This document shows, piece by piece, positions 1 through 64,000 of a stretch of 64,000 nucleotides of DNA (its first letter is position 1; every line of letters begins with the position of its first letter). The DNA comes from a phage. The translations under genes and the position numbers were made by a program. The notes below the pieces were generated by a model. The model ran no database searches, was not told the DNA's origin, and saw only the letters and a program-made list of their open reading frames with translations. The stretch lies in the NCBI GenBank assembly GCA_020241125.1, contig GCA_020241125.1_4708.1; one strand, given 5' to 3'.

Positions 1-69
1 GAGCAGTGCGAGTTCGAATGCGTTTTTATTGACGTTATCAAAAAGAGAGATGCGGGCCATGTTAGTTCC

Positions 70-1410
70 TTAACCTTTGGTATAAGCTTTAACGAGAGTG
101 TTGATAAATGAGGTCAATGCACGAAGATATTGGTAAGCGAATTGGTTTTCAATACGGTTCTCTTTACCGCAAAGCAGAATCGCGCGCTTAACGAGCTTAG
201 GATAGATCTCAACGTACGGTTGGTAGCTCGCATCAAAATTCTGCTCGTTGAAGCGTTTCATGGTAACGTATTGGATGCGTTCCATGGTACGGATTTTATT
301 ACGAGAGAATATCTCAGAGAAAGCACGCCCACGTTTTGTTACCATCAACAGATCTTTCGCGAACGTCAGTTGTCGAACGCTACGCAAATCGTCAGGTGTC
401 GGCAGGACGTACGTTTCCGGGTCACTATCCCATTCAACATCTTCAACGACAATATCCAAATCGAGGTAACGTTTAACCGCATCGATGATATTGTCTTTTG
501 ACGCATCGAATTCTTTCAAGAAGACTGCACCGTTGACGTAGCGGATGCGTTTTCCGGAAACCGTTGGGGTGATAACGTCAGTACCTTCCACGGAACCGCG
601 ATTTTCCAGTGTCGATTTGACAGCGTTCAAGAAAGTCAGATAATCAACGGGAAGTTTTTCAACTTTATCTAAATGGAAGTCGATGATGTTTAATCCTAAC
701 CCATCAATAACTGAATAACCGTCCGATTTAAGGAACATCTGATTGAAGGTATCGATGTTGCTTTTCAGCGCGTCTACACCACCAACGTTGTTACGGTTAG
801 GGAAAAGTGTCCGCCACTCCGCTTTAAACGCAACTTCTTTATTTTCCTCGTATTTGCCTTTAGGCATTTGTTCGAGGTCTGCAACGGCTTTCTGAAAATT
901 GCGCGTCTCGTCGTAAACAAGACGGGTAAGCTTCTCGAAGGCTGCTGCCAGAGTCAGGGCAATATCAACGATGATATCCCAGATCTTTTTCATGGCTTTT
1001 ACAACGGTGTCCTTAAACCCTTCAACAACCAAAGCTTCTCCAACCTCAACACGATCGGTTGGGGTCAGCAATGCTTCGGAGGGTAGACCCAGAGCAATCG
1101 ATGCGGATTCTTGAACGTTACGAACTAATGCAACGTCACTGTAGTTAGCCGATTCGATAGTCGGAGCAACATCAAAACTGATTTCCCGCAGTGCAGCAAC
1201 AGCAGGGAAAGCACGATCAAGTGCATCTTCATGTTCGTCGATTGTCGCTAAACGTAATTCAACACCATCGGCGTCGATGACTTCAGTGGTAGGCTCCACG
1301 GCAAGCGCCTCAGCAACAATAGGATCTTTTTCAAACGCCTCAAGGCTGATATCGCCCTGGGTCGCAAATAGCGGTATGTGTACCATGTGTTGTCTCCAGT
1401 AATGATTCAA
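70..1410 (-). CDS. Hypothetical large acidic protein; candidate virion internal protein (LVxEGF family member)
   Basis: 446-aa ORF; probable true start at internal Met (ATG at 1386) preceded by GGAG; acidic N-terminal ~120 aa followed by LVVEGF and an amphipathic KKIWDII helix shared with the 9751 and 12603 proteins. Confidence 0.55.
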   Translation of the reverse strand: MNHYWRQHMVHIPLFATQGDISLEAFEKDPIVAEALAVEPTTEVIDADGVELRLATIDEHEDALDRAFPAVAALREISFDVAPTIESANYSDVALVRNVQESASIALGLPSEALLTPTDRVEVGEALVVEGFKDTVVKAMKKIWDIIVDIALTLAAAFEKLTRLVYDETRNFQKAVADLEQMPKGKYEENKEVAFKAEWRTLFPNRNNVGGVDALKSNIDTFNQMFLKSDGYSVIDGLGLNIIDFHLDKVEKLPVDYLTFLNAVKSTLENRGSVEGTDVITPTVSGKRIRYVNGAVFLKEFDASKDNIIDAVKRYLDLDIVVEDVEWDSDPETYVLPTPDDLRSVRQLTFAKDLLMVTKRGRAFSEIFSRNKIRTMERIQYVTMKRFNEQNFDASYQPYVEIYPKLVKRAILLCGKENRIENQFAYQYLRALTSFINTLVKAYTKG

Positions 1411-1434
1411 AAGATAAACCTGAGCGGCATAGAA

Positions 1435-1466
1435 CCCTCTCCCAACCCGTAAGGGAAGGGAGAGGG
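1435..1466 (-). terminator. Conserved GC-rich palindromic hairpin (family member 1)
   Basis: CCCTCTCCC-aaCCCgtaaGGGaa-GGGAGAGGG with CATAGAA/ATATG flanks, between two minus-strand genes. Confidence 0.6.
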
Positions 1467-1488
1467 GATATGTCAGTTTATTAACTGA

Positions 1489-2811
1489 TTACTGCTGTGC
1501 TGCGTCAGCCGGTTTCTCAGCCGCCTGGCCGCCGTACTCTTTCAGCATTTTAGCAACGCCATCCAGGACAGCGTTACCTGCCTGAACACCGTATTTCATC
1601 AGACCGGTCTGCGGGTTCACGTAGCAGGAACGTGCGTCTTTCAGTGCAGACAGTACAGCTTGAACACGCTGTTTTTCCTGAGCGGAAACTTCGCCTTTCT
1701 TAGACAGATCGGCTTCCATATCGTCACCGAATTTAACAGCGTCTTTGAAGCCCTGGGATTTCTTACCGATGTTGCCTTTCAGCGCCAGCAGTTTGTCGGC
1801 CAGTGCTTCAACACCGCTAACCGCAGCAGCCAGCTGATTCAGGGACAGGACGGTAGCTTCAACTTCTTTTGCTTCGCCAGAGCGTTCCCAGGTTACTTTA
1901 CCATCATTGGCTTTGAAACCCCAACCTGCCGGGCCAGCAACGTCAGCAATCGCCGGAGCGTTCAGTTTATCAGCGTACTCGGTGTGAGATTTAGCAACAA
2001 CGGTACCAACGAATTTATCAGCACGATCGTCAGCAGCCTTCATTGCTTTCTCGAAGGTGTCAGCGATTTTGGTCGCGCCGGTAACCAGATCATCACCACC
2101 GATGTAACCAGAAACGCCGCTACCCAGTTTAACTTTGGTATTTTTAGCAGCGCCTTTACGCTTGGCGATCATTTCTTTCAGTTTAGCAGCACGTGCTTTC
2201 AGTTTGGTCGCGCCGTCGAAGATGCGATCCATGAACTTCACGAAGGTTTCCCAGGAAGTCTTCAGGAAGTTCTTGATGGTTGCCCACAGTTTCTGCCACC
2301 ATTTTTGTTCTTCCAGGAAGATCATGTTGGTTGCATCGTAGCGGGAAGCGGAACCACCGAAGCTTTCGAAGGAAGGCATGGTTTCCGGCAGTTTGAAACC
2401 GATAGTACCACACAGACGTTTCAGATTACGCATGTGTTCTTGCGCGGTCTGTGCAGACATACCACCGTCTTTCAGGTAGCTTTCGGTTGCAACAACGGTT
2501 TCCGTCAGTTCATCCATGGCTTCGTCCATGGCTTCTGCGGTTTCGTCGTCTTTTGCAATTTCGATAACAACAGCATCAACCTGCTCGATATCACCACGAA
2601 CTTCGATAGCCAGTTCGGTTTCAGCTGCGGTATCTTCAGCGATTTCAGCACGTTCGGTCAGTTCAGCCACAACGGTTTCATCCGCTGGTGCAGCATCAGC
2701 TGCCGGTTCTGCTTCAACGGTTGCCGCTGCATCCGGGTCGATCTCAGCAGCCAGTTGAACCAGCTGTGCGTTAGATGGATTTGCGACAAGACGATCAAAA
2801 ATAGAAGGCAT
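1489..2811 (-). CDS. Hypothetical acidic/coiled-coil protein (scaffold-like or internal virion protein)
   Basis: 440-aa ORF; AAGGA Shine-Dalgarno about 10 nt upstream of ATG at 2811; strongly acidic Ala/Glu-rich N-terminus; WQKLWATIKNF helix resembles motif in neighbouring large proteins. Confidence 0.55.
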   Translation of the reverse strand: MPSIFDRLVANPSNAQLVQLAAEIDPDAAATVEAEPAADAAPADETVVAELTERAEIAEDTAAETELAIEVRGDIEQVDAVVIEIAKDDETAEAMDEAMDELTETVVATESYLKDGGMSAQTAQEHMRNLKRLCGTIGFKLPETMPSFESFGGSASRYDATNMIFLEEQKWWQKLWATIKNFLKTSWETFVKFMDRIFDGATKLKARAAKLKEMIAKRKGAAKNTKVKLGSGVSGYIGGDDLVTGATKIADTFEKAMKAADDRADKFVGTVVAKSHTEYADKLNAPAIADVAGPAGWGFKANDGKVTWERSGEAKEVEATVLSLNQLAAAVSGVEALADKLLALKGNIGKKSQGFKDAVKFGDDMEADLSKKGEVSAQEKQRVQAVLSALKDARSCYVNPQTGLMKYGVQAGNAVLDGVAKMLKEYGGQAAEKPADAAQQ

Positions 2812-2854
2812 AATTTGTTTCCTTTACAATAAATTGCACATTAGCTAATGCGGC

Positions 2855-2879
2855 TTAAGTGAACCGTCAGCTCACTTAA
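2855..2879 (-). terminator. Hairpin at end of gene 2876..3406
   Basis: TTAAGTGA-accgtcagc-TCACTTAA, 8-bp stem overlapping the stop codon; no clear U-tract. Confidence 0.3.
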
Positions 2880-3406
2880 AAGCCCTTAAAACCCGGTGCC
2901 ATAGGTTGCCCAAACACCGCATTCAAAGTACATATGATGTCCTGGATGCCATTGTCCCAATGGAGCCAAGTACGCACCATCTCTTCGTCTGACAACGTGA
3001 TATAACTCATAAGTTTACCGCTGCTTTCCAGGCGTTGGTGTGAACTTAACGACTGACGATCTGACCAGTTATCAATCAATTGACCAGCAATCTGAACGTT
3101 CGTGTCTCGTCTACCCGTGTGAATGAACCGTAGCGTATCACGGATAAACTCCAGACTGGTGAAGTTCAGATTTGGGTTATGGCTGTTCATTTCCACCCAA
3201 TCGGTGATGGGGTACATCAAACGATAAAGGGTAGAAAGAACCTGGCGTTCATATTTCCAGTCATCGAGAGGAGTACCGTCGACCAGACGCTGATACAAAC
3301 TAACAACGTCACGATCGTAGTTCTCCTGGCGTTTTACACCGTTAACCGGAAATCCGAAGAACCCGGTACCGTATAACGTTAAAGGGACGTCACGAAGTGC
3401 ATTCAT
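2876..3406 (-). CDS. Hypothetical protein
   Basis: 176-aa ORF; 4-nt overlap with upstream gene (3403..4305), consistent with translational coupling. Confidence 0.5.
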   Translation of the reverse strand: MNALRDVPLTLYGTGFFGFPVNGVKRQENYDRDVVSLYQRLVDGTPLDDWKYERQVLSTLYRLMYPITDWVEMNSHNPNLNFTSLEFIRDTLRFIHTGRRDTNVQIAGQLIDNWSDRQSLSSHQRLESSGKLMSYITLSDEEMVRTWLHWDNGIQDIICTLNAVFGQPMAPGFKGF

Positions 3407-4305
3407 ACAGCCGCCTCTTCTTTTCGTTTAATATCATAACGAAGTTTCTTCAGTCGCTCTTCGTGATATTCGATCTGCTGCTGGATTTTTGGATCGTTGC
3501 CCGCATTCTGCTGTTTTTGCTTCAGTGACAAAATCCAATACTCCAACGCTTGGGCTTCTTCTTTGGCTGCTTGTAACGACGCTTCTTCACGTTCGCTGCG
3601 CCAGATGCGATAACGGTAAATAAGCGTGTTGGTCATTTGAGTGTCGGACCATGAGCCCATACGCATCGGGTCAGTATTACCCGCGTTGTACAATCCATTA
3701 CCAACACCGTCTTCATCAGAAACCACAACATCCGGGATTTTATCCAACCCAGCAAGGATCTGTTGTTTCTGTCCACACAGCACCTCGGTGGCGATGGCGA
3801 AACCGTACATGTTGGCGGTCAGGTAAGCAATCTCGTTTTTGGTGAAGAACTCACCAAGTGCTTTATCACCACCTGGCATGCTTTCGCAGATGACCGTCGC
3901 ACGAAGCAGCGTACGAGCGTAGCTAACGTAGAAGCCCAGGGACTCAACAAGACGTACCAGAGCGGCTTCTTTGAAACTCAGACCGTCAGCAGCAACATCG
4001 ATTTCCAGGTTTTTGTTAACACGTTTAACAATTTCTGGAATCAGATCAACAGCATTACGTAGCGCTAAGTGAACGTTTTCTACCCAGCTTCCAGAGCGAA
4101 CGCGGGTTAAACGCTGGTGCAGATCCTTATCAGCAAGTTTCCATAAGGCGCTTTCTCCCTTTTGGAGAAGCGAAGCGGATGTCTCGTAGTAAGGAATCGC
4201 GGTGTTGTTGATTTCGTCACGGATTGATTCAAGTGCGTCAGCAACACCGGTGCGTTTAAAAAGCGGCTTCAAACCGCGAATGAATTCTTTAAAATCGATT
4301 GCCAT
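3403..4305 (-). CDS. Hypothetical protein
   Basis: 300-aa ORF in same-strand operon; no recognisable motif. Confidence 0.5.
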   Translation of the reverse strand: MAIDFKEFIRGLKPLFKRTGVADALESIRDEINNTAIPYYETSASLLQKGESALWKLADKDLHQRLTRVRSGSWVENVHLALRNAVDLIPEIVKRVNKNLEIDVAADGLSFKEAALVRLVESLGFYVSYARTLLRATVICESMPGGDKALGEFFTKNEIAYLTANMYGFAIATEVLCGQKQQILAGLDKIPDVVVSDEDGVGNGLYNAGNTDPMRMGSWSDTQMTNTLIYRYRIWRSEREEASLQAAKEEAQALEYWILSLKQKQQNAGNDPKIQQQIEYHEERLKKLRYDIKRKEEAAV

Positions 4306-4344
4306 GAGTGAGCACCTATGCTATTTCGAAACAGGTTGCGTATA

Positions 4345-5451
4345 TTAACGAATCTGTGGGACGTTTCCGGTACGGAGCGCCTGGAGGATCGTCAGGAGAT
4401 CGGAACCCGAGGTTGACGAACTGTTGGATTTTTCCAGCTGCTTGAAGCTTACGGTGGTCCCTTGATCCAAGCTGTGGAAATAGAAGGTCACCATCTCTTC
4501 AGCTTCGTCGATGATGATCAACTGCATTGCGAGGGCTTCAGCCATGACTTTCTGACGTGTGGTATAATCAGATAAACGACGTCCGATCTTACGCTCGATG
4601 GCTTCCTGGTTAGCCTTAGAGATGATATAGGTGGAGGCGATGGCTCCAGAAGAAGGGATCTTTGTGCTCGCTGCAGCTTTTGCGGCATTGATGCGCGCAG
4701 CATTAACAGCCTTACGGATACCCTCTTTATCCATGCGTGAGATTCGTTTGTGTTCGCGAACCAGATCGCTAAGCAGGATCATATCGCTCCAGAAAGACAG
4801 CTCACCGGCCATCATGCGATGCCAACGTGCTCGCCAGGTGTTCTGTGGGCCGCCAATCGCTAAAATCGACGCAAGCACTTCCGCTGGAGAGCTTGCAATA
4901 CGCATGCTGATGTTCAACGGCATTTTCATCGTTGCCTGACCATCGGTCAGCGTCACGGTTAAGAACTTGCCGGTGACCGCGTTTGCATCTTTGTTCAGCA
5001 ATTCGATCGCCGCGTCGCTGGCTCCAACATCGAGGCTATTTTTTTGTTTCCCCTGTAGGTTGAATCCTTTGTCATCAAGGAAAACAAGGCTTTTGCTATC
5101 CGCACTTTCCAGCGCTAATTTAACGGCCTTATCCATCAGGTTAGCGTTACGGTTTGGGTTCACACGACCCAGCGTTTTATCGACACTGATGTTACCCACC
5201 TGCATGATGGTATTCAACGCCAGTAAATAGAACCCGGTATACATGTTTTCAGCGGTGCGCATGCAGTTGCCTAACGCATTGCGTGCGTCGCTATAATACA
5301 ACTCACGTTCAAAGATCAACGGCGCGATAACGCGTGAAGGTTGTGAGAGTTCAACCAGCGAACCTGGCTGGATAAGTTTATTAACTTCGTAGACTTTAGC
5401 GATACCTGACGCAACAACATTAACAGCGTCGGCAATTTCTGATGCTACCAT
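4345..5451 (-). CDS. Hypothetical protein (possibly structural)
   Basis: 368-aa ORF; head of minus-strand block diverging from plus-strand gene at 5453. Confidence 0.5.
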   Translation of the reverse strand: MVASEIADAVNVVASGIAKVYEVNKLIQPGSLVELSQPSRVIAPLIFERELYYSDARNALGNCMRTAENMYTGFYLLALNTIMQVGNISVDKTLGRVNPNRNANLMDKAVKLALESADSKSLVFLDDKGFNLQGKQKNSLDVGASDAAIELLNKDANAVTGKFLTVTLTDGQATMKMPLNISMRIASSPAEVLASILAIGGPQNTWRARWHRMMAGELSFWSDMILLSDLVREHKRISRMDKEGIRKAVNAARINAAKAAASTKIPSSGAIASTYIISKANQEAIERKIGRRLSDYTTRQKVMAEALAMQLIIIDEAEEMVTFYFHSLDQGTTVSFKQLEKSNSSSTSGSDLLTILQALRTGNVPQIR

Positions 5452-5452
5452 A

Positions 5453-6691
5453 TTGAAATCCTTATTTACAAATAAAGGAAAGAAAATGTCTAATTACTAC
5501 GACCAAGCTATTCAAACCATTCAGGAGAATAATGCGTCGTTAACACCCGAAGCTGTGGAGGCAGCGGGCAATGCGGTGTTATTCACTGATTCGGATTGGG
5601 CAATAGCGCGGAAGAATATTCGTACCAGTGTCGGTCAAGGGACATACGAGGACAGTATCGCCAGACGGTATCGGAATGTGTCGCCTATTCCTGGTAACAG
5701 CCCGATCCCGATTAACCGCGATCATGCCGGTATTACCTTCTTCACACGACCTAATTTACATCTTACCGACGCGAACTTAAAACGAGATCGACGTTTGTGG
5801 TCGTTACGTACGGATAACCCTAACAGTATTCAGGCTGTTGTCCGTGACTACTTGGACCCTGTGGGTGCCAGAAAGCGGAACCATCGAGGACGTGCCATCG
5901 TCGATGAGCGCAATCCATTCATAAGTATACTGACGGACAACCTGACGGATATCAGCGGTTTCAATGACATGGAAATGCAGGTCTATCAGGGTAAACCGGG
6001 ATTACGCCAAGAAACCGTTGTGATGGCTGACGGTTCAGTGGATATGTTCCAGCCTTATAACCTGAACGCGACGTTCAAGAACATCATGGGTAACCCCATC
6101 ATGTTCCTTCATTATATTTGGTTGATTTACATCGCAGGCGTGCATAATGGTGAACTGACGCCAAGCCCTCAGGCCATCATCGACAATGAAATGGATTACT
6201 GGACAAGATGCTATCGTATCATCCTGGATCCGACTGGGATGTATGTTCGTTATATCTTCGCACCGACCGCGATGTTTCCTGTCGGGTTACCGATTGGTAA
6301 TATGGCTAACTACAGCATCGATAAACCCTTCACGCAAGATAACGAACGTATCACTATTCCATATCAGGCGGTTGGTAACAACGCGTTCGATGAGATTCTG
6401 AAGGATGAATTCAATCGACTTGTCCTGATGTTCTATTACGGTGAGAACGATACCCGTACGTTCCTTGAAGATGAGGAGCTGGTACCTATCTCACCCTACG
6501 AGCGTCGAATCATGTCGTATCGTGTCGATATGTATCCATTTATTCATCCGTTGACCTCAGAGCTTCTTTGGTTCGTACCCGCTGATGATTACAACGAATT
6601 CTATCTGGATCTTGAGCCGTCGGCGTTACCACCGGATACGTTCAGTCGCGATCTTGTCCGTACCACCATTCCGCAAAATTACGAGGGATAA
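5453..6691 (+). CDS. Hypothetical protein
   Basis: 412-aa ORF; likely true start at ATG 5486 (MSNYYDQ) preceded by AAAGGAAAG; followed 4 nt later by next gene. Confidence 0.55.
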   Translation: MKSLFTNKGKKMSNYYDQAIQTIQENNASLTPEAVEAAGNAVLFTDSDWAIARKNIRTSVGQGTYEDSIARRYRNVSPIPGNSPIPINRDHAGITFFTRPNLHLTDANLKRDRRLWSLRTDNPNSIQAVVRDYLDPVGARKRNHRGRAIVDERNPFISILTDNLTDISGFNDMEMQVYQGKPGLRQETVVMADGSVDMFQPYNLNATFKNIMGNPIMFLHYIWLIYIAGVHNGELTPSPQAIIDNEMDYWTRCYRIILDPTGMYVRYIFAPTAMFPVGLPIGNMANYSIDKPFTQDNERITIPYQAVGNNAFDEILKDEFNRLVLMFYYGENDTRTFLEDEELVPISPYERRIMSYRVDMYPFIHPLTSELLWFVPADDYNEFYLDLEPSALPPDTFSRDLVRTTIPQNYEG

Positions 6692-6694
6692 TAA

Positions 6695-9688
6695 ATGAGC
6701 GTAACCAACAAAGATCTTGCTGAACAGCTCAATCGCTATATGCTTTCACCTATTGAAATGCAGGCTGTTGCAAGCGATATGATCCGTTTGGCCTCTGATG
6801 GCGAGTTAACCCTGGTTGACCCCAGCTGTCCGTTTGTTTATCTGCTGGAGGTTGCAACGGCAACGGCTGCGAACCAGAACGCACGAGATGAGTCCCGTGT
6901 TCGCGAACTGTATCCGAAGCTTGCAACCAACTGGAGCCAGCTCTATCGTTGGATGTATGATGAGTCGTACGTCGGACGTTTCGCAATGCCGGGTAAAACG
7001 GAAATCATTTATTCGTTAGGGTATCAGGAAATCCTCGATCGCGCTGTAGAGATTCCCAACACCATCGCCTCCGATGATTTGAGCCGTTCTTACAGCCGTA
7101 AGTTAGTGATACCACGTACGACAGCGTTTACGGTAGCCGGAATGGATTTCGGGTTACATTATCCCATCGAAATCCAAGTACAAGCGCACGACCAGATCCG
7201 CGTCGTTTATAACACCGATAACATCAGCCCATTGCAAACCTTGGAGAGTAACCAAGTTGAGTACGGGGTCGTTCGTGTAAAAGCGGGTAAAGTGTTGGTG
7301 ATGCGTATCCCGCTGTTCCAGTTTAAAACGCTGGTAAAAGATGTGCCGTTTAACAGCGTTCACGGGATGAACAGCAGTATTACCTTCGAAGATCAGTTTT
7401 ACCATTGTCGTGCGTATATGTCGTCGGATAACGATACCTGGACGGAGATAGCGACAACGCACAGTCAACAGATCTACGATCCGTTAACACCAACCATCGC
7501 GTTACAAGTAGAAGGGAACAAACTTAACTGGCGTGTTCCTGAAATTTATTTGTCTCAAGGTACGATGGATAAAAGCACCATTCGACTTGAGGTGTTGACG
7601 ACGAAAGGGAAAATCAGCGTCGACCCGTCTGATTACGACGTGACCGACTGGAAAGATAATTACATCGATTTGTCACCAAAAGCCGAACAGAAATACAGTG
7701 CGCCGCTAAGTGCATTCAACATTAAAGGGATTTATAGCGAGGGGGCGTTGTCTGGTGGGCGATCCGCGTTAACGTTCGAGGAACAACGTGAACGCGTTAT
7801 GGCGGGAGTGAACAAAACCAAGGTACCAATCACAGGAACGCAGGTCGAGCTGGTGCTTCAAGATGCGGGTTATGGGATGGTGACCACCATCGACAACGTA
7901 ACCAATCGTTCGTTCCTGGCAACCCGAGATTTACCGCAATTGAGCGACAGCGTGCCGCAAGCCGGTTCGTTGATGGGGTCTTTCTATACGTCAGCTGCAG
8001 CATTGGTGAAAAGTAAGTTTGTCGCTGATAACGGCGACAGTATTACGATTAAACCTGATTGCTTGTATCGTGACAGTAACGGAAGTATCACGCTGTTGTC
8101 AGACGATGAAATTGACCGTATTAATGCAGGTGACTCTGATGCGAAGTTGAACGCGGTAAACAACGCCATGTTGTTCTACAGTCCGTTTCATTACGTATTA
8201 GATGCGACAAGCGATTTCGACATCCATGCTTATTACCTGGATGCCCCTAAGATCGGCACACAAGCCTTCCTCGACGCGAACGAGACAATCCCGTTAACCG
8301 CTATGGTGACCGGATACCGTCTGGATCGTATCGCCGAAGGATATCGTCTAAGCCTCATTGTAGAAGGTAACGACGCATGGAAAGCGCTCGACGATAAAAA
8401 CGTGCACATCCAGCTGGGGTTCAATCCGCGTGGTGAGGGTGATTACGCAACGATGTTAGCATCGCCTACAACCGATGAACAAGGTCGTCGTTTGTTCACT
8501 TTCGATATCACCACGAATTATGATTTTACGCGAATCCTGGCCGATGATTCCACGGCGTATGAACCATATATCGCATTGACTTCGTTCTCGATGTATGAAT
8601 CGACACCGCGGGATTATTGGGCATCACTGCAGCAGTATTTGGAAATATTCCATGTGGTGACGGATTACGCACCGGAAGATGTCGACGGTATTTTACACAG
8701 CGCTTCCGATAATTACCTGGTTAAGAAACTCACGCTTCAAAATGGGTATTGTTTCTACCGTGAACGTCTCACCGCAACCTTTGGTTATGATCTGGATGGT
8801 CTTTGGATGCGTTCTCGTACGGTAGCCTCGGAGATCACGTATAAACGTTACACCGAGAACATTCCGTGGGTGTATGATGAAGATATCCCAGCGACGGATG
8901 AGACCGGTTCTGTTATCATTGAGCAAGGCGATGATGGTACGTTGTCGGTTAAATATCTGCATCGTAAAGGAGATCCGAAATTAAACAGTGATGGAAGCCA
9001 AGCCTATCGTTACCTGAAAGGCGACATCATGAAAGATAATTACGGTAATCCGATCCCCGTCGATGAACGTGAGGTTCTGCGTAACCTGGACATGTTCTTT
9101 ATTGATGCGTCGTATCTGTTAGCGAACGATACAGACGTGATTGAGTACCGTAATGCGATTCCTACGCAGCTTATCGAATGGATCCAGAACGATATCGACA
9201 CGTTCAGGAATTTCTGTTATGAAGAAACAGAGATTTCACTGTATCCTAAGCAATCGCTGGGGTATGTGGATGTTATTGTGGAAAACGGATTGGAAACGAC
9301 GCTTCCTGCTGCCTTATCGTTCAACGTGACACTGTACTTACCAGCTAAGCAATACGCCGACCTGGATTTACGTCAAGTCCTTCAAGCGATGGTGTCGAAA
9401 GTCATCAATGAATGCTTGACATCCCGTACGGTGGCTAAAGCAGAAATGATCGCGATGATTCGTGAGGAGGGCGGTGACGACATCCTTAACGTTGAAATCG
9501 ATGATTTTGGACCAGGTAAGAACCTCAGTGTTTATACCGCGAAGAACGACGGTGTTCGTTGTGCGGTGAAGAAAGAGCTTTATGTGAAAGCGGATGGTAT
9601 CTTGTCCGTACGTGAAGCGATCGATGTAAGTTTTGTGAAACACGCACAAAGCAACAGTTCAGCGCTAGCGCAAGGCCTTCGTGTCTAA
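6695..9688 (+). CDS. Hypothetical large protein (997 aa)
   Basis: Long uninterrupted ORF; ends at convergent junction carrying palindromic hairpin 9710..9741. Confidence 0.6.
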   Translation: MSVTNKDLAEQLNRYMLSPIEMQAVASDMIRLASDGELTLVDPSCPFVYLLEVATATAANQNARDESRVRELYPKLATNWSQLYRWMYDESYVGRFAMPGKTEIIYSLGYQEILDRAVEIPNTIASDDLSRSYSRKLVIPRTTAFTVAGMDFGLHYPIEIQVQAHDQIRVVYNTDNISPLQTLESNQVEYGVVRVKAGKVLVMRIPLFQFKTLVKDVPFNSVHGMNSSITFEDQFYHCRAYMSSDNDTWTEIATTHSQQIYDPLTPTIALQVEGNKLNWRVPEIYLSQGTMDKSTIRLEVLTTKGKISVDPSDYDVTDWKDNYIDLSPKAEQKYSAPLSAFNIKGIYSEGALSGGRSALTFEEQRERVMAGVNKTKVPITGTQVELVLQDAGYGMVTTIDNVTNRSFLATRDLPQLSDSVPQAGSLMGSFYTSAAALVKSKFVADNGDSITIKPDCLYRDSNGSITLLSDDEIDRINAGDSDAKLNAVNNAMLFYSPFHYVLDATSDFDIHAYYLDAPKIGTQAFLDANETIPLTAMVTGYRLDRIAEGYRLSLIVEGNDAWKALDDKNVHIQLGFNPRGEGDYATMLASPTTDEQGRRLFTFDITTNYDFTRILADDSTAYEPYIALTSFSMYESTPRDYWASLQQYLEIFHVVTDYAPEDVDGILHSASDNYLVKKLTLQNGYCFYRERLTATFGYDLDGLWMRSRTVASEITYKRYTENIPWVYDEDIPATDETGSVIIEQGDDGTLSVKYLHRKGDPKLNSDGSQAYRYLKGDIMKDNYGNPIPVDEREVLRNLDMFFIDASYLLANDTDVIEYRNAIPTQLIEWIQNDIDTFRNFCYEETEISLYPKQSLGYVDVIVENGLETTLPAALSFNVTLYLPAKQYADLDLRQVLQAMVSKVINECLTSRTVAKAEMIAMIREEGGDDILNVEIDDFGPGKNLSVYTAKNDGVRCAVKKELYVKADGILSVREAIDVSFVKHAQSNSSALAQGLRV

Positions 9689-9709
9689 AACAAAATAGCA
9701 TGAGCATAA

Positions 9710-9741
9710 CCCTCCTCCAACCCAACAGGGAAGGAGGAGGG
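9710..9741. terminator. Conserved palindromic hairpin (member 2) at convergent gene junction
   Basis: CCCTCCTCC-aaCCCaacaGGGaa-GGAGGAGGG flanked by GCATAA/ATATGC. Confidence 0.6.
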
Positions 9742-9750
9742 AATATGCTG

Positions 9751-12543
9751 TTATCTTACGTTAGTGTTATTCTGTTGTTCACTGAACCAACCATACACCT
9801 TGAGATCGGTACCGTATCTCAGTGCGATATACGCATTCAGCGCAGCACAGAACAAAGACGCGAATGCCCATATCAGCGAAGGATCAACATCTTCCGTTAC
9901 CACTGGGAGAGTATTATCCGGTTCCCATGATGGTGAACTGTCCATGAACGTTGCGTACCATCCCCGCCGTTGTTCTTCAGTGGTAAAGTCGCTATGAGGT
10001 TCCAACGCTTCTTTTGCCAGACGTCGATATTCGAACATATGCGTTGCTAAAGCCGATGAGTTACCAGATTCGCCTTCATAGTTCGGATCCACCGCATAAC
10101 AGAGTTCTGTTGAATCTAACAAAGCAACCGCCTGTGTGATGCTGTCGGCAGTACCTGCACCATAGAGCTCGATAGACCGCGAAAGCTTCTCACAGAACGC
10201 ATTTAACGCGGAAGGATTGGACACCTGAAGGTCAAGGCCTAATGTCCACGGATAGTTACTGAATACACCCGTAAACCGCGGCATAACACCCAACAGATGT
10301 TGTCCGATTACAGCACGGTTATAAACAGCCCTGTTATAGACTTGAAACGCAGCCTCCAGGGCTTGGTTATAATGACGACGAAGTTCGTCACGCGAGTTGC
10401 GGAATCTGTTTGCCGCAAGACTCGTGGCTGCGACGCTACAAACATCGTAATTGGTGGACGAGAGCACAACTTCGTTAAGATCGAACGCTTCCTGTTTCAA
10501 TGTTCCGCTAACAGCCGCTGCTTCGCTGTTCGCTTTATCGACAACTGTACTCAAAGCGTTAATATAACGTTTAGCTCGGACTTCCAACCATTGTGCGATA
10601 CCGAGAATATCCACCGCAGCTTTAGCAAGATCGCGTGCGTTCACGATTTCGTTCTTCAAAGCCCCTAAACCTTTATTTTCAGGCGATGAGGCTTGTTGAC
10701 GAATCATGCTGTTTAACATGGTAAGCAGATTATCCAGCTCATGTCCGCTGACCTTGTTGCGCGCATCGGTAATCGGCCCTTGCAGGAATTTACGGCAACC
10801 ATCGTTGTATCGAATCAGTTTATCCACATCGATAGATTCGTTCGTGGATTCCTTGAACTGATCCTTCAATTCTTCACGGTAGTCATGGATTTCACTTGCG
10901 AGATTATCGATAGTGATACCGTTATGTCCAAGAAGAACTTTATTGAAGTTACCTTTCTCGAATGCCAGAGCAAGACCTTCACGAATCTTAGCGAGTTTAT
11001 CCTGATCGAGTTCACGACCGTTCGATAGCTCTTTCACTTCCGAGCTGATTAATGCCGAAACGTTACCCAGATTGTCGGTAACCCCTTTGAACGCTCCCGA
11101 CCAGATCGTTCCTGCTTCAGCATATTTCGCAATGGTCTGAATACCGACGGTGTGCAGCGACGCTAAACGTTTCTTCGTGCCTTCGGTAAGCAGAGCGTCT
11201 TTAGCTCGCGTAAGCTGACTGTTATTAGCTTCCGCCTGCTGAATCGCTGCTTTCGCACTTCCATTACGCCAGCTCTTAACTAACCAATCAACCAAACGTT
11301 TTAGGATATTGACGGTGTATTCCATTGTCCGCCGTAACGTTTCCCACGCGCTTTCTGCGGTATAGATGCCGTACCCTTCCATCTTCGTTGGGTCAAAGAA
11401 ACCTTCCTGCACGAGATCGATACGTGTGTAGCCATCAGCAGCTTCTACTTCCGCCTGGGTTTTATCCCAGAAGTCGTCGCTCTTTGCAGCAATCGCTGTA
11501 TCTTTAACGTCCAGGATGATCTGACCAACCGTTTGTGCAAACAGCAAGGCCGCACGTACCGATTGTGCGAACATCCGCTGATATTTGATTCGAACGCATT
11601 GCATCTGGGTTAGCAGATTCAGTTGTGCGATCCCATCCAAGGTGCTATCCTGAGCAAGCCCTTCGGCTTTAGCGATAACCTGTTTTACACGTTCAGCGAC
11701 ATCACCGTACTGCTGGCAAACATCCCGCAGAATACGTGTTGCGAAGACCCCGGTACCGATATAGTTCAATAGGTCTTTTAACGACCATTCGGTCGGACAA
11801 TCGGTCGGCGCAATAGGGAGTAAGCAACCATCACCGTCCATGAATCTCTCTAATGCGCTAATATCCTGATTTTCTACGCTCATGGGGATATCGACATCAG
11901 CCGCTTGCAGATCCAGCATCTGTTGTAGGATGTTGGTATCGGCTTGTACAAGCGTCGCAAGCGCTTGGCTGTGTGCGATTATTGGTAACGCAGGCGACCA
12001 TACTGCAGCAAGCTTGTCGGCGTGACGTTGAATGGCATACCCCATATCCTCGATCACATCGGGATGCTCGATAACCCCCTGAAGCGTTTGATGTAGCTCA
12101 CCGAGTTGCTGAGACAGATCGACCATCATGGTGTTGAAGGTTTCGCCATCCTCTTTGTGGTTGTCCAGACGCTCGAGTTCATGTCGAAGCAATATGACGA
12201 GCTGTCCGTTGCCTTCTTGCTTCAGCTTGCTTTCCATTAACGTAATGGCTTTATCGACGATCTGGCACGCTTCACGAAAACCGGTTGTGGAAGGAAGCTC
12301 TGTCCATAACGCCAGCGGTTTACCGTCAAGGGCTTCCGGCATCGATAACGAAAGCATAGACAGTTGTTGACGTGATACTTGCTGTTCACAGTGTAATGTT
12401 TCTTTTAACGCCAGGAGATCGTCAAGAAACGCGCCGTTAAGGGTGGTCGTACGCGGTGTTGAATTAATACCGTCAGTTAACGATTCAAGCACCAGGAGAC
12501 CGTTATCAGCTGAAGAGAGTCCCGCGGCAAGATATTTGTTCAT
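9751..12543 (-). CDS. Hypothetical large helical protein; candidate internal/ejection protein (LVxEGF family)
   Basis: 930-aa ORF; contains LVQEGFFDP and a downstream LVDWLVKSW helix resembling motifs in the 70..1410 and 12603..15398 proteins; predicted highly alpha-helical. Confidence 0.55.
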   Translation of the reverse strand: MNKYLAAGLSSADNGLLVLESLTDGINSTPRTTTLNGAFLDDLLALKETLHCEQQVSRQQLSMLSLSMPEALDGKPLALWTELPSTTGFREACQIVDKAITLMESKLKQEGNGQLVILLRHELERLDNHKEDGETFNTMMVDLSQQLGELHQTLQGVIEHPDVIEDMGYAIQRHADKLAAVWSPALPIIAHSQALATLVQADTNILQQMLDLQAADVDIPMSVENQDISALERFMDGDGCLLPIAPTDCPTEWSLKDLLNYIGTGVFATRILRDVCQQYGDVAERVKQVIAKAEGLAQDSTLDGIAQLNLLTQMQCVRIKYQRMFAQSVRAALLFAQTVGQIILDVKDTAIAAKSDDFWDKTQAEVEAADGYTRIDLVQEGFFDPTKMEGYGIYTAESAWETLRRTMEYTVNILKRLVDWLVKSWRNGSAKAAIQQAEANNSQLTRAKDALLTEGTKKRLASLHTVGIQTIAKYAEAGTIWSGAFKGVTDNLGNVSALISSEVKELSNGRELDQDKLAKIREGLALAFEKGNFNKVLLGHNGITIDNLASEIHDYREELKDQFKESTNESIDVDKLIRYNDGCRKFLQGPITDARNKVSGHELDNLLTMLNSMIRQQASSPENKGLGALKNEIVNARDLAKAAVDILGIAQWLEVRAKRYINALSTVVDKANSEAAAVSGTLKQEAFDLNEVVLSSTNYDVCSVAATSLAANRFRNSRDELRRHYNQALEAAFQVYNRAVYNRAVIGQHLLGVMPRFTGVFSNYPWTLGLDLQVSNPSALNAFCEKLSRSIELYGAGTADSITQAVALLDSTELCYAVDPNYEGESGNSSALATHMFEYRRLAKEALEPHSDFTTEEQRRGWYATFMDSSPSWEPDNTLPVVTEDVDPSLIWAFASLFCAALNAYIALRYGTDLKVYGWFSEQQNNTNVR

Positions 12544-12557
12544 AAAACACTCCGTTG

Positions 12558-12590
12558 GCCTAGGGGAAGGTTTTCAGCCTTCCCCTAGGG
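12558..12590 (-). terminator. Palindromic hairpin (member 3)
   Basis: CCTAGGGGAAGG-ttttcag-CCTTCCCCTAGG perfect 12-bp stem with CATAAA flank. Confidence 0.55.
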
Positions 12591-12602
12591 TTATAAACAC
12601 AA

Positions 12603-15398
12603 TTAAGCTAATTTACCGAAACCGGCTTTCTGCAGTTTCTCGTTGATGATTTTCGCTTCAGCGAAGACGTAATCGCGGTAGGCGGTCACTAACGCATCCA
12701 CACGTGAACGCAAGGCTTCTTCGAAGCTATACCACGCTGCGATTTCACGAATCTGTGCGTTGATATAATCAACGGTTGAGCGAAGCTCGGTTGCGTTTTC
12801 TTGCGGAACGGCTTTCACCTGGCGAGCAACGTCATTTAAACGGCGGAACTGTGTTTCGATTTCTTTAAACTTACTGTCGGCAAGTTTGCTGAATTCGTCA
12901 CCAGAACGGGTAAATAACAGATAGCTGTTGCCGTCAAGTGCGGTCGCTAACTGCTGAAGTACGTTGGTGTCCGGATACACAGGAGTACCGCTTTGCAGTA
13001 CTTTCTCACCGAATTCCGCGAAGTCCTTCGGTGGTAAGTGTGCAGACGTTGTCAATTCGTTGAAACGGAAAGTCAGCGAATTATCATACAGCATCCGGTA
13101 CGCTTCCATACCCTGTTTCATGGTACCGGCCAGGTTAGCCAGACGCGGAGCAATCTCGCCTTCTTTAGCGCGTTTCTGGTCTTCTAACGCCCCTTCGAGT
13201 TCTTTACACTGGTCGTTCAGATACACGATACGATCAGGACGTAGACGACGCATCTCACGAAGAATAGTATCCAGCTTACCTTCCTGGAAATAACCCAACG
13301 TTAAAGACGTACACGCTTGCTGAAGACGATCGAACACCGGTAAGGTTACCATCTCCTTACGGATACCATCAACAATCGCAGAAACAGCCGAAAGTTTCTG
13401 TTCTGTAGTCAATGGAACATCAGAGGCCGACTTGCTGGGTGCACCAACAACGTTACGCATTGCGTCGGTATCCTCGGTTTTATCAACCTCTTTACGAACA
13501 TGCTCATCAGGAACATAAACGTTCGCGTTACGTTTCGCCTGCTTGATGGCGTCGTTGGCCGCTTTTTCGGTGGCCGCTACGCTATCGGCACGTTTCTTCA
13601 AGAGTTCAATAATCCAGAGCAACAGACGACGAATCGCAGTGTAGGCTGTCGTGATGATGACACCGATAACAGCCATCTTCATGATACCGAACGATTCCAT
13701 GGTCGGCTCTAACGCTTGGTCTGGCATATACCGTTCACGCAGCTCCAGATAGATCTGCTCATCTGGTTTGCTGACCTCACCACGATGCGAAGTCCGATAA
13801 ATGGCTTCGTCAATCTCAACAAGATCTTTGCGTGCCTGACGGTCAGATTCTGTTAGGTAAGCACAACCGGATACGTCGTCTTCGAAGCTTAAGAATTTGA
13901 AAAAGTCACTGACGTCGATCTTGATCTTCTTCGCTTCATTATCGACATCGATAACATCTTTTTTCTGTGCCTGATATTCCGCTTTGATGTCGTTCACCGG
14001 CTTCAACGCACGTTCTTTTAATACCTGCACGATCTGTTTCCAGTCGGCGTCACGCTCAAGAACAAGGAAGTAATTCTTGAGTTCAAAAGCACGGTAACGC
14101 GCAACGAGTTGTTCTACCTGAATATGAGCGAGTTGCACATCCATCAGCCAACGCGACATTGCTGAGATCAAACGGCTATAAGCAAGCAATGTCTGATATG
14201 TTAGCTTCATGTGCTTTTCGTACAGCTCAATATCGCCGTCTTGAATATCAGCCGTTGGGTTCATTTCCTTCGTTGCTTTGAAGATCTGTTCGGCCTCATT
14301 TAACGTTTGTTCGAATTTGACTTCATTAAACGTGTCAAACGGTTCAGCCAACTCCATCATTCGATCGTGAAGCTCACGAACCCAGGCTTCCTTATTGTTG
14401 CGAATAGCTGCGTCATCGTGAAGTTCAGTTTGATGTTTCTGTACCCATTCTTCGACGATATCAGCGGCGGCAACAATTCCTGTACCATCGGAAACTAACG
14501 GAACAACTCCAGCAAGTACGCCTACACACGCCGGGGTTTTCCAATAATCGTTCAAAGCGTTTCTGAATTCAACGATGGATTGTACGTTTGGTACCGTATC
14601 CAAAAACGTACTGCCGTTACGGCTCATTGTCGTTACGATATCAGCGAATTCCTTCTGCTTAGCGGTAACAAAAGGAACCAGGACCATAAGCCATTCAGCA
14701 ACCGACTTCGCTTTCTCTTTCAGATTTTTGTCAGCGATTTCCTTAAGGTTTATCGCACCACCGTAACCTGCAAGCTCTTTATATACGTCGCTAAGGGTCA
14801 TCTGTTTATCCAACATTTCTTTGAAACGTGGGTAATCAGCACCTAACGCATCGACAATATCGTTGATTACGTCATCAGTTGTTGCGATAAACTTCTTCGT
14901 ATCAACGTTTGAATATTTCCAGACGTATCGTACTGCTTTCTTGATTCCTGCAAAGATAAACGCCCAGATACGCTTGATGAGTTCCCAGACTTTCTTCGCG
15001 CCATCGACAAACAGTTTAGAGACCTTGGCAACGAATCCTTCCTGCACCAATTCAACGCCGTTACGTGATGGGATTTCCGTGAAGAAAGCATCCGGCAGTT
15101 GTTTCGGGAATGCGTCACCAAGACGCATACGCAGTTCCGGTACATCAGCACGAGAAATACCGCGTGTTACTAATTGTTCGTGAAGACGAACGTTTTCTTC
15201 ACCAGAGGTCACGAATTCGTCAACATCGAAGGAGACCATTGTTTCCTGATCTTCGGTGGTAACGACGCTTGAACCATCACTGGTTTGGATGTCTTCGTCA
15301 GGGAATGCCATGAGCATACCGTGACGCATTTCAACCACCCCGTAATCGGTTGCTAAACCGAATTCGTTGTGGTCTGGGGTAATAACTGGGATACTCAT
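12603..15398 (-). CDS. Hypothetical large helical protein with a hydrophobic segment; candidate internal/ejection protein (LVxEGF family)
   Basis: 931-aa ORF; acidic N-terminal ~110 aa then LVQEGF and KKVWELIKRIW helix; hydrophobic stretch IMKMAVIGVIITTAYTAIRRLLLWII. Confidence 0.55.
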   Translation of the reverse strand: MSIPVITPDHNEFGLATDYGVVEMRHGMLMAFPDEDIQTSDGSSVVTTEDQETMVSFDVDEFVTSGEENVRLHEQLVTRGISRADVPELRMRLGDAFPKQLPDAFFTEIPSRNGVELVQEGFVAKVSKLFVDGAKKVWELIKRIWAFIFAGIKKAVRYVWKYSNVDTKKFIATTDDVINDIVDALGADYPRFKEMLDKQMTLSDVYKELAGYGGAINLKEIADKNLKEKAKSVAEWLMVLVPFVTAKQKEFADIVTTMSRNGSTFLDTVPNVQSIVEFRNALNDYWKTPACVGVLAGVVPLVSDGTGIVAAADIVEEWVQKHQTELHDDAAIRNNKEAWVRELHDRMMELAEPFDTFNEVKFEQTLNEAEQIFKATKEMNPTADIQDGDIELYEKHMKLTYQTLLAYSRLISAMSRWLMDVQLAHIQVEQLVARYRAFELKNYFLVLERDADWKQIVQVLKERALKPVNDIKAEYQAQKKDVIDVDNEAKKIKIDVSDFFKFLSFEDDVSGCAYLTESDRQARKDLVEIDEAIYRTSHRGEVSKPDEQIYLELRERYMPDQALEPTMESFGIMKMAVIGVIITTAYTAIRRLLLWIIELLKKRADSVAATEKAANDAIKQAKRNANVYVPDEHVRKEVDKTEDTDAMRNVVGAPSKSASDVPLTTEQKLSAVSAIVDGIRKEMVTLPVFDRLQQACTSLTLGYFQEGKLDTILREMRRLRPDRIVYLNDQCKELEGALEDQKRAKEGEIAPRLANLAGTMKQGMEAYRMLYDNSLTFRFNELTTSAHLPPKDFAEFGEKVLQSGTPVYPDTNVLQQLATALDGNSYLLFTRSGDEFSKLADSKFKEIETQFRRLNDVARQVKAVPQENATELRSTVDYINAQIREIAAWYSFEEALRSRVDALVTAYRDYVFAEAKIINEKLQKAGFGKLA

Positions 15399-15835
15399 GC
15401 ATTCTCTCCTTGCAGTGCGTTAGCGAAAGCCGTTGCGAGTTGCGCAACCAGCTTAGGATCAACACCTTCGATAACGTCGGGCAGCCCTGCGGTTTCTTGG
15501 TCACGAACGGCGGAGGCTAATAACAGCATGGTTTCAGGTGCGGTCGGCTCATGCACCATGCGGTAACGCAGGCACCAGAAGTAGCGGGCAACGTCTAACG
15601 CATCGGCCAGCCCAATAACCAGTACCTTGTTCAGCTTATCCAGCCCTTCACGGATTTTAGGGAGATGTTCGCGAACGAAAATGCTATCTGCGGTCAGATC
15701 TTCTTTTTCAGCGAATACGGGCATGCTGTAACCAGCGATATAACCTGCGGCAATACTTAGCGCACGGGTCTGTTGTTCGGCTGGGAAATCACGTACCAGG
15801 TCTTTCAGCTGAACGGCGAAATCAGAAATATTCAT
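15395..15835 (-). CDS. Hypothetical protein
   Basis: 146-aa ORF; 4-nt overlap with downstream gene. Confidence 0.5.
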   Translation of the reverse strand: MNISDFAVQLKDLVRDFPAEQQTRALSIAAGYIAGYSMPVFAEKEDLTADSIFVREHLPKIREGLDKLNKVLVIGLADALDVARYFWCLRYRMVHEPTAPETMLLLASAVRDQETAGLPDVIEGVDPKLVAQLATAFANALQGENA

Positions 15836-15867
15836 GTTAAATTCCTTTATAGTAAAAATAGAAGAGA

Positions 15868-17178
15868 TTAGGCGATAATGGAGTCAAGAGTCGCTGCGGT
15901 TTTGAACAGATCGCTGTTCATTGTAGAAGAAAGGACTTGCTGAATTTCTTCCTGTTTAACCGCTTTACGAACCCCAGGACGAAGGATAAGCGTAACCATC
16001 TGTGAAAAGGTACGATTATTGTTCATCGCACTCAGCGTTTCATCGATTGTTTTGATGGCATCCAGCGTCATGGAACGAACATCGCTTGGGATATCACGAT
16101 CTTTCAAGCGTATAATTAAATCTTGTTTGATTTTACGGAATCGTTCCATGTCGTTATCGTAAATGCTGTATGTCGGATCTAACCAAACAGAAAGCGCGGT
16201 TACAGCGACAACAACCAACACGCCGATAGCACCAACAGAAGCTAAACCTATCGCCATCATAGAAGCTATAGTAGCATCCATGATGAAGGAGAGCCAGAAC
16301 ATCGTTTTGGACTTCACGGAGTCTTTGCTATAAAGCCGATACATTTTAGCAAGCCCGCTAACGAGATACTCCCCACCGCCATGACGCGTAGCGAACTGAT
16401 CAGCCATGAATTCGGAAGCAACGTCGGTATATCGTCCAGCGTTGTTTACGTTTCTTAACTGCATCGCTCTGTTAGACACGTAAACCGTGTACCAGACACT
16501 ACCGTCGTCTGAATCACTGATTTTGTCTACGTCGACGTTGGTATCCAACGTTTTGTTTAACGCTTTCGCCAGTTCGATACGTTTTACCTTATCGGTTGTC
16601 CCCAACAGTTCACGCTGTACGGTCATGATTGAGGCTTCGACACGAACCGTTTCCGACAATGTTTCAAGGAAGGTAAATGCGTGCCCGATTTCATGCAGCA
16701 TTATGGCTGCTTTTTCTTCCGGAAGAAAGGGTTCTGTCGCCGTTAGCAGTTCATACGTGATGGCAGAACGAATCTTCAATTCTTCAAAAATACCGTAAAC
16801 ACGACCTTTTTCTAAATCGACGTAACCGACAGGTGTATCTTTAATCTTCTTAAGGAGCGTAACACCATCAGCACCGCGCATCCATAACCGATGATAGTCT
16901 GCCAGGATTGTGTTGTTTGTCGAAATATCCGGCGGGTACACGTAGGCATTCATCCGGCCCATTTTCACGTCGACCGAGAATTCGATGTTCAACCCCGTAT
17001 AGCGTTTAACCATCTCGGTTAAACGACCGTCCTTGAAAACGTTTAAAACCTCTTTTTTATCCAGTCCCTGTTTGCTTCTGAAGAACTCGGTCATTTCCTT
17101 GAACAAGGAACCATCTTGAAACTTGATGGCCTCCATCGTTAATTCGTCATGACCATACACGCGTTGTAGTAATGACAT
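15868..17178 (-). CDS. M48-like zinc metallopeptidase with C-terminal hydrophobic segment
   Basis: HEIGH zincin motif (MLHEIGHAF) followed by EFMADQFA, matching the HExxH...ExxAD zinc-ligand arrangement of M48 (HtpX/Ste24-type) peptidases; long hydrophobic segment MFWLSFIMDATIASMMAIGLASVGAIGVLVVVAVTALSVWL. Confidence 0.6.
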   Translation of the reverse strand: MSLLQRVYGHDELTMEAIKFQDGSLFKEMTEFFRSKQGLDKKEVLNVFKDGRLTEMVKRYTGLNIEFSVDVKMGRMNAYVYPPDISTNNTILADYHRLWMRGADGVTLLKKIKDTPVGYVDLEKGRVYGIFEELKIRSAITYELLTATEPFLPEEKAAIMLHEIGHAFTFLETLSETVRVEASIMTVQRELLGTTDKVKRIELAKALNKTLDTNVDVDKISDSDDGSVWYTVYVSNRAMQLRNVNNAGRYTDVASEFMADQFATRHGGGEYLVSGLAKMYRLYSKDSVKSKTMFWLSFIMDATIASMMAIGLASVGAIGVLVVVAVTALSVWLDPTYSIYDNDMERFRKIKQDLIIRLKDRDIPSDVRSMTLDAIKTIDETLSAMNNNRTFSQMVTLILRPGVRKAVKQEEIQQVLSSTMNSDLFKTAATLDSIIA

Positions 17179-17190
17179 TGTACACTCTCT

Positions 17191-17206
17191 AAATTTACGT
17201 AAATTT
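17191..17206. promoter_or_regulatory. Perfect 16-bp palindrome AAATTTACGTAAATTT (candidate operator)
   Basis: Exact self-complementary 16-mer 12 nt upstream of the M48 peptidase start codon, in the divergent region shared with the PolB gene. Confidence 0.4.
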
Positions 17207-17399
17207 AAGGGTTCATGGATCGGCTGGCCGCACCAATCACAATGTGTCCGCTGCTATGCAACGGCATTCATAGAAATACCTTTTGACGGTAACATCACCG
17301 TTCATACCCCAAGCAATAAGAGTGGTCGGTTAAAAACAACAGAACGTGAGGATGATATAGAAAATCACCTTTTAACACTTATTACGAGTTTATCAAGCC

Positions 17400-19151
17400 A
17401 TGAGCGAACAAGAACGAAAACCTAAGAAGAAACTGCTCGGTATTCAATGTCGACACATCAGCTATAACGAAGCGAACGATGGCAGCAAGAACGACCTCAT
17501 GATCGCAAAAGAGATCATGTTCTTCGATGATAATACGCAAGCGACGAACCTTCGCTTCTTCGAGAATTACAAACGTCCGTTTTGGGTGACGGTAGAGAGT
17601 AAACGTAAGAACAAATATAAAAAGGAAAGCGAGAAGCTCTCGCATGTGCGTCGCTACGATGTCCGCCAAAGCGAACTGGTTGAAAAGATCAGCTCGGTAC
17701 TTTATAAAAGACGTGCTGACGATAACACCCGTTTACAGCAGCTTGCACGGAGTCCATACCTCTATGGAACGGACGTTAGCGCCAGCTGTTATTTAAAAAC
17801 CCAGTACAACACAAAATGGCCGGAATACGTCGATAAATTACCCGCTTCCATTGCCTGTTTCGATATCGAAACCGACGTTGTCCACGGACACGGTAAGATC
17901 GTTTGTATGTCTATTACAATGGGATACAATGCGATACTTTGCTATACCAAGGACTTCGTTGGTCATATTCCGAATGCCATTGAGAAAACCCATGAGAAGA
18001 TTCGATATTACCTGGCCGAACGTCTGAATACCAAAGAAGATCCCCACGCATTCGAAAAATATCAGTACGATGTTCGAATCGTAGAAAGCCCGGCACAAGC
18101 GGTCATCCAATGCATGCAGAAGGTTCACGAATGGCAGCCGGATTATCTCCTTGGCTGGAATATCGCGTTCGATATTCCGCGCATGCTCCAGGCACTGAAC
18201 GAGGAAGGGTATCGTCCCGAGGATGTTTTCTCCGATCCCCGTATACCACCTAAATATCGTATTGCTCGCTGGGTACCACCGAAGACCGACAAGGTATCTG
18301 CTTCAGGTCGTAAAACCAACCTTACCCTTGAGCAAACCTGGCCGATGTTTTATACGATGGCTACGTATCAGGTTATGGATGCGATGTGTGGCTATAAGTT
18401 CGTTCGTTTAGGAAGACCGGATGAAGGACGCTATTCACTCGATGCGGTGTTAGAGCGAAATAAATGCCATACGAAATTAAAAGCTATTCCTGGTACAGAG
18501 GGGTTCACGGAGCTTGCCTGGCACGAAGAGATGCAAACGAACCATCAAATCGACTACGGCGTATATAACCTTTGGGATAACCAGGGTATTGAGGCGTTGG
18601 ACCAGAAAACAAAAGACTATTCGATGACCATCCCTATCCGTTTAGCGGCGTCGGATTTGAAAGATTTCAGTTCTAACCCTAAACGTATCTGCGATAAACT
18701 TTTCTTCGTTTATCTTAACCGTGGGGAAGTCATGGGATGTACCGCTGACGACATGACCCAGGAAGAAGATAAGTGGGTTATCTCACGAGCTGGACATATC
18801 GTCACATTACCATGCGATCTCATGGCTGACAACGGCATTCATCTCTTCTGGGATATGCCGAACCTGAGAAGTTATATCCGTCTATTCGTTGCAGACCTTG
18901 ACATTAGCAGTTCATACCCGAATGGGCAGATCCTGTTGAATCTATCCAGAGCGTGTGTTTTTCGCGAGCTCTCACGCATTGAGGGCGTCTCTGACTATCA
19001 ATTCAGGAAGTTAGGTATCAACTTTATTACCGGAGGTAAAACGAACGCTGTAGACTTCTGTAGAATCGTTTATAAAGCACCATCGATGTTTGAACTTTTA
19101 GAACATTTCGATGCAACGCGTCCAAAAGAGGAAGCGCGGACCATCGAATGA
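17400..19151 (+). CDS. Family-B DNA polymerase, N-terminal part (3'-5' exonuclease domain plus motif A); appears split or truncated
   Basis: Exo I-like FDIETD, Exo II-like GWNIAFDIP, possible Exo III YSLDAV, and pol motif A DLDISSSYPNG (DxxSLYPS-like); no motif B (KxxxNSxYG) or motif C (DTDS) before the stop; flanked by opposite-strand genes. Confidence 0.55.
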   Translation: MSEQERKPKKKLLGIQCRHISYNEANDGSKNDLMIAKEIMFFDDNTQATNLRFFENYKRPFWVTVESKRKNKYKKESEKLSHVRRYDVRQSELVEKISSVLYKRRADDNTRLQQLARSPYLYGTDVSASCYLKTQYNTKWPEYVDKLPASIACFDIETDVVHGHGKIVCMSITMGYNAILCYTKDFVGHIPNAIEKTHEKIRYYLAERLNTKEDPHAFEKYQYDVRIVESPAQAVIQCMQKVHEWQPDYLLGWNIAFDIPRMLQALNEEGYRPEDVFSDPRIPPKYRIARWVPPKTDKVSASGRKTNLTLEQTWPMFYTMATYQVMDAMCGYKFVRLGRPDEGRYSLDAVLERNKCHTKLKAIPGTEGFTELAWHEEMQTNHQIDYGVYNLWDNQGIEALDQKTKDYSMTIPIRLAASDLKDFSSNPKRICDKLFFVYLNRGEVMGCTADDMTQEEDKWVISRAGHIVTLPCDLMADNGIHLFWDMPNLRSYIRLFVADLDISSSYPNGQILLNLSRACVFRELSRIEGVSDYQFRKLGINFITGGKTNAVDFCRIVYKAPSMFELLEHFDATRPKEEARTIE

Positions 19152-19199
19152 TTCAAGTAGGTTGATCCTCGCTTAACAAAAAAGAAAACACATGCGAAG

Positions 19200-19231
19200 C
19201 CCCTCCCCCTGGCGGAAGCCGGAGGGAGGGG
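19200..19231. terminator. Palindromic hairpin (member 4) at convergent junction after the PolB fragment
   Basis: CCCCTCCCCCTGGC...GCCGGAGGGAGGGG imperfect inverted repeat. Confidence 0.5.
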
Positions 19232-19237
19232 TGAGGT

Positions 19238-19723
19238 TTATGCGCGTTCGTTACCAACCGTTACTTTGTAGTCAGCGTCGGTTAAGAAAATAGACAGGAA
19301 TCCATGTTCTTTGCAAATCTTACTAAGGATGTCAGCAATGATTTCGTTGATCATCGGCTTGTTTGCAAGGGCATAGATGTACCCGGGTGTAAAAGAAAGT
19401 GCGTGATTGATCATAGGCTCATGAGAAGCCAAGATAAGGATCACATGATGCTTCCCATCGTCGGTAACGACCGCTTGCGTAGACACGAAGAAATCAGTGA
19501 AGCAGCAGCGATCACAGGCTTTAGGTATATACAAGTCACCCAGAGCTTCGTCACGTGCTTTTACGTGTGTTTCAGGGGTGATGCTGCTAAGTTGATCTTC
19601 AGCGAGATCCAAGACATCCTCAATCGTTTTAAGAATAGCGTTGCGGAAATCCTCACGGTAGAATGGGATGATATCACGATCGTTCATGTAATCGCCGGAT
19701 TCGATAGTAAAGTTGATGTTCAT
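19238..19723 (-). CDS. Hypothetical small protein
   Basis: 161-aa ORF, first gene of a long same-strand array of small genes; AGGAG upstream of start. Confidence 0.5.
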   Translation of the reverse strand: MNINFTIESGDYMNDRDIIPFYREDFRNAILKTIEDVLDLAEDQLSSITPETHVKARDEALGDLYIPKACDRCCFTDFFVSTQAVVTDDGKHHVILILASHEPMINHALSFTPGYIYALANKPMINEIIADILSKICKEHGFLSIFLTDADYKVTVGNERA

Positions 19724-19793
19724 TGAATGCTCCTAGTGGTTATGTCGATTGATCGATGTATTGATTTATGTTTGAAGGTGTTGTTCACCTTCG

Positions 19794-20258
19794 TTAGATA
19801 TCGTCATCCGTGGTGCCGTAGGACATATGCTGAATTAATTTTCTCGGCTCGATGAAAATACGACATGTGATAAACACATCGGGATCGTATTGCTCCACGC
19901 AACGTCCGAAGGTTTGTTTTGCGGCTTGGCGCATCGATGTTATTTCCTGATCGTTCATCGCATTATCGAATTCGATGTTGATCGCGATTTTATCGGGAAA
20001 TAAATAGATAAAGTAATCGCCGCTGATACCACCATCATCAAAGTGACGTTCATTGTAGCACTGGACGAGCTTACCTTCACGTTCTTTCTGATACCACCCA
20101 AGGATACTATTAAGACCTCTGTCCACGCATTCGAATGCTTGAGTAATAACATCCTCAACGACGGATGCAGGCGTGGGACCATTGAATAGACGATCTAAGC
20201 GCTTTTTCATCGATTTGGTTTTCTCGTTCATGATTTCTTTTCCTGTTATAATCGGCAT
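19794..20258 (-). CDS. Hypothetical small protein
   Basis: 154-aa ORF in small-gene array. Confidence 0.5.
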   Translation of the reverse strand: MPIITGKEIMNEKTKSMKKRLDRLFNGPTPASVVEDVITQAFECVDRGLNSILGWYQKEREGKLVQCYNERHFDDGGISGDYFIYLFPDKIAINIEFDNAMNDQEITSMRQAAKQTFGRCVEQYDPDVFITCRIFIEPRKLIQHMSYGTTDDDI

Positions 20259-20262
20259 ACAA

Positions 20263-20293
20263 CCCTTCCCCGGCCTGATGGCTAGGGAAGGGG
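20263..20293 (-). terminator. Conserved palindromic hairpin (member 5)
   Basis: GCATAcaa-CCCTTCCC-N14-GGGAAGGG-gcTATGC. Confidence 0.55.
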
Positions 20294-20306
20294 CTATGCT
20301 ACGTTG

Positions 20307-20705
20307 TTATGCTTCGCAATCAGCTGAAGGCGTCGCGCCTTTCTTACCAGCGATACGCCAAATCCGACACGCTGGGTAATGGTTAACCTCTAGAGAGCAA
20401 GGAATGTTATATTTCTCTTCCAGCGCATAAAGACATTTCGTTAGCTGCTCCAGCGCGTTCTCGTCGTGTCGTAACGCGTGGTGGCCTAATCGATGTTGGT
20501 CGTTCTTTATATACGCCTCGAAGAGAACATGTTGGCGATGTACGCTGACGTTTACAGCCTCGAGTATAGCTTGGTCGAGCATACGACTAAAGCACATCAA
20601 CGAGTCAGATACGTTTTCTCGCTTAACCAGATCGATCATGGCGGGAATATACGAATGGTCGATGTTATCGATGACCGCTTTAGCGACGGAATCAGCAACG
20701 TTCAT
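20307..20705 (-). CDS. Hypothetical small protein, paralog A of tandem pair
   Basis: 132 aa; clear similarity to adjacent 20743..21138 product (shared VKAV-DNIDH, MID, EEKYNIP-SLEVN motifs). Confidence 0.6.
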   Translation of the reverse strand: MNVADSVAKAVIDNIDHSYIPAMIDLVKRENVSDSLMCFSRMLDQAILEAVNVSVHRQHVLFEAYIKNDQHRLGHHALRHDENALEQLTKCLYALEEKYNIPCSLEVNHYPACRIWRIAGKKGATPSADCEA

Positions 20706-20742
20706 CTTTTTTAATCCCTAGTTTGTTATTGATCACGTATAT

Positions 20743-21138
20743 TTACTCTTTGACGTCAGTTGTCGTTTCGACATGCTTCTCACTACTGACGTACCAGAGC
20801 AGGTACGCTGGGAAAAGATTGACCTCTAAGCTAAATGGGATATTGTATTTCTCTTCCATTTTACAGAGATGTTCTTTAAGTAAATTTCTCGCGTCTCTGT
20901 CACCACGAACAGAGTGCCAGTCTAGTTCTTTGTTCTCCTTTACCAGGACCTCTACGATGATACGTTGCTCGTGAACCTCGGTTTTCACAGTGAAAAGTAA
21001 ATCGCTGCTATCCAAACGGGTAAAACGAATGTATGAACCAGGTGTTTTTTCTTGTTTAATAATATCGATCATGGTAGAAATGCGCGGATGATCGATGTTG
21101 TCGTTAACAGCTTTAACGATGGATTCTACAATGCTCAT
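20743..21138 (-). CDS. Hypothetical small protein, paralog B of tandem pair
   Basis: 131 aa; paralogous to 20307..20705 product. Confidence 0.6.
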   Translation of the reverse strand: MSIVESIVKAVNDNIDHPRISTMIDIIKQEKTPGSYIRFTRLDSSDLLFTVKTEVHEQRIIVEVLVKENKELDWHSVRGDRDARNLLKEHLCKMEEKYNIPFSLEVNLFPAYLLWYVSSEKHVETTTDVKE

Positions 21139-21170
21139 TTTTTATCCTTAATGTTATCGATTTGGAAATA

Positions 21171-21938
21171 TTACTTATTTTTGCTTTCTTTATAGACAGT
21201 TGTTACCCACGATGGGAAAGCCGGATGGAAACAGAGCGTGAACGTAACTGTCGTATCGTATTTAAACGCACAGTTCACTAACCGGGTATCTAACGTTTTC
21301 CTTAATCCGTCATCATCGTTATCGATGATGGTCATATCTCTTAATATCCCAAGCACGTTAACGCCATCGGGTGTCTGGGTTACGACAAGTCGTCGTAATG
21401 GCCCGCATGTATAGTCACGTACAAATCCTTTCTTCGGGTCCGATACCCTGTTTAACGCATCGTGATTTTTGATGAATTCATCGGCGATACAATAGGTTTG
21501 TTCCCTTGCTTTATCGGGATCGTATTCTGCTAATAGTTCCTTCGTGTCGAATGTTATCGCGTTATTAGCATTCGATTCAGAAGGGAAACATAAAACTAAA
21601 CGAACAGGGTATTCATATTGATCTGTTCTCGTTTCGAAAGCATTAGCTAAACACGGCTTGTATGCCTTTGCGTCGACATTGTCCAAACACGGATGCAATA
21701 ATGCGTGAATAACGGCACCATCGTCAGTTAAACCGAATTCCAGAAATTGTGTTTCATCGACATCCGTGACGGTTTTCTGAAGATACGCTTTACCGTTAAC
21801 GATATCGGTATCCCACATATCGTCGTTTAACGATTCTTCAAACTTATCGAATATATGGTTTACGAAATTGATGAGTTCATCAATACGACACTGTTGGTTG
21901 AATTCGATTAATCGTTGAACTTTATCTCTGATAGACAT
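21171..21938 (-). CDS. Hypothetical acidic protein
   Basis: 255-aa ORF, Asp/Glu-rich. Confidence 0.5.
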   Translation of the reverse strand: MSIRDKVQRLIEFNQQCRIDELINFVNHIFDKFEESLNDDMWDTDIVNGKAYLQKTVTDVDETQFLEFGLTDDGAVIHALLHPCLDNVDAKAYKPCLANAFETRTDQYEYPVRLVLCFPSESNANNAITFDTKELLAEYDPDKAREQTYCIADEFIKNHDALNRVSDPKKGFVRDYTCGPLRRLVVTQTPDGVNVLGILRDMTIIDNDDDGLRKTLDTRLVNCAFKYDTTVTFTLCFHPAFPSWVTTVYKESKNK

Positions 21939-21940
21939 GA

Positions 21941-22405
21941 TTACTCCTTAGTTCCTTCTTCGTTGGACGTATATTCCACATAGTGGAATTCACGGCCGTC
22001 GATAAACTTGAGTGCTACTGTAATAGGGAAATCACACGGCATAGCGGATTTCGTAAATGCGTTATCAGCAACATCAGATAACCGACGTATGGTATTCTCC
22101 CCTTTTGCTATGAATGGGAATTTAATGTTAATAAGGATACGGTGTTTGTAAATAGTAAAGACGACAGTGCTGTCGAAATGTACCCCAGTTAAAGTCATTG
22201 TTGGGATACGTTTTACAACGGAGAAATGTGTCCCGTCAATATCGCTACTTCCCACTGACCATTCATCGGAATTGCGTAGACTTTTCTTGAGGATATCAAC
22301 GCTTTGCGTGACCACCTCAGCAACTTGTACGACGTACGTGTCTTTATGCATGTCGAAAAGTTCGTTGACGTTAGATTTGAATGAATAAACCGTTGCCATT
22401 ATCAT
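21941..22405 (-). CDS. Hypothetical small protein
   Basis: 154-aa ORF; 4-nt overlap with upstream gene. Confidence 0.5.
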   Translation of the reverse strand: MIMATVYSFKSNVNELFDMHKDTYVVQVAEVVTQSVDILKKSLRNSDEWSVGSSDIDGTHFSVVKRIPTMTLTGVHFDSTVVFTIYKHRILINIKFPFIAKGENTIRRLSDVADNAFTKSAMPCDFPITVALKFIDGREFHYVEYTSNEEGTKE

Positions 22406-22860
22406 ACCTCTTTTTTCATCTTCATCGGAACAGCGAGTGCAGCACTCGCTGTTCCATTATCCGGCTCATATTCCAATGTAACGAGATTGCAGCCGTCCGA
22501 TAATTCATAATCGATCGCTAGGGGGAACGAGATACCGTGCGACTTTATGCATTTACCAAATGTCTCGTTGGCTGTATACATTAGAAGTTGCTTTGCGGCA
22601 AGCCCGTTTACGCTGAAAGGTAATTGTGCTGTCGCAGCGATACGATTATTGTAAACTCTGATATCGGTGATATCTACAATCGTAGCATTGCCGTGTTGTG
22701 TTGATGGAACGGATAGGTTGTAGAAGTAAGGTTCGGAGTCGGAATCGGGCTCGTTAAATAATTCCCAGCACCCGTCCTCCTGCAATCTTACTTCGAGTAT
22801 TTCAAAGCTTTTAATTATCGATTCTACCAGCTGCTCACCGTAAGAATCCCATGTCGTCAT
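22402..22860 (-). CDS. Hypothetical small protein
   Basis: 152-aa ORF. Confidence 0.5.
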   Translation of the reverse strand: MTTWDSYGEQLVESIIKSFEILEVRLQEDGCWELFNEPDSDSEPYFYNLSVPSTQHGNATIVDITDIRVYNNRIAATAQLPFSVNGLAAKQLLMYTANETFGKCIKSHGISFPLAIDYELSDGCNLVTLEYEPDNGTASAALAVPMKMKKEV

Positions 22861-22931
22861 TTTTTAACACCTTCGACACCTTTTAACCGATACGTGTCCC
22901 ATCTAACAAGGGACACGATATCGTTGATTAA

Positions 22932-23432
22932 TTACTCTTCTGTGTTTTCATTGTCAGGATCGTAGTGGAATTCGAACAGCCCTGAACCGTCGTGTCCGTT
23001 GATTGTTAGTATAACGGGCATATCGAATCCTCGGACACGCGAATGAAAACATTGTGCTAATTTTAGTTTGGCGTATGCCGCTACTTCATTGACAGCAATA
23101 CACGATTCACCTGTTATACTCAGTATAACGTCGATACTAACAATGTTGTCGTGCAACGCAAAACGCCAGCGATCGATACGATTATTATCTTTATCGGTTG
23201 TCTCGTTTACGAGATAGACTTTATCGTCAACCGACAAAGCGGGACTCCAGCAACGATCGTTTATTAAATTCGCCTGGAGTTTTAGTATCGTCTGATCGAT
23301 AATATCCCAACACGTAACCAGCGTGGTGTCAGGCACTGAGTAGAGAAGGGCGTGCACTTTATCCTTTATTTTAAGTGCTTCCGCAGGACGTCCGCAAATA
23401 CCATGCATTTCGACTTTCTTATTCATATTCAC
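22932..23432 (-). CDS. Hypothetical small protein
   Basis: 166-aa ORF. Confidence 0.5.
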   Translation of the reverse strand: MNMNKKVEMHGICGRPAEALKIKDKVHALLYSVPDTTLVTCWDIIDQTILKLQANLINDRCWSPALSVDDKVYLVNETTDKDNNRIDRWRFALHDNIVSIDVILSITGESCIAVNEVAAYAKLKLAQCFHSRVRGFDMPVILTINGHDGSGLFEFHYDPDNENTEE

Positions 23433-23470
23433 TTCTTTCTTAATCTAAATGTTAGTTGGGGGTGGGATGC

Positions 23471-24103
23471 TTACATGCTTTCTAGCATATTGACGATCAT
23501 GGAACCCATACCGAAACTCGGTCTCTCACCGATATACTCAGCAAGCTGGCGATGGACGTCTTTTGGATTTCCTTCTTCACCGTCAGCATCGATGTAGACT
23601 GAAAAAGAAACCGAATCGGAATCCACGCTGATAACCAGACGACGTTCATTGCGTTCCTTGAGCGTGTCGACGATAGATGCTTTCAGTACCGGGATCGCAT
23701 TCATCGCGTGCAAGATATCTCCATCGGGTTTCGGCAGATCGATCTTTTCTTTCAGGTCGATATTGATGTTGGTTACAATTGGGTTGAGGTCGACCTTGAC
23801 GTAATCGTTAGGGTACATGCGAATAATCGCACGATCGATATCTGAACCGTAAAAGTCAACACGTGGCTTTAACACTTCTTTGTTTGGATCCATGTTTTCA
23901 TCCATACCCGCCTGCAAGAAACGTTCTACGTTATCCAGTTCACGATAAACTAACGCTTCGATTTCTTTCAGATAGTTGGCTGCGGTTTCATGTTCTTTAC
24001 GCAGCTCGTCTTTAAGGAGCTGTACGGTGGTTTCACTGGAACGAATGCTGTTCGCGAATTGGGTAATTGACATATCGAATTCCTTAAATTCTCTTGAGTT
24101 CAA
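23471..24103 (-). CDS. Hypothetical protein
   Basis: 210-aa ORF; start may be the internal Met (MSITQ). Confidence 0.5.
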   Translation of the reverse strand: MNSREFKEFDMSITQFANSIRSSETTVQLLKDELRKEHETAANYLKEIEALVYRELDNVERFLQAGMDENMDPNKEVLKPRVDFYGSDIDRAIIRMYPNDYVKVDLNPIVTNINIDLKEKIDLPKPDGDILHAMNAIPVLKASIVDTLKERNERRLVISVDSDSVSFSVYIDADGEEGNPKDVHRQLAEYIGERPSFGMGSMIVNMLESM

Positions 24104-24120
24104 TTAATGATGAAAAGCTG

Positions 24121-24146
24121 TAAAAAAAGGTGGGGCGAACCCCACC
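24121..24146 (-). terminator. Intrinsic terminator
   Basis: GGTGGGG-cgaa-CCCCACC hairpin with plus-strand A7 run (U-tract on the minus transcript) immediately downstream of gene 24172..24597. Confidence 0.75.
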
Positions 24147-24171
24147 AAAACGTCAGACACACGCGGGAAAA

Positions 24172-24597
24172 TTAATTCAGTGATGCATATAAGGCATAAC
24201 GACTGTAGATCTCAACCGCCGGTCCGTTATGCGTTAACAGACCGTCTCGGCTGTAATACTGGAAAAATGAATAACGTTTGTCGAAGTGATAAACAAAAGC
24301 AATGTCTTTGCCGTCAAAACCTGTGATGCGTGGTCTGTTTTTATCTAGCAATGCTTTGACTTTTAACAGTGTTGCCGCACGTGCTTTAACGTTAGGGATC
24401 AAGCCATCACAATCGATATAAACAGTGTAACCTGTTTCAGATGTTGCGACGGTCGTATTGCGATTGACGCGGAAGATTTTTGTTTCGTATGTACTATCTT
24501 CAAGAATTGGGTTTTGTTTTTCGTATTTTCGTTTACGCAGAAATTCTACAACGGTGATATAGTTAGCGGTAATATGCCCGGTTATAGCTTGTAACAT
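24172..24597 (-). CDS. Hypothetical small protein
   Basis: 141-aa ORF; preceded by conserved promoter/leader element (copy A) and followed by canonical terminator. Confidence 0.55.
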   Translation of the reverse strand: MLQAITGHITANYITVVEFLRKRKYEKQNPILEDSTYETKIFRVNRNTTVATSETGYTVYIDCDGLIPNVKARAATLLKVKALLDKNRPRITGFDGKDIAFVYHFDKRYSFFQYYSRDGLLTHNGPAVEIYSRYALYASLN

Positions 24598-24690
24598 CTT
24601 GACATCCTTTTATATTGGATTGGTTGCAATTGTCTTAAATAGATGATAAGATATTTTGCTCTTATCACTAAGGTAATGTAGTCGCGAAAT
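24598..24690 (-). promoter_or_regulatory. Conserved promoter/5' leader element, copy A
   Basis: Two blocks shared with 52806..52895 at the same spacing from the ATG: proximal (minus orientation) CAATCCAATATAAAAGGATGTCAAG-ATG and distal TTTCGCGACTACATTACCTTAGTG about 69 nt upstream. Confidence 0.5.
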
Positions 24691-24725
24691 AAACTGCGTT
24701 AACACGAAATAAAAAACAGCATAGA

Positions 24726-24768
24726 ACCCTCCTCCCACATCCTTCAAGAGGACGGTGGGAAGAGGGAG
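24726..24768 (-). terminator. Conserved palindromic hairpin (member 6)
   Basis: CATAGAA-CCCTCCTCCCAC...GTGGGAAGAGGG, one mismatch. Confidence 0.5.
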
Positions 24769-24771
24769 AGA

Positions 24772-25173
24772 TTAAATGTCGTGGACGGCAATGCCGTTTA
24801 ACCAGCAATACAGCTTAACGCGACAGGAATACCGCTTCGTTGCGGCAACCATTTCATCGCGTAAACGCTGGTATATTTCATCCTGGTGTTCACGATCAAT
24901 GGGGTAATCAGCCCAACATTCGATCATGACGTCACCATTCGTCAGAATCGTCGTACGCATCCTGTCCTGGATACGGCGGTCTTTCCCGGCATTAGGGAAA
25001 TACATTCCTTCAGTACGAATAAGGTCGCCGCAAGGCATGACTAACCATTCGTTCGTTTTGCCGGTATTCTTATAATCCATTACAGCTTGCATTGCGGTGT
25101 CAACGCTAAAAGAAACATAATTCCAAACGGATGTCCAACGATAGATTGCGGGTTGTTCGAGTGTTTCGTTCAT
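24772..25173 (-). CDS. Hypothetical small protein
   Basis: 133-aa ORF. Confidence 0.5.
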   Translation of the reverse strand: MNETLEQPAIYRWTSVWNYVSFSVDTAMQAVMDYKNTGKTNEWLVMPCGDLIRTEGMYFPNAGKDRRIQDRMRTTILTNGDVMIECWADYPIDREHQDEIYQRLRDEMVAATKRYSCRVKLYCWLNGIAVHDI

Positions 25174-25226
25174 GGAGTGCTTTTCCTATTTTTATTTTCT
25201 GCACAGGATAAATTCAACGGCATAAA

Positions 25227-25260
25227 GCCCTTCCCTGCCCTTATATGGGGCGGGAAGAGT
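25227..25260 (-). terminator. Degenerate palindromic hairpin (member 7)
   Basis: CATAAAG-CCCTTCCCTGCCC-ttatat-GGGGCGGGAAGAG-TTTATG; imperfect stem. Confidence 0.4.
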
Positions 25261-25387
25261 TTATGACCGCAATGAGAATCTCTCACGACAAGCTCACGAC
25301 GATTATCGCATCACCCCGCGAGTGAGGGAGATCAGGATCACCTCCTACGTCGTAACGACAGTAATCCCGTTAACGTCGCCTTAGGCA

Positions 25388-26014
25388 TTATGCGAAGCGA
25401 CGCATGTAACCTGCCAGATAGTTACGTGTATCGAAGTAAGCAATTTCAGGAATTGCGATATTAAGGTCGATAGCACGGATTTCAACCTGGCGACGGCTTT
25501 CATCATAGATCGCATCCATCAGACGCAGTACTGTCAGGAAAGCCATGCGGGTATGGTAGTCCAGCGGCATGTTATCGATGCCACGATACAGATAACGGTT
25601 TGCATTAAATGCTCCTTCGCTGTTATCTTTCCAGATCTTCAGAATATCAGCAAAGGCGGTGCGGAAAACCTCAGGATTATCCACATCCAGTAACGCACGG
25701 AAGGCAGACATTAAAGACCGCTGATGGCGGATCAACGACTGCGGTGTTTGCGGCATGGTCGGACCCATTTCTTCCGCATATTTCTGGAACGGGGCAACCA
25801 GGGTTGCGGCACGAGAAGCCACGATAGAAACAGCAGGCGATTCTTTCACCGCTGGTTTCGCAGGCTTTTCTTCAACAACGGTTTCCTTCTTCTCAACAGC
25901 GACCGTTTCCGGCTGTGCTACAACATCACCAACCGGAGCATCTGCAACGGTGGTTTCTACCGCAGTAATCTCCTCGTCCATTTTTGCAGAACGTTGGTCT
26001 TTATTCTTGCTCAT
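25388..26014 (-). CDS. Hypothetical protein with acidic low-complexity N-terminus
   Basis: 208-aa ORF; AAGGAAATAAAC upstream of ATG. Confidence 0.5.
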   Translation of the reverse strand: MSKNKDQRSAKMDEEITAVETTVADAPVGDVVAQPETVAVEKKETVVEEKPAKPAVKESPAVSIVASRAATLVAPFQKYAEEMGPTMPQTPQSLIRHQRSLMSAFRALLDVDNPEVFRTAFADILKIWKDNSEGAFNANRYLYRGIDNMPLDYHTRMAFLTVLRLMDAIYDESRRQVEIRAIDLNIAIPEIAYFDTRNYLAGYMRRFA

Positions 26015-26039
26015 GTTTATTTCCTTTCATTTAACAAGG

Positions 26040-27341
26040 TTAACTAATATAAAGTTCGGGATCGTAAGGCGCTAACGATACACTGGCGTTATGCATTGCT
26101 TTCATCATAGTGTTCATGAAAACGTTGTTTACACCGGTGATCTCTGCCCCGATCGCGTCTGGGGTTGGAGCCATCGCGTTACCGCAACAGGTAGCACAGT
26201 ATTCCAGTGGGCCTGCTTTACAACGTTGAGGATCACGTAACTTGATGGTCTGTCCTTCCAAGGAAGCAAGTAATTCAGCATCAATAAGTTTAAGCGCTGC
26301 GCCGTCGATCATGTAACGGCCGACAAGCAGCTTATCTTTGATATGATCGCGGTTTACCGTGAACAGAATATGTTCGTGGGTACCACAGTCGTCCATCGTG
26401 ATTTTAAGGTTCTGTGTCGCACGTTGTGATTCTTTCGCCGTCTGTCCCGCTAAAGCGGTCAGTGCGCCACGTGAGAACGAACCTGCACGTGCGCTGTTGT
26501 TGTACTCCGCCCAATGGTCGACACGCATCCCTTCAGCCAGGCTGTGTGTGATAACGTTACGTTTACCAGGGTCAACGAAGTCGGCTTCAACCCCCATCAT
26601 GATGTGCGTTTTCTTTCGAGTATTACCGAAACTCTTACCGGGGTTAATATAGAACCCTTCCGATTCATCACCCTTAAAGGATTCCTTATCCATTTTGGTC
26701 AGCGTGGCTTCGAGTTTGATCAGTTCTTCAGGCGTGAACTTACCTTCCTCTTGTAAGCGTGCTAACTCTTTATCGCGATAGGCAATAATATCATCATCGA
26801 CCGTTAACGCTTTATCACTCATTGATGGAACAATTAAACGGTTGATAGCGGTTAACGCACTAATATTGTTGGTGAATTTCTTCACTTCGCTTGCGTACAA
26901 CGGACCAATTGGACGTTCGTTAGGATCGGGTATTCCCTCTTCAGGATCGTCAGCGACGCGTGGCGCAATCAGTGACTCCAGTGTACCGCTGGTCAACCGT
27001 CCTGCCTGGTATTCAATCTGAATACCGAAAGCATCATAAAGGACGTACATATTGAACAACGCTTCACCGAAGGTTGTGGTGGTTGTATTCTTAACCGACG
27101 GTAGATCACCAGGTGCAAGCTCCAATGGCTCCCAGAAACTCAACAGGGGTTTTGTTGGCTCGGTTTCCCATTGGTGTTCTTCACCGTCGATGGTAACCGT
27201 AACGACGTTACCTTGACGACGTAATTTAGGCTGATACTTCTCAGCGCCGCCTTCCGTAAAAGCAAATGCGTCGTTAATCCATTCAAGATAACGGTAGTGC
27301 CCTTCACGCATCGCGTAAAGGAAATATTCACGAGGTGTCAT
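26040..27341 (-). CDS. Hypothetical protein with C-terminal Cys cluster
   Basis: 433-aa ORF; Cys cluster CKAGPLEYCATCCG suggests metal binding; otherwise unrecognised. Confidence 0.5.
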   Translation of the reverse strand: MTPREYFLYAMREGHYRYLEWINDAFAFTEGGAEKYQPKLRRQGNVVTVTIDGEEHQWETEPTKPLLSFWEPLELAPGDLPSVKNTTTTTFGEALFNMYVLYDAFGIQIEYQAGRLTSGTLESLIAPRVADDPEEGIPDPNERPIGPLYASEVKKFTNNISALTAINRLIVPSMSDKALTVDDDIIAYRDKELARLQEEGKFTPEELIKLEATLTKMDKESFKGDESEGFYINPGKSFGNTRKKTHIMMGVEADFVDPGKRNVITHSLAEGMRVDHWAEYNNSARAGSFSRGALTALAGQTAKESQRATQNLKITMDDCGTHEHILFTVNRDHIKDKLLVGRYMIDGAALKLIDAELLASLEGQTIKLRDPQRCKAGPLEYCATCCGNAMAPTPDAIGAEITGVNNVFMNTMMKAMHNASVSLAPYDPELYIS

Positions 27342-27354
27342 GTAACAACTCCTT

Positions 27355-28233
27355 TTAAACCCGGGTCAGGTCACCGTGACATGAAACGAACTCTGATAAC
27401 GCTCGGGTTGCTTCTTTGGATTCTTCAGCCATCGGGAAGTTTGCGGTAATAAGTTCTCGTAAGACAGGGACGAGTTCATTATCTTCGAGATCGGAAGCTA
27501 AGGCGAATGCAATCAGTTCTTGGGTGTATGCATACGGTTGCTGACGTAATGCAGTAAGCTGATCCCGACACTGCGACATTAGCAGGTCCAGTGGAACCGC
27601 TATCGTACCCCCTTCATCAATATACTGGCTGAACACTGGTGGGAACGCATCGCTGATGACACGAATACGTCGACGAATATGATCCGGAATCTGGACGTTT
27701 TCTTCATCGACGACGTTTTCGCTATCTTTCTCCAGCTTCTTGGTCAGTACCTCTTGAATGCGTGGAAGTAAGCTTGAATGCACGAAACCGATTAATGGGG
27801 TTACGTTAACAGCATCAACGCCGTAAATATAATGCGCGCATTCCGCTAGCGCTTCAGCTGTGGTGTAGTCTTCATCTTCAACGATAGCGAGTAGAAAAGC
27901 GGTATCGTCGTGTGTTTCCAGGTCTAATAACGTAGACGCTAGCGCATGAAGATATTTCAGGCTATCCAGAGTTAGCTGCCCTTCGTTAATTCGGATCCCG
28001 AAGGCAAGCAATTGTTGTTTATAAAGTTCGATACATCCGTTTGTTAAAATGATGTCTAATTCGTTTAAATCGTATTGTTCCCCAGCACCTGACAACATCG
28101 TACTGCAGAACGTTTCCAGTTGTTCACATTTAAAATCTTGGTATAAACGATGTATGCAGTGCTGTAACAGCGTACGCCTTGTTTCAGGGATCTTACCTTC
28201 TAACAAAGCCAAGACGGAATCAATCATATCCAC
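27355..28233 (-). CDS. Hypothetical protein
   Basis: 292-aa ORF; ORF-track start is GTG, true start probably the ATG 6 nt downstream. Confidence 0.5.
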   Translation of the reverse strand: MDMIDSVLALLEGKIPETRRTLLQHCIHRLYQDFKCEQLETFCSTMLSGAGEQYDLNELDIILTNGCIELYKQQLLAFGIRINEGQLTLDSLKYLHALASTLLDLETHDDTAFLLAIVEDEDYTTAEALAECAHYIYGVDAVNVTPLIGFVHSSLLPRIQEVLTKKLEKDSENVVDEENVQIPDHIRRRIRVISDAFPPVFSQYIDEGGTIAVPLDLLMSQCRDQLTALRQQPYAYTQELIAFALASDLEDNELVPVLRELITANFPMAEESKEATRALSEFVSCHGDLTRV

Positions 28234-28323
28234 TCCGATGCGGTAAATGTCTACTAGCTCTCATAATCTATTGAAGAAACTACCAGCTTACGCCAACTTA
28301 GATTAATCAGGAGTAACCATCCC

Positions 28324-28797
28324 ATGCCAGTTTCATCCAAACCAAGAAAAAAATCCGTAGGAAACCCTAAAGCTCAGGAAACAACAGCAATTCGTTGGGA
28401 CGAGTTACGTGAACCTATCGAAAACTGCGAATTGTTATTAGGTACCCTGGGTGCAGCTATTTACCAAGCGACGCAACCCTGTCGTTTACGATTAACCCAA
28501 AACAAACGTGATGAGTTCGTTGCATTATCAACAAGCACGAATAAAGATCTGACCGAACTTCAAACCGAGTTGACGACGATCAAGAACTCCATCACGCCGA
28601 TGTACGGTAAAGAAGTTGATGAACAAAGTATTCTGTTACAGTACAACTACGGGATGTCGTTAATGAACATCCTGGAACGCGCATCCGATATTCTGCGTCC
28701 TGACGTTGCACGCCTAAGCCAGCTGCGTGTCGAAGGGATGGAGAACCAGATCCGATTCGCTAACAGTGTTAAATCTCAAGGAGCCACCGAAGCATGA
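28324..28797 (+). CDS. Hypothetical protein
   Basis: 157-aa ORF; AGGAG about 11 nt upstream; 4-nt overlap with next gene. Confidence 0.5.
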   Translation: MPVSSKPRKKSVGNPKAQETTAIRWDELREPIENCELLLGTLGAAIYQATQPCRLRLTQNKRDEFVALSTSTNKDLTELQTELTTIKNSITPMYGKEVDEQSILLQYNYGMSLMNILERASDILRPDVARLSQLRVEGMENQIRFANSVKSQGATEA

Positions 28798-30458
28798 GCG
28801 AACAAGAAAAAGAAGTCGTGACGAATCAGGAAGCCGTTGAGCGTTCAGAGTCGTCCGTTGAAACAACGATTCCGGCAAGTTCCGAGCCTGTTGGTTCCAC
28901 ACAGCAGGAAAGTAAAGACGAAGTAGTGGCTCCAGAAGCAACCCGTGAAGAAGAACCATCACATCCACCGCTGGTCGATTTCTCGAAGGCAACGATACGT
29001 TTCCAATGCGAAGACATTCGTCCTAAGAGTCCGAAGAAAACAAAACGTCAGCCGTTGGTGTTACCGCTGTATTCTCCACGTGTGCAGACAACGTATTACC
29101 GGGAATACATCAACGAAGCAATGGATACCGTGCAAGCCATTGTCGCTCAACGCGGTAAACCGACAGACGAACAATTTGATAAATTCAGTAAAGCGGTGGT
29201 GCAATCGGTTGCTGATGGACAATATCATCCGCGTGGCCCAGCTCACGATCGCGCCTTGGAACGTAAGGGCAGTCAGTGGACTAACGTACCCGTAGACTCA
29301 TCGGGTGTTGGTCGCGTTATTCCTGGCATTCCACAACCGAACCATATCCCTGATGATGTCGAAGCGCCGCTGACAGGAACCGATGCGATCTATTTTGCCA
29401 TCCGTAATACGAAATCAGGTGCGCCTGCGGTAATGCCGTTATGGCATAGCGGTATTAAGCTGCAGTTTAATCCGCCGTCAAATGAACGTGTTGCAATTAT
29501 GCACGAACGTATTGCACGCGATAAAATCCTGGGTGGACGTGATAGTACCGGTTTCCTGTTTTCAGCAACCTCGATTATCACCATGAAGCACGCTATCGAA
29601 TTAGCATTAGAATGCTGCTACATGGCCAACGTACCGAACCTGGATATCCAGCGTTTGAAAGACATTATTCCGGTTACCGATGTTCCAGCGTTATTGCTGA
29701 ACGTGCTGGTAACCATGTACCCGTACGGATATCCTTACGTACAGACCTGCTATCAGAATCCAGAAACCTGCGACTATCGTGTTGAAGATACCGTAAGCTT
29801 TGCGAAACTCTATCAAGTTGACAACAGCGCGATAACCAAACGTATGCGACAGATCATGACCGAAGGTCCGGTCATGACGGATGAACTTTTGCGTGAGTAT
29901 GCAAACGAACTGGGTGAAACAAACTCCCGTACGCTGGATCTGTCCGACAACGGTTCTGTTATCATTGAACTTGAAGTACCGAAGATTTCACGTCAGATCG
30001 CCATGGGCGAACGCTGGTTAAGCGATACCCTGGAAGATCTGCGTGATATTCTATCGCGTCCGTCAATGACCGAAGAAGAGCGTGATCGTGTTATTCGTGA
30101 ACGTCAGTTCTATAGCTGGATGCGTCAGTATGATGCGTGGATCAAATCGATGCACGTGTCAGTAAACGGTACCATGCGTCGTGTAAGCGATGCAGATACG
30201 GCAACGGTATTAGCACAGCTGTCACGAGACAGCGACCTTCGTGAACGTTATATTGACGGGTTGATGCAATTCATCGGTGATTCGACGATTGCGCTCGCAG
30301 CGATGCCTGCCTGGAAATGTCCGAAATGTAATGCCGATATTGCTGACAATCTGCGTGACCAGAAATACTACGATCTGATTGCTTTGGATGTACCCCAGCT
30401 TTTTTTTACCCTAAACTCCGTCCAATCTCTTCAGGAGGGGATGGACGCGGTATTCTAA
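28794..30458 (+). CDS. Hypothetical protein with C-terminal CxxC motif
   Basis: 554-aa ORF; acidic N-terminal tail; WKCPKCNADIADN near C-terminus. Confidence 0.55.
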   Translation: MSEQEKEVVTNQEAVERSESSVETTIPASSEPVGSTQQESKDEVVAPEATREEEPSHPPLVDFSKATIRFQCEDIRPKSPKKTKRQPLVLPLYSPRVQTTYYREYINEAMDTVQAIVAQRGKPTDEQFDKFSKAVVQSVADGQYHPRGPAHDRALERKGSQWTNVPVDSSGVGRVIPGIPQPNHIPDDVEAPLTGTDAIYFAIRNTKSGAPAVMPLWHSGIKLQFNPPSNERVAIMHERIARDKILGGRDSTGFLFSATSIITMKHAIELALECCYMANVPNLDIQRLKDIIPVTDVPALLLNVLVTMYPYGYPYVQTCYQNPETCDYRVEDTVSFAKLYQVDNSAITKRMRQIMTEGPVMTDELLREYANELGETNSRTLDLSDNGSVIIELEVPKISRQIAMGERWLSDTLEDLRDILSRPSMTEEERDRVIRERQFYSWMRQYDAWIKSMHVSVNGTMRRVSDADTATVLAQLSRDSDLRERYIDGLMQFIGDSTIALAAMPAWKCPKCNADIADNLRDQKYYDLIALDVPQLFFTLNSVQSLQEGMDAVF

Positions 30459-30520
30459 TCGATCCGCGATACGGGTTACATGACGGACAACTTGTTCGTA
30501 ATGATGAAAAAATCTGGGAA

Positions 30521-30880
30521 TTGCTATTAGCCCGTAAAGGCGACGGTGGCATGAAACTGAACATCGAAATGGGTATTGCGTACGATACCATGTTTGGCTT
30601 GTACGATCGTGTTAACGACTGGACGCCGTTGAAATGGGTTGCTCAGCATCCCGCTGAAGATCCCTGGGACAGATTGGGGATTAAACCCTTAATCGAAGAT
30701 TATGTCCGATTCGGTATTAAAGAGTTCATGACGCTGGATGCGTTTTTACAAGCACCGTATCCTTACGCGCAAACGGTACTCAAAATCGCACAAGACGAAC
30801 TGCGGAAACGTAGTGCGGTACTGGACGACGATGAGGACAAGTTACGACGAGAAGAAGAACGTTTACGAAACGGAAAATAA
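30521..30880 (+). CDS. Hypothetical small protein
   Basis: 119-aa ORF; start may be internal Met (MKLNIEMG). Confidence 0.45.
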   Translation: MLLARKGDGGMKLNIEMGIAYDTMFGLYDRVNDWTPLKWVAQHPAEDPWDRLGIKPLIEDYVRFGIKEFMTLDAFLQAPYPYAQTVLKIAQDELRKRSAVLDDDEDKLRREEERLRNGK

Positions 30881-30881
30881 A

Positions 30882-31391
30882 ATGGCGAGATTTACCAGTT
30901 TGATTGGGTTGGATATTTGGGAAACACCGGCTGACGTTCGGGTTATTCCTGTTAACACCGTCGGTGTGATGGGACGTGGTCTTGCCAAACAGGCAGCCGA
31001 TCGTGTACCCGGTCTTCTTGAAGCGTACCGTAAGCAATGTCAAGATGGGTTTAAGGTGGGCGAAGTCGTGTCGTATCAACACGGTGATAACGATCAACTC
31101 ACCTACGTGTTGTTTCCATCAAAATCGGATTGGCGTGAAAGAACACGACGCGAGTATATCGTTAACGGTTTACTGGCGTTAAAAGCATGGTTACTGGAGC
31201 TTCAGTTCGAAAGAGACGGCTTCTCATATCGGCGTCCGGCTGAACCGCTGATCGTTGCAATTCCTCCGGTTGGTTCTGGTTGCGGTAATATCGGTTACGG
31301 ACAATCCGAAACAATCCAGCCTCAGTGGGTACGCGCACAAATCAAACAGTATCTTGCCACCGTACCGAACGTTCATTTCTACTTGTTCTAA
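30882..31391 (+). CDS. Macrodomain protein (TARG1/DarG-like ADP-ribose processing fold)
   Basis: MARFTS... start immediately after stop of upstream gene; VIPVNTVGVMGRGLA, KVGEVV and IAIPPVGSGCGNIGY...W align by eye with TARG1 CISEDCRMGAGIA, KSGEVAV and MPRIGCGLDRLQW; the longer ORF-track start (30738) overlaps the upstream gene. Confidence 0.55.
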   Translation: MARFTSLIGLDIWETPADVRVIPVNTVGVMGRGLAKQAADRVPGLLEAYRKQCQDGFKVGEVVSYQHGDNDQLTYVLFPSKSDWRERTRREYIVNGLLALKAWLLELQFERDGFSYRRPAEPLIVAIPPVGSGCGNIGYGQSETIQPQWVRAQIKQYLATVPNVHFYLF

Positions 31392-31407
31392 CGCAACGGT
31401 AACATAA

Positions 31408-31439
31408 CCCTCTCCCTTCCCTGCTGGGTTGGGAGAGGG
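31408..31439. terminator. Conserved palindromic hairpin (member 8) at convergent junction
   Basis: CATAA-CCCTCTCCC-ttCCCtgctGGGtt-GGGAGAGGG-cTTATG. Confidence 0.6.
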
Positions 31440-31456
31440 CTTATGCTGTTATGCTA

Positions 31457-31831
31457 TTAATGTTCGTTCCAGATGGCATCTTCCGGTGGAACAATAGGAT
31501 CTTTCTTCGGCATTGATGGCACTTCATGGCGATGTTTACGGAACTGCCTATCAATAACCTCACGAAGCCGGTACGCATCAACCCATGTTGATTTATTGAA
31601 CAGCTCCAATGTCACAGTTAATCGTGTTCTTGACATTGAATAGCTTTTCTTTGCAATCAAATTGGGATAATTCAGTTGAGCGAACCACGCACGTATTTGT
31701 GCTTCGGTAAAAGCGATGCTGTAATAACTAAGTTTACCGTCATTAAAATCGTGCGCGTGGGTGTAACGTCCAGCGTAACGCCAGACAAGATGCACATTCA
31801 GATCGATCCATGGTGGGGTGGTATCAGCCAT
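31457..31831 (-). CDS. Hypothetical protein
   Basis: 124-aa ORF. Confidence 0.45.
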   Translation of the reverse strand: MADTTPPWIDLNVHLVWRYAGRYTHAHDFNDGKLSYYSIAFTEAQIRAWFAQLNYPNLIAKKSYSMSRTRLTVTLELFNKSTWVDAYRLREVIDRQFRKHRHEVPSMPKKDPIVPPEDAIWNEH

Positions 31832-31840
31832 GTGTTACCC

Positions 31841-32410
31841 TCAACGATTCTTCATCACTTTACCCAGGCTTTCGATATTATCCCAAAAGCGATTTTTACT
31901 TGGCGCATCGCCGACGATAACCGACATCAAATCACGACGTTCGCGACTGATGATGCCTTGTGATTTCCAGATCACCATCGTCCAGCAAGCGGCCAGAACG
32001 AACAGATGGTTAATGCTCGGTTTGGTTTGCGCGATGAACGCAAGCCATGCCCAGATACCGGTGTATACTAGCGTCACTAAAAAGAGCGAGATTGTTGCAA
32101 CGACAACAACGAAGTTTTGGACAGCGGGTTGATTAGCGTTATCATGAATAGCGGTAAGATCAGGAAGATTACCTTCAACTGAACTCGTTTCATCGATTTC
32201 CAATTCTTCGATTTCTTTTCGTGTGTCAGGAGCTAATCCAGCATCATCGAGATGCTTTTTTAACCGCTGTATGCTTAATCGTTGACCGACAGGAATGTTG
32301 ATGTTGTCGTAACTATTAAGCGCATCAACCAGGGAGCGTCCATCAACGAGAACCAAGCTCGCGGTACCCATCGTTTGCGGTTTTATTTTGTAAAGGTCTT
32401 TTACTTTCAT
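31841..32410 (-). CDS. Hypothetical protein with internal hydrophobic segments
   Basis: 189-aa ORF; hydrophobic stretch VVVATISLFLVTLVYTGIWAWLAFI. Confidence 0.5.
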   Translation of the reverse strand: MKVKDLYKIKPQTMGTASLVLVDGRSLVDALNSYDNINIPVGQRLSIQRLKKHLDDAGLAPDTRKEIEELEIDETSSVEGNLPDLTAIHDNANQPAVQNFVVVVATISLFLVTLVYTGIWAWLAFIAQTKPSINHLFVLAACWTMVIWKSQGIISRERRDLMSVIVGDAPSKNRFWDNIESLGKVMKNR

Positions 32411-32431
32411 GTAGACACCACCTCCAACGTG

Positions 32432-35044
32432 TTAAGCGTCCGGCGTAAAATCAAAAGGAATGTCCGTACGAATGATATCATAACGTTTTCCGAGGAAATA
32501 AAACTCTTCGGGAACCTGACCGGGAATAATGCTATCACCGATGAACTGCGGATACGCCCAGATGTACTGAGTGAGTCCTTCGAACATATCCAGGTTATTT
32601 GCGTGGTTACCCATGATACGTTTCCAGAGTTCGCGTTTATACGGCGTTTTAACATCGAAACCATAAAGCGGTGCAAGATCTTCACCAGGAACAAATCCCA
32701 GGTAATAGTGAATCTGACTAACCGGGAAACCAAGCGTATCTCGCGGAATGGTGATCGCTTGCTCAGCTTTGGTGACATGCGTTTCAATAATCCAGTCGTA
32801 ACACTCTGAATAGAACCGATCGAATTTCTCTGGATTATACCACGCTTTGGGAAGATTCAGTTTCTCCGTGAACGCATTCGACATGATCGTCGGTAAGAAC
32901 GGAAGAACACCGGTTTTGATCTGCGTGTATTTCGATTTTACCCGGTTAACCAAATTCCAGCAACTGTATCCTAACTGTTCGTTACAAAACTCAACGTAGA
33001 GATCGTAATCACCGCCGGATAATGGGTTGTTGATATCACCAATGTCTGCAGCGTATTTGTTGGGATATCGGTTATTGAAAGCCAGTTTGGTTTGGTAATC
33101 GTAGATACACGGTTTGTTGTTCGCTGTATTGATCCACCACCAGGGTTCACCCACCTGTACACAAATGTCCTGGACATGAGGGTAAATAATATCGGCAAAC
33201 GCGGTTAACACATCCCCTAACCACGCCATCGCCTGTTGGTTACATGGAGACAGCAACCAGGACGGTGGTGTATATCCGGTTGCTGCGATGTTTCCTTCCC
33301 AATCCTGCTGCGCCCACTCGAACGGGCAGGCTGTACTCATCAATTCGTAACTTAAACTGATGGTGACAGAGAAATGGTGTTTTGCAGCATATGCGGCGAA
33401 AGCTTCATGCCACGCGATACAGGGTGGATTTAATACATCCGTGGTGTTCACCAGTAACTTACCCGCACTTGGCGTCCAGACAGTATCGTAGAAATGCGAC
33501 ATTCCAACATAATGCACTAATTCATCTTGATACCCCGCATAAACCAGGTTCTCAAATACACGCTCTGGCGTGATGTTGTAATGGTCATCGTAAGCGGTTA
33601 TCGCACGAAGTTCGTGTGGTGTACAGTGGTGACGATTAACCGTCATTTCCTGATACACCCCATCGATAGGAAGAATCTCGAGGGTTAAACCGAGGTCGAT
33701 TGGCGTTTCCAGATAGGTCGTTTCAGTCGCACCTTCCTTATAATGTCGAGAACTCATGCTGAACATCAACGATGCTACCGATTCGAGTTCGATAGGCTCG
33801 TCAGCATAGAACCCCGCCATTGCGTCATTGAAATCGATCGTTACGATTGCGCTTCTACCGTCTTCAGAGACATCGGTGGCGTATCGGGTTAATGAGATAT
33901 ACTGACGGCTATCGTCTTTGTGTACGACGGTTAAAACCGGCGGGTTTTCGGTATCTGCAAAGTTACGCTGATCGCCAGTAAACGTGATCTTCGCTTTAAA
34001 GATCAAACCGAATAACGACGTCATGGGATCATACGCAATACAACCGTGATCCAGCGTATCCGTTGTCCGCCATTCTATCCCGACCAACCCGTTAGCGGTA
34101 TGGCATCGCATATACGCATTAAGGACCATGTCTTCACTGACAACCGCGAAGTTCTCTGTTGACTGACCGTTGATAATCCAATACATCGGTTGCCAGAGGT
34201 TACGCGTACCTTTTGCGTAGCGGTAGGTTGGTGCGCCTTTAGGGTTGCCGTTATTGAGATGGAATACGGCAGTACCTTGATAATGGTCGTTCGTATTAAT
34301 CGGAACACTGTAAGCGTCACCGAGGTCCGTACGTTCCACCTTCGTGACCGTTGCGTTTTCAAATAACCCACGCAACGCTGGTAAACCGATATCTTCAGGC
34401 GCGTTTTCTCGACGAATCGCATCCGCGATGCGATGGGCTAAGGCGGGGTAAATAGCTTCACCCTGTTGTAGGTTTGCAAGACCTACAAAGCGATCAGGGT
34501 CGATACCAGCAATCAATAACTCAACATCACCCTTCGTTCTATCGTCGTTAAGATATTTCAGTCCGGTAAGGTCAAGATGCTGAATAAGCGACAACAGGTT
34601 GTATTTACGGTTTTCAACAGTTAGTACAAGATCGCCTGCCCAAACCAAACTTCCCTCATCCGCTGTTACTTTAACGGATTGTCGGCCTGTGGTAGACGTT
34701 GTTGTCGTTTTATTTAATTGTCCTTGTAGGAAGTCGGTTGCGAGGTCAAAGGCAATACCGTAACGGTCAGCGACCGCTTGCATGATTTCACGTAACTGGG
34801 TATCTTCTTCAATGATAATCTTGACAGGTATTCCCAGGAACGCTTTAGCGAGGTCTCGTTTAACCAACGAGACGAATACGGATTTGTAGTATCGGCTTCC
34901 ATCTTTCCCTTTAAAAAGAATGGAGGTTGTTTCGGGTGCCGATAGAACACGTGCAAATTCAACATCGTCGAAAGTAAGAGAAAGTCCGTTTTTCTCGTTG
35001 GTCAATCTTAGTATTTCATTTTGCGCGGTTTCATGTAACTTCAT
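32432..35044 (-). CDS. Receptor-binding protein (tail spike/fibre) with shared N-terminal anchor domain
   Basis: 870 aa; N-terminal ~110 aa (Y..VKRDLAKAFLGIP..I....YGIAFDLATDF) homologous to N-termini of the 40698, 41384 and 46786 products. Confidence 0.55.
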   Translation of the reverse strand: MKLHETAQNEILRLTNEKNGLSLTFDDVEFARVLSAPETTSILFKGKDGSRYYKSVFVSLVKRDLAKAFLGIPVKIIIEEDTQLREIMQAVADRYGIAFDLATDFLQGQLNKTTTTSTTGRQSVKVTADEGSLVWAGDLVLTVENRKYNLLSLIQHLDLTGLKYLNDDRTKGDVELLIAGIDPDRFVGLANLQQGEAIYPALAHRIADAIRRENAPEDIGLPALRGLFENATVTKVERTDLGDAYSVPINTNDHYQGTAVFHLNNGNPKGAPTYRYAKGTRNLWQPMYWIINGQSTENFAVVSEDMVLNAYMRCHTANGLVGIEWRTTDTLDHGCIAYDPMTSLFGLIFKAKITFTGDQRNFADTENPPVLTVVHKDDSRQYISLTRYATDVSEDGRSAIVTIDFNDAMAGFYADEPIELESVASLMFSMSSRHYKEGATETTYLETPIDLGLTLEILPIDGVYQEMTVNRHHCTPHELRAITAYDDHYNITPERVFENLVYAGYQDELVHYVGMSHFYDTVWTPSAGKLLVNTTDVLNPPCIAWHEAFAAYAAKHHFSVTISLSYELMSTACPFEWAQQDWEGNIAATGYTPPSWLLSPCNQQAMAWLGDVLTAFADIIYPHVQDICVQVGEPWWWINTANNKPCIYDYQTKLAFNNRYPNKYAADIGDINNPLSGGDYDLYVEFCNEQLGYSCWNLVNRVKSKYTQIKTGVLPFLPTIMSNAFTEKLNLPKAWYNPEKFDRFYSECYDWIIETHVTKAEQAITIPRDTLGFPVSQIHYYLGFVPGEDLAPLYGFDVKTPYKRELWKRIMGNHANNLDMFEGLTQYIWAYPQFIGDSIIPGQVPEEFYFLGKRYDIIRTDIPFDFTPDA

Positions 35045-35066
35045 TAAAAACCTCAGCCCTTTAGAA

Positions 35067-35708
35067 TTAAATGTACTGCTTACCGCCCACGAAGGAAGTT
35101 AACCAGTTCCCGCTGACGAGTTGTGATACCCAGCCTGGAACGGCTCTACCATTCTGGCTCATGATGTTACCACACCAACCAGGGAATCCGGGACGGATGT
35201 AATAGAAAGTTAAATTGTAGAGATGGCAATTCCATACCGCAACGTTATGTTTACCAGAAACCGCTTTAAAGACAAACGCGACAGGTAACGGAGACGATAA
35301 CAATTCGGTCACAGGGACGGCTGACCAGTTCGCATTCGCGTTCCATGGTTGCCAGGTATGGCTGCGCGAGTCGCAATATACGTTACCGTTGTTACCGCGC
35401 CCACCCGCATTCCACCACAGCGACGGACTCATGTTCTTAAGTGAGGTAAATTGCTGCGGTGGAATATTAGGAATAATAACAGGGTTGGTACCTTGCCCAT
35501 GTTTCTTTTCTTTTGCGTTCACATACCCGCTTATCGATTCGAGGTATTTGACACCAGGATAATTATTCTGGACTTGTGTCGCAATATCACGAACATCGAA
35601 CGTCCAGCAGATCATGGTGTTGTAGTAAGCATCGGTGTTGTCGTACCATGCGTTACCATCTTGTAAACGTGCGCCACTATTCGGTGTTTTATCTGTGTTT
35701 ATAGCCAT
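35067..35708 (-). CDS. Hypothetical Trp/Asn/Gly-rich protein, paralog 1 (conserved C-terminal module)
   Basis: 213 aa; C-terminal ~45 aa (RPGFPGWCGNIMSQNGRAVPGWVSQLVSGNWLTSFVGGKQYI) nearly identical to C-terminus of 35820..36572 product. Confidence 0.55.
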   Translation of the reverse strand: MAINTDKTPNSGARLQDGNAWYDNTDAYYNTMICWTFDVRDIATQVQNNYPGVKYLESISGYVNAKEKKHGQGTNPVIIPNIPPQQFTSLKNMSPSLWWNAGGRGNNGNVYCDSRSHTWQPWNANANWSAVPVTELLSSPLPVAFVFKAVSGKHNVAVWNCHLYNLTFYYIRPGFPGWCGNIMSQNGRAVPGWVSQLVSGNWLTSFVGGKQYI

Positions 35709-35819
35709 AGTGTTGTCCTATACTGCGATGATTGAGATATCGGATGCCGGATGTGTGTTGCCATCAGGTGGTACGTACAGAAACACCCACAGATAAAACA
35801 GTAGCTTCTCTAACTTCAA

Positions 35820-36572
35820 TTAAATTGAAGTTAGATATTGTTTACCTCCAACAAACGACGTTAACCAATTACCTGAAACAAGTTGCGATGCCCAGCCAGG
35901 CACTGCCCTACCGTTCTGGCTCATCACGTTACCTGCCCATCCCGGAAAACCAGGTCGGAAAATATATACTTGAATATGTGTTAAAGCGTTATCATTACCA
36001 CCGCCAACAGCAACGTTACGACTCCCAGATGACGGGAAATATTCTTTTAAGAACAGAGGATCGGTTGCTAATAAAGATGCGGGCCAAGGGTTCGCGGATG
36101 CATCAACATCGAATTCGGTCCATCGCCATTTACGTCCCGTGTCGAACCATGTCGATGTACCACCACCCCTCACGGCAAGATTGCGCGCATCACGGACATT
36201 ATAAATTGATTCGATGTTACGCCATCCACCTTTTGCAGCGTTTGCTGCATAGCAAACCGCATTACCACCATTCTTCTTCTCGTAAACGGTTCGTTTGATA
36301 TGAACACGGTCGATGAACGCTTCACCGTATTTGTTGACGAGCGTTTGTGCGATATCACGAAGATCGTGCATGTGAAAAGCGATGTCTTCGTTATGGAACC
36401 ATGTTGTCTGGTTCCAGACGGTACCGTTTGGTTCGGCACACATCGATCGGATATTGTTGCGTTGATTAATCGCGATAAAACCCATTGTATACCTCGTTCC
36501 TATTCTCAAAAAGGAAATTTCATACGATGACGCCATAGCAGCTCCTCCTTCCCTTACGGGTTGGAGGAGCAT
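35820..36572 (-). CDS. Hypothetical Trp/Asn/Gly-rich protein, paralog 2 (conserved C-terminal module)
   Basis: 250 aa; shares C-terminal module and DVRDIAxxVxN-Y motif with 35067..35708 product. Confidence 0.55.
   Translation of the reverse strand: MLLQPVREGGAAMASSYEISFLRIGTRYTMGFIAINQRNNIRSMCAEPNGTVWNQTTWFHNEDIAFHMHDLRDIAQTLVNKYGEAFIDRVHIKRTVYEKKNGGNAVCYAANAAKGGWRNIESIYNVRDARNLAVRGGGTSTWFDTGRKWRWTEFDVDASANPWPASLLATDPLFLKEYFPSSGSRNVAVGGGNDNALTHIQVYIFRPGFPGWAGNVMSQNGRAVPGWASQLVSGNWLTSFVGGKQYLTSI
36541..36570 (-). terminator. Conserved palindromic hairpin (member 9)
   Basis: CATAGCA-GCTCCTCC-ttCCCttacGGGtt-GGAGGAGC-ATAC. Confidence 0.55.
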
Positions 36573-36578
36573 ACTTAA

Positions 36579-37085
36579 TTACTCGCTGATAACCTCAACG
36601 GAATTGGGATCAGCGATCATCGCACGGTCAGTAGAACAATTGAAGAAGACCATGCCGACACCATCGCCGTTCGAGTTCAGGGTTGAACTTACGTAAGACA
36701 GGGTTGGTTTATTCATGCGGTAGAAGCGTTCGCTGGTTGCGGTATTGAACCCCAGGTCAACGTAGTCTTTCACCGTGGTGTACAACTGTGTGGACTCGAA
36801 AACGGTTACCGGAGAGTCGACGGTAAATTGACTACCTTCGTCTACAACCAGAACTTTATCGTTCCAGATTTCAGTGGTTGAGAACTTCGGTTTCCAATGT
36901 TCGAATTCCTGGGTTGCACCCCAGCAAGAATACACAGCGAGATTGCTGTTCTTCTCAACAGGTTTCAACCCCACCAGTTGTGTCAGGTCTTTATCCAGGT
37001 TCGGTAAGCCTTCCAGCGTAGCACACCCACCCAGAGAAAGTACCATCAACATACCAAGAACGATCGCACAAAGTTTCTTCATCAT
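36579..37085 (-). CDS. Putative lipoprotein
   Basis: 168 aa; N-terminus MMKKLCAIVLGMLMVLSLGGC is a classic signal peptide with lipobox (LGGC). Confidence 0.6.
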   Translation of the reverse strand: MMKKLCAIVLGMLMVLSLGGCATLEGLPNLDKDLTQLVGLKPVEKNSNLAVYSCWGATQEFEHWKPKFSTTEIWNDKVLVVDEGSQFTVDSPVTVFESTQLYTTVKDYVDLGFNTATSERFYRMNKPTLSYVSSTLNSNGDGVGMVFFNCSTDRAMIADPNSVEVISE

Positions 37086-37133
37086 TAGATTTCCTTATGT
37101 GTTAACGGAAGTGACTTCCATAAGGATTGATGA

Positions 37134-40100
37134 TTACTTTTTGAGCGCTTTAAGTTCTTCTTCCATCGCTTCCACTTTTGCCGTAAGCTTCTGTACTTGT
37201 TTGATTAATGGAACCACCAAACGTTCGTACATAACACCTTCGGCGACGAGTCCGTTAGAAGAAACGATAGCGGGGTCATCTTCTTCGGTTGCATCACGCC
37301 AATGCACGTATTGTGGTGCGATCTCACCAACCTCTTCGGCAATCAACCCATACCAACCCCAATCCTTGTTGTCGGCTTCGCAGGTAGAACGATACCAGAC
37401 AGGACGCATCTCCAATACTTTATCCGCTTGTTCATCCGTGATATTCTCGATATCTTTCTTATAGCGCCGCGACGACGTTGAACGAAACACATTGTTGATC
37501 CCAGCAGTAGGACTGATATACATATTAGCCCCGCTGGTTGTAGTGCTAATGTCCCATACCGCAAATCCGCCGTTACTCCCATTTCTCACGACCAACGTAT
37601 TGGCAATAATATCCAGGTTATTGTTGTAACCGGTTAACTGGTTTTCGGTGACAAAATCGGATAAGTTAACGGAGTAGTTCTTGCTGTTATAACAACGACG
37701 CCATCCTGGGCTGTTGGTGCTGCCATTATAGTTGTCGTAGCTATAAATGAACTCGGAGTTGGTTTTCGCACCACTGACGGAAGACGTGGTTGCGGTGGTA
37801 ACACGGATAGTGTAGTTCGTCATCCCGAAGCTAACGACCTCGATAACCGCACCAGCCAGAGGAATAATACCACATTTGGTTTCACTGTCTGGGATGTATG
37901 CGCTATCGGCAGCAGCGAAGGAGCAACGTGCGACCCAGGCACGGGTATTGAATGCACCTTGGTTCTGTAATAACGTAATAAACGATGAGGTCGTAATCGA
38001 GCTGTTATTATCACCTGTGATCAACCAGCCGGTTGGACATGCGGTAGCACCAACGTTTTTCGCTGTTAGCGTGATGTTCTTCGATCCGTCGAAGGCTACG
38101 CCGCTGATGGTACGTGCAGTCTGTAGCTTCGTCGCCGTTGCCGCGTTCCCTGATGTGTTCTGGTTGCCTGTTGTATTCACACCCGGGATACTATCCTTAG
38201 ATGTGTAGATCTGTGCCCATTCCGACCATTTCGCATCGGTTGAATCACGACGTGAACGTAGGTAAGCTGGAGCGTGTGCACCCGAGGTACCTGACCATCC
38301 AATGAGGATTTCACCTTCGCCGACCGATGAAGCGCCTTTAAGATGAACAACGTTACCGTAGGCTGTAGGGTATCCGTTATTGTACGCTTCATACATCTGG
38401 ATACCCGTATTGCTGCCCTGGGTCGCATTAGCTAAAGCGGTAACCCGTCCCTTGGAAGCGAGCACGTTAATGCTAAAGCTAATATCGGTTGTACCGTCAA
38501 AGGCGACCCCATTAATCCTCCGCGCTGTTTGGAGTTTCGTGGCAGTAGCCGCATTACCAGAGGTACTCTGATTGCCTGCTTTGTTCACACCTGGTAAATC
38601 AATGTTGGCGGTTCCATCAAAGGACACGCCCCCTATGGTTCTCGCCGTCTGAAGTTTTGTTGCTGAACCAGCGTTTCCGGAAGTGCTTTGATTACCCGTC
38701 GCGTTGACACCTGGTAGGTTAATGCTAGCAGAACCATCAAAAGAAACTCCACCGATCGTAATAGCTGTTCGCAACTTCGTGGCTGTCGCAGCGTTACCCG
38801 TCGTATTCTGATTACCAGCTGCATTGACGCCAGGTAATGCGATATCAGCTGTGCCATCGAACGCGACACCTCCGATTTTACGGGCGGTTTGTAGCTTGGT
38901 TGCTGTAGCAGCATTACCGCTGGTATTTTGCGTACCGGCTTTATTTACACCAGGAAGATCGATGTTAGCAGAACCATCGAAGCTGACGCCACCTATCGTT
39001 CTTGCAGTAGCAAGTTTAGCGGCTGTAGCAGCGACGTTACCGACTTTTAACCATTCTCCCCATGGACCATCCACACCGTTCCATGATGCCGTTAAACTGC
39101 GCACGTATATGTTTCCTGTACGTACTGTGTAACGTTGTGTTCCACCGAATTGACCGGCTGGGAGCACTTCGATGTAACCTACAGCATTTGCTTCAGGGAA
39201 ATTGTGGGCAGCATCGGCATTCGTTGATGTTTGTTTGGACCAAATACCCACAGACGCTTCAACCGGACCGTAGGTATCCAGATTTGCATCGGTGGGGAGC
39301 TGTCCTCGAAAACGTCGGAATAATGAAGCCGATAACCCCAACGTTGTTTGCATCCCTTCAATGCTTGACTGCGATAGAAGCGCCCGAGCTGTCGACGTGA
39401 TGGCCGCTAAAGCAACCTTATCCGTACCGGTAAAAAACGGGAATTTGTTTGCTGATGTTGCTAAACCTGAAAGGGCGGTCAGTAATGCGTTAAGGGGTTG
39501 TTTCCCGGCTAGCGCGTTAGTCACAGTCGTTGCAAAGTTTGGATCATTACCTAACGCTTGAGCTAACTCGTTAAGCGTATTTAGCGCTTCTGGAGACGAG
39601 TCGATCAGCGACGCGATAGCACGCATCACAAATTCCGTGTTGGCGATCTGTTGACTGCTATCGTTCTCTGCAGCCGTAGGTGCTGCTGGGATACCGGTGA
39701 ACACAGGGTTATTAAGATCCGCCTTAAGGGCGATGAGACGTCTAAGTGCTTCAACATCGACTTTCAGGTTTTCCCATCCGACGAGATAACCATCACCGGT
39801 TGTGTGATAACGGTTGTACCAAAAATCGCCATTAACGCCAAAATAAAATATTCCCTTCTCTTCGTATTGTGGGCCAGAACTGTTCCGTGATGAGCTAATG
39901 TATTTTATTTCGATAAGGCCGTTGAATACCACTCCTGGGATAATTTTGTCGTTTCCAGACGATTGCGATACCTGGTAAGCCCCCGGTGTTGTGGCTCTAA
40001 CCCAAGTCAAGAATTCTGATGTTCCAGCGTTACCGCTAAAACGCTTGACGTCGGTAAGTATCGCACCAAAACCGAACATACCGGGTAAAGCAACTCGCCC

Positions 40101-40691
40101 ATCGGTACGGTCACGAATATCTGTTGCAACAACAGGCAACTGCTTACGAACATCATTAACTGCTTTAGGTGTCGCTGATTTTGTCTCATCGTCGCTATCG
40201 ATATCACTGCTCAGGATGGTCAGTCCTCGAGTATCTGTGGTTGCATCAGGAAGAAACGCGTTATCTAACACCTTAAGCTGTATCGCATCCGTGTTATTAA
40301 CAACAACATACACTTGACAGTTAAGAACGCTGGTTGCGCCTTCGGTAGGCACAGGCTTGTATCTTTCTGGTGCACTGCATACGGCGACCAGAACACCTTG
40401 ATTGTCATACAGACCGATCTCACGTACCCAGAACCCACCTTGACTGGCAGGAATAATACCCTCAACAATAATCCTGGTTGTGTCGTCAACATCAATACGG
40501 ATGTTGGAAACTTCCCCACGATAAACTTCGTGTACAAGTGCTGTTTGGCTAGCATCGGGGGTTGGTGTAGAACCGTTGCCATCACCAACGGCAAAATGCG
40601 TAATTCTTAGTTTCTCACCGTCAGGAAGTAATGCTGCGGTGATACGTTCAGCGCCTTTATCGGTAATGACCGTTTTATAAGTTGTACTCAT
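37134..40691 (-). CDS. Long tail fibre protein with C-terminal intramolecular chaperone (peptidase S74-like) domain
   Basis: 1185 aa; N-terminal region resembles phage tail-fibre N-termini (P2 gpH-like; LIDSSPEALNTLNELAQALGNDPNFATTVTNALAGKQP); about 6 tandem ~38-aa repeats (GGVSFDGSANIDLPGVN...ATATKLQTAR); C-terminus SSRRYKKDIENI...WYGLIAEEVGEIAPQYV...LVVPLIKQVQKL matches S74 chaperone domain pattern. Confidence 0.75.
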   Translation of the reverse strand: MSTTYKTVITDKGAERITAALLPDGEKLRITHFAVGDGNGSTPTPDASQTALVHEVYRGEVSNIRIDVDDTTRIIVEGIIPASQGGFWVREIGLYDNQGVLVAVCSAPERYKPVPTEGATSVLNCQVYVVVNNTDAIQLKVLDNAFLPDATTDTRGLTILSSDIDSDDETKSATPKAVNDVRKQLPVVATDIRDRTDGRVALPGMFGFGAILTDVKRFSGNAGTSEFLTWVRATTPGAYQVSQSSGNDKIIPGVVFNGLIEIKYISSSRNSSGPQYEEKGIFYFGVNGDFWYNRYHTTGDGYLVGWENLKVDVEALRRLIALKADLNNPVFTGIPAAPTAAENDSSQQIANTEFVMRAIASLIDSSPEALNTLNELAQALGNDPNFATTVTNALAGKQPLNALLTALSGLATSANKFPFFTGTDKVALAAITSTARALLSQSSIEGMQTTLGLSASLFRRFRGQLPTDANLDTYGPVEASVGIWSKQTSTNADAAHNFPEANAVGYIEVLPAGQFGGTQRYTVRTGNIYVRSLTASWNGVDGPWGEWLKVGNVAATAAKLATARTIGGVSFDGSANIDLPGVNKAGTQNTSGNAATATKLQTARKIGGVAFDGTADIALPGVNAAGNQNTTGNAATATKLRTAITIGGVSFDGSASINLPGVNATGNQSTSGNAGSATKLQTARTIGGVSFDGTANIDLPGVNKAGNQSTSGNAATATKLQTARRINGVAFDGTTDISFSINVLASKGRVTALANATQGSNTGIQMYEAYNNGYPTAYGNVVHLKGASSVGEGEILIGWSGTSGAHAPAYLRSRRDSTDAKWSEWAQIYTSKDSIPGVNTTGNQNTSGNAATATKLQTARTISGVAFDGSKNITLTAKNVGATACPTGWLITGDNNSSITTSSFITLLQNQGAFNTRAWVARCSFAAADSAYIPDSETKCGIIPLAGAVIEVVSFGMTNYTIRVTTATTSSVSGAKTNSEFIYSYDNYNGSTNSPGWRRCYNSKNYSVNLSDFVTENQLTGYNNNLDIIANTLVVRNGSNGGFAVWDISTTTSGANMYISPTAGINNVFRSTSSRRYKKDIENITDEQADKVLEMRPVWYRSTCEADNKDWGWYGLIAEEVGEIAPQYVHWRDATEEDDPAIVSSNGLVAEGVMYERLVVPLIKQVQKLTAKVEAMEEELKALKK
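38080..39060 (-). repeat. Intragenic tandem coding repeats (~114 bp units) within the tail fibre gene
   Basis: Repeated peptide unit visible in translation; DNA units diverged but periodic. Confidence 0.6.
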
Positions 40692-40697
40692 GGCGTT

Positions 40698-41225
40698 TTA
40701 TCCCGGGTAAATAGTGATGACATCACCGATGACAGTTGCCGCACCGGCGCAAAGATACGCTGGTGATGTATCACGCTGGTTTGTCACGATAAGATCCAAT
40801 TGCCCACGCCAAACCATGGAGGTATTCGCGATGGGAATCGAGATCTTCTTGGAAGTATCGTCACGAAAATTAATGGCGGTAGCAAGGGTAGCTGAATCAA
40901 AATCAACGTCGGGTTCAAAGTTGAAACCGTATTGATCCGAAATAGCTTGAATAACCGCTCTTATGGTTGTTGTTTCAACCGACTCCAAAACGATTTTTAT
41001 CGGTATTCCTAGAAATGCTTTCGCTATATCACGCCGTGTGTAAGTGATAAAACTTTCACCACACCACCTTGTTCCTTCATTTGCTGTGACGATCACTTTT
41101 GCCCTGTTAACACCAGAACTCCCATCCAGGGTTAAAGTGAGATCGGAGTTGCTGAATACACTACTGTTACGTTGGTTTATCAACGTAATAAGTTCGTCTT
41201 TCCATGGTGGGTAAAGTGAACGCAT
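40698..41225 (-). CDS. Short protein carrying only the shared receptor-binding-protein N-terminal anchor domain
   Basis: Start set at ATG 41225 (MRSLYPPWKDE) preceded by GGAGGAGGG; ORF-track start at 41408 would run through the upstream hairpin; product shares RRDIAKAFLGIPIKI...YGFNFEPDVDF with other RBP N-termini. Confidence 0.5.
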   Translation of the reverse strand: MRSLYPPWKDELITLINQRNSSVFSNSDLTLTLDGSSGVNRAKVIVTANEGTRWCGESFITYTRRDIAKAFLGIPIKIVLESVETTTIRAVIQAISDQYGFNFEPDVDFDSATLATAINFRDDTSKKISIPIANTSMVWRGQLDLIVTNQRDTSPAYLCAGAATVIGDVITIYPG

Positions 41226-41338
41226 AAGCGCACCCTCCTCCAACAATCGAATTAATATGCAAAAACGCCTCGAAACAGGAGTGCGATTCGAGGCTAACGT
41301 AAACAGTCTTAACGACCGCATAAAATTCCGCGCATATT

Positions 41339-41371
41339 GCCCCTCTATCCCGACAAAGCGAGATAGAGGGG
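41339..41371 (-). terminator. Palindromic hairpin (member 10)
   Basis: CATATTG-CCCCTCTATC-ccgacaaagcga-GATAGAGGGG. Confidence 0.5.
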
Positions 41372-41383
41372 AGGATAATACGA

Positions 41384-43153
41384 TTATGCTGCTACATATC
41401 CAGGCCAACGTTCTCTTGGCCAGTTTGTTGCGCCCTGTCCAACGTTGTCCTTACCAGAAATTACATTACTTACGTCCCAACCACTAAGATCCTGGTTAAA
41501 TGCGGTGTTGTTACGCATCATGAGGTCGATATTACGTAATGATTGGGTATTCCAGCCGGAAATGTCTTGGTTGAATGCCGTGTTGTAAGCAAACATGTTA
41601 ACAACGTTTTGTAATTTTGAAGTGTTCCAGCCGCTAATATCGCCATTGAACTGCATGCTCGAGAACATACTGCTAGCATCGATAAGACTATCTGTTTTCC
41701 AGTTAACCAGCTTGTTTTCATCAAGTGCGTTGCAACTACTGAACATGTAACTCATGTTGTTAACTTTGGATACATCCCATTTATCTAACCCGTTACCAAC
41801 GAACTCGTAACAAGCTTGGAACATCCAGCTCATGTCGGTAACCTGGCTCACATTCCATTTGCTAAAGTCGAGGTTGAGTTTTGCGCATCCGGAGAAAGTT
41901 TTATACATACTGGTGATACGACTAACATCCCATTCTTGAATGTTAGGATCATTAAGTATAGATAAGAATTGGAACAATCCGTCTAACGACGTCCATTTCT
42001 CTGGAATACGGTTTGGTACTGTACGGAGCGATGAAAGGTTATTGGTTGACGGAGAGCGGAACATACCGTTATCCCAATTTACGATTTCCGTAATGTTGTA
42101 CCCACGGATCGTTTGGCGTCCATTACCATTATACACAGACCCTGTTGCAGTTATTGTATATTCGTTTGTATCAGCATACGTATGTTCAGCCTGTGTAGGC
42201 CACTCACCTATTACATCCCTATTCCCATCACCCCAATCGATGGAAATATTTGTCCAACCATCAAGATCTAGGGTAACGGTCCCGCCATTGGTCTTCAGGA
42301 TGTATTTACCTGCATTGTCGGTATAATAACAAACGATCATCGCACCGTATAGGTTACCAATTTGCCAATCATCCTTTTCTGTTACCGCTATTTGCGCTGT
42401 ACCACGTTGTAAGAAAAGCACCGTACGGTTGTCGTCAGTCTGTAACGCGGTTAATGCTTGAGCTTTGTCGTCGCCGGTAATTTCACCAGCTTCCACTAAA
42501 GCATTTAACATTCTTTCAAAGTATTCGATGGGTAATTGGTGTCCTACAGACATGTCAACTGATGGAAGAATGAGATCATCTAATGCTGCGGCAGTTGCAA
42601 GGACTAATGATCCCTTGGTGGGGTCTGTTTCTTGGAGGTAACGTAGTCCCGTAATCTGGTATGCTTGAATGATTGTAATCAGATCCAGCGTATCGTTAAT
42701 GACCTGTATCTGTAAATGCCCAGACCAAACATAGCTGCTTTCAGCAATTGGTAATTCGACCGCCTGAATACCTGACGTTTCAAAGCTGATCTTTTTATTA
42801 AGATCGGTTTCCAGGAAATCAACCGCGAGATCGAAATTTATACCGTACTTTTCAGCGATGGAATCTACGATGTTTCTGAAAGCAACATCGGTACTTACGA
42901 TAAAACGTAACGGGATTCCTGCAAATGCATTAGAGATATCTCGACGAACATATGTGAGTGACTGCTCGAAGAAATACGGGCTGTTATCTCCAGGCTTGAT
43001 GGTTATCTGGCACACCTCAGGGTGTTCAGCTGGGATGAACGATTCGAATTTAACATCGGATTCTTTCAACGAAAGCTTGTTCTTCCGGTTTACCAACGCC
43101 AGAAGATCGGCTTTCCATCCAGGATAAACTGTAGACATAAGCACTCCAATCAT
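41384..43153 (-). CDS. Receptor-binding protein with DUF285/BspA-like repeats and shared N-terminal anchor
   Basis: 589 aa (start possibly at internal Met MSTVYPGW); N-terminal anchor homologous to other RBPs; C-terminal repeated units FxxxxAFNQDISGWNTxxLxNxxxMF typical of DUF285/BspA-type repeats. Confidence 0.6.
   Translation of the reverse strand: MIGVLMSTVYPGWKADLLALVNRKNKLSLKESDVKFESFIPAEHPEVCQITIKPGDNSPYFFEQSLTYVRRDISNAFAGIPLRFIVSTDVAFRNIVDSIAEKYGINFDLAVDFLETDLNKKISFETSGIQAVELPIAESSYVWSGHLQIQVINDTLDLITIIQAYQITGLRYLQETDPTKGSLVLATAAALDDLILPSVDMSVGHQLPIEYFERMLNALVEAGEITGDDKAQALTALQTDDNRTVLFLQRGTAQIAVTEKDDWQIGNLYGAMIVCYYTDNAGKYILKTNGGTVTLDLDGWTNISIDWGDGNRDVIGEWPTQAEHTYADTNEYTITATGSVYNGNGRQTIRGYNITEIVNWDNGMFRSPSTNNLSSLRTVPNRIPEKWTSLDGLFQFLSILNDPNIQEWDVSRITSMYKTFSGCAKLNLDFSKWNVSQVTDMSWMFQACYEFVGNGLDKWDVSKVNNMSYMFSSCNALDENKLVNWKTDSLIDASSMFSSMQFNGDISGWNTSKLQNVVNMFAYNTAFNQDISGWNTQSLRNIDLMMRNNTAFNQDLSGWDVSNVISGKDNVGQGATNWPRERWPGYVAA
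41416..41956 (-). repeat. DUF285/BspA-like coding repeats (~69 bp period)
   Basis: Repeated SGWN(T/V)S...N...MF units in translation; periodic DNA similarity. Confidence 0.5.
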
Positions 43154-43175
43154 GGGGCGGTAACCGCCCCATCGG

Positions 43176-46100
43176 TTAAATTGTTGGTTTCACGTCGCGT
43201 AATAGGGCAATATAATAGCCTAATCCTCGGAGGATCTCCCCACTCCAGAAACCAAAATACATTCCGTCTCTGCCGAGATTAGTACTATCTGGCGCAGGAC
43301 TCCACCCACCATTCATTACATCGTCAACGGTGTAACGGTTGATGTAGTTCTCAACAATCTCGTTATAAACGTTAACAGCAACAGGATAGCCTTTATCGTT
43401 GGGATGTCCGTACAACATCGCTAACGACGCGCCCGCCAACCATAATCCTGCCATGTGACCAGTAAAGTCATTAGGGATAAAAGCTGGAGGTTTATCCATC
43501 GGAAAATCCGTAGGAGATTGATAAGCGTTTTCCTGTTGATACGTGAACAAGAAATCAATCCAATGACTGATGTAAGTGGTTAACTTCTCGGGGACAGCTA
43601 AACCATGATCGAGCAGTCCAGCATAAAGCCTCACCGCTGAGAAGAAAGCCCTCGGCTGATAACCAGACCATGCTGTCTGATCGCCGAAGTGGTACATCGT
43701 AAAATCGTTGACTTTCGATCCGCTTGGCGCATCCCAACGATCCCACACGTACGCACTTGCACCCGGCCCTAAAACACCGAATTTCTGATGATACCACTGT
43801 TGTGAGTCATACCAGAAATTCACAACATTCTGGATCATGAGGTCACGTCGTTCAGCCGTTACATCCATATCCAGGAAGACCCATGGATGCTGGTAGCCAG
43901 GATAAGGCTGACCACGCCAACTGTCGAACGTCGGTGCGTTAGGGATATAGTTGTTTGAGAACGGAATAATACCTGGAGTATAAGGCAATGGATCTAGACG
44001 CTGGTTAACAATCGTGCAGTCACCAACACGTAACGTACCCTCCGCCTCAAAGGTTGCTTTTAACGTAAACAACATGGTATATCCGTCATCCGTGGCGTAA
44101 GTTGATGGTGGATTGTTGATAGCGTAGAGCTTAAATACCCCTTCAGCGATATCGCCGTCATCAGGCAAGAACAGAATTTCAGTTGAACCATCGCCCCACA
44201 CAGGTGCGGAAGGTTTAGGGTCAGTGCCAGCATGGTTAGGTTGATACCCTGAGAGCGTCCACCCATTCGCCGAAAGTGTCAATGTATTTCTTGCTGTGGT
44301 GGCTGGTAACATCTGCCACCATCGCCAACCATTTGCATCTTCTACACGAACGTTGTAGTCAATCGACGCGAAATAACTGACCTGCCTTACGATCTGTTTT
44401 GCGGTTGGATTGAATTCAAATTGTCCGCCTGCCGCAGTAAGCTGCGCTTTTAAGAACAACCCATCCCAGGAATCTTCCACTGCTTCGCTGAATTCTGTTG
44501 TGATGGCGACATCATCTTTCCAGCCGACTTTATCGGCCGATATCAACACAGAACCTGTAACAGCATCACCGGTTGACGCTGAAGCTTCATCAACCGCATC
44601 AGCAGGAATCAACGAGCCTATTTTGAAATCCCATTCTTTCGGTTCAGCGCTGGAAGGTAATACCAGCTTGTACGTTTTGGCTTTCGCTTCGGTTTTGTCC
44701 AAAGAAAGCGATAATGAGATCTCAACTGGAATTGCAACGCCTGCTGTATCTTTACCTCCGCAGGTTACACGAAGAATTGAATCACGATTGACGCGGAACG
44801 GAATGGCCTGCTGTTCAAGGTAAATTTGTGCTGAAGATGCTTGAATCACGATCCAACCATCGGTATCACGTGTGATTGTGAACGGCGCTTTCGACGGGTA
44901 TGTATACGTGTAAGCGATACCGTCGGTGTCGTAACGATCGGTTCCTTTTACTTGACGGAAGAACTTATCGTTAGCGTCAATACGGGTATATTCTTCAATC
45001 GTAAACAAAGACGCCTTGTACGCTTTCTGATAACGCTCCTGCTGCGTTAAACGGTATAAGGTGTAGGCTGCTTCACAAAACCACTGTTCAGCGTCTGACG
45101 CGTTTCCCATGTAGTCTCTGGTGACCGGCACCTGGATCGGTCGGTTATGCTGACACTCGTTCGTTTTGATAAGGTATCCGCCATATTCAACAGGAACACG
45201 CGGTGCCCATGCAACCAAGTAAGAACCGCTGACGGATTTATTTTTGAGTACGATAGTACCTACTTCATCGTCAGTACACGCTTCAAGATCGTCCCCGTCA
45301 GCACTTACGTAACGTTTTGTGCGTAACGCAACTTTCTCGATAGGGAACACCGTACCCTTTGTATCCCAGTCAATCGTCCCATCATCATTGGTTTTGAACA
45401 CATCGGCGTTCAAATTCTGCCAGCCGAGTTTACCTTCATAGACCTGAACAACAAGATCCATGTATTCCCCGAACGTTGGTGCCCCATGTGTTATTTTCCC
45501 GATACCGTTGGTGAATGTAACCGCTGTGTCATGGAAACCCCCGTGTGTTGGGTAATCGTCTTTTGCAAGAGGATAATGAGCCAACACCGGTTGCTTACCA
45601 TTAACGATCCAGTTAGCGATCCAGCGTGTCGGTGTATCCGGTGGTTCAAGGCCTGCGTAGAACGCTTTTATATACGCATCGAACGATGCCTCTGCTAATG
45701 TGAGATAATGCGCTTTAAGCTTGGTGTTGTCCGTTGTATGACTGAATATACCCGCACCCAGAATTAACAACGACTGTCCTTCTGTTGTTGCGTCACCATC
45801 CGGTTGTGCTTCTTGTCGTGTTGCTGCAATGAAATGACGGTTGTTTACCATGACCCCGCTTTCATTTAACACGTAATGATCGGTTTCTGGGTCGGTAAAC
45901 GTTCCTGTGTTTCGGGTTAAGAATCTTGCATGGCCATAACCAACGAAATTAACCGGCGACGCTGTAATCATCCATTTACCGATAAGTTGAGCAACATCAT
46001 TATAACGCTCGGATGCGGTGATTTGTTTCACGTACCAGTCTTTATGGTTAAATGTCCAAAGCAGGAAGTAATAAGTTGTATCGATTTCCATCACTGGGAA

Positions 46101-46772
46101 CGTCGGCGTTAACGGCTCCAGCGTTAAGTAGTTGCTCCAGTCAATCTGTCCGCCAACCACCGATGGGGTAATCTCTAATAACTGACACCATTCATAACGG
46201 TCCGGTACACTACTGGACGTTGTTGGTAAAGGTAACTTGTATACGCCAGTACGATTCAGATCGAACGCTTTTCTAGCCGATCCTAAATCAACATAAATAC
46301 TCGATGATGCGCTTGCACTATATGCCCCCAAAGCACCTAGCGTTGACCGATACATTGAGATGAACAACGTATCTTTCCAGTAAGGGTTATCCTTGGTTGG
46401 TTCTAAAGCGATTTGTGCGGAGATGCTGTTCCATGTCCCTAACTGGTATGTCGCATTTAAAGATTCTTCTGTGAAATAACTTTCTGCAATCGTCAGATGG
46501 AACTGCTCGTTCAATAACGCGAGTGCGGCGCGGCCAGTAACATCCTCGTTACCGGTTTCTTTTTTCACGATCGCGCCGAACGGAAACAGTGTCGCGAATG
46601 ACCGTTTTGGTTTATTAACCGTAACCGTCCCTGTGTAATTTCCAACACCGTCAAGTTTTTGACTATCGCCAACAGCAGTGACTGCGATACCATCAGCCGG
46701 GATATTTGTTTTATTTAGTACATTGAGTTGGTCAACCAGATCCTGCTTATCGTCAGGTAAGAATGTCGCCAT
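43176..46772 (-). CDS. Hypothetical very large protein (1198 aa), probable tail/baseplate-associated protein
   Basis: Long ORF embedded in the tail-fibre cluster; no recognisable motif; lacks the shared N-terminal anchor. Confidence 0.5.
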   Translation of the reverse strand: MATFLPDDKQDLVDQLNVLNKTNIPADGIAVTAVGDSQKLDGVGNYTGTVTVNKPKRSFATLFPFGAIVKKETGNEDVTGRAALALLNEQFHLTIAESYFTEESLNATYQLGTWNSISAQIALEPTKDNPYWKDTLFISMYRSTLGALGAYSASASSSIYVDLGSARKAFDLNRTGVYKLPLPTTSSSVPDRYEWCQLLEITPSVVGGQIDWSNYLTLEPLTPTFPVMEIDTTYYFLLWTFNHKDWYVKQITASERYNDVAQLIGKWMITASPVNFVGYGHARFLTRNTGTFTDPETDHYVLNESGVMVNNRHFIAATRQEAQPDGDATTEGQSLLILGAGIFSHTTDNTKLKAHYLTLAEASFDAYIKAFYAGLEPPDTPTRWIANWIVNGKQPVLAHYPLAKDDYPTHGGFHDTAVTFTNGIGKITHGAPTFGEYMDLVVQVYEGKLGWQNLNADVFKTNDDGTIDWDTKGTVFPIEKVALRTKRYVSADGDDLEACTDDEVGTIVLKNKSVSGSYLVAWAPRVPVEYGGYLIKTNECQHNRPIQVPVTRDYMGNASDAEQWFCEAAYTLYRLTQQERYQKAYKASLFTIEEYTRIDANDKFFRQVKGTDRYDTDGIAYTYTYPSKAPFTITRDTDGWIVIQASSAQIYLEQQAIPFRVNRDSILRVTCGGKDTAGVAIPVEISLSLSLDKTEAKAKTYKLVLPSSAEPKEWDFKIGSLIPADAVDEASASTGDAVTGSVLISADKVGWKDDVAITTEFSEAVEDSWDGLFLKAQLTAAGGQFEFNPTAKQIVRQVSYFASIDYNVRVEDANGWRWWQMLPATTARNTLTLSANGWTLSGYQPNHAGTDPKPSAPVWGDGSTEILFLPDDGDIAEGVFKLYAINNPPSTYATDDGYTMLFTLKATFEAEGTLRVGDCTIVNQRLDPLPYTPGIIPFSNNYIPNAPTFDSWRGQPYPGYQHPWVFLDMDVTAERRDLMIQNVVNFWYDSQQWYHQKFGVLGPGASAYVWDRWDAPSGSKVNDFTMYHFGDQTAWSGYQPRAFFSAVRLYAGLLDHGLAVPEKLTTYISHWIDFLFTYQQENAYQSPTDFPMDKPPAFIPNDFTGHMAGLWLAGASLAMLYGHPNDKGYPVAVNVYNEIVENYINRYTVDDVMNGGWSPAPDSTNLGRDGMYFGFWSGEILRGLGYYIALLRDVKPTI

Positions 46773-46785
46773 TATTTACTCCACC

Positions 46786-47616
46786 TTAATCGTAACTAAA
46801 ATAAAGTTTGCTGCTGACGCCGCTATCGGAATGAGGTTTTAACACCAGAACAGAGCTTCCGAACGACGGAAGTATTGGAACATCTAAATCGTTCGCATCG
46901 GCAACTTTTCCATTATAAACGACATTGGCTGTTGTGATGAGTTCCCAGGCTAAGGTATAACTCATTGAAATCAGCGACGAGGCTAAACGGAATGCATTGT
47001 ATCCTTCTGGAGTATCTCCAACCGACATCGTACGTATCGCATCTTGCGGCGGTAAATTTAGCTTGATGCCGTAGGTGCTGAATGTGTGGAAATCCCCTTG
47101 TTTACTATCTTCTGGATAATACGAGGTTAGCGGTTCTCGCACCGTAATCAGTTCGCTAATATCGGTACTTACCGCTTTTCGGGCGAGGAATTGAAACGTA
47201 CCGTACCACGATGCTGATGTATCAGAATGAACGGGAACAGCTATGGTTTTCTCGTCGCTTTCAAATTTAACCTGCGACACTAACGCTGAAGAATCAAAGA
47301 TCGTTAAATCGATCTTCAACCCATACTTCTTAAACAGCTGCGTTAAGCAGTCTGCTATCGTCGTCTTATCAGCAACGACAATAAAAGGTTGGTGTTTGAT
47401 AAAGAGCTTATTAATGTCTCGACGTTGAAGATAAACCTGTACGGGGTCTTCGATATAGTAAGCCGATTGTGGTGCGGGGACTATAGAAAGGCGTAACCGA
47501 CCTGATGCACCATACCAGGCTGGCGTTAACGTAACGTCTGACAGAGACAACGGGTGCTGGAGATAGGCGTTTATTTTAGATAACACTTCCTCCTGCCATG
47601 ATGCTTCAGGATACAT
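46786..47616 (-). CDS. Receptor-binding-protein family member with shared N-terminal anchor domain
   Basis: 276 aa; N-terminus YLQRRDINKLFIKHQPFIVV...YGLKIDLTIFD aligns with other RBP N-termini. Confidence 0.5.
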   Translation of the reverse strand: MYPEASWQEEVLSKINAYLQHPLSLSDVTLTPAWYGASGRLRLSIVPAPQSAYYIEDPVQVYLQRRDINKLFIKHQPFIVVADKTTIADCLTQLFKKYGLKIDLTIFDSSALVSQVKFESDEKTIAVPVHSDTSASWYGTFQFLARKAVSTDISELITVREPLTSYYPEDSKQGDFHTFSTYGIKLNLPPQDAIRTMSVGDTPEGYNAFRLASSLISMSYTLAWELITTANVVYNGKVADANDLDVPILPSFGSSVLVLKPHSDSGVSSKLYFSYD

Positions 47617-47665
47617 GCTGACCTCATAGATGATCGTTGATAGGAAAGAAACCTAATTCATACCA

Positions 47666-47733
47666 TGGGAGCCTCAAAAAAAAAAAACGAAAAAATAGGA
47701 AAACGGTGTTCATCCTTTTTAGGGATGAACACC
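47666..47733 (-). terminator. Intrinsic (rho-independent) terminator
   Basis: Perfect 11-bp stem GGTGTTCATCC/GGATGAACACC (47705..47733) followed on the minus-strand transcript by a long U-tract (plus-strand A-run 47666..47700); lies just downstream of gene 47755..48330. Confidence 0.8.
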
Positions 47734-47754
47734 GCGTACCGTTATATCGAACGA

Positions 47755-48330
47755 TTAATGAGGAATCAGATCGTTAAGCTTTTCTTCTTCAATGACAAAG
47801 AAGTTGTTCTGGTCGTCTAAATCTGTTAACAGGACTTGTCCGACAGTAAAGCACGTACCGCCCTTCTTAGGCACCCATACCGGCTCATTCGTTACCTTAT
47901 CGGGATACCATTTGAAACGATTGGTATCCAAGAAGAACGCTGCTTTGTTTGCTTTATCGGTTGAACGATAGCTAACCAATGCAGGCCACTCAATCCAGGT
48001 GTTTGTGCATGGTACATGTAAAGGATACCATGCGCGCCAGCGTTTGCCCGGACTGTTAGGATCAACCCAATACTCGGCAGTCAATACAGCATCTTTATAA
48101 TGTTTCTGCATTAACATTTCGAGCACAAGCTCATTGCCTTTTGATGCGTCTAAAGTCACTTCCGTCATATAAAGAGATTTAGGTAATTCAGACTGTTTTG
48201 CGGGTGTTACAACACCGGTAACCAACGGTCTGCTCGGTTTACGTTTCTGTTCTTTCCGACGTGTGTAAAAGAATAGTCCGATAGATACAGCAACAAGTAT
48301 AATAAACAACACTACCTTAATCCAATTCAT
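47755..48330 (-). CDS. Hypothetical membrane-anchored protein
   Basis: 191 aa; N-terminal hydrophobic segment MNWIKVVLFIILVAVSIGLFFY followed by a basic stretch. Confidence 0.5.
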   Translation of the reverse strand: MNWIKVVLFIILVAVSIGLFFYTRRKEQKRKPSRPLVTGVVTPAKQSELPKSLYMTEVTLDASKGNELVLEMLMQKHYKDAVLTAEYWVDPNSPGKRWRAWYPLHVPCTNTWIEWPALVSYRSTDKANKAAFFLDTNRFKWYPDKVTNEPVWVPKKGGTCFTVGQVLLTDLDDQNNFFVIEEEKLNDLIPH

Positions 48331-49076
48331 TCGTCAATATCTCCTTCCACAAACAGAGTCAATTTGATTTCAGGATCATAGAACATGGTAATCACATCAT
48401 CTTGCTCTACTGAACGCTGTGCTGTCCATATTAACTGTTCATCCCGAATATCAAATTTATGTCGTTCGTCACTCACCACAGCTTCCGCATCAACGTAATG
48501 GTAAACATCACCGAGAGGATTCTCAATCCAGCCGCGTACCATCAAACGTTCTTTTTGTTTACGTGTAAAGAAGCGATAGGGATCTTCGCACGTGCGCCAT
48601 ACGTCCCCCTTCTCGCTAACCAGTTCATCATAAACTTTAGAGAGTTCGTCAGGCACCGGAATCAAAATGTTATCTTGATAGTTCGACCAGAAACGACGTA
48701 CGTCTTGGATCAACTCATCGTCTGGGAGTTTAGTCGCTATGTTACTATAATCGATTTCAACAGTATCGATATCAAGACGGGTAAACGGAAGAGCGTCTAG
48801 GTTTCCCACCATGACCTCGATCTGATCATGATGGACACGAATCCATCCATCGAACCATCTGTACCCATCAGCTTGATATAACGTTGTGTGATAAGTGACG
48901 ACGTTAATATCCTCGAACGATTCTAATAAGGCTTTAGCGGCTAAAAGCGGTGAAAAGTTCTTCGATTGTCCTGGTTTACGTATTTCTTCTTTGATAAACA
49001 ATTTACCGAGCAGTGGGTGTTCGATAACAAAACCACAGGAAAGCATGATGCTTCCTTGATAACGTGCTTCTTGCAT
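48327..49076 (-). CDS. Hypothetical protein
   Basis: 249-aa ORF; 4-nt overlap with downstream gene. Confidence 0.5.
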   Translation of the reverse strand: MQEARYQGSIMLSCGFVIEHPLLGKLFIKEEIRKPGQSKNFSPLLAAKALLESFEDINVVTYHTTLYQADGYRWFDGWIRVHHDQIEVMVGNLDALPFTRLDIDTVEIDYSNIATKLPDDELIQDVRRFWSNYQDNILIPVPDELSKVYDELVSEKGDVWRTCEDPYRFFTRKQKERLMVRGWIENPLGDVYHYVDAEAVVSDERHKFDIRDEQLIWTAQRSVEQDDVITMFYDPEIKLTLFVEGDIDE

Positions 49077-49194
49077 TTTTTATTCCTTAAACAAAAGATT
49101 GTCTTTTACGCGACATGATTACAAGTACACAGGTTACTGAATTTCTGTAAAAGTTAATTTTCGTAAACTAAAAGAAAATGTATCCGTGTTTCCT

Positions 49195-49231
49195 GGTTCT
49201 TCCCCTCCACAGCCTCAGGAAGAGAAGAACC
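49195..49231 (-). terminator. Hairpin downstream of gene 49252..49500
   Basis: GGTTCTTC...GAAGAACC outer stem with alternative inner pairings (TTCTTCC/GGAAGAG). Confidence 0.4.
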
Positions 49232-49251
49232 GTTTGCTAAGTTGTTATGTA

Positions 49252-49500
49252 TTAAAATGCATTGATTGGACTGTTCAACGCTTTATCACGGATTTGAATC
49301 GCCGCCAGCATTGCTTTCTGGTACGAATCGTAGGCATCGACAGAAACAGTCGTATCAACCAATTCCTTTAATGCGGATTCAGCCGCTTTTACACGGACGC
49401 GGAACTTGGTGATTGCGTTATCTTTGTTACGATAAACCGTGATGTGGTGCAGCGGTTGAACTTTGGTTTTAACGGATTTAGTTGCTTTGATCGTTTTCAT
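49252..49500 (-). CDS. Hypothetical small basic protein
   Basis: 82-aa ORF bounded by hairpins on both sides. Confidence 0.45.
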   Translation of the reverse strand: MKTIKATKSVKTKVQPLHHITVYRNKDNAITKFRVRVKAAESALKELVDTTVSVDAYDSYQKAMLAAIQIRDKALNSPINAF

Positions 49501-49552
49501 GATGATTTCCTTCTTTATTAGGATGATTACATTTAGTCAGTTTAACAGCATA

Positions 49553-49580
49553 AGCCCTTCCCACCTTACGCAGGAAGGGC
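49553..49580 (-). terminator. Conserved palindromic hairpin (member 11)
   Basis: CATAA-GCCCTTCC-caccttacgca-GGAAGGGC-ATAC. Confidence 0.55.
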
Positions 49581-49593
49581 ATACGGATTTGTT

Positions 49594-50091
49594 TTACGTG
49601 TGTCGTCGTTTACCAAAGAAAATGTGGCTATCTACCACGGTGATATTGGTAGCATGTTTTCTGAAATGTTTAGGGCGAAGATGTTTCGCGTTAAAGAATA
49701 CGGCTCCTCGTGTTGGGTCGGCTTTATGGTAAGCCGCAATGTCAGTATAACGTAATGTTGCGACCTCTCGTGCTATTGCTCTTGCTCGCTCAAAAGCAGC
49801 ATGATCGCGTATGACAATACGCCTTTGTTTTGTCCAGGGGAATTGACCTCTTTGCAGTACGACGTCTCTGACGTTCGTAGGGAATCGGTAGTCCATAGAT
49901 CGATTATGTATTAAAAACGCCACGGAGTATTGCCCTTTTACAGATTCGCCTCTGGCTTCCATATACACAGCGCATGCGACGATCTCTTTCCGGCAATCGA
50001 TTCTAGGTCCTGCGTTCACCGATGCTTGACTGAACGGTGTGATAAGCAACATAACAAGCCCTAAAATCAACGTGTGTAAAATACCTTGCAT
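49594..50091 (-). CDS. Secreted SleB-like cell-wall hydrolase (candidate endolysin)
   Basis: N-terminal signal peptide (MQGILHTLILGLVMLLITPFSQASVNA); CAVYMEARGES matches the hallmark YxEARGE motif of SleB/CwlJ-type hydrolases. Confidence 0.6.
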   Translation of the reverse strand: MQGILHTLILGLVMLLITPFSQASVNAGPRIDCRKEIVACAVYMEARGESVKGQYSVAFLIHNRSMDYRFPTNVRDVVLQRGQFPWTKQRRIVIRDHAAFERARAIAREVATLRYTDIAAYHKADPTRGAVFFNAKHLRPKHFRKHATNITVVDSHIFFGKRRHT

Positions 50092-50344
50092 CTTAATAAC
50101 CTCACGATAAGGTGCTGTCCACTGGCGTCTTGATAACGCATCCCGTCTATCGGGTTGTTCTATTCAGCGGGCAGCAGGTTAGCGTCAGATGTTTGCCCGA
50201 CATCCACGACAGAAATAAACGGTACTGAAAATACGGTCTCCTCTGGTTTGGCAATAAACATAACGTTGGATAACAGAACCCATTTCCCGCATCCAACGCG
50301 GTAAAGGTGTACATCGTTTGAAGTCATATAGTTTCTCAAAGATG

Positions 50345-50749
50345 TTAACCTCTACCGTCGAGCCATAGGTTGTATTTATCCCGAACATACGGCTCACGAT
50401 AAATACGTCGATAGACTTGATGCGGTATAAACTTGCAATGTACGAGTTCGTCGCTTAATTTATGCCGTCGCTCCATACCGTTGTGAATACGACGTATCTC
50501 CCGGATATTAAAGGTTGTTTTATTCAAGAGAATAGACATAATGGCGGATCGATGATCCAGATTAAAGATCGCCATCACGCTTCGTATCTCGCGTAAAACA
50601 ACTTCTCTATCGACAAGGATGCGATTAGTTAACTTAAGATTCTCCGTGATACCCATAACCTTCATCCTCGACACGTCGACACATCGGTAAAAATAAACAC
50701 CAGCTTGTTGCACTGAGGACCGCCGTTGCGACGATATTTGCGATATCAC
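50345..50749 (-). CDS. Hypothetical protein (uncertain)
   Basis: 134-aa ORF overlapping neighbouring ORFs in other frames; start uncertain. Confidence 0.3.
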   Translation of the reverse strand: MISQISSQRRSSVQQAGVYFYRCVDVSRMKVMGITENLKLTNRILVDREVVLREIRSVMAIFNLDHRSAIMSILLNKTTFNIREIRRIHNGMERRHKLSDELVHCKFIPHQVYRRIYREPYVRDKYNLWLDGRG

Positions 50750-51005
50750 TCAATCGAGCATCGGCTTGCCACATAACAAGCATGAAAAGAACGTACGCGA
50801 ACCCATACACGACAAACCGTTTTATGTTACGCGTCGACCATGTACAAATATACAAAAGGGGAAGCTGCCCTATAACACAAACGATGGTTCGGATAACGTA
50901 ATAAACGCGTTCCGTCGTTGTTTCAAAATCGATATTCGTTGCAGAAATCCCAATCATTATAAAAGTGAAAATGAAATAGATTTTTGCGTATGTCTTTAAA
51001 CTCAT
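50634..51005 (-). CDS. Small multi-pass membrane protein (holin-like candidate)
   Basis: 123 aa with several hydrophobic segments (IYFIFTFIMIGISA, VIRTIVCVIGQLPLLYI, VVYGFAYVLFMLVMW). Confidence 0.45.
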   Translation of the reverse strand: MSLKTYAKIYFIFTFIMIGISATNIDFETTTERVYYVIRTIVCVIGQLPLLYICTWSTRNIKRFVVYGFAYVLFMLVMWQADARLSDIANIVATAVLSATSWCLFLPMCRRVEDEGYGYHGES

Positions 51006-51021
51006 GGCTTTTCCCGATCGT

Positions 51022-51255
51022 TTATTTGTGTTTTCCTACATTCCTCAACAAGGTAACGATAACGAATACCGCTATCATCAAGAAGACGAACCATAACCCT
51101 ACGTTAATTCGGGCAGCAGGTTCATCGACCATGAAGAACATCATCCCACAAAACCCAATGACCATCCATGCTAGAACCATCCCCGTTAATCCCCGTAGTA
51201 GCATATGTCCCATCATGAACTCCTTCTTACTTTTTCTGATAAAGCGATGATTCAA
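51022..51255 (-). CDS. Small two-TM membrane protein
   Basis: 77 aa; hydrophobic segments LTGMVLAWMVIGFCGMMFFMV and LWFVFLMIAVFVIVTLL. Confidence 0.45.
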   Translation of the reverse strand: MNHRFIRKSKKEFMMGHMLLRGLTGMVLAWMVIGFCGMMFFMVDEPAARINVGLWFVFLMIAVFVIVTLLRNVGKHK

Positions 51256-51389
51256 ATTTTAGAAACATCACTAACGCGAATGCGAGTAATAACGCACGTA
51301 CCCACATACCTCCTTGACAACTGTTGTACAACATAAAGACCAGAGCGATGCCGCCCATATGCAGGCGGCACTTATCGAACAGTGTTGGT

Positions 51390-51617
51390 TTATACATAAG
51401 AGATCAATCGTTGAATGATTTTTACTTTGCCTTTGCCTGGACCTTTCTTGCGGCGATTCAACAGACGGATACTGTTTCCAGTTACGGTGTCGCCATCATA
51501 ATCAGCCCGGAACTGTGATAAAAAAGCAGGTTGTATCTGATCGACACCAGGATTGCTGTGGAAAGGATTGAGACTTAAAAGAGGGTTAGCTGGAATCATC
51601 GTATTGTCCTTACTCAA
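51390..51617 (-). CDS. Hypothetical small protein
   Basis: 75-aa ORF. Confidence 0.35.
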   Translation of the reverse strand: MSKDNTMIPANPLLSLNPFHSNPGVDQIQPAFLSQFRADYDGDTVTGNSIRLLNRRKKGPGKGKVKIIQRLISYV

Positions 51618-51968
51618 TTATTTACCCAGATAGAGATATTCAGCGCCCTGAACAACGCCGGTTGTTGGATCAACCAGTACGCGAACCCGTGCGTAGGTCT
51701 TGAAAGAGGGATTGAAAACTTCGAAGTCGGCCACTTTCAATTTCACGCTGGGATTGATAGGGTTCTTAACTCCTGGAAGTTCTTTCGGTAATCCGAAGTC
51801 GACTCCATATTCTTCAAGGTCTGCTGGCGTCATGCTCTCCATGGCCATGTAGACCGCTTTTGCTTTATCGTAAACTTCCGGGCTATCCAACAATCCAGCC
51901 TGCGCTGAACCGACAACACTACCGAACAGAATAGCAACAGCAACAAACAATTTAGTTAACGTTTTCAT
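51618..51968 (-). CDS. Small secreted protein
   Basis: 116 aa; signal peptide MKTLTKLFVAVAILFGSVVGSAQA. Confidence 0.5.
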   Translation of the reverse strand: MKTLTKLFVAVAILFGSVVGSAQAGLLDSPEVYDKAKAVYMAMESMTPADLEEYGVDFGLPKELPGVKNPINPSVKLKVADFEVFNPSFKTYARVRVLVDPTTGVVQGAEYLYLGK

Positions 51969-52006
51969 GATCGTTTCCTTAATAACTTAAATAAACCAAT
52001 TTAGTA

Positions 52007-52429
52007 TTAACGTACGGCCGCTACACTGTTAGCGCATGCCTGAATATCATCGGTATTTACGATGATGGTTTCGTTAAACGCACGAATACGCGCACGACGT
52101 GCTTCTTTAAGGCTGGCGATTGCGTTAGCAGCTTGATCTGTATTCGCAAGGCTAATAACTGGGATCAAGCGCATGTCCGGACTGCAGATATTCAATGCCT
52201 GGTATACACGTCCATTGATTCCTACGGTATCAGACATCGGATAGTGCGCACGGCATTGAAATTGACCCATGACAACAAGCGAACGATCTGAGATACCAAT
52301 CTGATAACGACCATCTTCACTGTAGGCGTAGCAGTTATTCCCACGAGCCATCCAGTTAGCCTGTGCTTGCGTGCTAACAAAAGCCAGGGTGGTGACGATA
52401 GCGAATACGATATTTTTGAACAGTTTCAT
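52007..52429 (-). CDS. Small secreted protein
   Basis: Start set at internal Met (MKLFKNIVFAIVTTLAFVSTQAQA signal peptide) because the ORF-track start at 52498 runs through a terminator hairpin. Confidence 0.5.
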   Translation of the reverse strand: MKLFKNIVFAIVTTLAFVSTQAQANWMARGNNCYAYSEDGRYQIGISDRSLVVMGQFQCRAHYPMSDTVGINGRVYQALNICSPDMRLIPVISLANTDQAANAIASLKEARRARIRAFNETIIVNTDDIQACANSVAAVR

Positions 52430-52465
52430 GATAAAGATCCTTATTGAAATAAAATCGGTATAAAG

Positions 52466-52482
52466 GCCCCCATTTAGGGGGA
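52466..52482 (-). terminator. Short GC hairpin, putative terminator
   Basis: CCCCC-ATTTA-GGGGG hairpin immediately downstream of gene 52488..52805, followed by U-rich sequence on the minus transcript. Confidence 0.45.
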
Positions 52483-52487
52483 CCTGA

Positions 52488-52805
52488 TTAGTTTGCACGT
52501 AAGAAATGACCTAGAACCGTTACAATTGGAAACAGTCCTGTAACCGTATTATCACCCGAAAACATCATCTTTGAGTCGTTAACGGTGATGAAACGGATGT
52601 CGGTTGCGGATCCGTCGATAGCGACAAAACGCATTGAGTTCGGTGGAAGATCCTCAACAACTTCCACGAGGTGTTCACGATTTTCAAAGGCTTCTTTAAC
52701 ACGACGCATGAAACGAATCAATGTTCCTTCAGCGTCGGCTTCCAAATGACCTAAGATATCGCGATTATTGCGAATAGCGAATACAGACATTTTAAACATA
52801 CACAT
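52488..52805 (-). CDS. Hypothetical small protein
   Basis: 105-aa ORF; preceded by conserved promoter/leader element (copy B). Confidence 0.5.
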   Translation of the reverse strand: MCMFKMSVFAIRNNRDILGHLEADAEGTLIRFMRRVKEAFENREHLVEVVEDLPPNSMRFVAIDGSATDIRFITVNDSKMMFSGDNTVTGLFPIVTVLGHFLRAN

Positions 52806-52895
52806 CTTGACATCCTCTTATATTGGATTGATTGCTAATAATTCAAGGTGAAGCTGATTACTGCATTGCTTCACCTAGGTAATATAGCCGTGAAA
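52806..52895 (-). promoter_or_regulatory. Conserved promoter/5' leader element, copy B
   Basis: Proximal CAATCCAATATAAGAGGATGTCAAG-ATG and distal TTTCACGGCTATATTACCTAGGTG about 67 nt upstream; near-identical to copy A. Confidence 0.5.
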
Positions 52896-52910
52896 ATTAA
52901 TGCATTAATT
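52895..52910. promoter_or_regulatory. Perfect 16-bp palindrome AATTAATGCATTAATT (candidate operator)
   Basis: Exact self-complementary 16-mer between the stop of gene 52914..53939 and promoter element copy B. Confidence 0.4.
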
Positions 52911-52913
52911 TAT

Positions 52914-53939
52914 TCACGACTTCGCCATGTAGGGTTGAATCGCATGGAAGCGTTTAACCACAACTTCAGGAAAAAGTTTGATGATTTCATCAGGCGGTGC
53001 TGCACCTTCTGTCCAACGATAGCGTTCAACCTTCTCGATGCGTGGACTCCCTCCGACGTCAGCGATACGAAAGATACAGGCGATGCCTAAATCAAAACAC
53101 ACGCTGTAAATATCTTCCGTGCCTCCTTTATCAGCAAGTATTTTCGCAAAATGCTCGTTATCAGGAAGAATGGCTAAATTACGTATACGCCAAACATTAT
53201 TACCCATTTCTTCAAGGATTGGGTATGTTAAAGTGTGTCCGTGTCGTGTTAACCATCGATGATTTTCGAGGTAGAAGTCCTTATCCCCTGGCCGGTAACC
53301 CATAATCACTCCCGTGTAGAAGAGATTGGGCATATCGAGCAGTTCTTGAATCGTTGGGCCGGTATACTCCCAGAGACAGATTTGTTTGCGGTCTATATCG
53401 TAATCTGTAACGTTACTCACCTCCCAACTTATCGTAAGTTCGTCGATAACATGCCAACCTAAAGTGTGTTCGCAACAAAATAGATTAACAATGGCTGATA
53501 TCTCATACTTGTCAAATACCCCCAAATTACACGGTGGTTGCATCGTACGTAACGGCTCCCATAACGCACTGTAATCATAGAGCAAGTGCCGACACAAACT
53601 TTTTGTTAGTGGTGTCTGTTCAGTAAACAGTGGAAGAATCACCTTATCCAATAACAGACGTAACGGATGGTCGTCTGGTGGTAGAGGAGCAACTAGACGA
53701 CCTCCTTCTTTAGGGTAATCAGGGCCAAACCCGTAACGCTCCGAAATGAGTGCAATCAACACTTTTGCTACGCGATTACGTAGCATGCGATGGATATCAT
53801 CACTGTAACTGAATTTCGGTTTATTTCCGCAAACGAAGGTGAAGTATCTAGGTGATAGCTTAACCATAATCTTTTCCTTAATCCAAATAGTACGTGATGG
53901 ATAGGTCTTTTCCATTGAATACAATATCCGTACAGTCAT
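52914..53939 (-). CDS. Hypothetical protein
   Basis: 341-aa ORF; no recognisable motif. Confidence 0.5.
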   Translation of the reverse strand: MTVRILYSMEKTYPSRTIWIKEKIMVKLSPRYFTFVCGNKPKFSYSDDIHRMLRNRVAKVLIALISERYGFGPDYPKEGGRLVAPLPPDDHPLRLLLDKVILPLFTEQTPLTKSLCRHLLYDYSALWEPLRTMQPPCNLGVFDKYEISAIVNLFCCEHTLGWHVIDELTISWEVSNVTDYDIDRKQICLWEYTGPTIQELLDMPNLFYTGVIMGYRPGDKDFYLENHRWLTRHGHTLTYPILEEMGNNVWRIRNLAILPDNEHFAKILADKGGTEDIYSVCFDLGIACIFRIADVGGSPRIEKVERYRWTEGAAPPDEIIKLFPEVVVKRFHAIQPYMAKS

Positions 53940-54324
53940 GGATCGTCGGTAATACCATTTTGGCGGCTATCGGAACATACGCCTGCAACTCCATGAAGTT
54001 ATCCATACGGAATGCACGACGCACCATCAACGGTGTTAGTGTAAACGTTACGCTGACGTTACCGCCCGGAGTCAAGTGCATTATCGCATGCCCATGATCG
54101 CACCAACAATGGTTTTCGATCCATCCAGTGTAAATCAGAATATTTTTATCCTCATCGTAATAAGCAATGCCAGTCTGCTTTAAACGGCTGGTAAATCGAG
54201 AGGCCTGCTCATAGCCCGCACGCAACATTCGAGCAACCAGGCGAGTGTTGTTAGCGATTCGATTCTGTTCGTTGGTTTTTGTGGTTTTGAAAAGTTCGAT
54301 ACGTTCTGCTTTTGTAATTTGCAT
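53878..54324 (-). CDS. Hypothetical protein
   Basis: 148-aa ORF; overlaps downstream gene by ~60 nt so the boundary is uncertain. Confidence 0.4.
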   Translation of the reverse strand: MQITKAERIELFKTTKTNEQNRIANNTRLVARMLRAGYEQASRFTSRLKQTGIAYYDEDKNILIYTGWIENHCWCDHGHAIMHLTPGGNVSVTFTLTPLMVRRAFRMDNFMELQAYVPIAAKMVLPTIHDCTDIVFNGKDLSITYYLD

Positions 54325-54329
54325 GATTA

Positions 54330-54743
54330 CTAACCTAATGAATTGCGTTTAAATAATTGGATGTATGGGGTACCAAATAAAGGACTGTATGAATGTATTC
54401 GGTTCTCCTCTGATTCGTAATACTCGATAGGCCACGATATTGGTTTAGGTAAACGATCTAACGCTTGCAACACGGCGAGTTTAACGCTATTACTTTCGAT
54501 CGGATACGGAAGTACCGTTGACGAACAGAACACACGTGTTCGATGTAAATAAATGAGATGCTGCTGTAGCTTAGACGAACGCCTACGCTTGATTAAGAAA
54601 CCAGTTACGCGGCAATCGGAGTGATCGTAGTGATAACGTGCGCTATCGAAATAAACCTGTTCTCCTCTAACAATGAGATACTTTATCGCTTGCATGAAAG
54701 AGTAACGGCGTAATTCTCCATTAGCCAACATGACACGAATCAT
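54330..54743 (-). CDS. Hypothetical protein
   Basis: 137-aa ORF. Confidence 0.45.
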   Translation of the reverse strand: MIRVMLANGELRRYSFMQAIKYLIVRGEQVYFDSARYHYDHSDCRVTGFLIKRRRSSKLQQHLIYLHRTRVFCSSTVLPYPIESNSVKLAVLQALDRLPKPISWPIEYYESEENRIHSYSPLFGTPYIQLFKRNSLG

Positions 54744-55342
54744 TACTTATGTTCCAGTGTTGGTCCAAACAACCAGAATGTCAGGCGCTGATAGACCTGT
54801 TCGCTGACCGCGGCTTCTGTTTGCTCTTCTAGTGATTTCCCTTTTTTATGCTGTATTTCTGGCGGGATGTCGCCCGTGTAAACATACCCTGTTGAGAAGT
54901 CCCACGCCAGCCGTTTACCGAATGTGGGTAAGAACACCTCTTCGAATCGGAACGCTTTCGAATTCCAATGAAGCAGCTGATCGGATTCAACACGTAATGC
55001 TTTATTACGTTTGCTTGGCATGTTTCCGAAGTACTGAACGATGGCTGACTTCATAACCCGATCAGCGAAGTCTTTGGCTTCGGTCTCATCGAGGGGAGGC
55101 AGGCGATGCGATAGATTCAGCTTGCGTTGTTCAACATCAATCTTACGCATCGCTTTAATCAAATCACTAGGGACGATTTTACCCTTATGTCCTTCCTGTC
55201 GGTGTATGAAACACCCCTGGAATAACACGCAAAGTTCTTGAGGTGCGGTACTTTCCATTCGTCCGTAAGCAACGATCACCGAACGGCGACGGTCGATAAC
55301 TTCGCGGATAAACCGCGGCTCAGTAATACTCACCACTGTCAT
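54743..55342 (-). CDS. Hypothetical protein
   Basis: 199-aa ORF. Confidence 0.45.
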   Translation of the reverse strand: MTVVSITEPRFIREVIDRRRSVIVAYGRMESTAPQELCVLFQGCFIHRQEGHKGKIVPSDLIKAMRKIDVEQRKLNLSHRLPPLDETEAKDFADRVMKSAIVQYFGNMPSKRNKALRVESDQLLHWNSKAFRFEEVFLPTFGKRLAWDFSTGYVYTGDIPPEIQHKKGKSLEEQTEAAVSEQVYQRLTFWLFGPTLEHK

Positions 55343-55386
55343 TTAAAGCCCTCTTTATCTTTTTCCATTTCTCTTTACATAACCAC

Positions 55387-56112
55387 TTAAGACGTTGCCA
55401 TCTTATCTTCCAGAGACTTCTTCGGTAAACCATGGATAACTCCTTCCGGGGTTAAGAACACACAGTCTGGATTCTGCGTTCGCGAACGGTCGTCTGGAGT
55501 GTTCAACGAGAACAACAACGCAGAAATACCTTTCGTCCGGTTTAACGTCGCTACGATCACGTCAAGCTGCCGTAGTGCATCCGATACCGTTCGATGAGGA
55601 ACGATACGTGACTGTTTGAAGCTGGCTAACCGCCAAGTCTCGAACAAACAACGCAGTTTAAACACGTCAGACGGAACAGCAGTAGATCCCTGTTCGATAA
55701 CCTCAACCCGATCAGCTTCAGGATAACCTACGGCAACCGCACTAAAGTGTCTTACCCCATTATGAAAATCATCGATAGATGCTTCAGCGTATTTACATAC
55801 CGTGCCAGAAACGACCATCACTTTTGCTAAACCGCGATAATTGATCGTCAACGGAATACGAAATACACGTAAAGCATGTTCCGGATTTAATGAGACGTCG
55901 TTAACCTTCGTTGCGGTCAGCTTACCACGCTCGTAACGTGCGGTGAACGGCAGCCCGTCATAAACGGGATTGATTACAACGCCCCCTGGGGAGGCGTTAG
56001 CGTTAAGATGGACATTAAGCCAATCGGATACTTCCTGTCTACTAGTTACGATTAACATAAAACGGTCCTCCATTTCTTTTCCTTTATTCATGACGAGTAT
56101 CTTCCAAATCAT
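55387..56112 (-). CDS. LigA-like nucleotidyltransferase-domain protein lacking the catalytic lysine (candidate pseudo-ligase)
   Basis: NPVYDGLPFTARYERGKLTATKV and RVFRIPLTI align with [23 protein letters not shown] and the downstream region of the full-length LigA in this window, but the KxDG lysine is replaced by Val. Confidence 0.4.
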   Translation of the reverse strand: MIWKILVMNKGKEMEDRFMLIVTSRQEVSDWLNVHLNANASPGGVVINPVYDGLPFTARYERGKLTATKVNDVSLNPEHALRVFRIPLTINYRGLAKVMVVSGTVCKYAEASIDDFHNGVRHFSAVAVGYPEADRVEVIEQGSTAVPSDVFKLRCLFETWRLASFKQSRIVPHRTVSDALRQLDVIVATLNRTKGISALLFSLNTPDDRSRTQNPDCVFLTPEGVIHGLPKKSLEDKMATS

Positions 56113-56734
56113 CCCTTTGTTTTGTAAATTCTGATTGCTTGCGATAAACCGTCCACGAATCGTATATGCCGTGAAAGTTCAAATGACGTGCATTTAAGTT
56201 AACGGTGAATTCTTCCACAGAGGAGAAATCCGAACGAAGCATCGAATGGAAGGCGTCATCTCCGGTGCAGCCCCCGTATCCCTCACCCTGATAGATCAAA
56301 AGCTGATGTGGTTGAATACGCGCGGCAACCAGCGCAGCTTGTGGTTCGCAGTAAGGCGGCCACGACAGTAAAATAACATCGTACTGTGAAAGATCGATGT
56401 TCGTGTAGTCGACCTGCTGAATGTCCTCGATAAACGGGTGGGGATGTAATTCCGTATCGTAGGCGGTAACGTCCTCAACACCAAGTTTACGTAGTACATA
56501 AGTCAGGTAACCTGTCCCACAACCCAAATCAGCGACACGTCGCCCGTAACAGATATTCGCTAACTGGAGCGCGGTATCCATGGTTAACAACGACCATCCA
56601 ATGTGCTGGGTACATTCTTCACGCACACTCCATTGTTGATGGTACGTCATGGGTTCTATGATACTAGCAAGCTGCTGGTACGGCAATGGCATTCTGGTTT
56701 CGCCTTGCGTGAGTAATGCAATAACGTTGTTCAT
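56084..56734 (-). CDS. Class I SAM-dependent methyltransferase
   Basis: Motif I VADLGCGTGYL, acidic residue after beta-2 (AYDTE), and YDVILLSWPPY. Confidence 0.6.
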   Translation of the reverse strand: MNNVIALLTQGETRMPLPYQQLASIIEPMTYHQQWSVREECTQHIGWSLLTMDTALQLANICYGRRVADLGCGTGYLTYVLRKLGVEDVTAYDTELHPHPFIEDIQQVDYTNIDLSQYDVILLSWPPYCEPQAALVAARIQPHQLLIYQGEGYGGCTGDDAFHSMLRSDFSSVEEFTVNLNARHLNFHGIYDSWTVYRKQSEFTKQRDDLEDTRHE

Positions 56735-56760
56735 TTTGTTTCCTTTTTTATCAGCATAAA

Positions 56761-56779
56761 CCCTCCCGTGCCGGGAGGG
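56761..56779 (-). terminator. Short palindromic hairpin (member 12)
   Basis: CATAAA-CCCTCCCG-tgc-CGGGAGGG. Confidence 0.5.
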
Positions 56780-56784
56780 TACGA

Positions 56785-57213
56785 TTATTCATTTTCAATA
56801 ACTTTAAGATTCGGCGTACCGAGTGTTTTCTTGACCAACGCCTCAGCAACGCGTTTCTCGATGAAATCGGTCGCATTGCTTCCGTCTATCGTGCGCATGT
56901 CACCACGGAAGTTATTGAAGACCATAAACAAGTCGCAACCGTCGATAGGTATCGCAAGATCATAACTGACTTGTGATGCCGTGAAATGGACACCGACGAC
57001 AACGGCGGGAACGAATTTAACCGCTGTGTTATCTCCTTCTTCTCCGGTTCCGAACGGAAGCTCAACCCGATCACCGATAGAAAATTGCGCAACATCACCA
57101 ATGATGCGAGTTAATGCTGCTCGTTGCATGTCGGCGATATTTTCCTTATTCGCGTCGCAAGGTAGGTCTAAGACTTCTTCCAACGTGAAGAATTTACGAT
57201 CGAACCAGCTCAT
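56785..57213 (-). CDS. Hypothetical protein
   Basis: 142-aa ORF. Confidence 0.45.
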   Translation of the reverse strand: MSWFDRKFFTLEEVLDLPCDANKENIADMQRAALTRIIGDVAQFSIGDRVELPFGTGEEGDNTAVKFVPAVVVGVHFTASQVSYDLAIPIDGCDLFMVFNNFRGDMRTIDGSNATDFIEKRVAEALVKKTLGTPNLKVIENE

Positions 57214-57214
57214 G

Positions 57215-57748
57215 TTAAGCTCCTTTCTGTTTGATTGATGATGTTAACCACGATGATCTTACCGTGAAACCCTCGGACTCGTAGAACGCCTGGGCTTCGT
57301 CGTTATCAGCACGAACATCCAGGCCGATAGAATGCCCGCCGCATCGGTAAGCGATGTTACGTGCTTCGTTCATCAAGGCGTGGCCGATCCCGCGTCCACG
57401 GTATTCCGGTTTTACAACAATCGATGTAACATCATGAATGCCCATATGGCTCTCTGTATTCACTTCCAAGAGGCCTACCGGTATCGAAGCGATGGTGTCG
57501 ATCATAACGACCAACTTTGCGGTGTCCGGTAAACGCTTCTCTAATTCTAAGGCATCGTACTCGCGTTTTAAATCGGGGATATTCTCAAACATAAACGTGG
57601 TTGCCCATGCCTCTGATTCTACATCATCGAGAATACGGTACAGCTCACGAATCTGTCGTTTATGTGGGTAAAGGTGTGGATCGGCAGCCGTTGAGGCGAT
57701 AACGCAATAGAACGGCCGTTCATTAATAACTACTGTTTTGATGCTCAT
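57215..57748 (-). CDS. GNAT-family N-acetyltransferase
   Basis: Acetyl-CoA binding motif RGRGIGHALMNEA followed by AQAFYESEGF. Confidence 0.65.
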   Translation of the reverse strand: MSIKTVVINERPFYCVIASTAADPHLYPHKRQIRELYRILDDVESEAWATTFMFENIPDLKREYDALELEKRLPDTAKLVVMIDTIASIPVGLLEVNTESHMGIHDVTSIVVKPEYRGRGIGHALMNEARNIAYRCGGHSIGLDVRADNDEAQAFYESEGFTVRSSWLTSSIKQKGA

Positions 57749-58251
57749 GCTAAAATTCCCTCATTACCTAACAGTCGATTACGGTGACGTCGGTACATTT
57801 GACAAAGTGTTGTGATTTGATAAAGTTTGTTATAACGTAATTCGATACGTTTTTGCACCTCTTTCCATGAAAGTTTATCATATTGCCGATAACGATGGAT
57901 TTCATTCAACATCCGAAGACGCGTAGGATCGGTATTCTTTATTGTTACGAGCTTCACGCGTTGGTATCCGCGCTGCAACCCCGATTCAGAATACGTAATG
58001 CCGAACTCATCCTGAATGATAGTAATGATCTCCCGCCATCGGCGCTTCTCGCCGTCACGTAAATGGACAACCCGCGATAAGATATCGTTCCGATTACGAT
58101 GACTCAGTTTAATGTTAAGCATTGAAGCAATCGCGCTAATTGCTCTCTGACTCCGCCCTAACGCCTCACCGATCTCTTTCGATGTCATGACGCCAGCGTT
58201 TCGACGTATGAATGCGATTTCGGTTGTTGTGTATTCTTTACCTGCCGCCAT
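57745..58251 (-). CDS. HTH-repeat DNA-binding protein, paralog 1 of 6 (Myb/SANT-like)
   Basis: 168 aa; YTTTEIAFIRRNAGVMTSKEIGEALGRSQRAISAI HTH unit plus basic C-terminal unit; homologous to five upstream neighbours. Confidence 0.55.
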   Translation of the reverse strand: MAAGKEYTTTEIAFIRRNAGVMTSKEIGEALGRSQRAISAIASMLNIKLSHRNRNDILSRVVHLRDGEKRRWREIITIIQDEFGITYSESGLQRGYQRVKLVTIKNTDPTRLRMLNEIHRYRQYDKLSWKEVQKRIELRYNKLYQITTLCQMYRRHRNRLLGNEGILA

Positions 58252-58715
58252 TTCTTACCACGCGTGTTATAATAGTAACGTTGACAAAGATGTGTGTGAT
58301 GGTACTCCCGTTTGAACTCGACATTGATAATGCGAGCAACTTCTCTCCAGCTAACCCCTTCATGTCGAAGTGTCGTGATACGGTCTGAAATTTTGCACCA
58401 TTCACCAGGATCGTATCGTCGCAGTTTATGACGTCGTATTACGGAGGCGACGCTCGCTTTCGAGCGACCAAGATGATTCGACATTCGTTTAATCGAGTAT
58501 CTATGGATATTATCGCGAATATAGGAAAGCTCGTTGTCTGTATACGTCGCGTTGGTTCTCGGCGAAGGGAACAATACGTATAACTTATTCTTAATCGCGC
58601 TTTCTGTGCGTTGAAACACGGTAACCAGTTCACTAATCGATGGTCTAGGTATTTGATACGCGTAATTCTCGAGGCGTGAGAGTTCCTCATCTGTCCAGCG
58701 GCGGTATTTGCGCAT
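58185..58715 (-). CDS. HTH-repeat DNA-binding protein, paralog 2 of 6
   Basis: Start set at internal Met (MRKYRRWTDEEL) to avoid overlap with upstream gene; three units, e.g. WTDEELSRL...ISELVTVFQRTESAIKNKL. Confidence 0.55.
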   Translation of the reverse strand: MRKYRRWTDEELSRLENYAYQIPRPSISELVTVFQRTESAIKNKLYVLFPSPRTNATYTDNELSYIRDNIHRYSIKRMSNHLGRSKASVASVIRRHKLRRYDPGEWCKISDRITTLRHEGVSWREVARIINVEFKREYHHTHLCQRYYYNTRGKKWRQVKNTQQPKSHSYVETLAS

Positions 58716-59190
58716 GGGCAACTCCTTTGTTTTTCGTGTAATAACACCAACGTTGATACAACGCATGTTTATTCGTTGTAATCCCAAATTTAACAACAAC
58801 GTCGTATGTGATAATATTCCAATTTTGGGTGACGTTAAGTCGTTCCGCGATAAACGCGATAATCGCTTCCCGTTCTTGCTTGGTTAACGCACGACGAATT
58901 CCATTAAGCCGTATAAACTGACGAACCGAGTCATACGAACGGTTTAAATCATACGCAATCTCCCTCAGCGATTTTTGTTTGATTACGGACTTGATGTACG
59001 CACGTTCTTCTTCCGTATACGGTCGATGCTTCTGGCGTTGACGTATTCCCAAACGCCCCAGACACGCGTCGATGCTGGCGTATGTTCGTCCTGTCCGTTG
59101 TGCGATTTCATCAATCGTCAGCGGCGTGTTCAAGTACATGTGTGTAACATCTTTTAACTCATCGTTACGCCACGGCCGAGGTCGTCCCAT
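58687..59190 (-). CDS. HTH-repeat DNA-binding protein, paralog 3 of 6
   Basis: 167 aa; WRNDELKDV...IDEIAQRTGRTYASIDACLGRL and two further units. Confidence 0.6.
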   Translation of the reverse strand: MGRPRPWRNDELKDVTHMYLNTPLTIDEIAQRTGRTYASIDACLGRLGIRQRQKHRPYTEEERAYIKSVIKQKSLREIAYDLNRSYDSVRQFIRLNGIRRALTKQEREAIIAFIAERLNVTQNWNIITYDVVVKFGITTNKHALYQRWCYYTKNKGVAHAQIPPLDR

Positions 59191-59668
59191 CTTGTATCCC
59201 TCTTTTCTTTCTATGATGCCACCAACGCTGATAAACAGCTTGCTTCGTCCGTGTTATGCCAAAATGCGCATTAACCCGTTCAGCAATGTGGTACCAATCC
59301 TGCGTTTCTTCTAACAATGCATCAACGAAGGCTATGAAGATCTTAGTATCATCCTCGCTTAACCGCTTGAAGCCATGGCGGTGTGCTATTGTTCGAATAC
59401 TGTTTGGATCTCTGTTTAAATCGCGTGCGAGCTGTTTGTAACTTTTGTGCTTACAGTGTAGTCTGATATGTTCTAATTCATCGACGCTGAAACGTTTATG
59501 CGGTTTACGGCGTTCGACGTTTAAGTACCTCAACCTTGATTCGATTGCACCGTACGTCGTTTCCATGATTTCCGCGATTTCACGGATTTTTAATTTCGGG
59601 CGACGATCGTATAGTTTCAGCAACTGCTCATCGTACTTACGATTCCATCGTCGTACTGGGGGTTTCAC
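59165..59668 (-). CDS. HTH-repeat DNA-binding protein, paralog 4 of 6
   Basis: 167 aa; same three-unit architecture, C-terminal ...HFGITRTKQAVYQRW conserved with paralog 3. Confidence 0.6.
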   Translation of the reverse strand: MKPPVRRWNRKYDEQLLKLYDRRPKLKIREIAEIMETTYGAIESRLRYLNVERRKPHKRFSVDELEHIRLHCKHKSYKQLARDLNRDPNSIRTIAHRHGFKRLSEDDTKIFIAFVDALLEETQDWYHIAERVNAHFGITRTKQAVYQRWWHHRKKRGIQDGTTSAVA

Positions 59669-59670
59669 AA

Positions 59671-60150
59671 CTAGATTTCTCCTGTTCTACGCGTTTTTAA
59701 TGCTTGAGTGTAGTAAAGGGTATGAACACCGCTTAACGTGTAATGGGTGTTAAATTCGTTATTGATGATATTCTGTATTCTCTCCCAGGTTTTCTTCTCT
59801 TTTCTAAGAGTATGTATTCGGTGATAGATCATCTCTCGACGTTGCGCTTTGCACGCGATAATACCGTAGCGGTAGCAGAGTTTAGCGATCGCATCCACGC
59901 TACGATTGAACATTACCGCGGCTTCTTTCACGCTGTGCGTCTTGAGATAATCGGCTAACATCACGCGTTCTTCGAAACAACAATAGCGGTGACGCGACGT
60001 GAGTTTCCAGCGCTTGCGATTACGGTTAATTCGACCTTGAACCGAACCTTCCGTTCGGCCAAGTCGTACCGCAATCTCTTGCATCGGTATACCGTTTCGG
60101 TACAGGGTAATCAACATCGCATCTTCTTCGGGTGTCCAGTCCTTGACCAT
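59671..60150 (-). CDS. HTH-repeat DNA-binding protein, paralog 5 of 6
   Basis: 159 aa; WTPEEDAMLITLYRNGIPMQEIAVRLGRTEGSVQGRINR fits Myb/SANT consensus W-T-x-EED-x-L...IA..L.GRT. Confidence 0.6.
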   Translation of the reverse strand: MVKDWTPEEDAMLITLYRNGIPMQEIAVRLGRTEGSVQGRINRNRKRWKLTSRHRYCCFEERVMLADYLKTHSVKEAAVMFNRSVDAIAKLCYRYGIIACKAQRREMIYHRIHTLRKEKKTWERIQNIINNEFNTHYTLSGVHTLYYTQALKTRRTGEI

Positions 60151-60162
60151 AATGCCACCCCA

Positions 60163-62853
<2,691 letters not shown>

Positions 62854-62933
62854 AAAATTGTCAAAATGTACATCGGCATAACGCCCGTGCCCGCCCGTGA
62901 TGGGAGGGACACAGGCAATACGCTTTTATTTCA

Positions 62934-63566
62934 TCAAGACTTCACAACGCATTCGACTTCGTCGTTCATATAGGCTTCGTATAAAGACAGTACTTCCTTC
63001 ATTTTAATTTCAGGTAACGCAACAGAACGAATCGCTTTCAGGATATTCCGTGTCTGATGATGTTTAACCTTCGCTTCACGTAGTTTACAGAATTGACGGA
63101 TGCAGGTATTAACTTTACCACCTTCCGCACGTTCGAGGGCGACGTGCAGTTTCAGATCCAGTAATACTTCCGTGAGTTCCTGGGTGGCAGGATCGTTACG
63201 AATAAGTCGCACCGTCCGTTCATCCGGATTCAACATCGTGAGGAACTGAAGCTTGATCTGTTCAGGTACGGGTTTCGTGTTCATCATGATGGCGTCAAAC
63301 TGTTCCTTAACATCCAACTCATTGAACACATAACGTTCGATGTGTACGACGTGTGCTTTTCCCGACTCACCGTAAATCGCCATCGCACGATAGTCATCGA
63401 ACAACACGACATACATCAGATCTTGTTCCGGTCCGATGGTACCATCCATGAGCTTCGGGGCGTGTTTCCTAAAGAAGCCGTAGCGAACCGCTTCATCCGG
63501 CATGAGCGTCCACGCATTAACGGGCTGTTTTACGAGTTCCATGTAACACCTCATCAAGATTATCAC
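62934..63566 (-). CDS. Hypothetical protein
   Basis: 210-aa ORF. Confidence 0.45.
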   Translation of the reverse strand: MIILMRCYMELVKQPVNAWTLMPDEAVRYGFFRKHAPKLMDGTIGPEQDLMYVVLFDDYRAMAIYGESGKAHVVHIERYVFNELDVKEQFDAIMMNTKPVPEQIKLQFLTMLNPDERTVRLIRNDPATQELTEVLLDLKLHVALERAEGGKVNTCIRQFCKLREAKVKHHQTRNILKAIRSVALPEIKMKEVLSLYEAYMNDEVECVVKS

Positions 63567-63825
63567 TTACGCCAGGCGGTACCACAATACCGGTACGAAT
63601 CACAGCAGCAACTTCCTGCATGCCCTTACCCTTCAACGCATAGGTTTCATGTACCACATTACGTCGAGTCGTTAATCCAACAAATTTACATACAACCATG
63701 TTGTTTTCTGAAAGATAAGCGGTGTCGAGTTCACCGTGCAACAATTCTTTTTCTTTGGTATCAATACCTAATAACGCAATTTGATAAGCAGAAAGTTTCC
63801 AATAACGCATAATCGTCCTATTCAT
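63517..63825 (-). CDS. Hypothetical protein
   Basis: 102-aa ORF; start uncertain (overlaps downstream ORF). Confidence 0.4.
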   Translation of the reverse strand: MNRTIMRYWKLSAYQIALLGIDTKEKELLHGELDTAYLSENNMVVCKFVGLTTRRNVVHETYALKGKGMQEVAAVIRTGIVVPPGVSDNLDEVLHGTRKTAR

Positions 63826-64000
63826 AAACTATCAAATATTCTGAAACCAAGTTTCTTGTTTCTACTTTTGCCGAAATCGTTCTTCGTACAGTTACAGGGT
63901 ACAATTTTGTCGCCGAACTATAAATCTCTTCAGTCAACGCACAAGCACTGTTGCTAATGATTGTAGGAATTCCCCGCGAGCGCAAGTTGTCAGCCTTTTC

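Follow-up and report, generated by a model that had tools for sequence, protein, structure and literature searches.

The locus described here raises a simple question: if a phage gene encodes the proofreading exonuclease and motif A of a family-B DNA polymerase and then ends, what supplies the rest of the enzyme? The gene in question occupies positions 17400–19151 on the plus strand of the window (the whole 64-kb stretch of phage DNA that was analysed) and is a continuous ORF, uninterrupted by any intron, with an ATG start codon, a TGA stop codon and a product of 583 amino acids. A preliminary description of the sequence had proposed that the family-B polymerase is split and that another gene, located elsewhere, provides its palm/thumb half. 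This proposal is borne out by comparison with the related phage Goslar, in which motifs B and C are carried by a second protein, gp244, encoded ~95 kb away. Very probably, the 583-aa protein is one half of a two-subunit family-B replicase in a Goslar-like chimallivirus, a nucleus-forming jumbo phage. Split polymerases of this type are carried by all phiKZ-like jumbo phages that form a nucleus; they have been known since 2012 and are an ordinary chimallivirus feature.

The gene and its motifs

The neighbouring genes (15868–17178 and 19238–19723) both lie on the minus strand, opposite to the polymerase gene as had been described, and a scan for sigma-70 promoters and intrinsic terminators around the gene found none above shuffled expectation. 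From its N-terminal domain the encoded protein continues through a 3'-5' exonuclease and the first segment of the palm, which bears motif A, into a C-terminal tail. Its exonuclease set is complete: the patterns DxE (Exo I), Nx2-3FD (Exo II) and Yx3D (Exo III) follow one another along the chain with their catalytic carboxylates. All three are encoded on the plus strand: Exo I is FDIETD (D155 and E157; aa 154–159, positions 17859–17876), Exo II is GWNIAFDIP (N254 and D258; aa 252–260, positions 18153–18179) and Exo III is YNLWD (Y389 and D393; aa 389–393, positions 18564–18578). Polymerase motif A follows on the same strand as DLDISSSYPNG (aa 499–509, positions 18894–18926).

To judge the conservation of these motifs we used an alignment of 40 homologues with 33–66% identity. 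Eleven motif residues (D155, E157, N254, D258, Y389, D393, D499, D501, Y506, P507 and N514) are invariant in this alignment, as is W253 of Exo II, and because these residues are invariant across 40 homologues the matches to the Exo motifs and motif A are not due to chance. The assignments first made for Exo I, Exo II and motif A are correct, and Exo III is an addition to the motifs listed at that time. The distance to the end of the ORF had been put at about 100 aa past motif A, a figure that needs revision: the protein ends 74 aa from the end of the motif and 85 aa from its start. The C-terminal tail (aa 515–583, positions 18942–19148, plus strand) has no counterpart in RB69 gp43; its conservation is moderate, and two of its residues, E523 and N549, do not vary in the 40-homologue alignment.

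Motifs B and C are absent from the 583-aa polypeptide, as had been noted, and are not hidden within it in diverged form. A six-frame regular-expression search of the whole 64-kb window for DTDS and for KxxxN[ST]x[YF]G returned zero matches.

Family membership and fold

The protein matches the PHROG 3011 profile, annotated 'DNA polymerase', end to end (profile positions 5–570 of 576, E=8e-178), which places it over its full length in the family of phiKZ-type exonuclease-bearing subunits, stand-alone proteins of about 560–640 aa. The Pfam match to PF03104 (DNA_pol_B_exo1) is sub-threshold, at 16 bits against a cut-off of 23. When a profile of the 40 homologues was compared with the PDB, RB69 gp43 was matched (E=7e-7) in three colinear stretches. 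In this alignment Exo II falls on RB69 WNVESFDIP and Exo III on RB69 YNIIDV, whilst the third stretch, 'vaDLDvsssYPn..NIskET', is aligned to RB69 404–430, 'VMSFDLTSLYPSIIRQVNISPET'. From the last of these it follows that D501 is equivalent to RB69 D411 and Y506 to RB69 Y416; the sequence D501-ISSS-Y506-P507-N, with P507 on RB69 P417, conforms to the motif A pattern DxxSLYPS. No alignment of the 583-aa protein in the profile comparison extends past RB69 residue 430.

Structure prediction gives the same picture. An AlphaFold2 model of the 583-aa protein alone has a mean pLDDT of 84, with residues 1–450 confidently and residues 460–583 poorly modelled; low values are expected in the latter region because it is a palm fragment that was modelled without its partner. 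The tail is predicted to be helical, with four short helices of low confidence. A Foldseek search with this model returned family-B polymerases for all of its top 50 PDB matches (best E=5.5e-12, ~450 aligned columns), headed by RB69, T4, Pol epsilon and E. coli Pol II. On the strength of the profile and fold matches, therefore, the protein comprises the N-terminal domain, the exonuclease and the first palm segment of a family-B polymerase. The possibility that it is an unrelated exonuclease, with spurious motif matches, is ruled out by the family-B motifs, the RB69 profile match and the Foldseek results.

By tblastn, the protein is 39% identical to phiKZ gp82 and 29% identical to its SPN3US homologue, over 95–96% of its length. 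Judged by sequence, it is a homologue of phiKZ gp82 and of 201phi2-1 gp144, and apparently also of SPN3US gp44. The window is closely related (about 96% nucleotide identity) to Escherichia phage vB_EcoM_Goslar (NC_048170.1), a 237-kb chimallivirus, and the gene itself is 96% identical in the two at the nucleotide level. Position 17400 of the window corresponds to Goslar 79690 and the window as a whole to roughly 62–128 kb of Goslar by synteny. The exact 583-aa protein is encoded on at least 24 public contigs; in 11 blocks of the collection the contigs carrying it exceed 200 kb (up to 244 kb), and several are from assemblies of Salmonella enterica and E. coli isolates. Searches of complete E. 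coli genomes and of PLSDB plasmids gave no match.

A partner protein with motifs B and C

Goslar encodes a second annotated 'DNA polymerase', gp244 (174314–176467, minus strand, 717 aa), whose gene lies two genes away from that of the nuclear shell. This protein matches Pfam PF20286, 'Divergent Family B DNA polymerase' (divDNApol; E=2e-204), as well as PHROG 2927, and is the equivalent of phiKZ gp50. Motif B is present as KLDNNSLSG at aa 152 and motif C as SDTDS at aa 404. In 40 gp244 homologues R122, K126, K152, N156, G160, S404-D-T-D-S408, K484 and Y486 are invariant, and the N-terminus of the family is conserved too, with F5 invariant.

Alignment of the gp244 profile to RB69 accounts for much of what the 583-aa protein lacks. 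The profile covers RB69 438–505 (with R122 and K126 falling on RB69 R482 and K486), RB69 553–570, which is motif B, and RB69 706–755, where the KxY motif lies and the thumb begins. Against Pol delta and the poxvirus polymerases, the alignment begins ~25 residues past their motif A. An AlphaFold2 model of gp244 alone has a pLDDT of 89 and finds RB69 and T4 polymerase first. Residues 1–121 of the partner contain no invariant acidic residue in the homologue alignment, and for this reason we conclude that a motif A is missing from it. One other Goslar protein annotated as 'polymerase', gp039, was considered as the partner and rejected: it has no Pfam match, belongs to PHROG 2943 and lacks DTDS, and is probably an RNA polymerase subunit.

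In Goslar the two polymerase genes are on opposite strands. Searching the window with gp244 by tblastn gave only chance matches (E>=0.23), and given that the window corresponds to about 62–128 kb of Goslar, the partner gene is placed outside it. That the genome of the window phage contains a PF20286 partner gene is likely, judged from its relatives. In phiKZ, the corresponding pair consists of gp82 and the gene at 40599–42767, named gp50 in a preprint (bioRxiv 10.1101/2024.03.24.586471).

Position and generality of the split

Homology of the 583-aa protein to RB69 runs to about residue 430 and that of the partner begins at about residue 438, so that the break falls at about RB69 431–437, although the individual HMMER stretches that fix it there are weak (1.4 and 4.7 bits). 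An alignment to RB69 had been suggested as a means of locating the break, and with this reservation it does so. The break lies in the loop after the motif-A helix, within the first palm segment and about 12–20 residues past motif A. Since it comes just past the motif-A helix, the catalytic site would have to be put together from two chains. Each half carries a lineage-specific extension, the 583-aa protein a tail of ~70 aa and the partner a head of ~80 aa.

No fused form was found among 210 homologues of the exonuclease half, the best 120 of which are 457–703 aa in length, or among 112 homologues of the PF20286 half (687–796 aa). Searched exhaustively by HMM, a set of 1.8 billion representatives yielded 607 matches at E<=1e-30, of which the best 150 are 450–700 aa long bar one of 894 aa. 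The exception (P0234) is not a fusion: its extra 330 residues form an acidic helical tail with no motif B or C and no Pfam match. In the phage collection, the exonuclease half occurs in 291 records and the PF20286 half in 308. The two were counted equally often in phages of Pseudomonas (81), Erwinia (62), Salmonella (24), Vibrio (23), Serratia (21), Aeromonas (20), Klebsiella (16) and Ralstonia (13), the eight largest genera, and also of Escherichia (4).

A probable two-subunit replicase and its alternatives

Given the domains observed in each half, the strictly kept catalytic residues, the joint occurrence of the genes and the lack of any fusion, the replicase can be pictured, most likely, as a non-covalent heterodimer. 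The exonuclease-bearing chain would supply the proofreading exonuclease, the first palm strand and helix and motif A, with both a metal ligand (D501) and the steric gate (Y506) coming from this chain. The PF20286 chain would supply the remainder of the palm, the fingers (R122, K126 and, in motif B, K152 and N156), motif C (D405 and D407), the KxY motif and the thumb. Association is presumably through the tail of the 583-aa protein and the ~80-aa head of its partner. The metal-binding carboxylates of motifs A and C would in that case reside on different chains and neither protein would polymerise alone. Folding of residues 460–583 upon the partner would fit the low model confidence of that region in isolation, and the partner could, to judge from its own model, be stable as a protein by itself.

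The confidence with which AlphaFold2 folds the partner alone would also suit a different reading, in which the 583-aa protein is a stand-alone proofreading exonuclease that works beside a self-sufficient gp244-type polymerase and its motif A is vestigial and non-catalytic. Iyer et al. (2021) lend this some weight by calling the PF20286 proteins polymerases to which no exonuclease is fused, the latter being 'encoded elsewhere' (PMC7824862). However, group I introns, which favour constrained sites (PMC12908238), have hit exactly motif A in relatives, and D499, D501, Y506, P507 and N514 are present in 40/40 homologues and so are kept as strictly as the exonuclease residues. Upstream of its fingers, moreover, the partner offers no invariant acid that might replace the motif A aspartate. 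We consider it unlikely that the exonuclease-bearing protein has no part in the polymerase active site.

It is very improbable that the two halves are joined into a single polypeptide or mRNA, whether by a split intein, by trans-splicing of a split group I intron or by recoding. The split-intein PolB of Nanoarchaeum is a precedent for such joining and group I introns are frequent in the gene family of the 583-aa protein, but neither half has a Pfam intein or Hint match (none at E<=1), the tail of the 583-aa protein is predicted to be helical rather than intein-like, and the partner has its own conserved N-terminus with the invariant F5. No Rfam family reaches its gathering score in the window, and the Goslar genes are separated by ~95 kb as well as being on opposite strands. 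Nor does the lack of motifs B and C mean that a formerly full-length polymerase gene has decayed into a truncated pseudogene or been cut short by an assembly artefact. Hundreds of homologues and PHROG 3011 itself share its length and its ends, the identical protein is found on at least 24 independent contigs and, in comparison with Goslar, 82 nucleotide changes produce only three amino acid changes, that is, they are overwhelmingly synonymous. This last reading is effectively refuted by the conservation data. Two separately encoded subunits that come together without covalent joining remain the preferred explanation.

Comparison with known split polymerases

Such an arrangement is not new, having been published for the phiKZ-related phages, and the statement in the preliminary description that split PolB genes occur in large phages was well founded. 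These phages are described as having a 'split subunit DNA polymerase', which in SPN3US is said to consist of gp18 and gp44 (PMC5105663, PMC5694885); the first report, as cited in the same two papers, was for phage OBP (Cornelissen et al. 2012). In phiKZ, gp50 and gp82 have been treated as the DNA polymerase (bioRxiv 10.1101/2024.03.24.586471). Iyer et al. (2021) describe the PF20286 protein as a divergent family-B polymerase with which a stand-alone exonuclease 'might associate', and do not mention that motif A accompanies the exonuclease (PMC7824862). Placing motif A on the exonuclease subunit is the sole detail that we add to this literature. Our main finding confirms a published feature of phiKZ-like phages and is of little discovery value. 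It does have a practical side: since motif A lies with the 'exonuclease', expressing or engineering a chimallivirus replicase would call for both proteins.

The phiKZ-type polymerases (phiKZ gp82 and gp50, SPN3US gp18 and gp44, 201phi2-1 gp144 and gp083) resemble the present case in size, in motifs and, as judged from Goslar, in having a PF20286 partner and in the distance between the genes. There is no difference of substance, and the window gene is the orthologue in a Goslar-like coliphage. With RB69/T4 gp43 the 583-aa protein shares the order Exo I, Exo II, Exo III and motif A, the fold of the N-terminal and exonuclease domains and the NISxET helix. The gp43 proteins are single chains, however, whereas here the fingers, motifs B and C and the thumb are found on another protein, in which motifs B and C are, in addition, set apart by a large helical insert (250 residues compared with ~60).

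Aeromonas phages provide a second example of a family-B replicase made as two polypeptides. The gp43A and gp43B proteins of Aeromonas phage 25 are described as co-purifying and as active together (Petrov et al. 2010, as summarised in PMC2988022), and are a precedent for non-covalent reconstitution. According to the same summary, the two genes in phages 25 and 44RR are adjacent, with an untranslated spacer or a seg endonuclease gene between them, and the split is recent (PMC2988022). In the family to which the window phage belongs, by contrast, the halves are tens of kb apart, the split is family-wide and there is no mobile element at the break. Among the archaea, PolB is encoded by two separate genes in Nanoarchaeum equitans (with a split intein) and in Methanothermobacter (PolB1/PolB2), and the archaeal splits lie nearer to motif C. 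Unlike the split-intein PolB of the Nanoarchaeum type, the phage proteins bear no intein signature in either half.

Group I introns at motif A

It had also been suggested that relatives be examined for an intein, intron or homing endonuclease at the junction. At the split itself there is none of these, and no homing endonuclease gene is found at either end of the window gene; a group I intron with an HNH endonuclease gene is, however, present in relatives a short distance upstream, at motif A.

In Goslar, a 1762-nt group I intron (81187–82948) follows codon D499 of the split-polymerase gene, which is why Goslar gp068 is annotated as having just 499 aa. The record's annotation includes neither the intron nor the second exon. 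Within the insert lies gp069, with HNH_3 and NUMOD1 domains, and the insert gives a full-length match to the Rfam Intron_gpI family (44.7 bits, E=1.3e-9, against a gathering score of 50). The last base of the 5' exon is U and that of the insert is G. When the exons are joined in a splice reconstruction, the Goslar protein is 583 aa long and differs from the window protein at three residues; the expected ligated exon junction is GTTGCGGAT followed directly by CTCGATATA. Junction alignment and splice reconstruction place the corresponding empty intron site of the window gene between codons D499 and L500 (positions 18896 and 18897, plus strand).

Around the empty site, the window and Goslar alleles differ far more than elsewhere. 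A dense tract of synonymous differences extends over positions 18860–18953 (plus strand), with 30 nucleotide differences within ~60 nt either side of the site, compared with about one per 30 nt outside the tract. None of these differences changes an amino acid, even though they include switches between serine codon families. The 11 other intron-less copies examined all match the window around the site, with 0–2 differences in 124 nt, although one of them differs from it at 59 positions gene-wide, whereas Goslar differs at 28–30 of the 124 positions. From the sequences, the tract looks like the result of co-conversion of the exon flanks during acquisition of the intron, or of divergence of the target site.

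Introns of this kind are known from other phages. Group I introns with HNH nicking endonucleases are found in the DNA polymerase genes of SPO1 and SP82 (I-HmuI) and of Bastille (I-BasI), and in PhiPA3 the endonuclease of the RNAP intron is gp210 (PMC12908238, PMC11620839). Like the polymerase-gene introns of SPO1/SP82 and Bastille, the Goslar intron is of the HNH/NUMOD1 group I type, sits at an active-site motif and has apparent flanking co-conversion. It differs in being located in the exonuclease-bearing half of a chimallivirus split PolB and in being unannotated, and the window gene is free of it.

Intron-containing and intron-less alleles both occur among Goslar-like contigs. In the 90%-identity cluster the 583-aa and 499-aa forms are represented by seven each among the 15 members listed, and about 20 of the best 120 of the 210 homologues of the exonuclease half stop at motif A. 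In more distant relatives, group I introns are matched below threshold at three separate places in or beside motif A: after D499 in one (L016), where the match is accompanied by an HNH ORF; after D501 in another (L014), with no ORF; and inside codon Y506 in a third (L015), again with no ORF, this time followed by a free-standing HNH gene and by exon 2 in a second copy that is incomplete. Across the relatives, insertion has occurred at no fewer than three points within eight codons.

It is conceivable, though we put it forward only tentatively, that the motif-A stretch is a battleground of mobile group I introns in chimalliviruses and that it belongs to a replicase active site that is a composite of two chains. 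Were this so, Goslar gp069 would attack the essential polymerase gene of intron-less relatives during co-infection, as has been shown for the PhiPA3 RNAP intron, and the 26–30 synonymous differences around the site would decide whether the window allele is sensitive or immune. A composite active site would, in addition, have been missed by the comparative-genomics description that takes the 583-aa protein for no more than an exonuclease. As a by-product of the present analysis, the polymorphism for the intron at motif A is modest but can be put to use: Goslar-like phages infecting E. coli and Salmonella, with their intron-containing and intron-less alleles, would make a tractable natural system for the study of competition through intron endonucleases at a DNA polymerase gene. 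A more immediate consequence concerns the Goslar reference record, whose annotation of gp068 is wrong in leaving out both the intron and the second exon.

An intron at motif A of the Goslar polymerase gene

The Goslar gene for the exonuclease/motif-A subunit is interrupted by a group I intron of 1762 nt (NC_048170.1 81187–82948, equivalent to 7498–9259 of L001, the Goslar locus of this gene), which splits motif A between codons D499 and L500 and carries within it the HNH/NUMOD1 gene gp069. The Goslar record has no annotation of this intron and, because of the interruption, lists gp068 as a truncated protein of 499 aa and omits exon 2 (L001 9260–9517). The spliced Goslar product has 583 aa, all but three of them identical to those of the window protein. 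In the window, the counterpart of the Goslar insertion point is an empty intron site at 18896/18897 on the plus strand.

Surrounding this site is a tract (window 18860–18953) in which the window and the intron-containing Goslar allele differ at 30 positions, always synonymously; outside it the two alleles differ by ~3%. Across the tract, the window sequence is matched by all 11 of the other intron-less copies examined (L007 and L017–L026). The pattern looks like that of a co-conversion tract acquired together with the intron, or of an endonuclease target that has diverged.

In distant relatives (L014, L015 and L016) the same gene is interrupted by group I introns at three separate motif-A points: after D499 (L016), after D501 (L014) and inside codon Y506 (L015). 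These putative introns, at about 5477–5897 in L014, 5480–5831 in L015 and 5465–7898 in L016, have Rfam scores of 27–38 bits, under the gathering score. Approximately 20 of the 120 best-listed homologues are proteins of 457–510 aa that end at motif A. L015 also encodes a free-standing HNH_3 protein (6081–7043, minus strand) downstream of exon 2 and on the opposite strand to it, beyond which part of the exon-2 coding sequence occurs again (7114–7296, plus strand); this repeated segment could be a duplication resulting from insertion of the endonuclease gene.

Subunit architecture and the partner gene

Some homologues of the exonuclease/motif-A subunit possess additional modules: P0364 (699 aa) has a DUF4326 domain at its N-terminus (E = 6e-14), whilst P0234 (894 aa) has an acidic helical C-terminal extension of 330 aa. 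In the Goslar-like contigs L010 and L011, a small SH3DP (PF20287) gene (3290–3703) is found immediately upstream of the partner gene, which encodes the PF20286 polymerase, a neighbourhood already noted by Iyer et al. 2021 (PMC7824862). The SH3DP protein could be a third polymerase subunit.

Flanking region and occurrence in isolates

Downstream of the polymerase gene, an 86-nt gap between convergent genes contains a GC-rich hairpin (window 19199–19232) with a 14-bp stem, one internal mismatch and a GGAA loop (−30.1 kcal/mol). The hairpin is kept in Goslar and is probably a bidirectional terminator; a simple scan for terminators did not pick it up. Beyond it lies a run of small minus-strand genes (19238–23432; products of 130–255 aa) that includes paralogue pairs (20307–20705 and 20743–21138, 38% identity). 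Within the run, ~1.6 kb (20316–21950) is without a counterpart in Goslar and 22406–22954 has no detectable nucleotide match there; the run as a whole appears to be a variable region.

The protein cluster to which the window ORF belongs contains many deposits of both the exact window protein and the 499-aa Goslar form, on contigs of ~236–245 kb in isolate assemblies of Salmonella enterica and E. coli. This suggests that enterobacterial isolates often carry jumbo phages of the Goslar type along with them.

Follow-up and report, generated by a model that had tools for sequence, protein, structure and literature searches.

A single early operon with a hypervariable core of one lineage-specific fold in a Goslar-like jumbo phage

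The window analysed here, a 64,000-nucleotide stretch of phage DNA, shares 91% identity with phage Goslar across 62% of its length, and its source is a Goslar-like, nucleus-forming jumbo phage of the Chimalliviridae (E. coli/Salmonella). The original prediction described eleven consecutive minus-strand genes encoding small, often acidic proteins without recognisable motifs, and eleven such ORFs (g1 to g11, 131-255 aa) are present between 19238 and 25173. Searches of Pfam, PHROGs, NCBIfam, PADLOC and PDB sequences returned no significant match for any of them. Based on the lengths of homologues and the positions of Shine-Dalgarno sequences, shorter starts are probable for g2 (20231), g6 (22399), g8 (23426) and g9 (24073). 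The acidity is real, with a pI of 4.4-6.0 in ten of the eleven proteins, but it is moderate rather than strong, and g10 is an exception with a pI of 9.4. Aspartate and glutamate make up 10-19% of each ORF in the array, with a mean of 15.1% compared to 11.7% in the window's remaining 54 ORFs (Mann-Whitney p=0.0013).

Not all eleven genes belong to one unit: a single early operon comprises ten of them, g10 to g1 (from 24597 down to 19238 on the minus strand). The remaining gene, g11 (24772..25173, minus strand), lies outside it; its Goslar orthologue gp076 belongs to the middle/late class and is transcribed together with the capsid-decorator gene gp077, and g11 is a member of this neighbouring late unit. 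The operon is flanked on one side by virion genes (gp65-67) and the DNA polymerase gene, and on the other by the capsid decorator gp77 and the vRNAP subunit gp78. Its predicted start is a Goslarvirus early promoter at 24672..24689 (minus strand), which is a perfect match to the motif TTTCGCGACTACATTACC upstream of g10 and is of a type that the injected virion RNA polymerase recognises. The window contains two perfect matches to this motif, where 0.5 would be expected. In the first 50 kb of Goslar (1-50 kb) it is located at each of the four early blocks that RNA-seq defines there and, allowing up to two mismatches, was not found in that region beyond them; in the related loci it is present once per locus in ten of ten, each time upstream of the g10 orthologue. 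Transcription start sites were mapped in the Goslar paper for chmA and one nvRNAP gene only. The 5' leader that follows (24598..24671, minus strand) contains a hairpin and the conserved ribosome-binding stretch CAATCCAATATAAAAGGATGTCAAG directly 5' of the g10 ATG, and the promoter-plus-leader cassette recurs at 52806-52895, where it precedes an unrelated ORF. The 'internal promoter/terminator unit' that had been noted corresponds to the 174-nt spacer between g11 and g10, in which a hairpin 3' of g11 (24727-24766) was also identified by folding against shuffled sequences.

Folding confirmed the palindromic hairpins proposed for this region and showed them to be stable (z-scores of -3 to -5.8 relative to shuffles). 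The putative end of the operon is a strong hairpin 3' of g1 (19200..19231, minus strand; -27.7 kcal/mol) followed by a T-rich tract, located between g1 and the convergent DNA polymerase gene. Within the operon, hairpins are located between g2 and g1 (19774-19792, from folding against shuffles), at the g3/g2 junction (20259..20297, minus strand), where a GC-rich stem is followed by TTGTATGCCG and belongs to a recurrent class of hairpin plus TATGC motifs, and between g8 and g7 (22888..22923, minus strand; -20.8 kcal/mol, z = -5.75). The gap between g10 and g9 contains an intrinsic-terminator-like hairpin with a canonical stem, GGTGGGGTTCGCCCCACC followed by T7 (24129..24146, minus strand), which carries a terminator annotation in Goslar. 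This hairpin is a point against the single-operon model. Read densities in Goslar are undiminished downstream of it, and early transcription is therefore not visibly stopped there.

The timing of the operon was taken from published Goslar RNA-seq data on the knockdown of ChmA, in which nucleus formation is blocked. In the part of these data considered, gp070-075 changed by a log2FC of +1.0 to +1.3, and gp048-069 and gp076-093 were all at -2.4 to -8, with the neighbours gp068/069 and gp076/077 falling 12- to 70-fold (a log2FC of approximately -3.6 to -6, with -4.5 to -6.1 for gp076/gp077). The Goslar genes gp075 to gp070, the orthologues of the operon from g10 to g1, are an isolated early block inside approximately 45 middle/late genes, and they behave as pre-nucleus, nucleus-independent transcripts. 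The early expression that had been proposed for the whole array applies by orthology to ten of the eleven genes but not to g11, which is of the late class. For g3, g4, g5 and g7, which have no Goslar orthologue, we infer early timing solely from their place within the operon.

Comparison of the loci shows a conserved frame, formed by g10 and g9 at the 5' end and g1 at the 3' end, around a variable core. These three genes are retained in every Goslar-like locus examined, which represent eleven lineages. The first gene, g10 (24172..24597, minus strand), encodes the basic protein and is orthologous to the early-class gp075, with 99% aa identity to Goslar and a dN/dS of 0-0.15. The acidic g9 (23471..24073, minus strand) is orthologous to gp074, also early class, and shows 96-99% aa identity among close relatives; its ORF reaches a TTG at 24103, and a good Shine-Dalgarno sequence precedes the ATG at 24073. 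The last gene, g1 (19238..19723, minus strand), is 100% aa identical to the early-class gp070 and forms seven clusters at 90% identity.

A single Goslarvirus-specific alpha/beta domain of approximately 130-170 aa makes up the core, g8 to g2, which is hypervariable. BLAST and HMM links place g2, g6, g7, g8 and the N-terminal half of g5 in one sequence family, family A. Three members have diverged Goslar orthologues: g8 (22932..23432, minus strand; gp073, 80% aa identity), g6 (21941..22405, minus strand; gp072, 67%) and g2 (19794..20258, minus strand; gp071, 72%). Clustering at 90% identity gives at least 59 clusters for g8, which cover a range of 62-98% identity. The paralogue g7 (22402..22860, minus strand) has no Goslar counterpart, and in the related L007 clade it is joined to a g6-like domain in a 305-aa protein. 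Two domains make up g5 (21171..21938, minus strand), of which aa 1-135 match the family-A HMM with E = 1e-45; in another lineage (L002) this N-terminal domain stands alone as a 143-aa gene. The C-terminal half of g5 is probably a degenerate second family-A copy, judging from an hhalign probability of 42% and a weak collinear second match in seven orthologues.

The adjacent genes g3 (20307..20705, minus strand) and g4 (20743..21138, minus strand) are tandem paralogues as had been recognised, with 39% identity over 129 aa (E=6e-30). Paralogy is however not limited to these two, as seven genes belong to the same group, and g3/g4 are predicted to be a divergent branch of the family-A fold. The AF2 model of g6 (pLDDT 84, pTM 0.75) has two helices, a four-strand meander, a helix and a beta-hairpin, and the order of elements is the same in the model of g3 (pLDDT 83.6, pTM 0.79). 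In BFVD the sole significant match to the g3 model was a Goslar family-A protein of 163 aa (E=1.3e-6, TM 0.60/0.50), and the same protein alone was matched by the g6 model (E=7e-11). Profile comparisons are consistent with this, both for g3 against family A (hhalign p=1e-3) and for a g3-like protein of lineage L014 against the family-A HMM (E=3e-4). Across the family the predicted fold opens with a pair of N-terminal helices that end at an invariant Trp and continues with a meander of 3-4 strands, a helix and a beta-hairpin. Invariant or near-invariant positions are confined to L16, L43, W49, I92, A113, F117, D125 and Y145.

Family A appears to be restricted to Goslar-like phages. An exhaustive HMMER search of 1.84 billion representative proteins (1.84e9) returned 16 matches, all of them island subfamilies, and the family was absent from other chimalliviruses in this search. 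There was no match in Pfam or PHROGs and no close fold in the PDB, where the nearest solved folds were a domain of the CamS sex-pheromone precursor (3ib5), the substrate-specificity-switch domain of PscP (5cuk), PA3611 (3npd) and the pilotin AspS (4ftf). Weak Foldseek matches to UL24 and RecB-like proteins had TM-scores of ~0.3. A PD-(D/E)XK nuclease fold was considered and rejected, as the D...(D/E)xK catalytic residues are not conserved on the central strands.

The duplication and diversification that had been suggested from one gene pair is strongly supported and extends far beyond it. The eleven related lineages have eleven distinct architectures with 3-9 core genes, and island variants include fusions, breakpoints at domain boundaries and swapped alleles. 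Family A forms 193 clusters at 90% identity, compared to the seven of g1. Between the window and Goslar, dS is 0.46-0.58 in g2, g6 and g8 and 0.03-0.19 in the flanks, and similarity in the L007 clade is 89% for the g2-g3 segment but 78-80% for its flanks. Turnover of the core takes place through duplication, loss, and the fusion and fission of neighbouring paralogues, together with recombination at domain boundaries and the exchange of old alleles between lineages. Values of dN/dS were 0.15-0.57 at dS up to 1.3; being below 1 across whole genes, they give no direct sign of positive selection at this gene-wide level. The island genes are functional, as indicated by dN/dS, the confident predicted folds, and the transcripts and peptides in Goslar.

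The best explanation, which we consider somewhat better than an even chance, is that this is an early operon whose hypervariable one-fold core provides a host-directed repertoire for counter-defence or takeover. The core array is most likely a repertoire of putative host-directed effectors. These would be soluble proteins, made in the host cytoplasm at a stage when the early-infection vesicle still encloses the phage DNA, and each paralogue may bind its own host target by means of a hydrophobic core that is conserved and a surface that varies. Jointly the paralogues would give each strain its own repertoire for countering defences or taking over the host, and this repertoire could contribute to host range among E. 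coli, Salmonella and Shigella. The comparison with anti-restriction, anti-CRISPR and DNA-mimic folds that had been recommended as a check found no similarity to a known inhibitor, and searches by sequence and by fold found none to known anti-defence proteins. The DNA-mimic class (Ocr, ArdA) was rejected on the moderate acidity, with a pI of 4.4-6.0, an aspartate plus glutamate content of 13-19% and a net charge of -3 to -14.

Alternatively, the proteins may serve the early programme of the phage itself, as accessory or regulatory proteins for the vesicle, nucleus assembly, protein import or the handling of early mRNA. We regard this as unlikely. Expression at the vesicle stage, the co-purification of gp070 with large assemblies and the presence of the frame genes g10, g9 and g1 in every Goslar-like locus examined are all consistent with such a role; however, the family is absent from other chimalliviruses although the vesicle and nucleus machinery is core to them, and 3-9 copies with free swapping of alleles would be unusual for parts of a conserved machine.

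It is less probable again that the proteins are packaged and injected with the DNA, like those of T-even IP cassettes or the inner-body proteins of phiKZ. Virion incorporation had been named as the result that would point to a structural role, and here the evidence divides, as a Goslar virion preparation is rich in the g1 orthologue but contains the family-A proteins in trace amounts. That preparation, which according to its authors also contained nucleus fragments and PhuZ filaments, had an estimated ~166 copies of gp070 and ~8 copies of gp074 (the g9 orthologue) per virion, and 0.4-3.7 copies of gp071, gp072, gp073 and gp075. The abundance of gp070 is not predicted by a purely cytoplasmic effector model. 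Packaging would also suit the position of the island between the gp65/66 vertex complex, the gp77 decorator and the gp78 vRNAP subunit, and T-even IP loci are likewise hypervariable cassettes with conserved flanks. Against this, the copy range of gp071-073 is that of the nvRNAP subunits and ligase, nucleus fragments and PhuZ filaments were present in the preparation, and the PF12699 domain was absent from all array ORFs in the Pfam search. The timing also differs, as gp070-075 are early class and, in the portion of the RNA-seq table that covers gp001-gp105, all structural and high-copy virion genes, including gp041, gp058, gp065, gp066 and gp077, are late class with a log2FC of -3.5 to -7.

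A role in competition between phages, through superinfection exclusion or incompatibility among co-infecting Goslar-like phages, seems improbable. Co-infection is plausible given the persistence of Goslar-like phages in bacterial isolates, and early expression and the extreme diversity within the lineage, with a different set in each genome, would fit, but no array member has a membrane or nuclease signature. That the core ORFs are functionless debris, recent duplicates in decay, is largely refuted and scarcely credible: the core genes are lineage-restricted, match no known domain and are frequently lost, with just three left in Goslar, but against this stand the dN/dS values given above, ORFs that are intact in all loci examined, confident shared predicted folds that persist at 10-20% identity between paralogues, and the transcripts and peptides detected in Goslar.

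The fold of the fast-shuffling core array is new and lineage-specific. The Goslar locus is orthologous, with 96-100% protein identity for g1, g9, g10 and g11 and the same promoter and terminator, but it has three core genes where the window has seven, and g3, g4, g5 and g7 are missing. No published discussion of the Goslar island proteins was found, and every one is annotated as 'hypothetical protein'. Early operons of phiKZ-like phages share a conserved AT-rich motif of ~10 nt upstream and transcription by an injected polymerase before, and independent of, the nucleus, whereas the operon described here is isolated in a block of late genes, consists almost entirely of one paralogous fold, and encodes proteins without homologues in phiKZ or other chimalliviruses. 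Anti-defence islands and the loci of T7 Ocr, ArdA and anti-CRISPRs are similarly early clusters of small, acidic-leaning, highly variable genes, although such islands usually mix unrelated families and here all core genes have one fold. The hyperplastic/IP regions of T-even phages consist of small-gene cassettes that are replaced wholesale between conserved flanks among related phages, and T4 IPI* is a counter-defence protein; T-even IPs are however late, carry a capsid-targeting leader and are injected, whereas the island genes are early class.

The 'gene accordions' of poxviruses and the MGF families of ASFV function in host range and immune evasion. The core array has the accordion trait of adjacent one-fold paralogues in 3-9 copies that differ by lineage, and it shares with these viruses strain-specific copy number, fusions, losses and a replication compartment of the virus's own, but the proteins are unrelated, the hosts belong to another domain of life, and the scale is far smaller (3-9 genes). 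A more far-reaching possibility, which we put forward tentatively, is that the island represents an unrecognised, combinatorially diversifying effector superfamily, which Goslar-like nucleus-forming phages would release from the early-infection vesicle and whose paralogues would neutralise different protein- or RNA-sensing immune systems or host factors. If so, bacterial viruses would have in this superfamily a counterpart to the multigene families of poxviruses and ASFV, and the set that a phage carries would decide which strains of E. coli, Salmonella and Shigella it infects or persists in.

The eleven minus-strand ORFs of the array at 19238-25173, numbered here g1 to g11 from low to high coordinate, were all recovered where the original prediction had placed them. 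The region is 91% identical to Escherichia phage vB_EcoM_Goslar, a nucleus-forming jumbo phage of the Chimalliviridae, over only 62% of the region's length, and the orthologous Goslar locus consists of seven genes, gp070-gp076, each annotated as hypothetical. Protein identity to Goslar is 100% for g1 (19238-19723; gp070), 96% for g9 (23471-24103; gp074), 99% for g10 (24172-24597; gp075) and 98% for g11 (24772-25173; gp076). Between g1 and g9, identity is 72% for g2 (19794-20258; gp071), 67% for g6 (21941-22405; gp072) and 80% for g8 (22932-23432; gp073), and g3 (20307-20705), g4 (20743-21138), g5 (21171-21938) and g7 (22402-22860) are without a counterpart in Goslar. Nearly all Goslar-like phages are known from bacterial genome assemblies (E. 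coli, Salmonella and Shigella), and the sources of the database matches fit this; a megablast search of complete E. coli genomes and of plasmids found nothing.

The predicted lack of recognisable motifs held, as scans of Pfam, PHROGs, NCBIfam and PADLOC returned nothing beyond sub-threshold noise, and a sequence-profile search of the PDB gave no match. Several of the proteins had been described as strongly acidic. The eleven have a pI of 4.4-6.0, g10 excepted (9.4), and a D+E content of 10-19% (mean 15.1% vs 11.7% in the window's other 54 ORFs, p=0.0013), which is above the rest of the window but moderate and far below DNA-mimic levels. DNA mimicry was rejected on protein charge.

The transcription class of the locus was determined from the published Goslar RNA-seq table, which sets a control against a ChmA knock-down. 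Under knock-down, infection stalls at the early vesicle stage, and the only transcripts to persist are the early, virion-RNAP ones. In the portion of that table used here, gp070-gp075 had log2 fold changes of +1.0 to +1.3 under knock-down, as did other early genes, against -3.7 to -4.7 for gp068/069, -4.5 to -6.1 for gp076 and -3.6 to -4.7 for gp077; within the same portion, gp048-gp069 and gp076-gp093 were negative without exception. With gp070-gp075 positive and both neighbouring sides negative, the Goslar orthologue of g10-g1 is therefore an isolated early operon within ~45 middle/late genes, and g11 lies outside it. The neighbouring virion genes include, according to the Goslar virion paper, gp65/66 (vertex-binding complex), gp77 (capsid decorator) and gp78 (vRNAP subunit). 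The proposed eleven-gene unit is thus reduced to the ten genes g10-g1, and the early timing proposed for it stands for the Goslar orthologues gp070-gp075 but not for gp076, the orthologue of g11.

Within the 174-nt spacer between g11 and g10, the g11 hairpin is followed by TTTCGCGACTACATTACC at 24672-24689 and then by a hairpin-containing leader. A second promoter-plus-leader cassette, with the motif TTTCACGGCTATATTACC, is present at 52806-52895 on the minus strand and precedes an unrelated 105-aa ORF (52488-52805). The two cassettes have an identical 25-nt stretch up to the ATG, and the regulatory cassette is reused before unrelated coding sequences. Across 1-50 kb of Goslar, with two mismatches or fewer, the early-promoter motif occurs at exactly four places, each upstream of one early block as defined by the portion of the RNA-seq data used here (gp004, gp021, gp040 and gp047), and ten related loci of 13-20 kb carry it once each, always upstream of the g10 orthologue. 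This agrees with the general rule that the early-promoter elements of RNAP-encoding jumbo phages are AT-rich, ~10 nt long and particular to each phage, and the Goslarvirus consensus is usable for genome-wide annotation of early operons. Sigma-70 consensus matches numbered 9 vs 15.8 in shuffles, and the region is therefore not characterised by host-type promoters. The Goslar (L011) motif of the gp044-047 block, at 49724-49741, falls inside the 5' end of the annotated gp047 CDS (49584-49772), which has thus probably been given a start too far upstream.

The palindromic hairpins that had been noted are indeed stable, with z-scores of -3 to -5.8, and lie 3' of g1, g2, g3, g8, g10 and g11. The hairpin separating g10 from g9 (24129-24146, minus strand), a canonical stem plus T7, is the best intrinsic-terminator-like site of the region and is inside the early operon. 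Goslar read counts per nucleotide, from the same portion of the published table, are no lower for gp074, downstream of this hairpin, than for gp075, upstream of it, and the hairpin may stop only another polymerase or serve as an RNA-stability element. GC-rich hairpins of the CCCTCCC...GGGAGGG type followed by YTnTATGCYGTT occur at window positions 1423, 20251, 24715, 25216, 62872 (-) and others, with 12 matches to YTnTATGCYGTT vs 4.6 expected. Because the TATG of this motif resembles the phiKZ late-promoter core, hairpin and motif together may double as terminators and middle/late promoters. The long g2 ORF takes its 'ATG' from one such motif, at the g3/g2 junction, which favours the downstream g2 start at 20231.

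The adjacent genes g3 and g4 had been singled out as a paralogous pair, which they are (39% identity over 129 aa, E=6e-30), but paralogy extends far beyond these two genes. Family A, assembled by all-against-all BLAST and iterated HMMs, comprises g2, the N-terminal half of g5, g6, g7 and g8, with more subfamilies of 143-178 aa in related phages (E 1e-9 to 1e-16); L43 and W49 are invariant in the alignment, and the remaining conserved columns are mostly hydrophobic. In the confident AlphaFold2 model of g6 (pLDDT 84, pTM 0.75), two N-terminal helices are followed by a four-strand meander, a long helix and a beta-hairpin, and the g3 model (pLDDT 83.6, pTM 0.79) shows these elements in the same order. 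Among BFVD viral models, the sole significant match of g3 was a Goslar 163-aa family-A protein (E=1.3e-6, TM 0.60/0.50), which g6 also matched (E=7e-11), and neither model matched anything in BFVD beyond Goslar's own protein. The two groups are further bridged by hhalign of g3/g4 against family A (p=1e-3) and by the g3-like protein of the related locus L014, which matches the family-A HMM (E=3e-4). A second match to family A, weak but collinear, comes from the C-terminal half of g5 (hhalign probability 42%), and in seven orthologues this half has independent E-values of 0.014-0.16 against the family-A HMM. Together, the BLAST and HMM links, the two models and the sequence bridges place all seven core genes, g2-g8, in one structural superfamily.

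By hhalign, g1, g9, g10 and g11 are unrelated to family A or to one another (probabilities <=4%); a single fold common to all eleven proteins is suspected from secondary-structure patterns judged by eye. Structure prediction and Foldseek were also used to look for a known anti-defence fold, as had been proposed, and none is involved. Weak Foldseek matches to PD-(D/E)XK nucleases (TM ~0.3) were rejected for want of conserved catalytic residues. Run with HMMER against the full set of 1.84 billion representative proteins, the family profile gave 16 matches, all of them subfamilies present in Goslar-like islands. Family A is new and lineage-restricted, and with it the island contributes a new protein fold family.

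Published label-free MS of CsCl-purified Goslar virions, with copies per virion estimated, bears on whether these proteins are packaged. Copy numbers were ~166 for gp070 (g1), ~8 for gp074 (g9), 3.7 for gp071 and 2.6 for gp076, and 0.4-0.5 for gp072, gp073 and gp075, which is the range of nvRNAP subunits and ligase. According to its authors the preparation also held nucleus fragments and PhuZ filaments, with PhuZ at ~170 copies and chimallin at ~126. Given their low copy number in such a preparation, the proteins of family A are probably not part of the virion. The gp070 protein is 40-400 times above its operon mates, at similar RNA levels in the portion of the RNA-seq table used, and its abundance could be due to packaging, to association with a large assembly, or to unusual stability and translation. 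A packaged or injected internal protein is a plausible reading for g1 only.

Loci were gathered from IMG/VR (where a scan gave only 3), metagenomes and assemblies, and their ORFs were labelled with HMMs. The hypervariable core is held in a conserved frame, with g10 and g9 at the 5' end of the operon and g1 at the 3' end: g11-g10-g9 are present in every locus examined, and g1 in all that reach that far, except L016, where its orthologue was not found. In the g9-to-g1 interval, eleven lineages have eleven distinct architectures, with three core genes in Goslar, seven in the window and nine in L012. The g3/g4 pair is present or absent depending on the locus, and extra short ORFs of 122 and 139 aa occur. 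In the L007 clade, g7-like and g6-like domains, encoded by adjacent separate genes in the window, are fused (305 aa), and in L002 the g5 N-terminal domain is a stand-alone 143-aa gene, its breakpoint being the domain boundary. At 90% identity the family profile gives 193 clusters vs 7 for g1, and the g8 orthogroup alone at least 59. Window-Goslar dS is 0.46-0.58 in g2/g6/g8 and 0.03-0.19 in flanking genes, and in the L007 clade nucleotide identity to the window is higher for the g2-g3 segment (89%) than for its flanks (78-80%). Core divergence is thus mosaic, not merely fast, and points to exchange of old alleles. Duplication and diversification, the originally proposed mode of evolution, is upheld by the paralogue superfamily and the hypervariable core.

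Variation was also observed beside the island. The DNA polymerase (exonuclease-domain) ORF at 17400-19151 (+) is unbroken (583 aa; see also L001, 3898-5678). Within this gene, at window position ~18895-18915, Goslar and the L007 clade have a ~1.8 kb insertion with gp69, an HNH/NUMOD1 endonuclease gene, and an element resembling a group I intron (Rfam RF00028, 44.7 bits, E=1.3e-9, which falls short of the gathering score of 50), and the window allele is therefore intron-less and endonuclease-less. An extra 151-163-aa gene, missing from the window and Goslar and unrelated to family A, lies directly 3' of the g11 orthologue in L002 (9374-9829), L003 (9295-9786) and L005 (7824-8279); since the early promoter lies downstream of it, it belongs to the late unit.

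The locus is a real early accessory island with clear boundaries, assembled from a new fold family specific to the lineage, and had not been described before; gp70-76 are absent from the main-text discussion of the Goslar virion, PicA, core-genome and BAPS papers. The nearest functional parallel is offered by viral multigene families, or 'gene accordions', and the closest actual relatives of the island's core are Goslar gp071-073. The core proteins would be binding proteins with a conserved core and a variable surface, forming a repertoire that differs between strains; at the vesicle stage they would work in the host cytoplasm against host targets, in counter-defence or takeover. Phage-internal early functions and phage-phage competition are rival readings of the same early, variable genes. 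Non-functional debris fares worst, as gene-wide dN/dS stays below 1 throughout, at 0.15-0.57 for the core genes and 0-0.22 for the frame genes and their neighbours; the core genes are therefore functional, and more relaxed or more diversified than the frame.

Hypervariable early accessory gene clusters with paralogue expansion are familiar in phage biology. Nucleus-forming phages shield their own DNA, and host immunity must therefore target early proteins and RNAs, so that the expected phage counter-measures are early cytoplasmic proteins, of which to our knowledge very few are known. For the host-directed action proposed here, the island is a compact, delimited candidate, with a single promoter, a conserved frame, an exchangeable core of one predicted fold, and hundreds of sequenced natural variants (the 193 family clusters); this arrangement makes island swaps and host-panel tests straightforward in a tractable E. 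coli system. Its main value is that it offers a clean candidate, accessible to experiment, for functions that nucleus-forming phages direct at the host early in infection.

Follow-up and report, generated by a model that had tools for sequence, protein, structure and literature searches.

Two small ORFan genes of a Goslar-like jumbo phage lie in likely early transcription units with phiKZ-type promoters

Jumbo phages that encode RNA polymerases all possess an AT-rich promoter core of ~10 nt centred near -10 (PMC7598289), and in AR9 and phiKZ transcription starts 6 nt downstream of this core (PMC5312081). The early promoters of phiKZ combine the core TATATTAC, a T and a G six and seven bases past it, and an A/T-rich, TTT(G/C)AG-type upstream part. 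They are intergenic, lie on the gene strand and occur in multiple copies, with 28-32 reported, ahead of early units, that of the nuclear-shell gene included. Infection by phiKZ is reported to resist rifampicin, an inhibitor of the host RNA polymerase (PMC4666361). In AR9, the early promoter reads AAATATATATTAT-(6N)-G(+1), an AT-rich core ending in TATATTA(T/C) with a G start after six bases (PMC5312081).

Below, we describe two loci with this type of upstream region in a 64,000-nt stretch of DNA, hereafter the window, from a Goslar-like nucleus-forming jumbo phage with 94% identity to Goslar. Both leader-bearing genes, like the promoters, leader parts and terminators mapped below, are on the minus strand and start with ATG, at 24597 (site 1) and 52805 (site 2), as the initial annotation had it. 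The site 1 gene (24172..24597) encodes a 141 aa ORFan orthologous to Goslar gp075, and the site 2 gene (52488..52805) a 105 aa ORFan orthologous to gp105; the latter protein has one weak PHROG match, to a function-unknown family, and an AlphaFold model too poor to use (pLDDT 44). The two genes were described as unrelated, which holds: similarity between the sites ends at the ATG, rather than running on as in a duplication that includes coding sequence, and BLASTP gives no alignment between the two proteins even at E<=100.

Each site is laid out in the order promoter, leader, one gene, terminator. The site 1 unit ends in an intrinsic terminator called by a terminator scan at 24129..24146 (GGTGGGG, TTCG, CCCCACC, then T7), and the Goslar annotation has a terminator at the equivalent position. 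Past the site 2 gene, a terminator-like hairpin was read from the sequence at 52465..52484 (GGTCCCCC, TAAAT, GGGGGCC, then TTTATACCGATTTTATTT), which the scan does not call because its T-run is interrupted. Directly 5' of the site 1 promoter, the preceding gene ends in a terminator-like hairpin plus T-run (24711..24771), also read from the sequence; this hairpin is kept in orthologues and is uncalled by the scan, probably owing to an over-long loop. Both units are present in all Goslar-like genomes examined. With their own promoter, single gene and own terminator, they have the makeup of moron-like cassettes, and they resemble phage morons in carrying one small gene of unknown function within a co-directional array. 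They differ from morons in that the promoter is phage-specific instead of host-type and in that the units are universal among these genomes rather than sporadic.

The two loci are likely to be early transcription units that stand on their own within a Goslar-like chimallivirus genome. A unit would begin with a phiKZ-type promoter of ~45 bp, comprising an A/T-rich upstream part, TTTC(A/G)CG(G/A)C and a core TA(T/C)ATTAC near -10, followed by six bases ending in T and then by a G, the predicted start. The promoter would presumably be read straight after DNA injection by a multisubunit RNA polymerase packaged in the virion. A hairpin is predicted to begin at the first transcribed base or a few bases earlier, and the resulting base-paired 5' end of the mRNA most likely slows attack by the E. 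coli enzymes RppH and RNase E. After a sequence-variable spacer, a 28-nt block would direct translation initiation (CAAUCC, a 9-nt A/U-rich stretch, the Shine-Dalgarno sequence GGAUG, ~5 nt and AUG); its sharing by the two genes probably goes back to inheritance or exchange of a cassette, since maintained by purifying selection, and weak folding of the block may hide the Shine-Dalgarno sequence in a hairpin. One small ORFan gene and a terminator would complete the unit. The upstream pair amounts to tidy, largely expected phage gene control of a kind already known. Knowledge of early genes helps in choosing candidate host-takeover or anti-defence genes, and both ORFans are such candidates.

The predicted promoters span 24665..24714 at site 1 (~-48 to +2; TACATTAC as core at 24673-24680; G 24666 as predicted start) and 52871..52920 at site 2 (TATATTAC as core at 52879-52886; G 52872 as predicted start), where the upstream gene's stop codon (52914) falls inside the 5' end of the promoter. 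Both predicted starts follow the 6N-G(+1) rule given for AR9 and phiKZ (PMC5312081). A T/A-rich element lies upstream at each site (TTTATTTCGCGAC and TTAATTTTCACGGC). A position matrix built from the Goslar promoter family and scanned over the window scores 51.7 bits at site 1 and 48.3 bits at site 2, with everything else at <=12, so that the window holds exactly two family sites. A core-only matrix gives 36.4 and 39.6 bits, with a next best score of 15, and reveals no additional members in degenerate form. The distal block proposed in the initial annotation is real, but site 1 carries TACATTACC rather than the proposed TATATTACC. It is the extended motif that is significant, not the bare 9-mer, as TATATTACC with <=1 mismatch occurs 17 times in the window against 13.7 expected. 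The claimed spacing of 67-69 nt agrees with the distance from the conserved TGA to the ATG, which is 69 nt at site 1 and 67 nt at site 2.

In Goslar itself, the family consists of 13 sites at 30-56 bits (next best 16) with the core TA(T/C)ATTAC. All are on the minus (gene) strand and 5' of genes, except one inside the short annotated ORF gp047; chimallin and a gene for an RNAP subunit lie behind one of them. The dinucleotide T(-1)G(+1) recurs at each of the 13 Goslar sites and at sites 1 and 2 of the window, as in phiKZ, a match at the level of sequence. The gp004 and gp182 promoters are near-identical over 38 nt and more alike than those of sites 1 and 2, so the resemblance of the two window promoters reflects membership of a 13-copy family and not, as first proposed, a duplicated element. 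The GenBank record of Goslar annotates terminators and leaves promoters out.

The match to phiKZ is close. Twelve phiKZ promoters, from 120 kb scanned, have the TATATTAC-5N-TG layout of the Goslar family, and the Goslar chimallin promoter TGAAAAAAATTTCAGGGTTATATTACCTAGGTGAAT is a near match to phiKZ TGAAAAAAATTTGAGATTTATATTACTAAATTGAAT, with nearly identical upstream parts. Core, start context, A/T-rich upstream part, gene-strand intergenic placement, multiple copies and position ahead of the nuclear-shell gene are common to both phages. The predicted Goslar-type promoters differ in that most have the upstream half TTAATCCAACATTTTTCACGGC, in their enrichment for start-site hairpins and in number, with 13 copies against the 28-32 reported for phiKZ; the 13 may be just one early class. 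AR9 shares the core ending and the G start after six bases, and differs in its uracil-containing genome, its lack of a phage nucleus and its other flanking consensus. This homology points to the distal block being an early promoter of the phiKZ type, in line with the phage promoter initially suggested; the use of the virion RNA polymerase, the early timing and the exact start would follow from the same assignment. Several RNA polymerase beta-like subunits are present in the Goslar annotation, among them gp078, which corresponds to 26040-27341 in the window. A literature search found no report of a 5' end, timing or polymerase dependence for Goslar-like phages. The family thus defines by motif a candidate early promoter set, 13 per genome, for the E. 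coli jumbo phage Goslar, a main phage-nucleus model, and its relatives. The genes fired first, and a compact early promoter, leader and ribosome-binding cassette, are useful for engineering these phages.

The proximal block, including the ATG, occupies 24595..24622 at site 1 (CAATCC, a 9-nt A/T loop, the Shine-Dalgarno sequence GGATG, TCAAG and ATG) and 52803..52830 at site 2. The 25-nt sequence CAATCCAATATAA(A/G)AGGATGTCAAG abutting the ATG was correctly noted at the outset: it occurs exactly twice in the window (24598-24622 and 52806-52830), and 100 dinucleotide shuffles contain 0 matches with 3 mismatches allowed. In Goslar and the other Goslar-like genomes retrieved, the block is confined to these two loci. 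The idea of an element specific to the pair consequently stands for the ribosome-binding block and falls for the promoter, and on one contig (L046) the block is present without the promoter. Block identity is 93-96% in the L048, L053 and L057 lineages, compared with 62-67% for the first 120 nt of adjoining coding DNA, and 3/56 block columns are variable versus 48/158 third positions of codons (p=8.5e-5). No change is seen in CAATCC or GGATG, 6/9 loop positions vary, and variation falls on the same two block positions at both loci. The block is more diverged elsewhere, with 67% identity in L050 and L055, 82% in L045 and several substitutions in L051. It is a 28-nt ribosome-binding region common to only these two unrelated ORFan genes.

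How the block acts can be suggested from its sequence and predicted folds. A mini-hairpin in which CAAUCC pairs with GGAUG and masks the Shine-Dalgarno sequence is a weak sub-hypothesis, as it is no stabler than shuffled sequence (P=0.10-0.21). In the first fold of the full leader, the 3' arm of the upstream hairpin pairs with the Shine-Dalgarno and AUG region. In the window lineage, this duplex stands out at site 1 (P about 0.001); it is ordinary at site 2 and in L048, and the 5' hairpin is in the minimum-energy fold of 6/8 lineages. An anti-RBS switch as a conserved feature was rejected on these grounds.

A different and unlikely role for the proximal block is that of an operator for a post-transcriptional regulator that couples both genes, either a phage translational repressor resembling T4 RegA or an RNA acting in antisense, for which the early leader of gp182 is an example. 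The ~28 conserved nucleotides exceed what a Shine-Dalgarno sequence and start codon need, CAATCC is unchanged in all lineages at both loci, and the block is far better conserved than the adjoining coding DNA; several of its positions nevertheless change in L050, L055 and L051, and the putative regulator has no known candidate. The gp182 early leader contains CCTTATATTGGA, which is perfectly complementary to the block over 11 nt (P=0.0035 versus shuffled early leaders) and is conserved in three genomes between variable flanks. This complement, however, was found post hoc, forms a local hairpin in its own leader as well and pairs with the A-variant of the block over just 10 nt. In T4, RegA-type operators are likewise conserved A/U-rich sequences over the ribosome-binding sites of more than one early gene, whereas here the targets number two, and both binder and operator are putative.

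Between promoter and block, each leader contains a hairpin at the predicted start site. At site 1 it spans 24643..24668 (GTGATAAGA, loop GCAAAATA, TCTTATCAT), with a core stem at +1..+7 pairing 24660-24666 with 24645-24651. At site 2 it spans 52846..52876 (AGGTGAAGC, a 13-nt loop, GCTTCACCT), or -4 to +27, and its predicted RNA part is GAAGC/GCTTC. Spacers follow at 24623..24642, where the sequence varies between lineages in alignments and the 3' part CAATTGCAAC (24623-24632) is still similar to site 2, and at 52831..52845 (TTGAATTATTAGCAAT). The former is replaced in the L048/L053 lineage and the latter in L051/L052. Hairpin interior, loop and spacer all differ in sequence between the sites, which contradicts the claim of conservation across the whole leader; the suggestion of a structured 5' UTR fares better. 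The site 1 hairpin has a folding energy of -7.6 kcal/mol (z=-3.3), and the site 2 hairpin -13.2 kcal/mol when folded from -8 and just -5.2 from +1 (z about 0).

The structural evidence consists of a conservation contrast and of differences between the paralogues. The site 1 core stem is paired in 84/84 cells across 12 distinct variants, while 8/8 loop positions vary, and pairing is 87% in register versus 37-58% when slid. Close orthologues of site 2 keep the stem unchanged, with 4/13 loop positions variable, and the divergent L051/L052 variants retain the stem around a new loop. Overall, 2/36 stem columns are variable versus 12/21 loop columns (p=2.5e-5). A joint MAFFT alignment of the paralogues left the 3' arms out of register, and the paralogue comparison was anchored on +1 by hand; it shows double-sided differences at stem pairs +3, +4 and +5. 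On the sense strand, the changes seen in stems remain compatible with G-U pairing, and covariation among orthologues of site 1 stays within the shuffle control. No attenuator or intrinsic terminator is called at the leader hairpins, which are followed by CTATTTAAG and TGAATTAT, and no Rfam family reaches its gathering score (best match 30.8 bits, threshold 50).

Start-site inverted repeats are enriched across the Goslar family (combined p=1.6e-7). If the predicted start is taken as given, +1 is paired in the minimum-energy fold of sites 1 and 2 and of 8/13 family members, against 24% by chance (p=0.004). The 12 phiKZ early promoters show no such enrichment, so a hairpin is not required by this polymerase class, and start-site hairpins were rejected as a general chimallivirus trait. 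Their occurrence in an E. coli phage and not in phiKZ hints at adaptation of early mRNA to the host RNA decay machinery. Hairpins at the 5' terminus, of the kind found in the E. coli ompA leader, stabilise mRNA, and stabilisation is the most likely role here too. As in ompA, the predicted transcripts have (almost) no unpaired 5' bases; in contrast to ompA, the stems often run into untranscribed promoter bases, and the site 2 RNA stem is 5 bp. Most helices folded from -8 start at -7 to -1, which, with the weak RNA-only stem at site 2, indicates that a purely RNA-level role at the 5' end is not the full explanation. Separately, a 43-nt hairpin module moves between early promoters.

A more elaborate proposal, which we regard as quite improbable, is that hairpin and block form one control module specific to Goslar-like phages, in which the hairpins would take part in recognition of early units by the virion polymerase or an early shut-off factor, and the block would serve as operator for joint regulation of the two early ORFans, exerted by a phage protein or by the leader RNA of gp182. 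If so, the 43-nt module hopping between early promoters would be a mobile piece of the same system.

The inverted repeat could also act as DNA, in a cruciform or strand-specific hairpin that aids or gates the virion polymerase in a loosely N4-like manner, and we judge this very doubtful. Stems do take in bases 5' of the predicted start (-4 to -7 in many members), the gp200 and gp225 repeats lie mostly upstream of +1, and recurrent promoter insertions again put an inverted copy of the +1 region directly past the core. Yet the L048/L053 lineage has lost the upstream extension, whereas +1..+7 is always retained; the stem tolerates G-T pairs, a better fit to RNA than to DNA; cruciforms extrude poorly with loops of 8-13 nt; and the repeats are missing from phiKZ promoters, which belong to the same class. 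N4 promoter hairpins lie upstream of the start site and have 3-nt loops. The hairpins here do not fit this N4 type, as they lie across or downstream of +1 and their loops measure 8 and 13 nt.

There is little probability that the similarity is a neutral remnant of recent duplication or recombination, which would leave the leader as an ordinary promoter plus a Shine-Dalgarno sequence and nothing else. Goslar-like genomes are mosaic here, with discordant promoter, block and coding identities, a block without a promoter on one contig, and a 43-nt module that moves among promoters. The mosaic pattern, however, is played out inside 90 nt, with invariant stems beside change-saturated loops; the identical two block positions vary at both loci; and the block survives in lineages where protein identity is just 55-78%. 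Early units read by a phage polymerase are also preferred over a host sigma-70 promoter used ahead of the phage polymerases, which is scarcely credible and was rejected: TATATT as -10 is a 5/6 match to TATAAT, with a TTAA-type hexamer ~16 nt upstream, but a gene-strand scan (-35 and -10 hexamers >=4/6 each, 16-18 nt spacing) calls neither distal block, conservation is strong outside the sigma-70 elements (CACGGC, ACyT, TGA), a -35 at the right spacing is missing from the A-tract subclass of the family, and the motif fits the early promoters of phiKZ, whose infection is reported to be rifampicin-resistant (PMC4666361).

Two weaker relatives of the leader were initially placed upstream of the genes starting at 49500 and 52429. 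Both positions prove to be generic ribosome-binding contexts without a promoter: the distal block is absent with the family and core-only matrices, and at each a terminator hairpin gives way to an A/T-rich Shine-Dalgarno region of generic type. A faint likeness to the proximal block (CATCC-N9-AGGA) is present at 49500 only.

Over a stretch of 20 kb, the window matches Escherichia phage vB_EcoM_Goslar at 94% identity; Goslar is a jumbo phage of 237 kb that forms a phage nucleus. The genes behind the two leaders examined here, site 1 (ATG at 24597) and site 2 (ATG at 52805), are counterparts of Goslar gp075 (24172-24597, minus strand, 141 aa) and gp105 (52488-52805, minus strand, 105 aa), respectively. 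gp075-like and gp105-like proteins are found in Goslar-like phages only, and neither window protein matches any family of known function. The site 1 protein yields a good structure model (pLDDT 81), for which a structural neighbour search gave no convincing hit; the model of the site 2 protein is unusable. The first ~40 codons of the site 1 gene (24475-24594, minus strand) are hypervariable among Goslar-like lineages, with 59-67% nucleotide identity between the window and relatives L045, L048, L050, L053, L055 and L057. Past these codons, identity is 84-90% in five of the six lineages and stands at 65% in L045; in the leader immediately 5′ of the hypervariable start it often exceeds 90%. The pattern points to recombination or to diversifying selection at the N-terminal end.

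The initial annotation described a duplicated promoter/5′ leader element ahead of two unrelated small genes, and at its core this observation holds, well outside what chance would produce. At both sites a 25-nt proximal block, CAATCCAATATAA(A/G)AGGATGTCAAG, lies directly against the ATG; it occurs twice in the window, is absent from 100 shuffles even at three mismatches, and in Goslar is found at the same two loci only. The distal block, in gene orientation, comprises CTA(C/T)ATTACCT(T/A)(A/G)GTGA plus ~30 nt 5′ of that stretch. This block also stands, with the qualification that site 1 reads TACATTACC and that the bare distal 9-mer by itself is not enriched in the window. The conserved TGA lies 69 nt (site 1) and 67 nt (site 2) from the ATG, in line with the claimed conservation of spacing. 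The genes are indeed unrelated: the likeness stops at the ATG without running into coding sequence, and the encoded proteins share no relationship. Conservation across the whole leader does not hold, as the middle of the leader shows no sequence conservation between the sites.

A fuzzy search of Goslar places the distal block at 10 positions, every one on the minus strand, and its core, TA(C/T)ATTAC, has 22 minus-strand occurrences and a single plus-strand one. Thirteen of these core sites share an extended consensus of ~45 bp and score 30-56 bits with a position matrix, the next best site reaching 16. With the same matrix, only site 1 (52 bits) and site 2 (48 bits) score in the window, and a core-only matrix gives the same outcome. 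All 13 family sites lie upstream of genes, one of them being located within gp047, a short annotated ORF. The nuclear-shell gene, chimallin, has a family site in front of it and an RNA polymerase subunit gene behind it. Neither window site passes a sigma-70 scan. The sole expression signals annotated here in the GenBank record of Goslar are terminators, and a literature search found no published start-site map for this phage. Both window sites are unannotated members of an already known element type. To speak of a duplicated element is an overstatement: the promoter belongs to a family of 13, and what the pair alone shares is the ribosome-binding block. The proposed weaker relatives upstream of 49500 and 52429 were rejected as family members, the promoter being absent from both. 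The upstream half of the family (Goslar family sites; 24681-24714 and 52887-52920 in the window) comes in two flavours: a phiKZ-like A-tract (ATTGAAAAAAATTTCAGG) in four members, chimallin included, and TTAAyCCAACATTTTTCACGGC in eight, both window sites included; the gp225 member fits either poorly. These flavours may represent two strength or timing classes. The annotated gp047 (Goslar 49584-49772, outside the window, a 62-codon ORF) contains a family promoter with a perfect hairpin at +1, the predicted start (GATAACAG/CTGTTATC), and may be a misannotated gp046 leader.

Upstream of chimallin, phiKZ reads TGAAAAAAATTTGAGATTTATATTACTAAATTGAAT and Goslar TGAAAAAAATTTCAGGGTTATATTACCTAGGTGAAT. A scan of 120 kb of phiKZ (NC_004629 bases 1-120000; L043, L027 and L044) revealed 12 intergenic plus-strand sites of the form TATATTAC-5N-TG with an A/T-rich tract ahead, and the core, the TG layout and the A/T-rich upstream part are common to these early promoters and the Goslar family. 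An AT-rich core of ~10 nt centred near -10 is present in every jumbo phage encoding multisubunit polymerases, where it serves early-gene use by the virion polymerase (PMC7598289). The AR9 consensus is AAATATATATTAT-(6N)-G(+1), and phiKZ transcription also begins 6 nt past its consensus (PMC5312081); this rule predicts starts at G 24666 and G 52872. From this sequence homology, we infer that both sites are phiKZ-type early promoters with early timing. The original reading, which proposed a phage promoter and a structured leader, is largely correct.

The structured part is a hairpin at the predicted start, formed by GTGATAAGA, an 8-nt loop and TCTTATCAT at site 1 and by AGGTGAAGC, a 13-nt loop and GCTTCACCT at site 2. 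Orthologous leaders were gathered from IMG/VR, metagenomes and assemblies, and further lineages were reached via divergent site 1 protein homologues (55-80% identity). In close orthologues, variation affects 2 of 36 columns in the stems and 12 of 21 in the loops (p=2.5e-5). Over 12 distinct variants, all 84 cells of the site 1 stem from +1 to +7 are paired, with one pair switching from G-C to G-U, and at least seven versions of the loop occur; in register, pairing reaches 87%, versus 37-58% when slid. Covariation within site 1 orthologues is no higher than in the shuffle control, so the orthologue evidence speaks for conservation and not for compensation. A comparison of the two sites shows double-sided differences at pairs +3, +4 and +5. 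Across the 13 Goslar promoters, +1 is paired in eight folds versus 24% by chance (p=0.004), and inverted repeats whose 5′ arm starts at -8 to +1 are enriched (combined p=1.6e-7). In contrast, the same tests on the 12 phiKZ early promoters gave no start-site hairpin enrichment (combined p=0.12; +1 paired in 4/12), indicating that the feature is lineage-specific and not an artefact of the test. The start-site hairpin characterises the lineage that infects E. coli and not the promoter class as such. An Rfam search of the leaders returned no family matches, and these lineage-specific hairpins constitute a modest new feature.

A hairpin without free 5′ bases is a classic brake on 5′-end-dependent decay in E. 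coli. By analogy, leader hairpins with a paired 5′ end probably slow such decay of the early mRNA, which is our preferred reading. This reading leaves unexplained why many stems extend into the untranscribed bases -1 to -7. At site 1 the extension is lineage-variable, being gone in L048 and L053, and the -2 pair in the other lineages is G-U, G-C or A-U. Start-site heterogeneity or an origin by inverted duplication may each account for the extension. The inverted repeat could also act at the DNA level, but the stem tolerates G-U, which favours a role in RNA. An anti-RBS switch, attractive at site 1, was rejected: neither site 2 nor one of the site 1 lineages shows it, and the 5′ hairpin is present in the minimum-energy fold of six of eight lineages.

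The proximal block sets the two sites apart from the rest of the family. Among 13 early leaders compared, the site 1/site 2 pair is identical at 34 of 45 positions and every other pair at 22 or fewer. The block holds a Shine-Dalgarno sequence, AAGGA or GAGGA, 7-8 nt before the AUG. Close orthologues vary in 3 of its 56 columns versus 48 of 158 coding third positions (p=8.5e-5), at the same two positions at both loci. Identity to the window in L048, L053 and L057 is 93-96% for the block, compared with 62-67% for the first 120 coding nt. Conservation of the block drops to 82% in L045 and to 67% in L050 and L055 (with a new start codon added), and the site 2 variant L051 carries several substitutions in it. 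CAATCC and GGATG are invariant in all variants, and six of the nine bases between them vary (p=0.028). The two can pair in a weak hairpin (-2.5 kcal/mol, a stability not unusual versus shuffles) that would mask the Shine-Dalgarno sequence. In L046 (Logan SRR7532897 contig, gene at 601), the block lies directly before a gp075-like gene, the sequence 5′ of it is unrelated, and the early promoter and hairpin are absent; the parts are thus separable modules. The block goes with the gene start, not with the promoter, and this shared, strongly conserved translation-initiation block is likewise a modest new feature.

Outside the window, CCTTATATTGGA in the gp182 early leader is perfectly complementary to the proximal block (TCCAATATAAG) over 11 nt, and CCUUAUAUUGGA is the candidate pairing stretch. 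The complement is located at ~166013-166024 (minus strand) in Goslar, in L004, at 6824 (plus strand) in L022 and at 191 (minus strand) in L023, and differs from shuffled early leaders at P=0.0035. Three genomes conserve it between variable flanks, it sits at a comparable distance from the start predicted for its own leader (+43 to +54), and it also pairs locally in a hairpin with GTATAAGG. It could reflect an RNA-RNA link or coincidence.

A terminator-like hairpin of the preceding gene lies immediately ahead of site 1, and a strong intrinsic terminator (24129-24146) follows its gene. Site 2 comes straight after the stop codon of the preceding gene, and its own gene is followed by a G+C-rich hairpin with an interrupted T-run. 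Given these flanking signals, each unit consists of promoter, leader, one gene and terminator.

Also outside the window, a 43-nt module, TTCATGATGCCATGCATCATGAACGCGACGCGTAAGCGTTACC, lies directly 3′ of the TATATTAC core in two early promoter types, gp021-type and gp075-type. It was seen in three genomes, at 3055-3097 (plus strand) in L016, at ~1041 (minus strand) in L034 and upstream of the gene at 601 in L047, the L016 and L034 copies being 100% identical. The module consists of an inverted copy of a +1 region leading through a small GTAA-loop hairpin to TTACC, so that the native +1 region comes next again. In L007 another insert, ~52 nt long, follows this design, and the native Goslar gp200 promoter looks similar. 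The 43-nt stretch may represent a small promoter module that is mobile or recombines.

Follow-up and report, generated by a model that had tools for sequence, protein, structure and literature searches.

Three plus-strand genes lie directly upstream of a macrodomain gene in a phage contig, and they raise the question of what they do and whether the macrodomain belongs with them. The window analyzed here (the whole 64,000-nucleotide stretch of contig GCA_020241125.1_4708.1) represents a Goslar-like chimallivirus: its DNA is 97% identical to that of Escherichia phage Goslar, and the genes of the locus match the annotated Goslar coding sequences gp080, gp081, gp082 and gp083, whose names are used below (Table 1). 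The sequence-only reading of this locus had described an uncharacterized operon of 157-, 554- and 119-aa products, and had proposed that together with the macrodomain it forms a functional unit, such as a nucleic-acid repair or ADP-ribosylation-related system.

Table 1. Features of the gp078–gp083 locus. Positions refer to the window; a dot marks features without strand.
Feature	Position	Strand	Description
gp078	26040..27341	-	Virion RNA-polymerase (vRNAP) beta'-type subunit, cg20, phiKZ gp80; PHROG 2962, E 6e-106
gp079	27355..28227	-	cg19 ortholog (phiKZ gp79, head protein); BLASTP vs phiKZ gp79, E 1e-6
Intergenic region	28234..28323	.	Divergent: gp079 (minus) / gp080 (plus)
gp080	28324..28797	+	157 aa, ATG start; 100% identical to Goslar gp080
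gp081	28794..30458	+	554 aa; orthologous to core gene cg18 of chimalliviruses
Acidic disordered N-terminal tail of gp081 (residues 1–85)	28794..29048	+	pLDDT ~30, pI 4.8
Candidate two-repeat zinc domain of gp081 (residues ~210–554)	29421..30455	+	gp26/gp51-like (PF12322-like)
First cysteine pair of gp081 (C319, C326)	29748..29771	+	Co-varies with C509 and C512
Second cysteine pair of gp081 (C509-P-K-C512)	30318..30329	+	The CxxC motif; invariant F537-F538 downstream
gp082	30551..30880	+	109 aa from ATG (119 aa from the alternative TTG)
gp083	30882..31391	+	169 aa, DarG-like macrodomain; ATG one base after the gp082 stop
GC-rich hairpin	31408..31439	.	From sequence; Goslar annotates a terminator at the same position

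Organization of the Locus

The operon begins at a divergent intergenic region, which should be the site of promoters for both operons facing away from it. The same divergent layout is found in phiKZ, PhiPA3, 201phi2-1, LucasX, Desertfox and other phages. A ribosome-binding site (AGGAG, 28309–28313) is located 10 nt 5′ of the gp080 ATG, and a late-promoter-like TTATG motif within the region is oriented toward gp079 only.

The open reading frames were found where the sequence-only reading had placed them, with one correction: the third product is likelier to be 109 aa than 119 aa long, as the Goslar annotation and the family alignment both favor the ATG at 30551 over the TTG at 30521 as the gp082 start. 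The genes overlap or abut as described, with successive gaps of −4, 92 and 1 nt between gp080, gp081, gp082 and gp083, the start of gp081 overlapping the end of gp080 by ATGA. Between the four genes there is no GC-rich stem-loop of the type found in other intergenic regions of the window. The first hairpin encountered is a strong one 3′ of the macrodomain stop, with CATAA at one flank and CTTATG at the opposite one, which ends both the plus-strand operon and a converging minus-strand operon. Co-transcription of gp080–gp083 is plausible from this layout.

On the other side of the intergenic region lie gp079 and gp078. The gp079 homolog of phage 201phi2-1 (gp138) is a virion protein by mass spectrometry. 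The Goslar virion paper names gp078 as a subunit of the vRNAP, and tblastn found it in 14/14 loci searched.

A Conserved Three-Gene Module Containing cg18

Orthologs of gp081 include phiKZ gp77, PhiPA3 gp074, 201phi2-1 gp136, RAY gp267 and SPN3US gp39; the tblastn match to phiKZ (PHIKZ077) has E 2e-28 and spans residues 74–545, or 85% of the protein. Searches by tblastn reached 158 phage records with gp081 and 242 with the family consensus, all of them jumbo phiKZ-like or SPN3US-like phages, and clustering the family at 50% identity gives 1,717 clusters. Table S3 of the core-genome work assigns Goslar gp081 to cg18, labels it "hypothetical protein" and places it in core block 3 beside cg19 and cg20 (PMC10299810). 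The nucleus-forming jumbo phages have about 70 core genes, most of them, cg18 included, with no assigned function. Literature searches turned up no experiment on any member of the family, and none of the papers found mentions the small genes flanking cg18, its Cys4 site or its gp26/gp51 likeness, all described below.

In 15/15 related genomes or contigs, cg18 forms an operon with one small gene upstream and another downstream, so that the operon is conserved in all chimalliviruses examined. The description of the locus as an uncharacterized plus-strand operon stands. In the window, in Goslar and in 14 other loci the neighbors of the three-gene operon are cg19 and the gene for the vRNAP beta' subunit, in divergent as well as co-directional arrangements.

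Both partner genes are small and fast-evolving, and were not listed by the earlier core-genome work; they now join the conserved module. The product of gp080 is small and helical, has a basic stretch (MPVSSKPRKK) at its N-terminus and contains a WDEL motif; it yielded no match in Pfam, NCBIfam or PADLOC. It occupies the position of phiKZ gp78 and PhiPA3 gp75 and is probably homologous to them: hhalign comparison of the upstream genes of the Goslar clade with those of other chimalliviruses gave a probability of 90% (E 1.6e-6). For the downstream genes the same comparison gave 98.8% (E 1e-16). Homologs of gp082 are phiKZ gp76.4, PhiPA3 gp073, 201phi2-1 gp135 and SPN3US gp40, and the motif aYD..fGi..H...P...hP.ED is conserved in this downstream partner. 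It matches PHROG 12109, of unknown function; taken together, gp080, gp081 and gp082 matched only function-unknown PHROGs when compared with Pfam, PHROGs, NCBIfam and PADLOC.

Architecture of gp081

The acidic N-terminal tail noticed in the sequence-only reading is confirmed, being predicted as disordered and represented by poly-Glu in the family consensus. A peptide covering residues 42–65 was detected by mass spectrometry of a Goslar virion preparation, so that this stretch of the tail is kept in at least some copies of the protein. In the AF2 model (pTM 0.71, core pLDDT 75–94) the tail is followed by a helical N-domain (~99–205) and a C-terminal domain of ~345 aa, carrying an insertion at ~336–377. 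The latter domain consists of two similar units, each comprising a beta-hairpin, helices and a strand–cysteine pair–strand element.

The WKCPKCN sequence that had been singled out as zinc-ribbon-like is present at residues 507–513 and appears to belong to a zinc site, but its CxxC is, judging by covariation, only half of a Cys4 site. Residues C319, C326, C509 and C512 behave in an all-or-none manner: 138/173 family members carry all four (CCCC), one (1/173) has HCCC and 34/173 have none, with all four cysteines lost in the RSF1-like subclade. We suggest that the two pairs jointly bind one structural zinc ion.

A catalytic role for H218, found in the motif LWHSG, was considered and rejected; this residue is 87% conserved, and P, C, G or A takes its place in some clades. 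Few polar residues of gp081 are invariant, a pattern that does not point to an enzyme.

Resemblance to T4 gp26 and gp51

Sequence searches of the PDB with the single gp081 sequence and with a profile found nothing, and the AF2 model matched nothing there either. A Foldseek search of the 554-aa protein, a check that the sequence-only reading had put forward, matched several BFVD entries whose annotation reads "Baseplate hub assembly protein, bacteriophage T4-like"; their E values were 1e-3 to 6e-3 at probability 1.0, and the TM score on the target was 0.36–0.53. Intermediate BFVD matches form a ladder from 1e-20 to 1e-4, and three of them are labelled "Baseplate protein".

The T4 proteins gp26 and gp51 both belong to PF12322 (E 9e-64 and 4e-52, respectively) and are both classed as hub assembly chaperones (PMC3004832). 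In PF12322, C82, C187 and C190 are invariant, C84 is near-invariant, and a C-terminal Phe (F205) is present. As in gp081, a Cys4 set arises from two distant cysteine pairs, and a helix containing a conserved Phe comes after it at the C-terminus; the two-repeat architecture and an (A/I)(V/I)P..KCPxCG motif are shared as well. The analysis also suggests that PF12322 is itself an internal duplication around one Cys4 site. When the AF2 model of T4 gp26 (pLDDT 92) is compared with residues 210–554 of gp081, the secondary-structure elements follow in the same order, the strands that enclose each cysteine pair correspond, and the second hairpin is succeeded by a conserved Pro.

Profile similarity to PF12322 is weak but exceeds chance. 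Aligned by hhalign, the gp081 family and PF12322 score 34–37 (P 2-4e-4, z ~8 against shuffled profiles), a level reached by 0/60 column-shuffled controls (mean 15, sd 2.5, max 24); reversed controls scored 17–18. The C-terminal half of gp081 aligned to the PF12322 halves with P 3.5e-5 and 2.4e-4. The hhalign probability is only 34–72%, and the register is ambiguous, since the CPxC of gp081 can be aligned with either of the two cysteine pairs. Zinc-knuckle repeats common to both families could raise the hhalign and Foldseek scores alike. Searches by hmmsearch between the two families gave weak matches in inconsistent registers. PF12322 had no match in 14 gp081-family members even at E<=1, and the NCBIfam models of the gp26/gp51 family had none among members of the gp081 family. 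The protein also differs from its T4 counterparts in being ~2.5x longer and in having the acidic tail, the helical N-domain, the ~336–377 insertion and two conserved small partner genes.

Possible Function of the Module

We tentatively favor, at somewhat less than even chances, the view that gp081 assists virion assembly as a non-structural chaperone, most likely acting on the baseplate hub. Its C-terminal domain would then have the T4 gp26/gp51 fold in a greatly expanded and diverged form, presumably as a true homolog of PF12322. The protein would be a cytoplasmic factor, non-structural or present in very few copies, that assembles the T4-like hub of the contractile tail, with gp080 and gp082 as possible co-factors. 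In Goslar the baseplate hub is very similar to the T4 hub, and the hub and inner-baseplate density has been fully assigned, none of it to gp081. This parallels T4 gp51, which is missing from the solved baseplate as gp081 is; it is needed for assembly and absent from the particle (PMC3004832). A hub-chaperone role predicts, if true, that knockdown would produce filled heads without tails, and cg18 thereby gains its first testable functional hypothesis.

The gene neighborhood fits this proposal less well. In T4, genes 26 and 51 adjoin 25, 27, 28, 29, 48 and 54, whereas the gp081 gene is not found among hub genes and has as its constant neighbors the head protein gene cg19 and the vRNAP gene. This adjacency, kept in either orientation arrangement, speaks for an unlikely alternative, namely that gp080–gp082 help to assemble or load vRNAP (and cg19) into procapsids, or travel with vRNAP and act as infection begins; the fold resembling gp26/gp51 would then have been reused as a general assembly chaperone. 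Also in its favor, copy estimates from the Goslar virion preparation, which weigh against the hub proposal, are about equal for gp081 (14.6–34.5) and vRNAP gp078 (14.1–33.2), and SPN3US gp37, whose gene immediately precedes the module, is incorporated into virions only in the presence of vRNAP. However, that Goslar preparation is contaminated by non-virion proteins, containing also chimallin, PhuZ and thymidylate synthase, the last at a similar estimated level. Moreover, the gp081 homologs of phiKZ and 201phi2-1 are not marked as virion proteins, unlike their neighbors cg19 and cg20, a point that also speaks for the hub-chaperone reading; the SPN3US virion study never mentions gp38–gp41; and the N-terminal region of gp081, unlike a head propeptide, is not removed by cleavage. 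If true, a vRNAP-linked role predicts defective vRNAP content or early transcription. In its strongest form, which we consider quite doubtful, gp080–gp082 would be a previously unrecognized assembly machine in which the T4 hub-chaperone fold has been reused to assemble or load vRNAP and other ejected proteins such as cg19. Such a machine would account for genes that in all lineages examined have remained beside those for cg19 and vRNAP beta', and would be the first known factor for placing a multisubunit RNA polymerase in a phage head. [quoted passage not shown] A paralogous relation of gp081 to this subunit was considered and rejected: searches of the PDB, where structures of such subunits are deposited, showed no similarity, a result that also counts against the vRNAP-linked role.

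It is also unlikely, in our estimation, that the likeness to gp26/gp51 is convergent, produced by two zinc-knuckle repeats, and that cg18 has an unrelated role, for example in the nuclear shell, replication or transcription. The missing Pfam match, the ambiguous hhalign register and the lack of a PDB match for the model are compatible with convergence. A link to the nuclear shell is hinted at by the upstream partner PhiPA3 gp75, which appears in a ChmA proximity-labelling list, and by the chimallin-associated proteins that co-purify in the Goslar preparation. Yet this list names ~100 proteins and is not specific, and the gp081 ortholog itself, PhiPA3 gp074, was not found in either proximity-labelling list, as judged from part of the table and from an accession search.

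The Macrodomain Gene

The remaining proposal, that all four genes constitute one nucleic-acid repair or ADP-ribosylation system around the macrodomain, we regard as highly improbable. It draws on the macrodomain start 1 nt after the gp082 stop, on the position of the first hairpin beyond gp083, and on a gp082/macrodomain arrangement kept in relatives down to 47–51% identity. The wider distribution is against it. A macrodomain directly 3′ of the operon occurs in the Goslar clade only (the window, Goslar, an 88%-identical contig and a 51%-identical contig). In LucasX it lies ~1.4 kb downstream of the operon, behind a terminator, and in most chimalliviruses, including phiKZ-like phages, Psa21, PS119XW, SA002, EarlPhillipIV and others, it is 25–127 kb away from the gp081 homolog. 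Macrodomains of the same type are also encoded by phages in which tblastn found no gp081 homolog, e.g., the phiEco32-like group. Because the linkage is confined to the Goslar clade, a functional unit with the macrodomain is unsupported; co-conservation, whose absence the sequence-only reading had named as refuting the idea, was not found. Nor does the content of the operon point to repair or ADP-ribosylation: Pfam, NCBIfam and PADLOC revealed no ADP-ribosyltransferase, nuclease, repair or toxin domain in gp080, gp081 or gp082, and the scarcity of invariant polar residues in gp081 counts against such a system as well. A macrodomain-centered system is thus largely refuted by distribution, and gp083 is a lineage-specific 3′ addition outside the conserved module.

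The gp083 product matches Pfam Macro (E 2e-5), NCBIfam antitoxin_DarG (E 8.6e-23) and PADLOC DarG (E 4e-22); in the Goslar annotation its start is placed further upstream, making the gene longer and overlapping gp082. Whereas DarG, the DNA ADP-ribosyl glycohydrolase antitoxin of the DarTG system, has 330–340 aa, gp083 consists of the macrodomain alone, the DarG matches cover the macrodomain part, the score is under the NCBIfam antitoxin_DarG cut-off, and no DarT gene is located nearby. The macrodomain is more likely a stand-alone gene, with a predicted DarG-like counter-defence function.

A three-gene module conserved in the chimalliviruses examined

The source phage is closely related to Escherichia phage vB_EcoM_Goslar, which belongs to the nucleus-forming jumbo phages (chimalliviruses); positions 28000-31500 of the window are 97% identical to Goslar 90037-93537. 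All three ORFs reported upstream of the macrodomain gene by the sequence-only reading were found, and they represent Goslar gp080 (157 aa), gp081 (554 aa) and gp082. The first two overlap by 4 nt. For gp082 we favour the ATG at 30551 (109 aa), which Goslar annotation and the family alignment support; the previously chosen TTG at 30521 (119 aa) is possible. The type of GC-rich stem-loop seen between genes elsewhere in the window is absent between gp080, gp081, gp082 and the macrodomain gene gp083, so a single transcript is plausible.

Features in the window and in compared loci
Feature	Position	Strand	Remarks
gp080	28324-28797	+	
gp081	28794-30458	+	core gene cg18
Hairpin in gp081	29854-29877	+	TCATGACCG-AAGGTC-CGGTCATGA
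gp082	30551-30880	+	
gp083, macrodomain gene	30882-31391	+	ATG 1 base past gp082 stop
GC-rich hairpin	31408-31439		3' of macrodomain stop; Goslar annotates terminator there
Hairpin-TTATGC element	31403-31445		
Similar elements	upstream of genes 70-1386, 24772-25173, 40698-41321, 49252-49500, 56084-56734, 62542-62826		
Paired-leader genes	24172-24597; 52488-52805	-	
Goslar gp077 equivalent	25388-26014	-	95% identity to Goslar protein; 79% in 88%-relative contig
Goslar gp086 equivalent	32432-35044	-	870 aa; DUF7941, NCTSP_N, TIM-barrel_NCTSP domains
SPN3US gp37	L017 (SPN3US locus) 2998-3381		adjoins operon of upstream gene, cg18, downstream gene
T4 genes 26 and 51	L016 3803-4429 and 4480-5229		

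gp081 is an already known, uncharacterised core gene, cg18, listed as a 'hypothetical protein' grouping Goslar gp081, phiKZ gp077 and RAY gp267 (Prichard et al. 2023). Pfam, NCBIfam and PADLOC searches gave no match, its PHROG (4585) carries no functional assignment, and a literature search turned up no functional statement on any family member. Homologs were detected by tblastn in 158 phage records (242 with the family consensus as query), and those among the matches listed all belong to phiKZ-like or SPN3US-like jumbo phages; they include phiKZ gp77, PhiPA3 gp074 and 201phi2-1 gp136. An exhaustive HMMER search placed the family at 1,717 clusters at 50% identity, those listed being full length.

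Synteny was compared in 15 related loci, including two metagenomic or assembly contigs; the named phages are Goslar, phiKZ, PhiPA3, 201phi2-1, LucasX, pEa_SNUABM_54, Proteus phage 10, Desertfox, Vibrio sm033, RSF1, Moabite, EarlPhillipIV, SA002 and SPN3US. A small gene lies directly 5' (114-231 aa) and another directly 3' (75-182 aa) of the gp081 homolog in 15/15 loci, and in all 15 the trio adjoins cg19 (head protein, phiKZ gp79) and the gene for a beta'-type subunit of the virion RNA polymerase (vRNAP). The trio is mostly divergent from this pair, and co-directional with it in EL-like and SPN3US-like phages. Both small genes evolve rapidly; in profile comparisons, those of the Goslar clade match their counterparts in the other loci with a probability of 98.8% (E 1e-16) for the downstream gene and 90% (E 1.6e-6) for the upstream one. 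Given these shared flanking genes and profile links, gp080, gp081 and gp082 constitute a three-gene operon common to every chimallivirus examined (15 loci), of which only cg18 figures in earlier core-genome work. The three-gene module, a covarying Cys4 site and a probable kinship with T4 gp26 and gp51 are new here.

Anatomy of gp081 and its Cys4 site

In the AF2 model of gp081 (pTM 0.71), residues 1-84 are disordered, ~99-205 are helical and an alpha/beta core from ~150 to 550 is confident. The acidic N-terminal tail noted earlier is real: the family consensus there is nearly all Glu. Its length differs even between very close relatives; a 98%-identical variant (355 member sequences, 561 aa) has 7 extra residues inserted at about residues 48-55.

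Across 173 aligned sequences, invariant positions are mainly Gly, Pro and aromatics, with D296, Y369, W408 and F537 conserved in 100%, and the histidine of 'LWHSG' in only 87%; this pattern is unlike that of an enzyme active site. Cysteines C319, C326, C509 and C512, in pairs ~185 residues apart, co-vary: 138/173 sequences have all four, 1/173 has HCCC and 34/173 have none, the CxxC segment being deleted in these 34. The RSF1-like subclade dispenses with the site. The CxxC motif, previously read as zinc-ribbon-like, thus supplies one half of a Cys4 site, which presumably binds zinc and has a structural role. A perfect 9-bp hairpin in the gp081 coding sequence is probably incidental.

Likeness to T4 baseplate hub assembly proteins

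The Foldseek comparison proposed for the 554-aa protein, run against BFVD, returned chimallivirus orthologs (E 1e-26 to 1e-15), other myovirus proteins (1e-20 to 1e-4; three named 'Baseplate protein') and several proteins of 260-285 aa named 'Baseplate hub assembly protein, bacteriophage T4-like' (E 1e-3 to 6e-3, probability 1.0, TM on target 0.36-0.53). T4 gp26 and gp51 are both members of PF12322 (T4_baseplate), whose alignment of 62 sequences has invariant C82, C187 and C190, a nearly invariant C84 and a conserved Phe near the C-terminus, the same layout as in gp081. The AF2 model of T4 gp26 (pLDDT 92) runs through a beta-hairpin, two helices, a helix, strand-cysteine pair 1-strand, a beta-hairpin followed by a conserved Pro, a helix, a beta-hairpin, two helices, strand-cysteine pair 2-strand and a C-terminal helix. 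Residues 210-554 of modelled gp081 follow the same order; their helices are longer, and a single insertion sits at ~336-377.

HHalign of gp081 against PF12322 scored 34-37 (P 2-4e-4), compared with a mean of 15 (sd 2.5, maximum 24) for 60 column-shuffled controls and 17-18 for reversed ones. PF12322 (alignment A4) looks like an internal duplication, with a hairpin, helices and strand-cysteine pair-strand in each repeat and both pairs making a single Cys4 site. This fits the match of the gp081 C-terminal half to both PF12322 halves (P 3.5e-5 and 2.4e-4), and accounts for the ambiguous register of the alignment. Although the failure of every Pfam and NCBIfam model to reach gp081 and HHalign probabilities of 34-72% count against it, we consider remote homology to T4 gp26/gp51 likely.

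Possible function of the module

PMC3004832 lists T4 gp26 and gp51 as hub assembly chaperones; of the two, gp51 is indispensable for assembly, does not occur in the particle and is described as 'of unknown function'. In Goslar, the hub and inner-baseplate density is fully assigned, with gp081 nowhere among it; in phiKZ and 201phi2-1, cg19 and cg20 (the vRNAP subunit) are marked as virion proteins, and the gp081 and gp080 homologs are unmarked. Mass spectrometry of Goslar virion preparations detected gp081 at an estimated 15-35 copies, with a peptide from residues 42-65; the preparation also has chimallin, PhuZ and thymidylate synthase, the last at an estimated level similar to gp081. Most parsimoniously, gp081 would act as a non-structural or trace-level chaperone in virion assembly, with gp080 and gp082 as putative partners; by homology, its target would most likely be the baseplate hub.

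The main rival ties the gp080-gp082 module to vRNAP and cg19. It draws on the invariant neighbourhood, in which cg19 and the vRNAP gene are always adjacent, and on SPN3US gp37, encoded immediately 5' of the module and present in virions only when vRNAP enters: this 127-aa protein is reportedly missing from virions on vRNAP beta subunit knockout (PMC5105663). Overall, the findings offer a testable lead for a core jumbo-phage gene, not a new kind of system.

The macrodomain gene

The macrodomain gene lies directly 3' of the gp082 homolog in Goslar, an 88%-relative contig and a 51%-relative contig (97%, 90% and 47% macrodomain identity, respectively). LucasX carries one of 29% identity ~1.4 kb downstream, beyond a predicted terminator and another gene. 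Elsewhere, coordinates of both genes place it about 34-35 kb from the gp081 homolog in phiKZ-like phages, 37 kb in PS119XW, 39 kb in Psa21, about 25 kb in Centimanus, 120 kb in SA002 and 127 kb in EarlPhillipIV; phiEco32-like phages have the same macrodomain type, with no gp081 homolog found by tblastn. Co-conservation, the lack of which the sequence-only reading named as its refutation, thus fails across most of the family; a macrodomain-centred interpretation of the operon, with trio and macrodomain as a functional unit, is not supported.

The macrodomain gene is most plausibly an accessory gene in its own right, with homologs scattered across chimalliviruses, SPN3US-like and phiEco32-like phages. 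Its best matches, covering the macrodomain part only, are to DarG (NCBIfam NF048014, E 8.6e-23; PADLOC DarG, E 4e-22), a DNA ADP-ribosyl glycohydrolase antitoxin. It may be a stand-alone counter to DarT-type DNA ADP-ribosylation.

Other elements in the window

Goslar gp077 was identified as the capsid decorator protein (2026 Goslar cryo-EM preprint). gp086 has DUF7941, and a DUF7941 'filament cloud' surrounds the baseplate (Goslar virion paper); the 51%-identical relative has three DUF7941 genes at the gp086 position, versus one in the window.

Several intergenic stretches carry a GC-rich hairpin with (T)TTATGC directly after it; at the convergent junction past the macrodomain gene, the hairpin has the motif on both strands (CATAA-hairpin-CTTATG). 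A terminator scan recovered none of these elements because they have no T-run. phiKZ late promoters contain TATG; the element could combine a terminator with a late promoter, or else TTATG might belong to the terminator.

The paired-leader genes have near-identical leaders, …CAATCCAATATAA(A/G)AGGATGTCAAGATG, both preceded by (A/T)CTA(C/T)ATTACCT, similar to the phiKZ early-promoter consensus TATATTAC; they may be early paralogs transcribed by the virion RNA polymerase.
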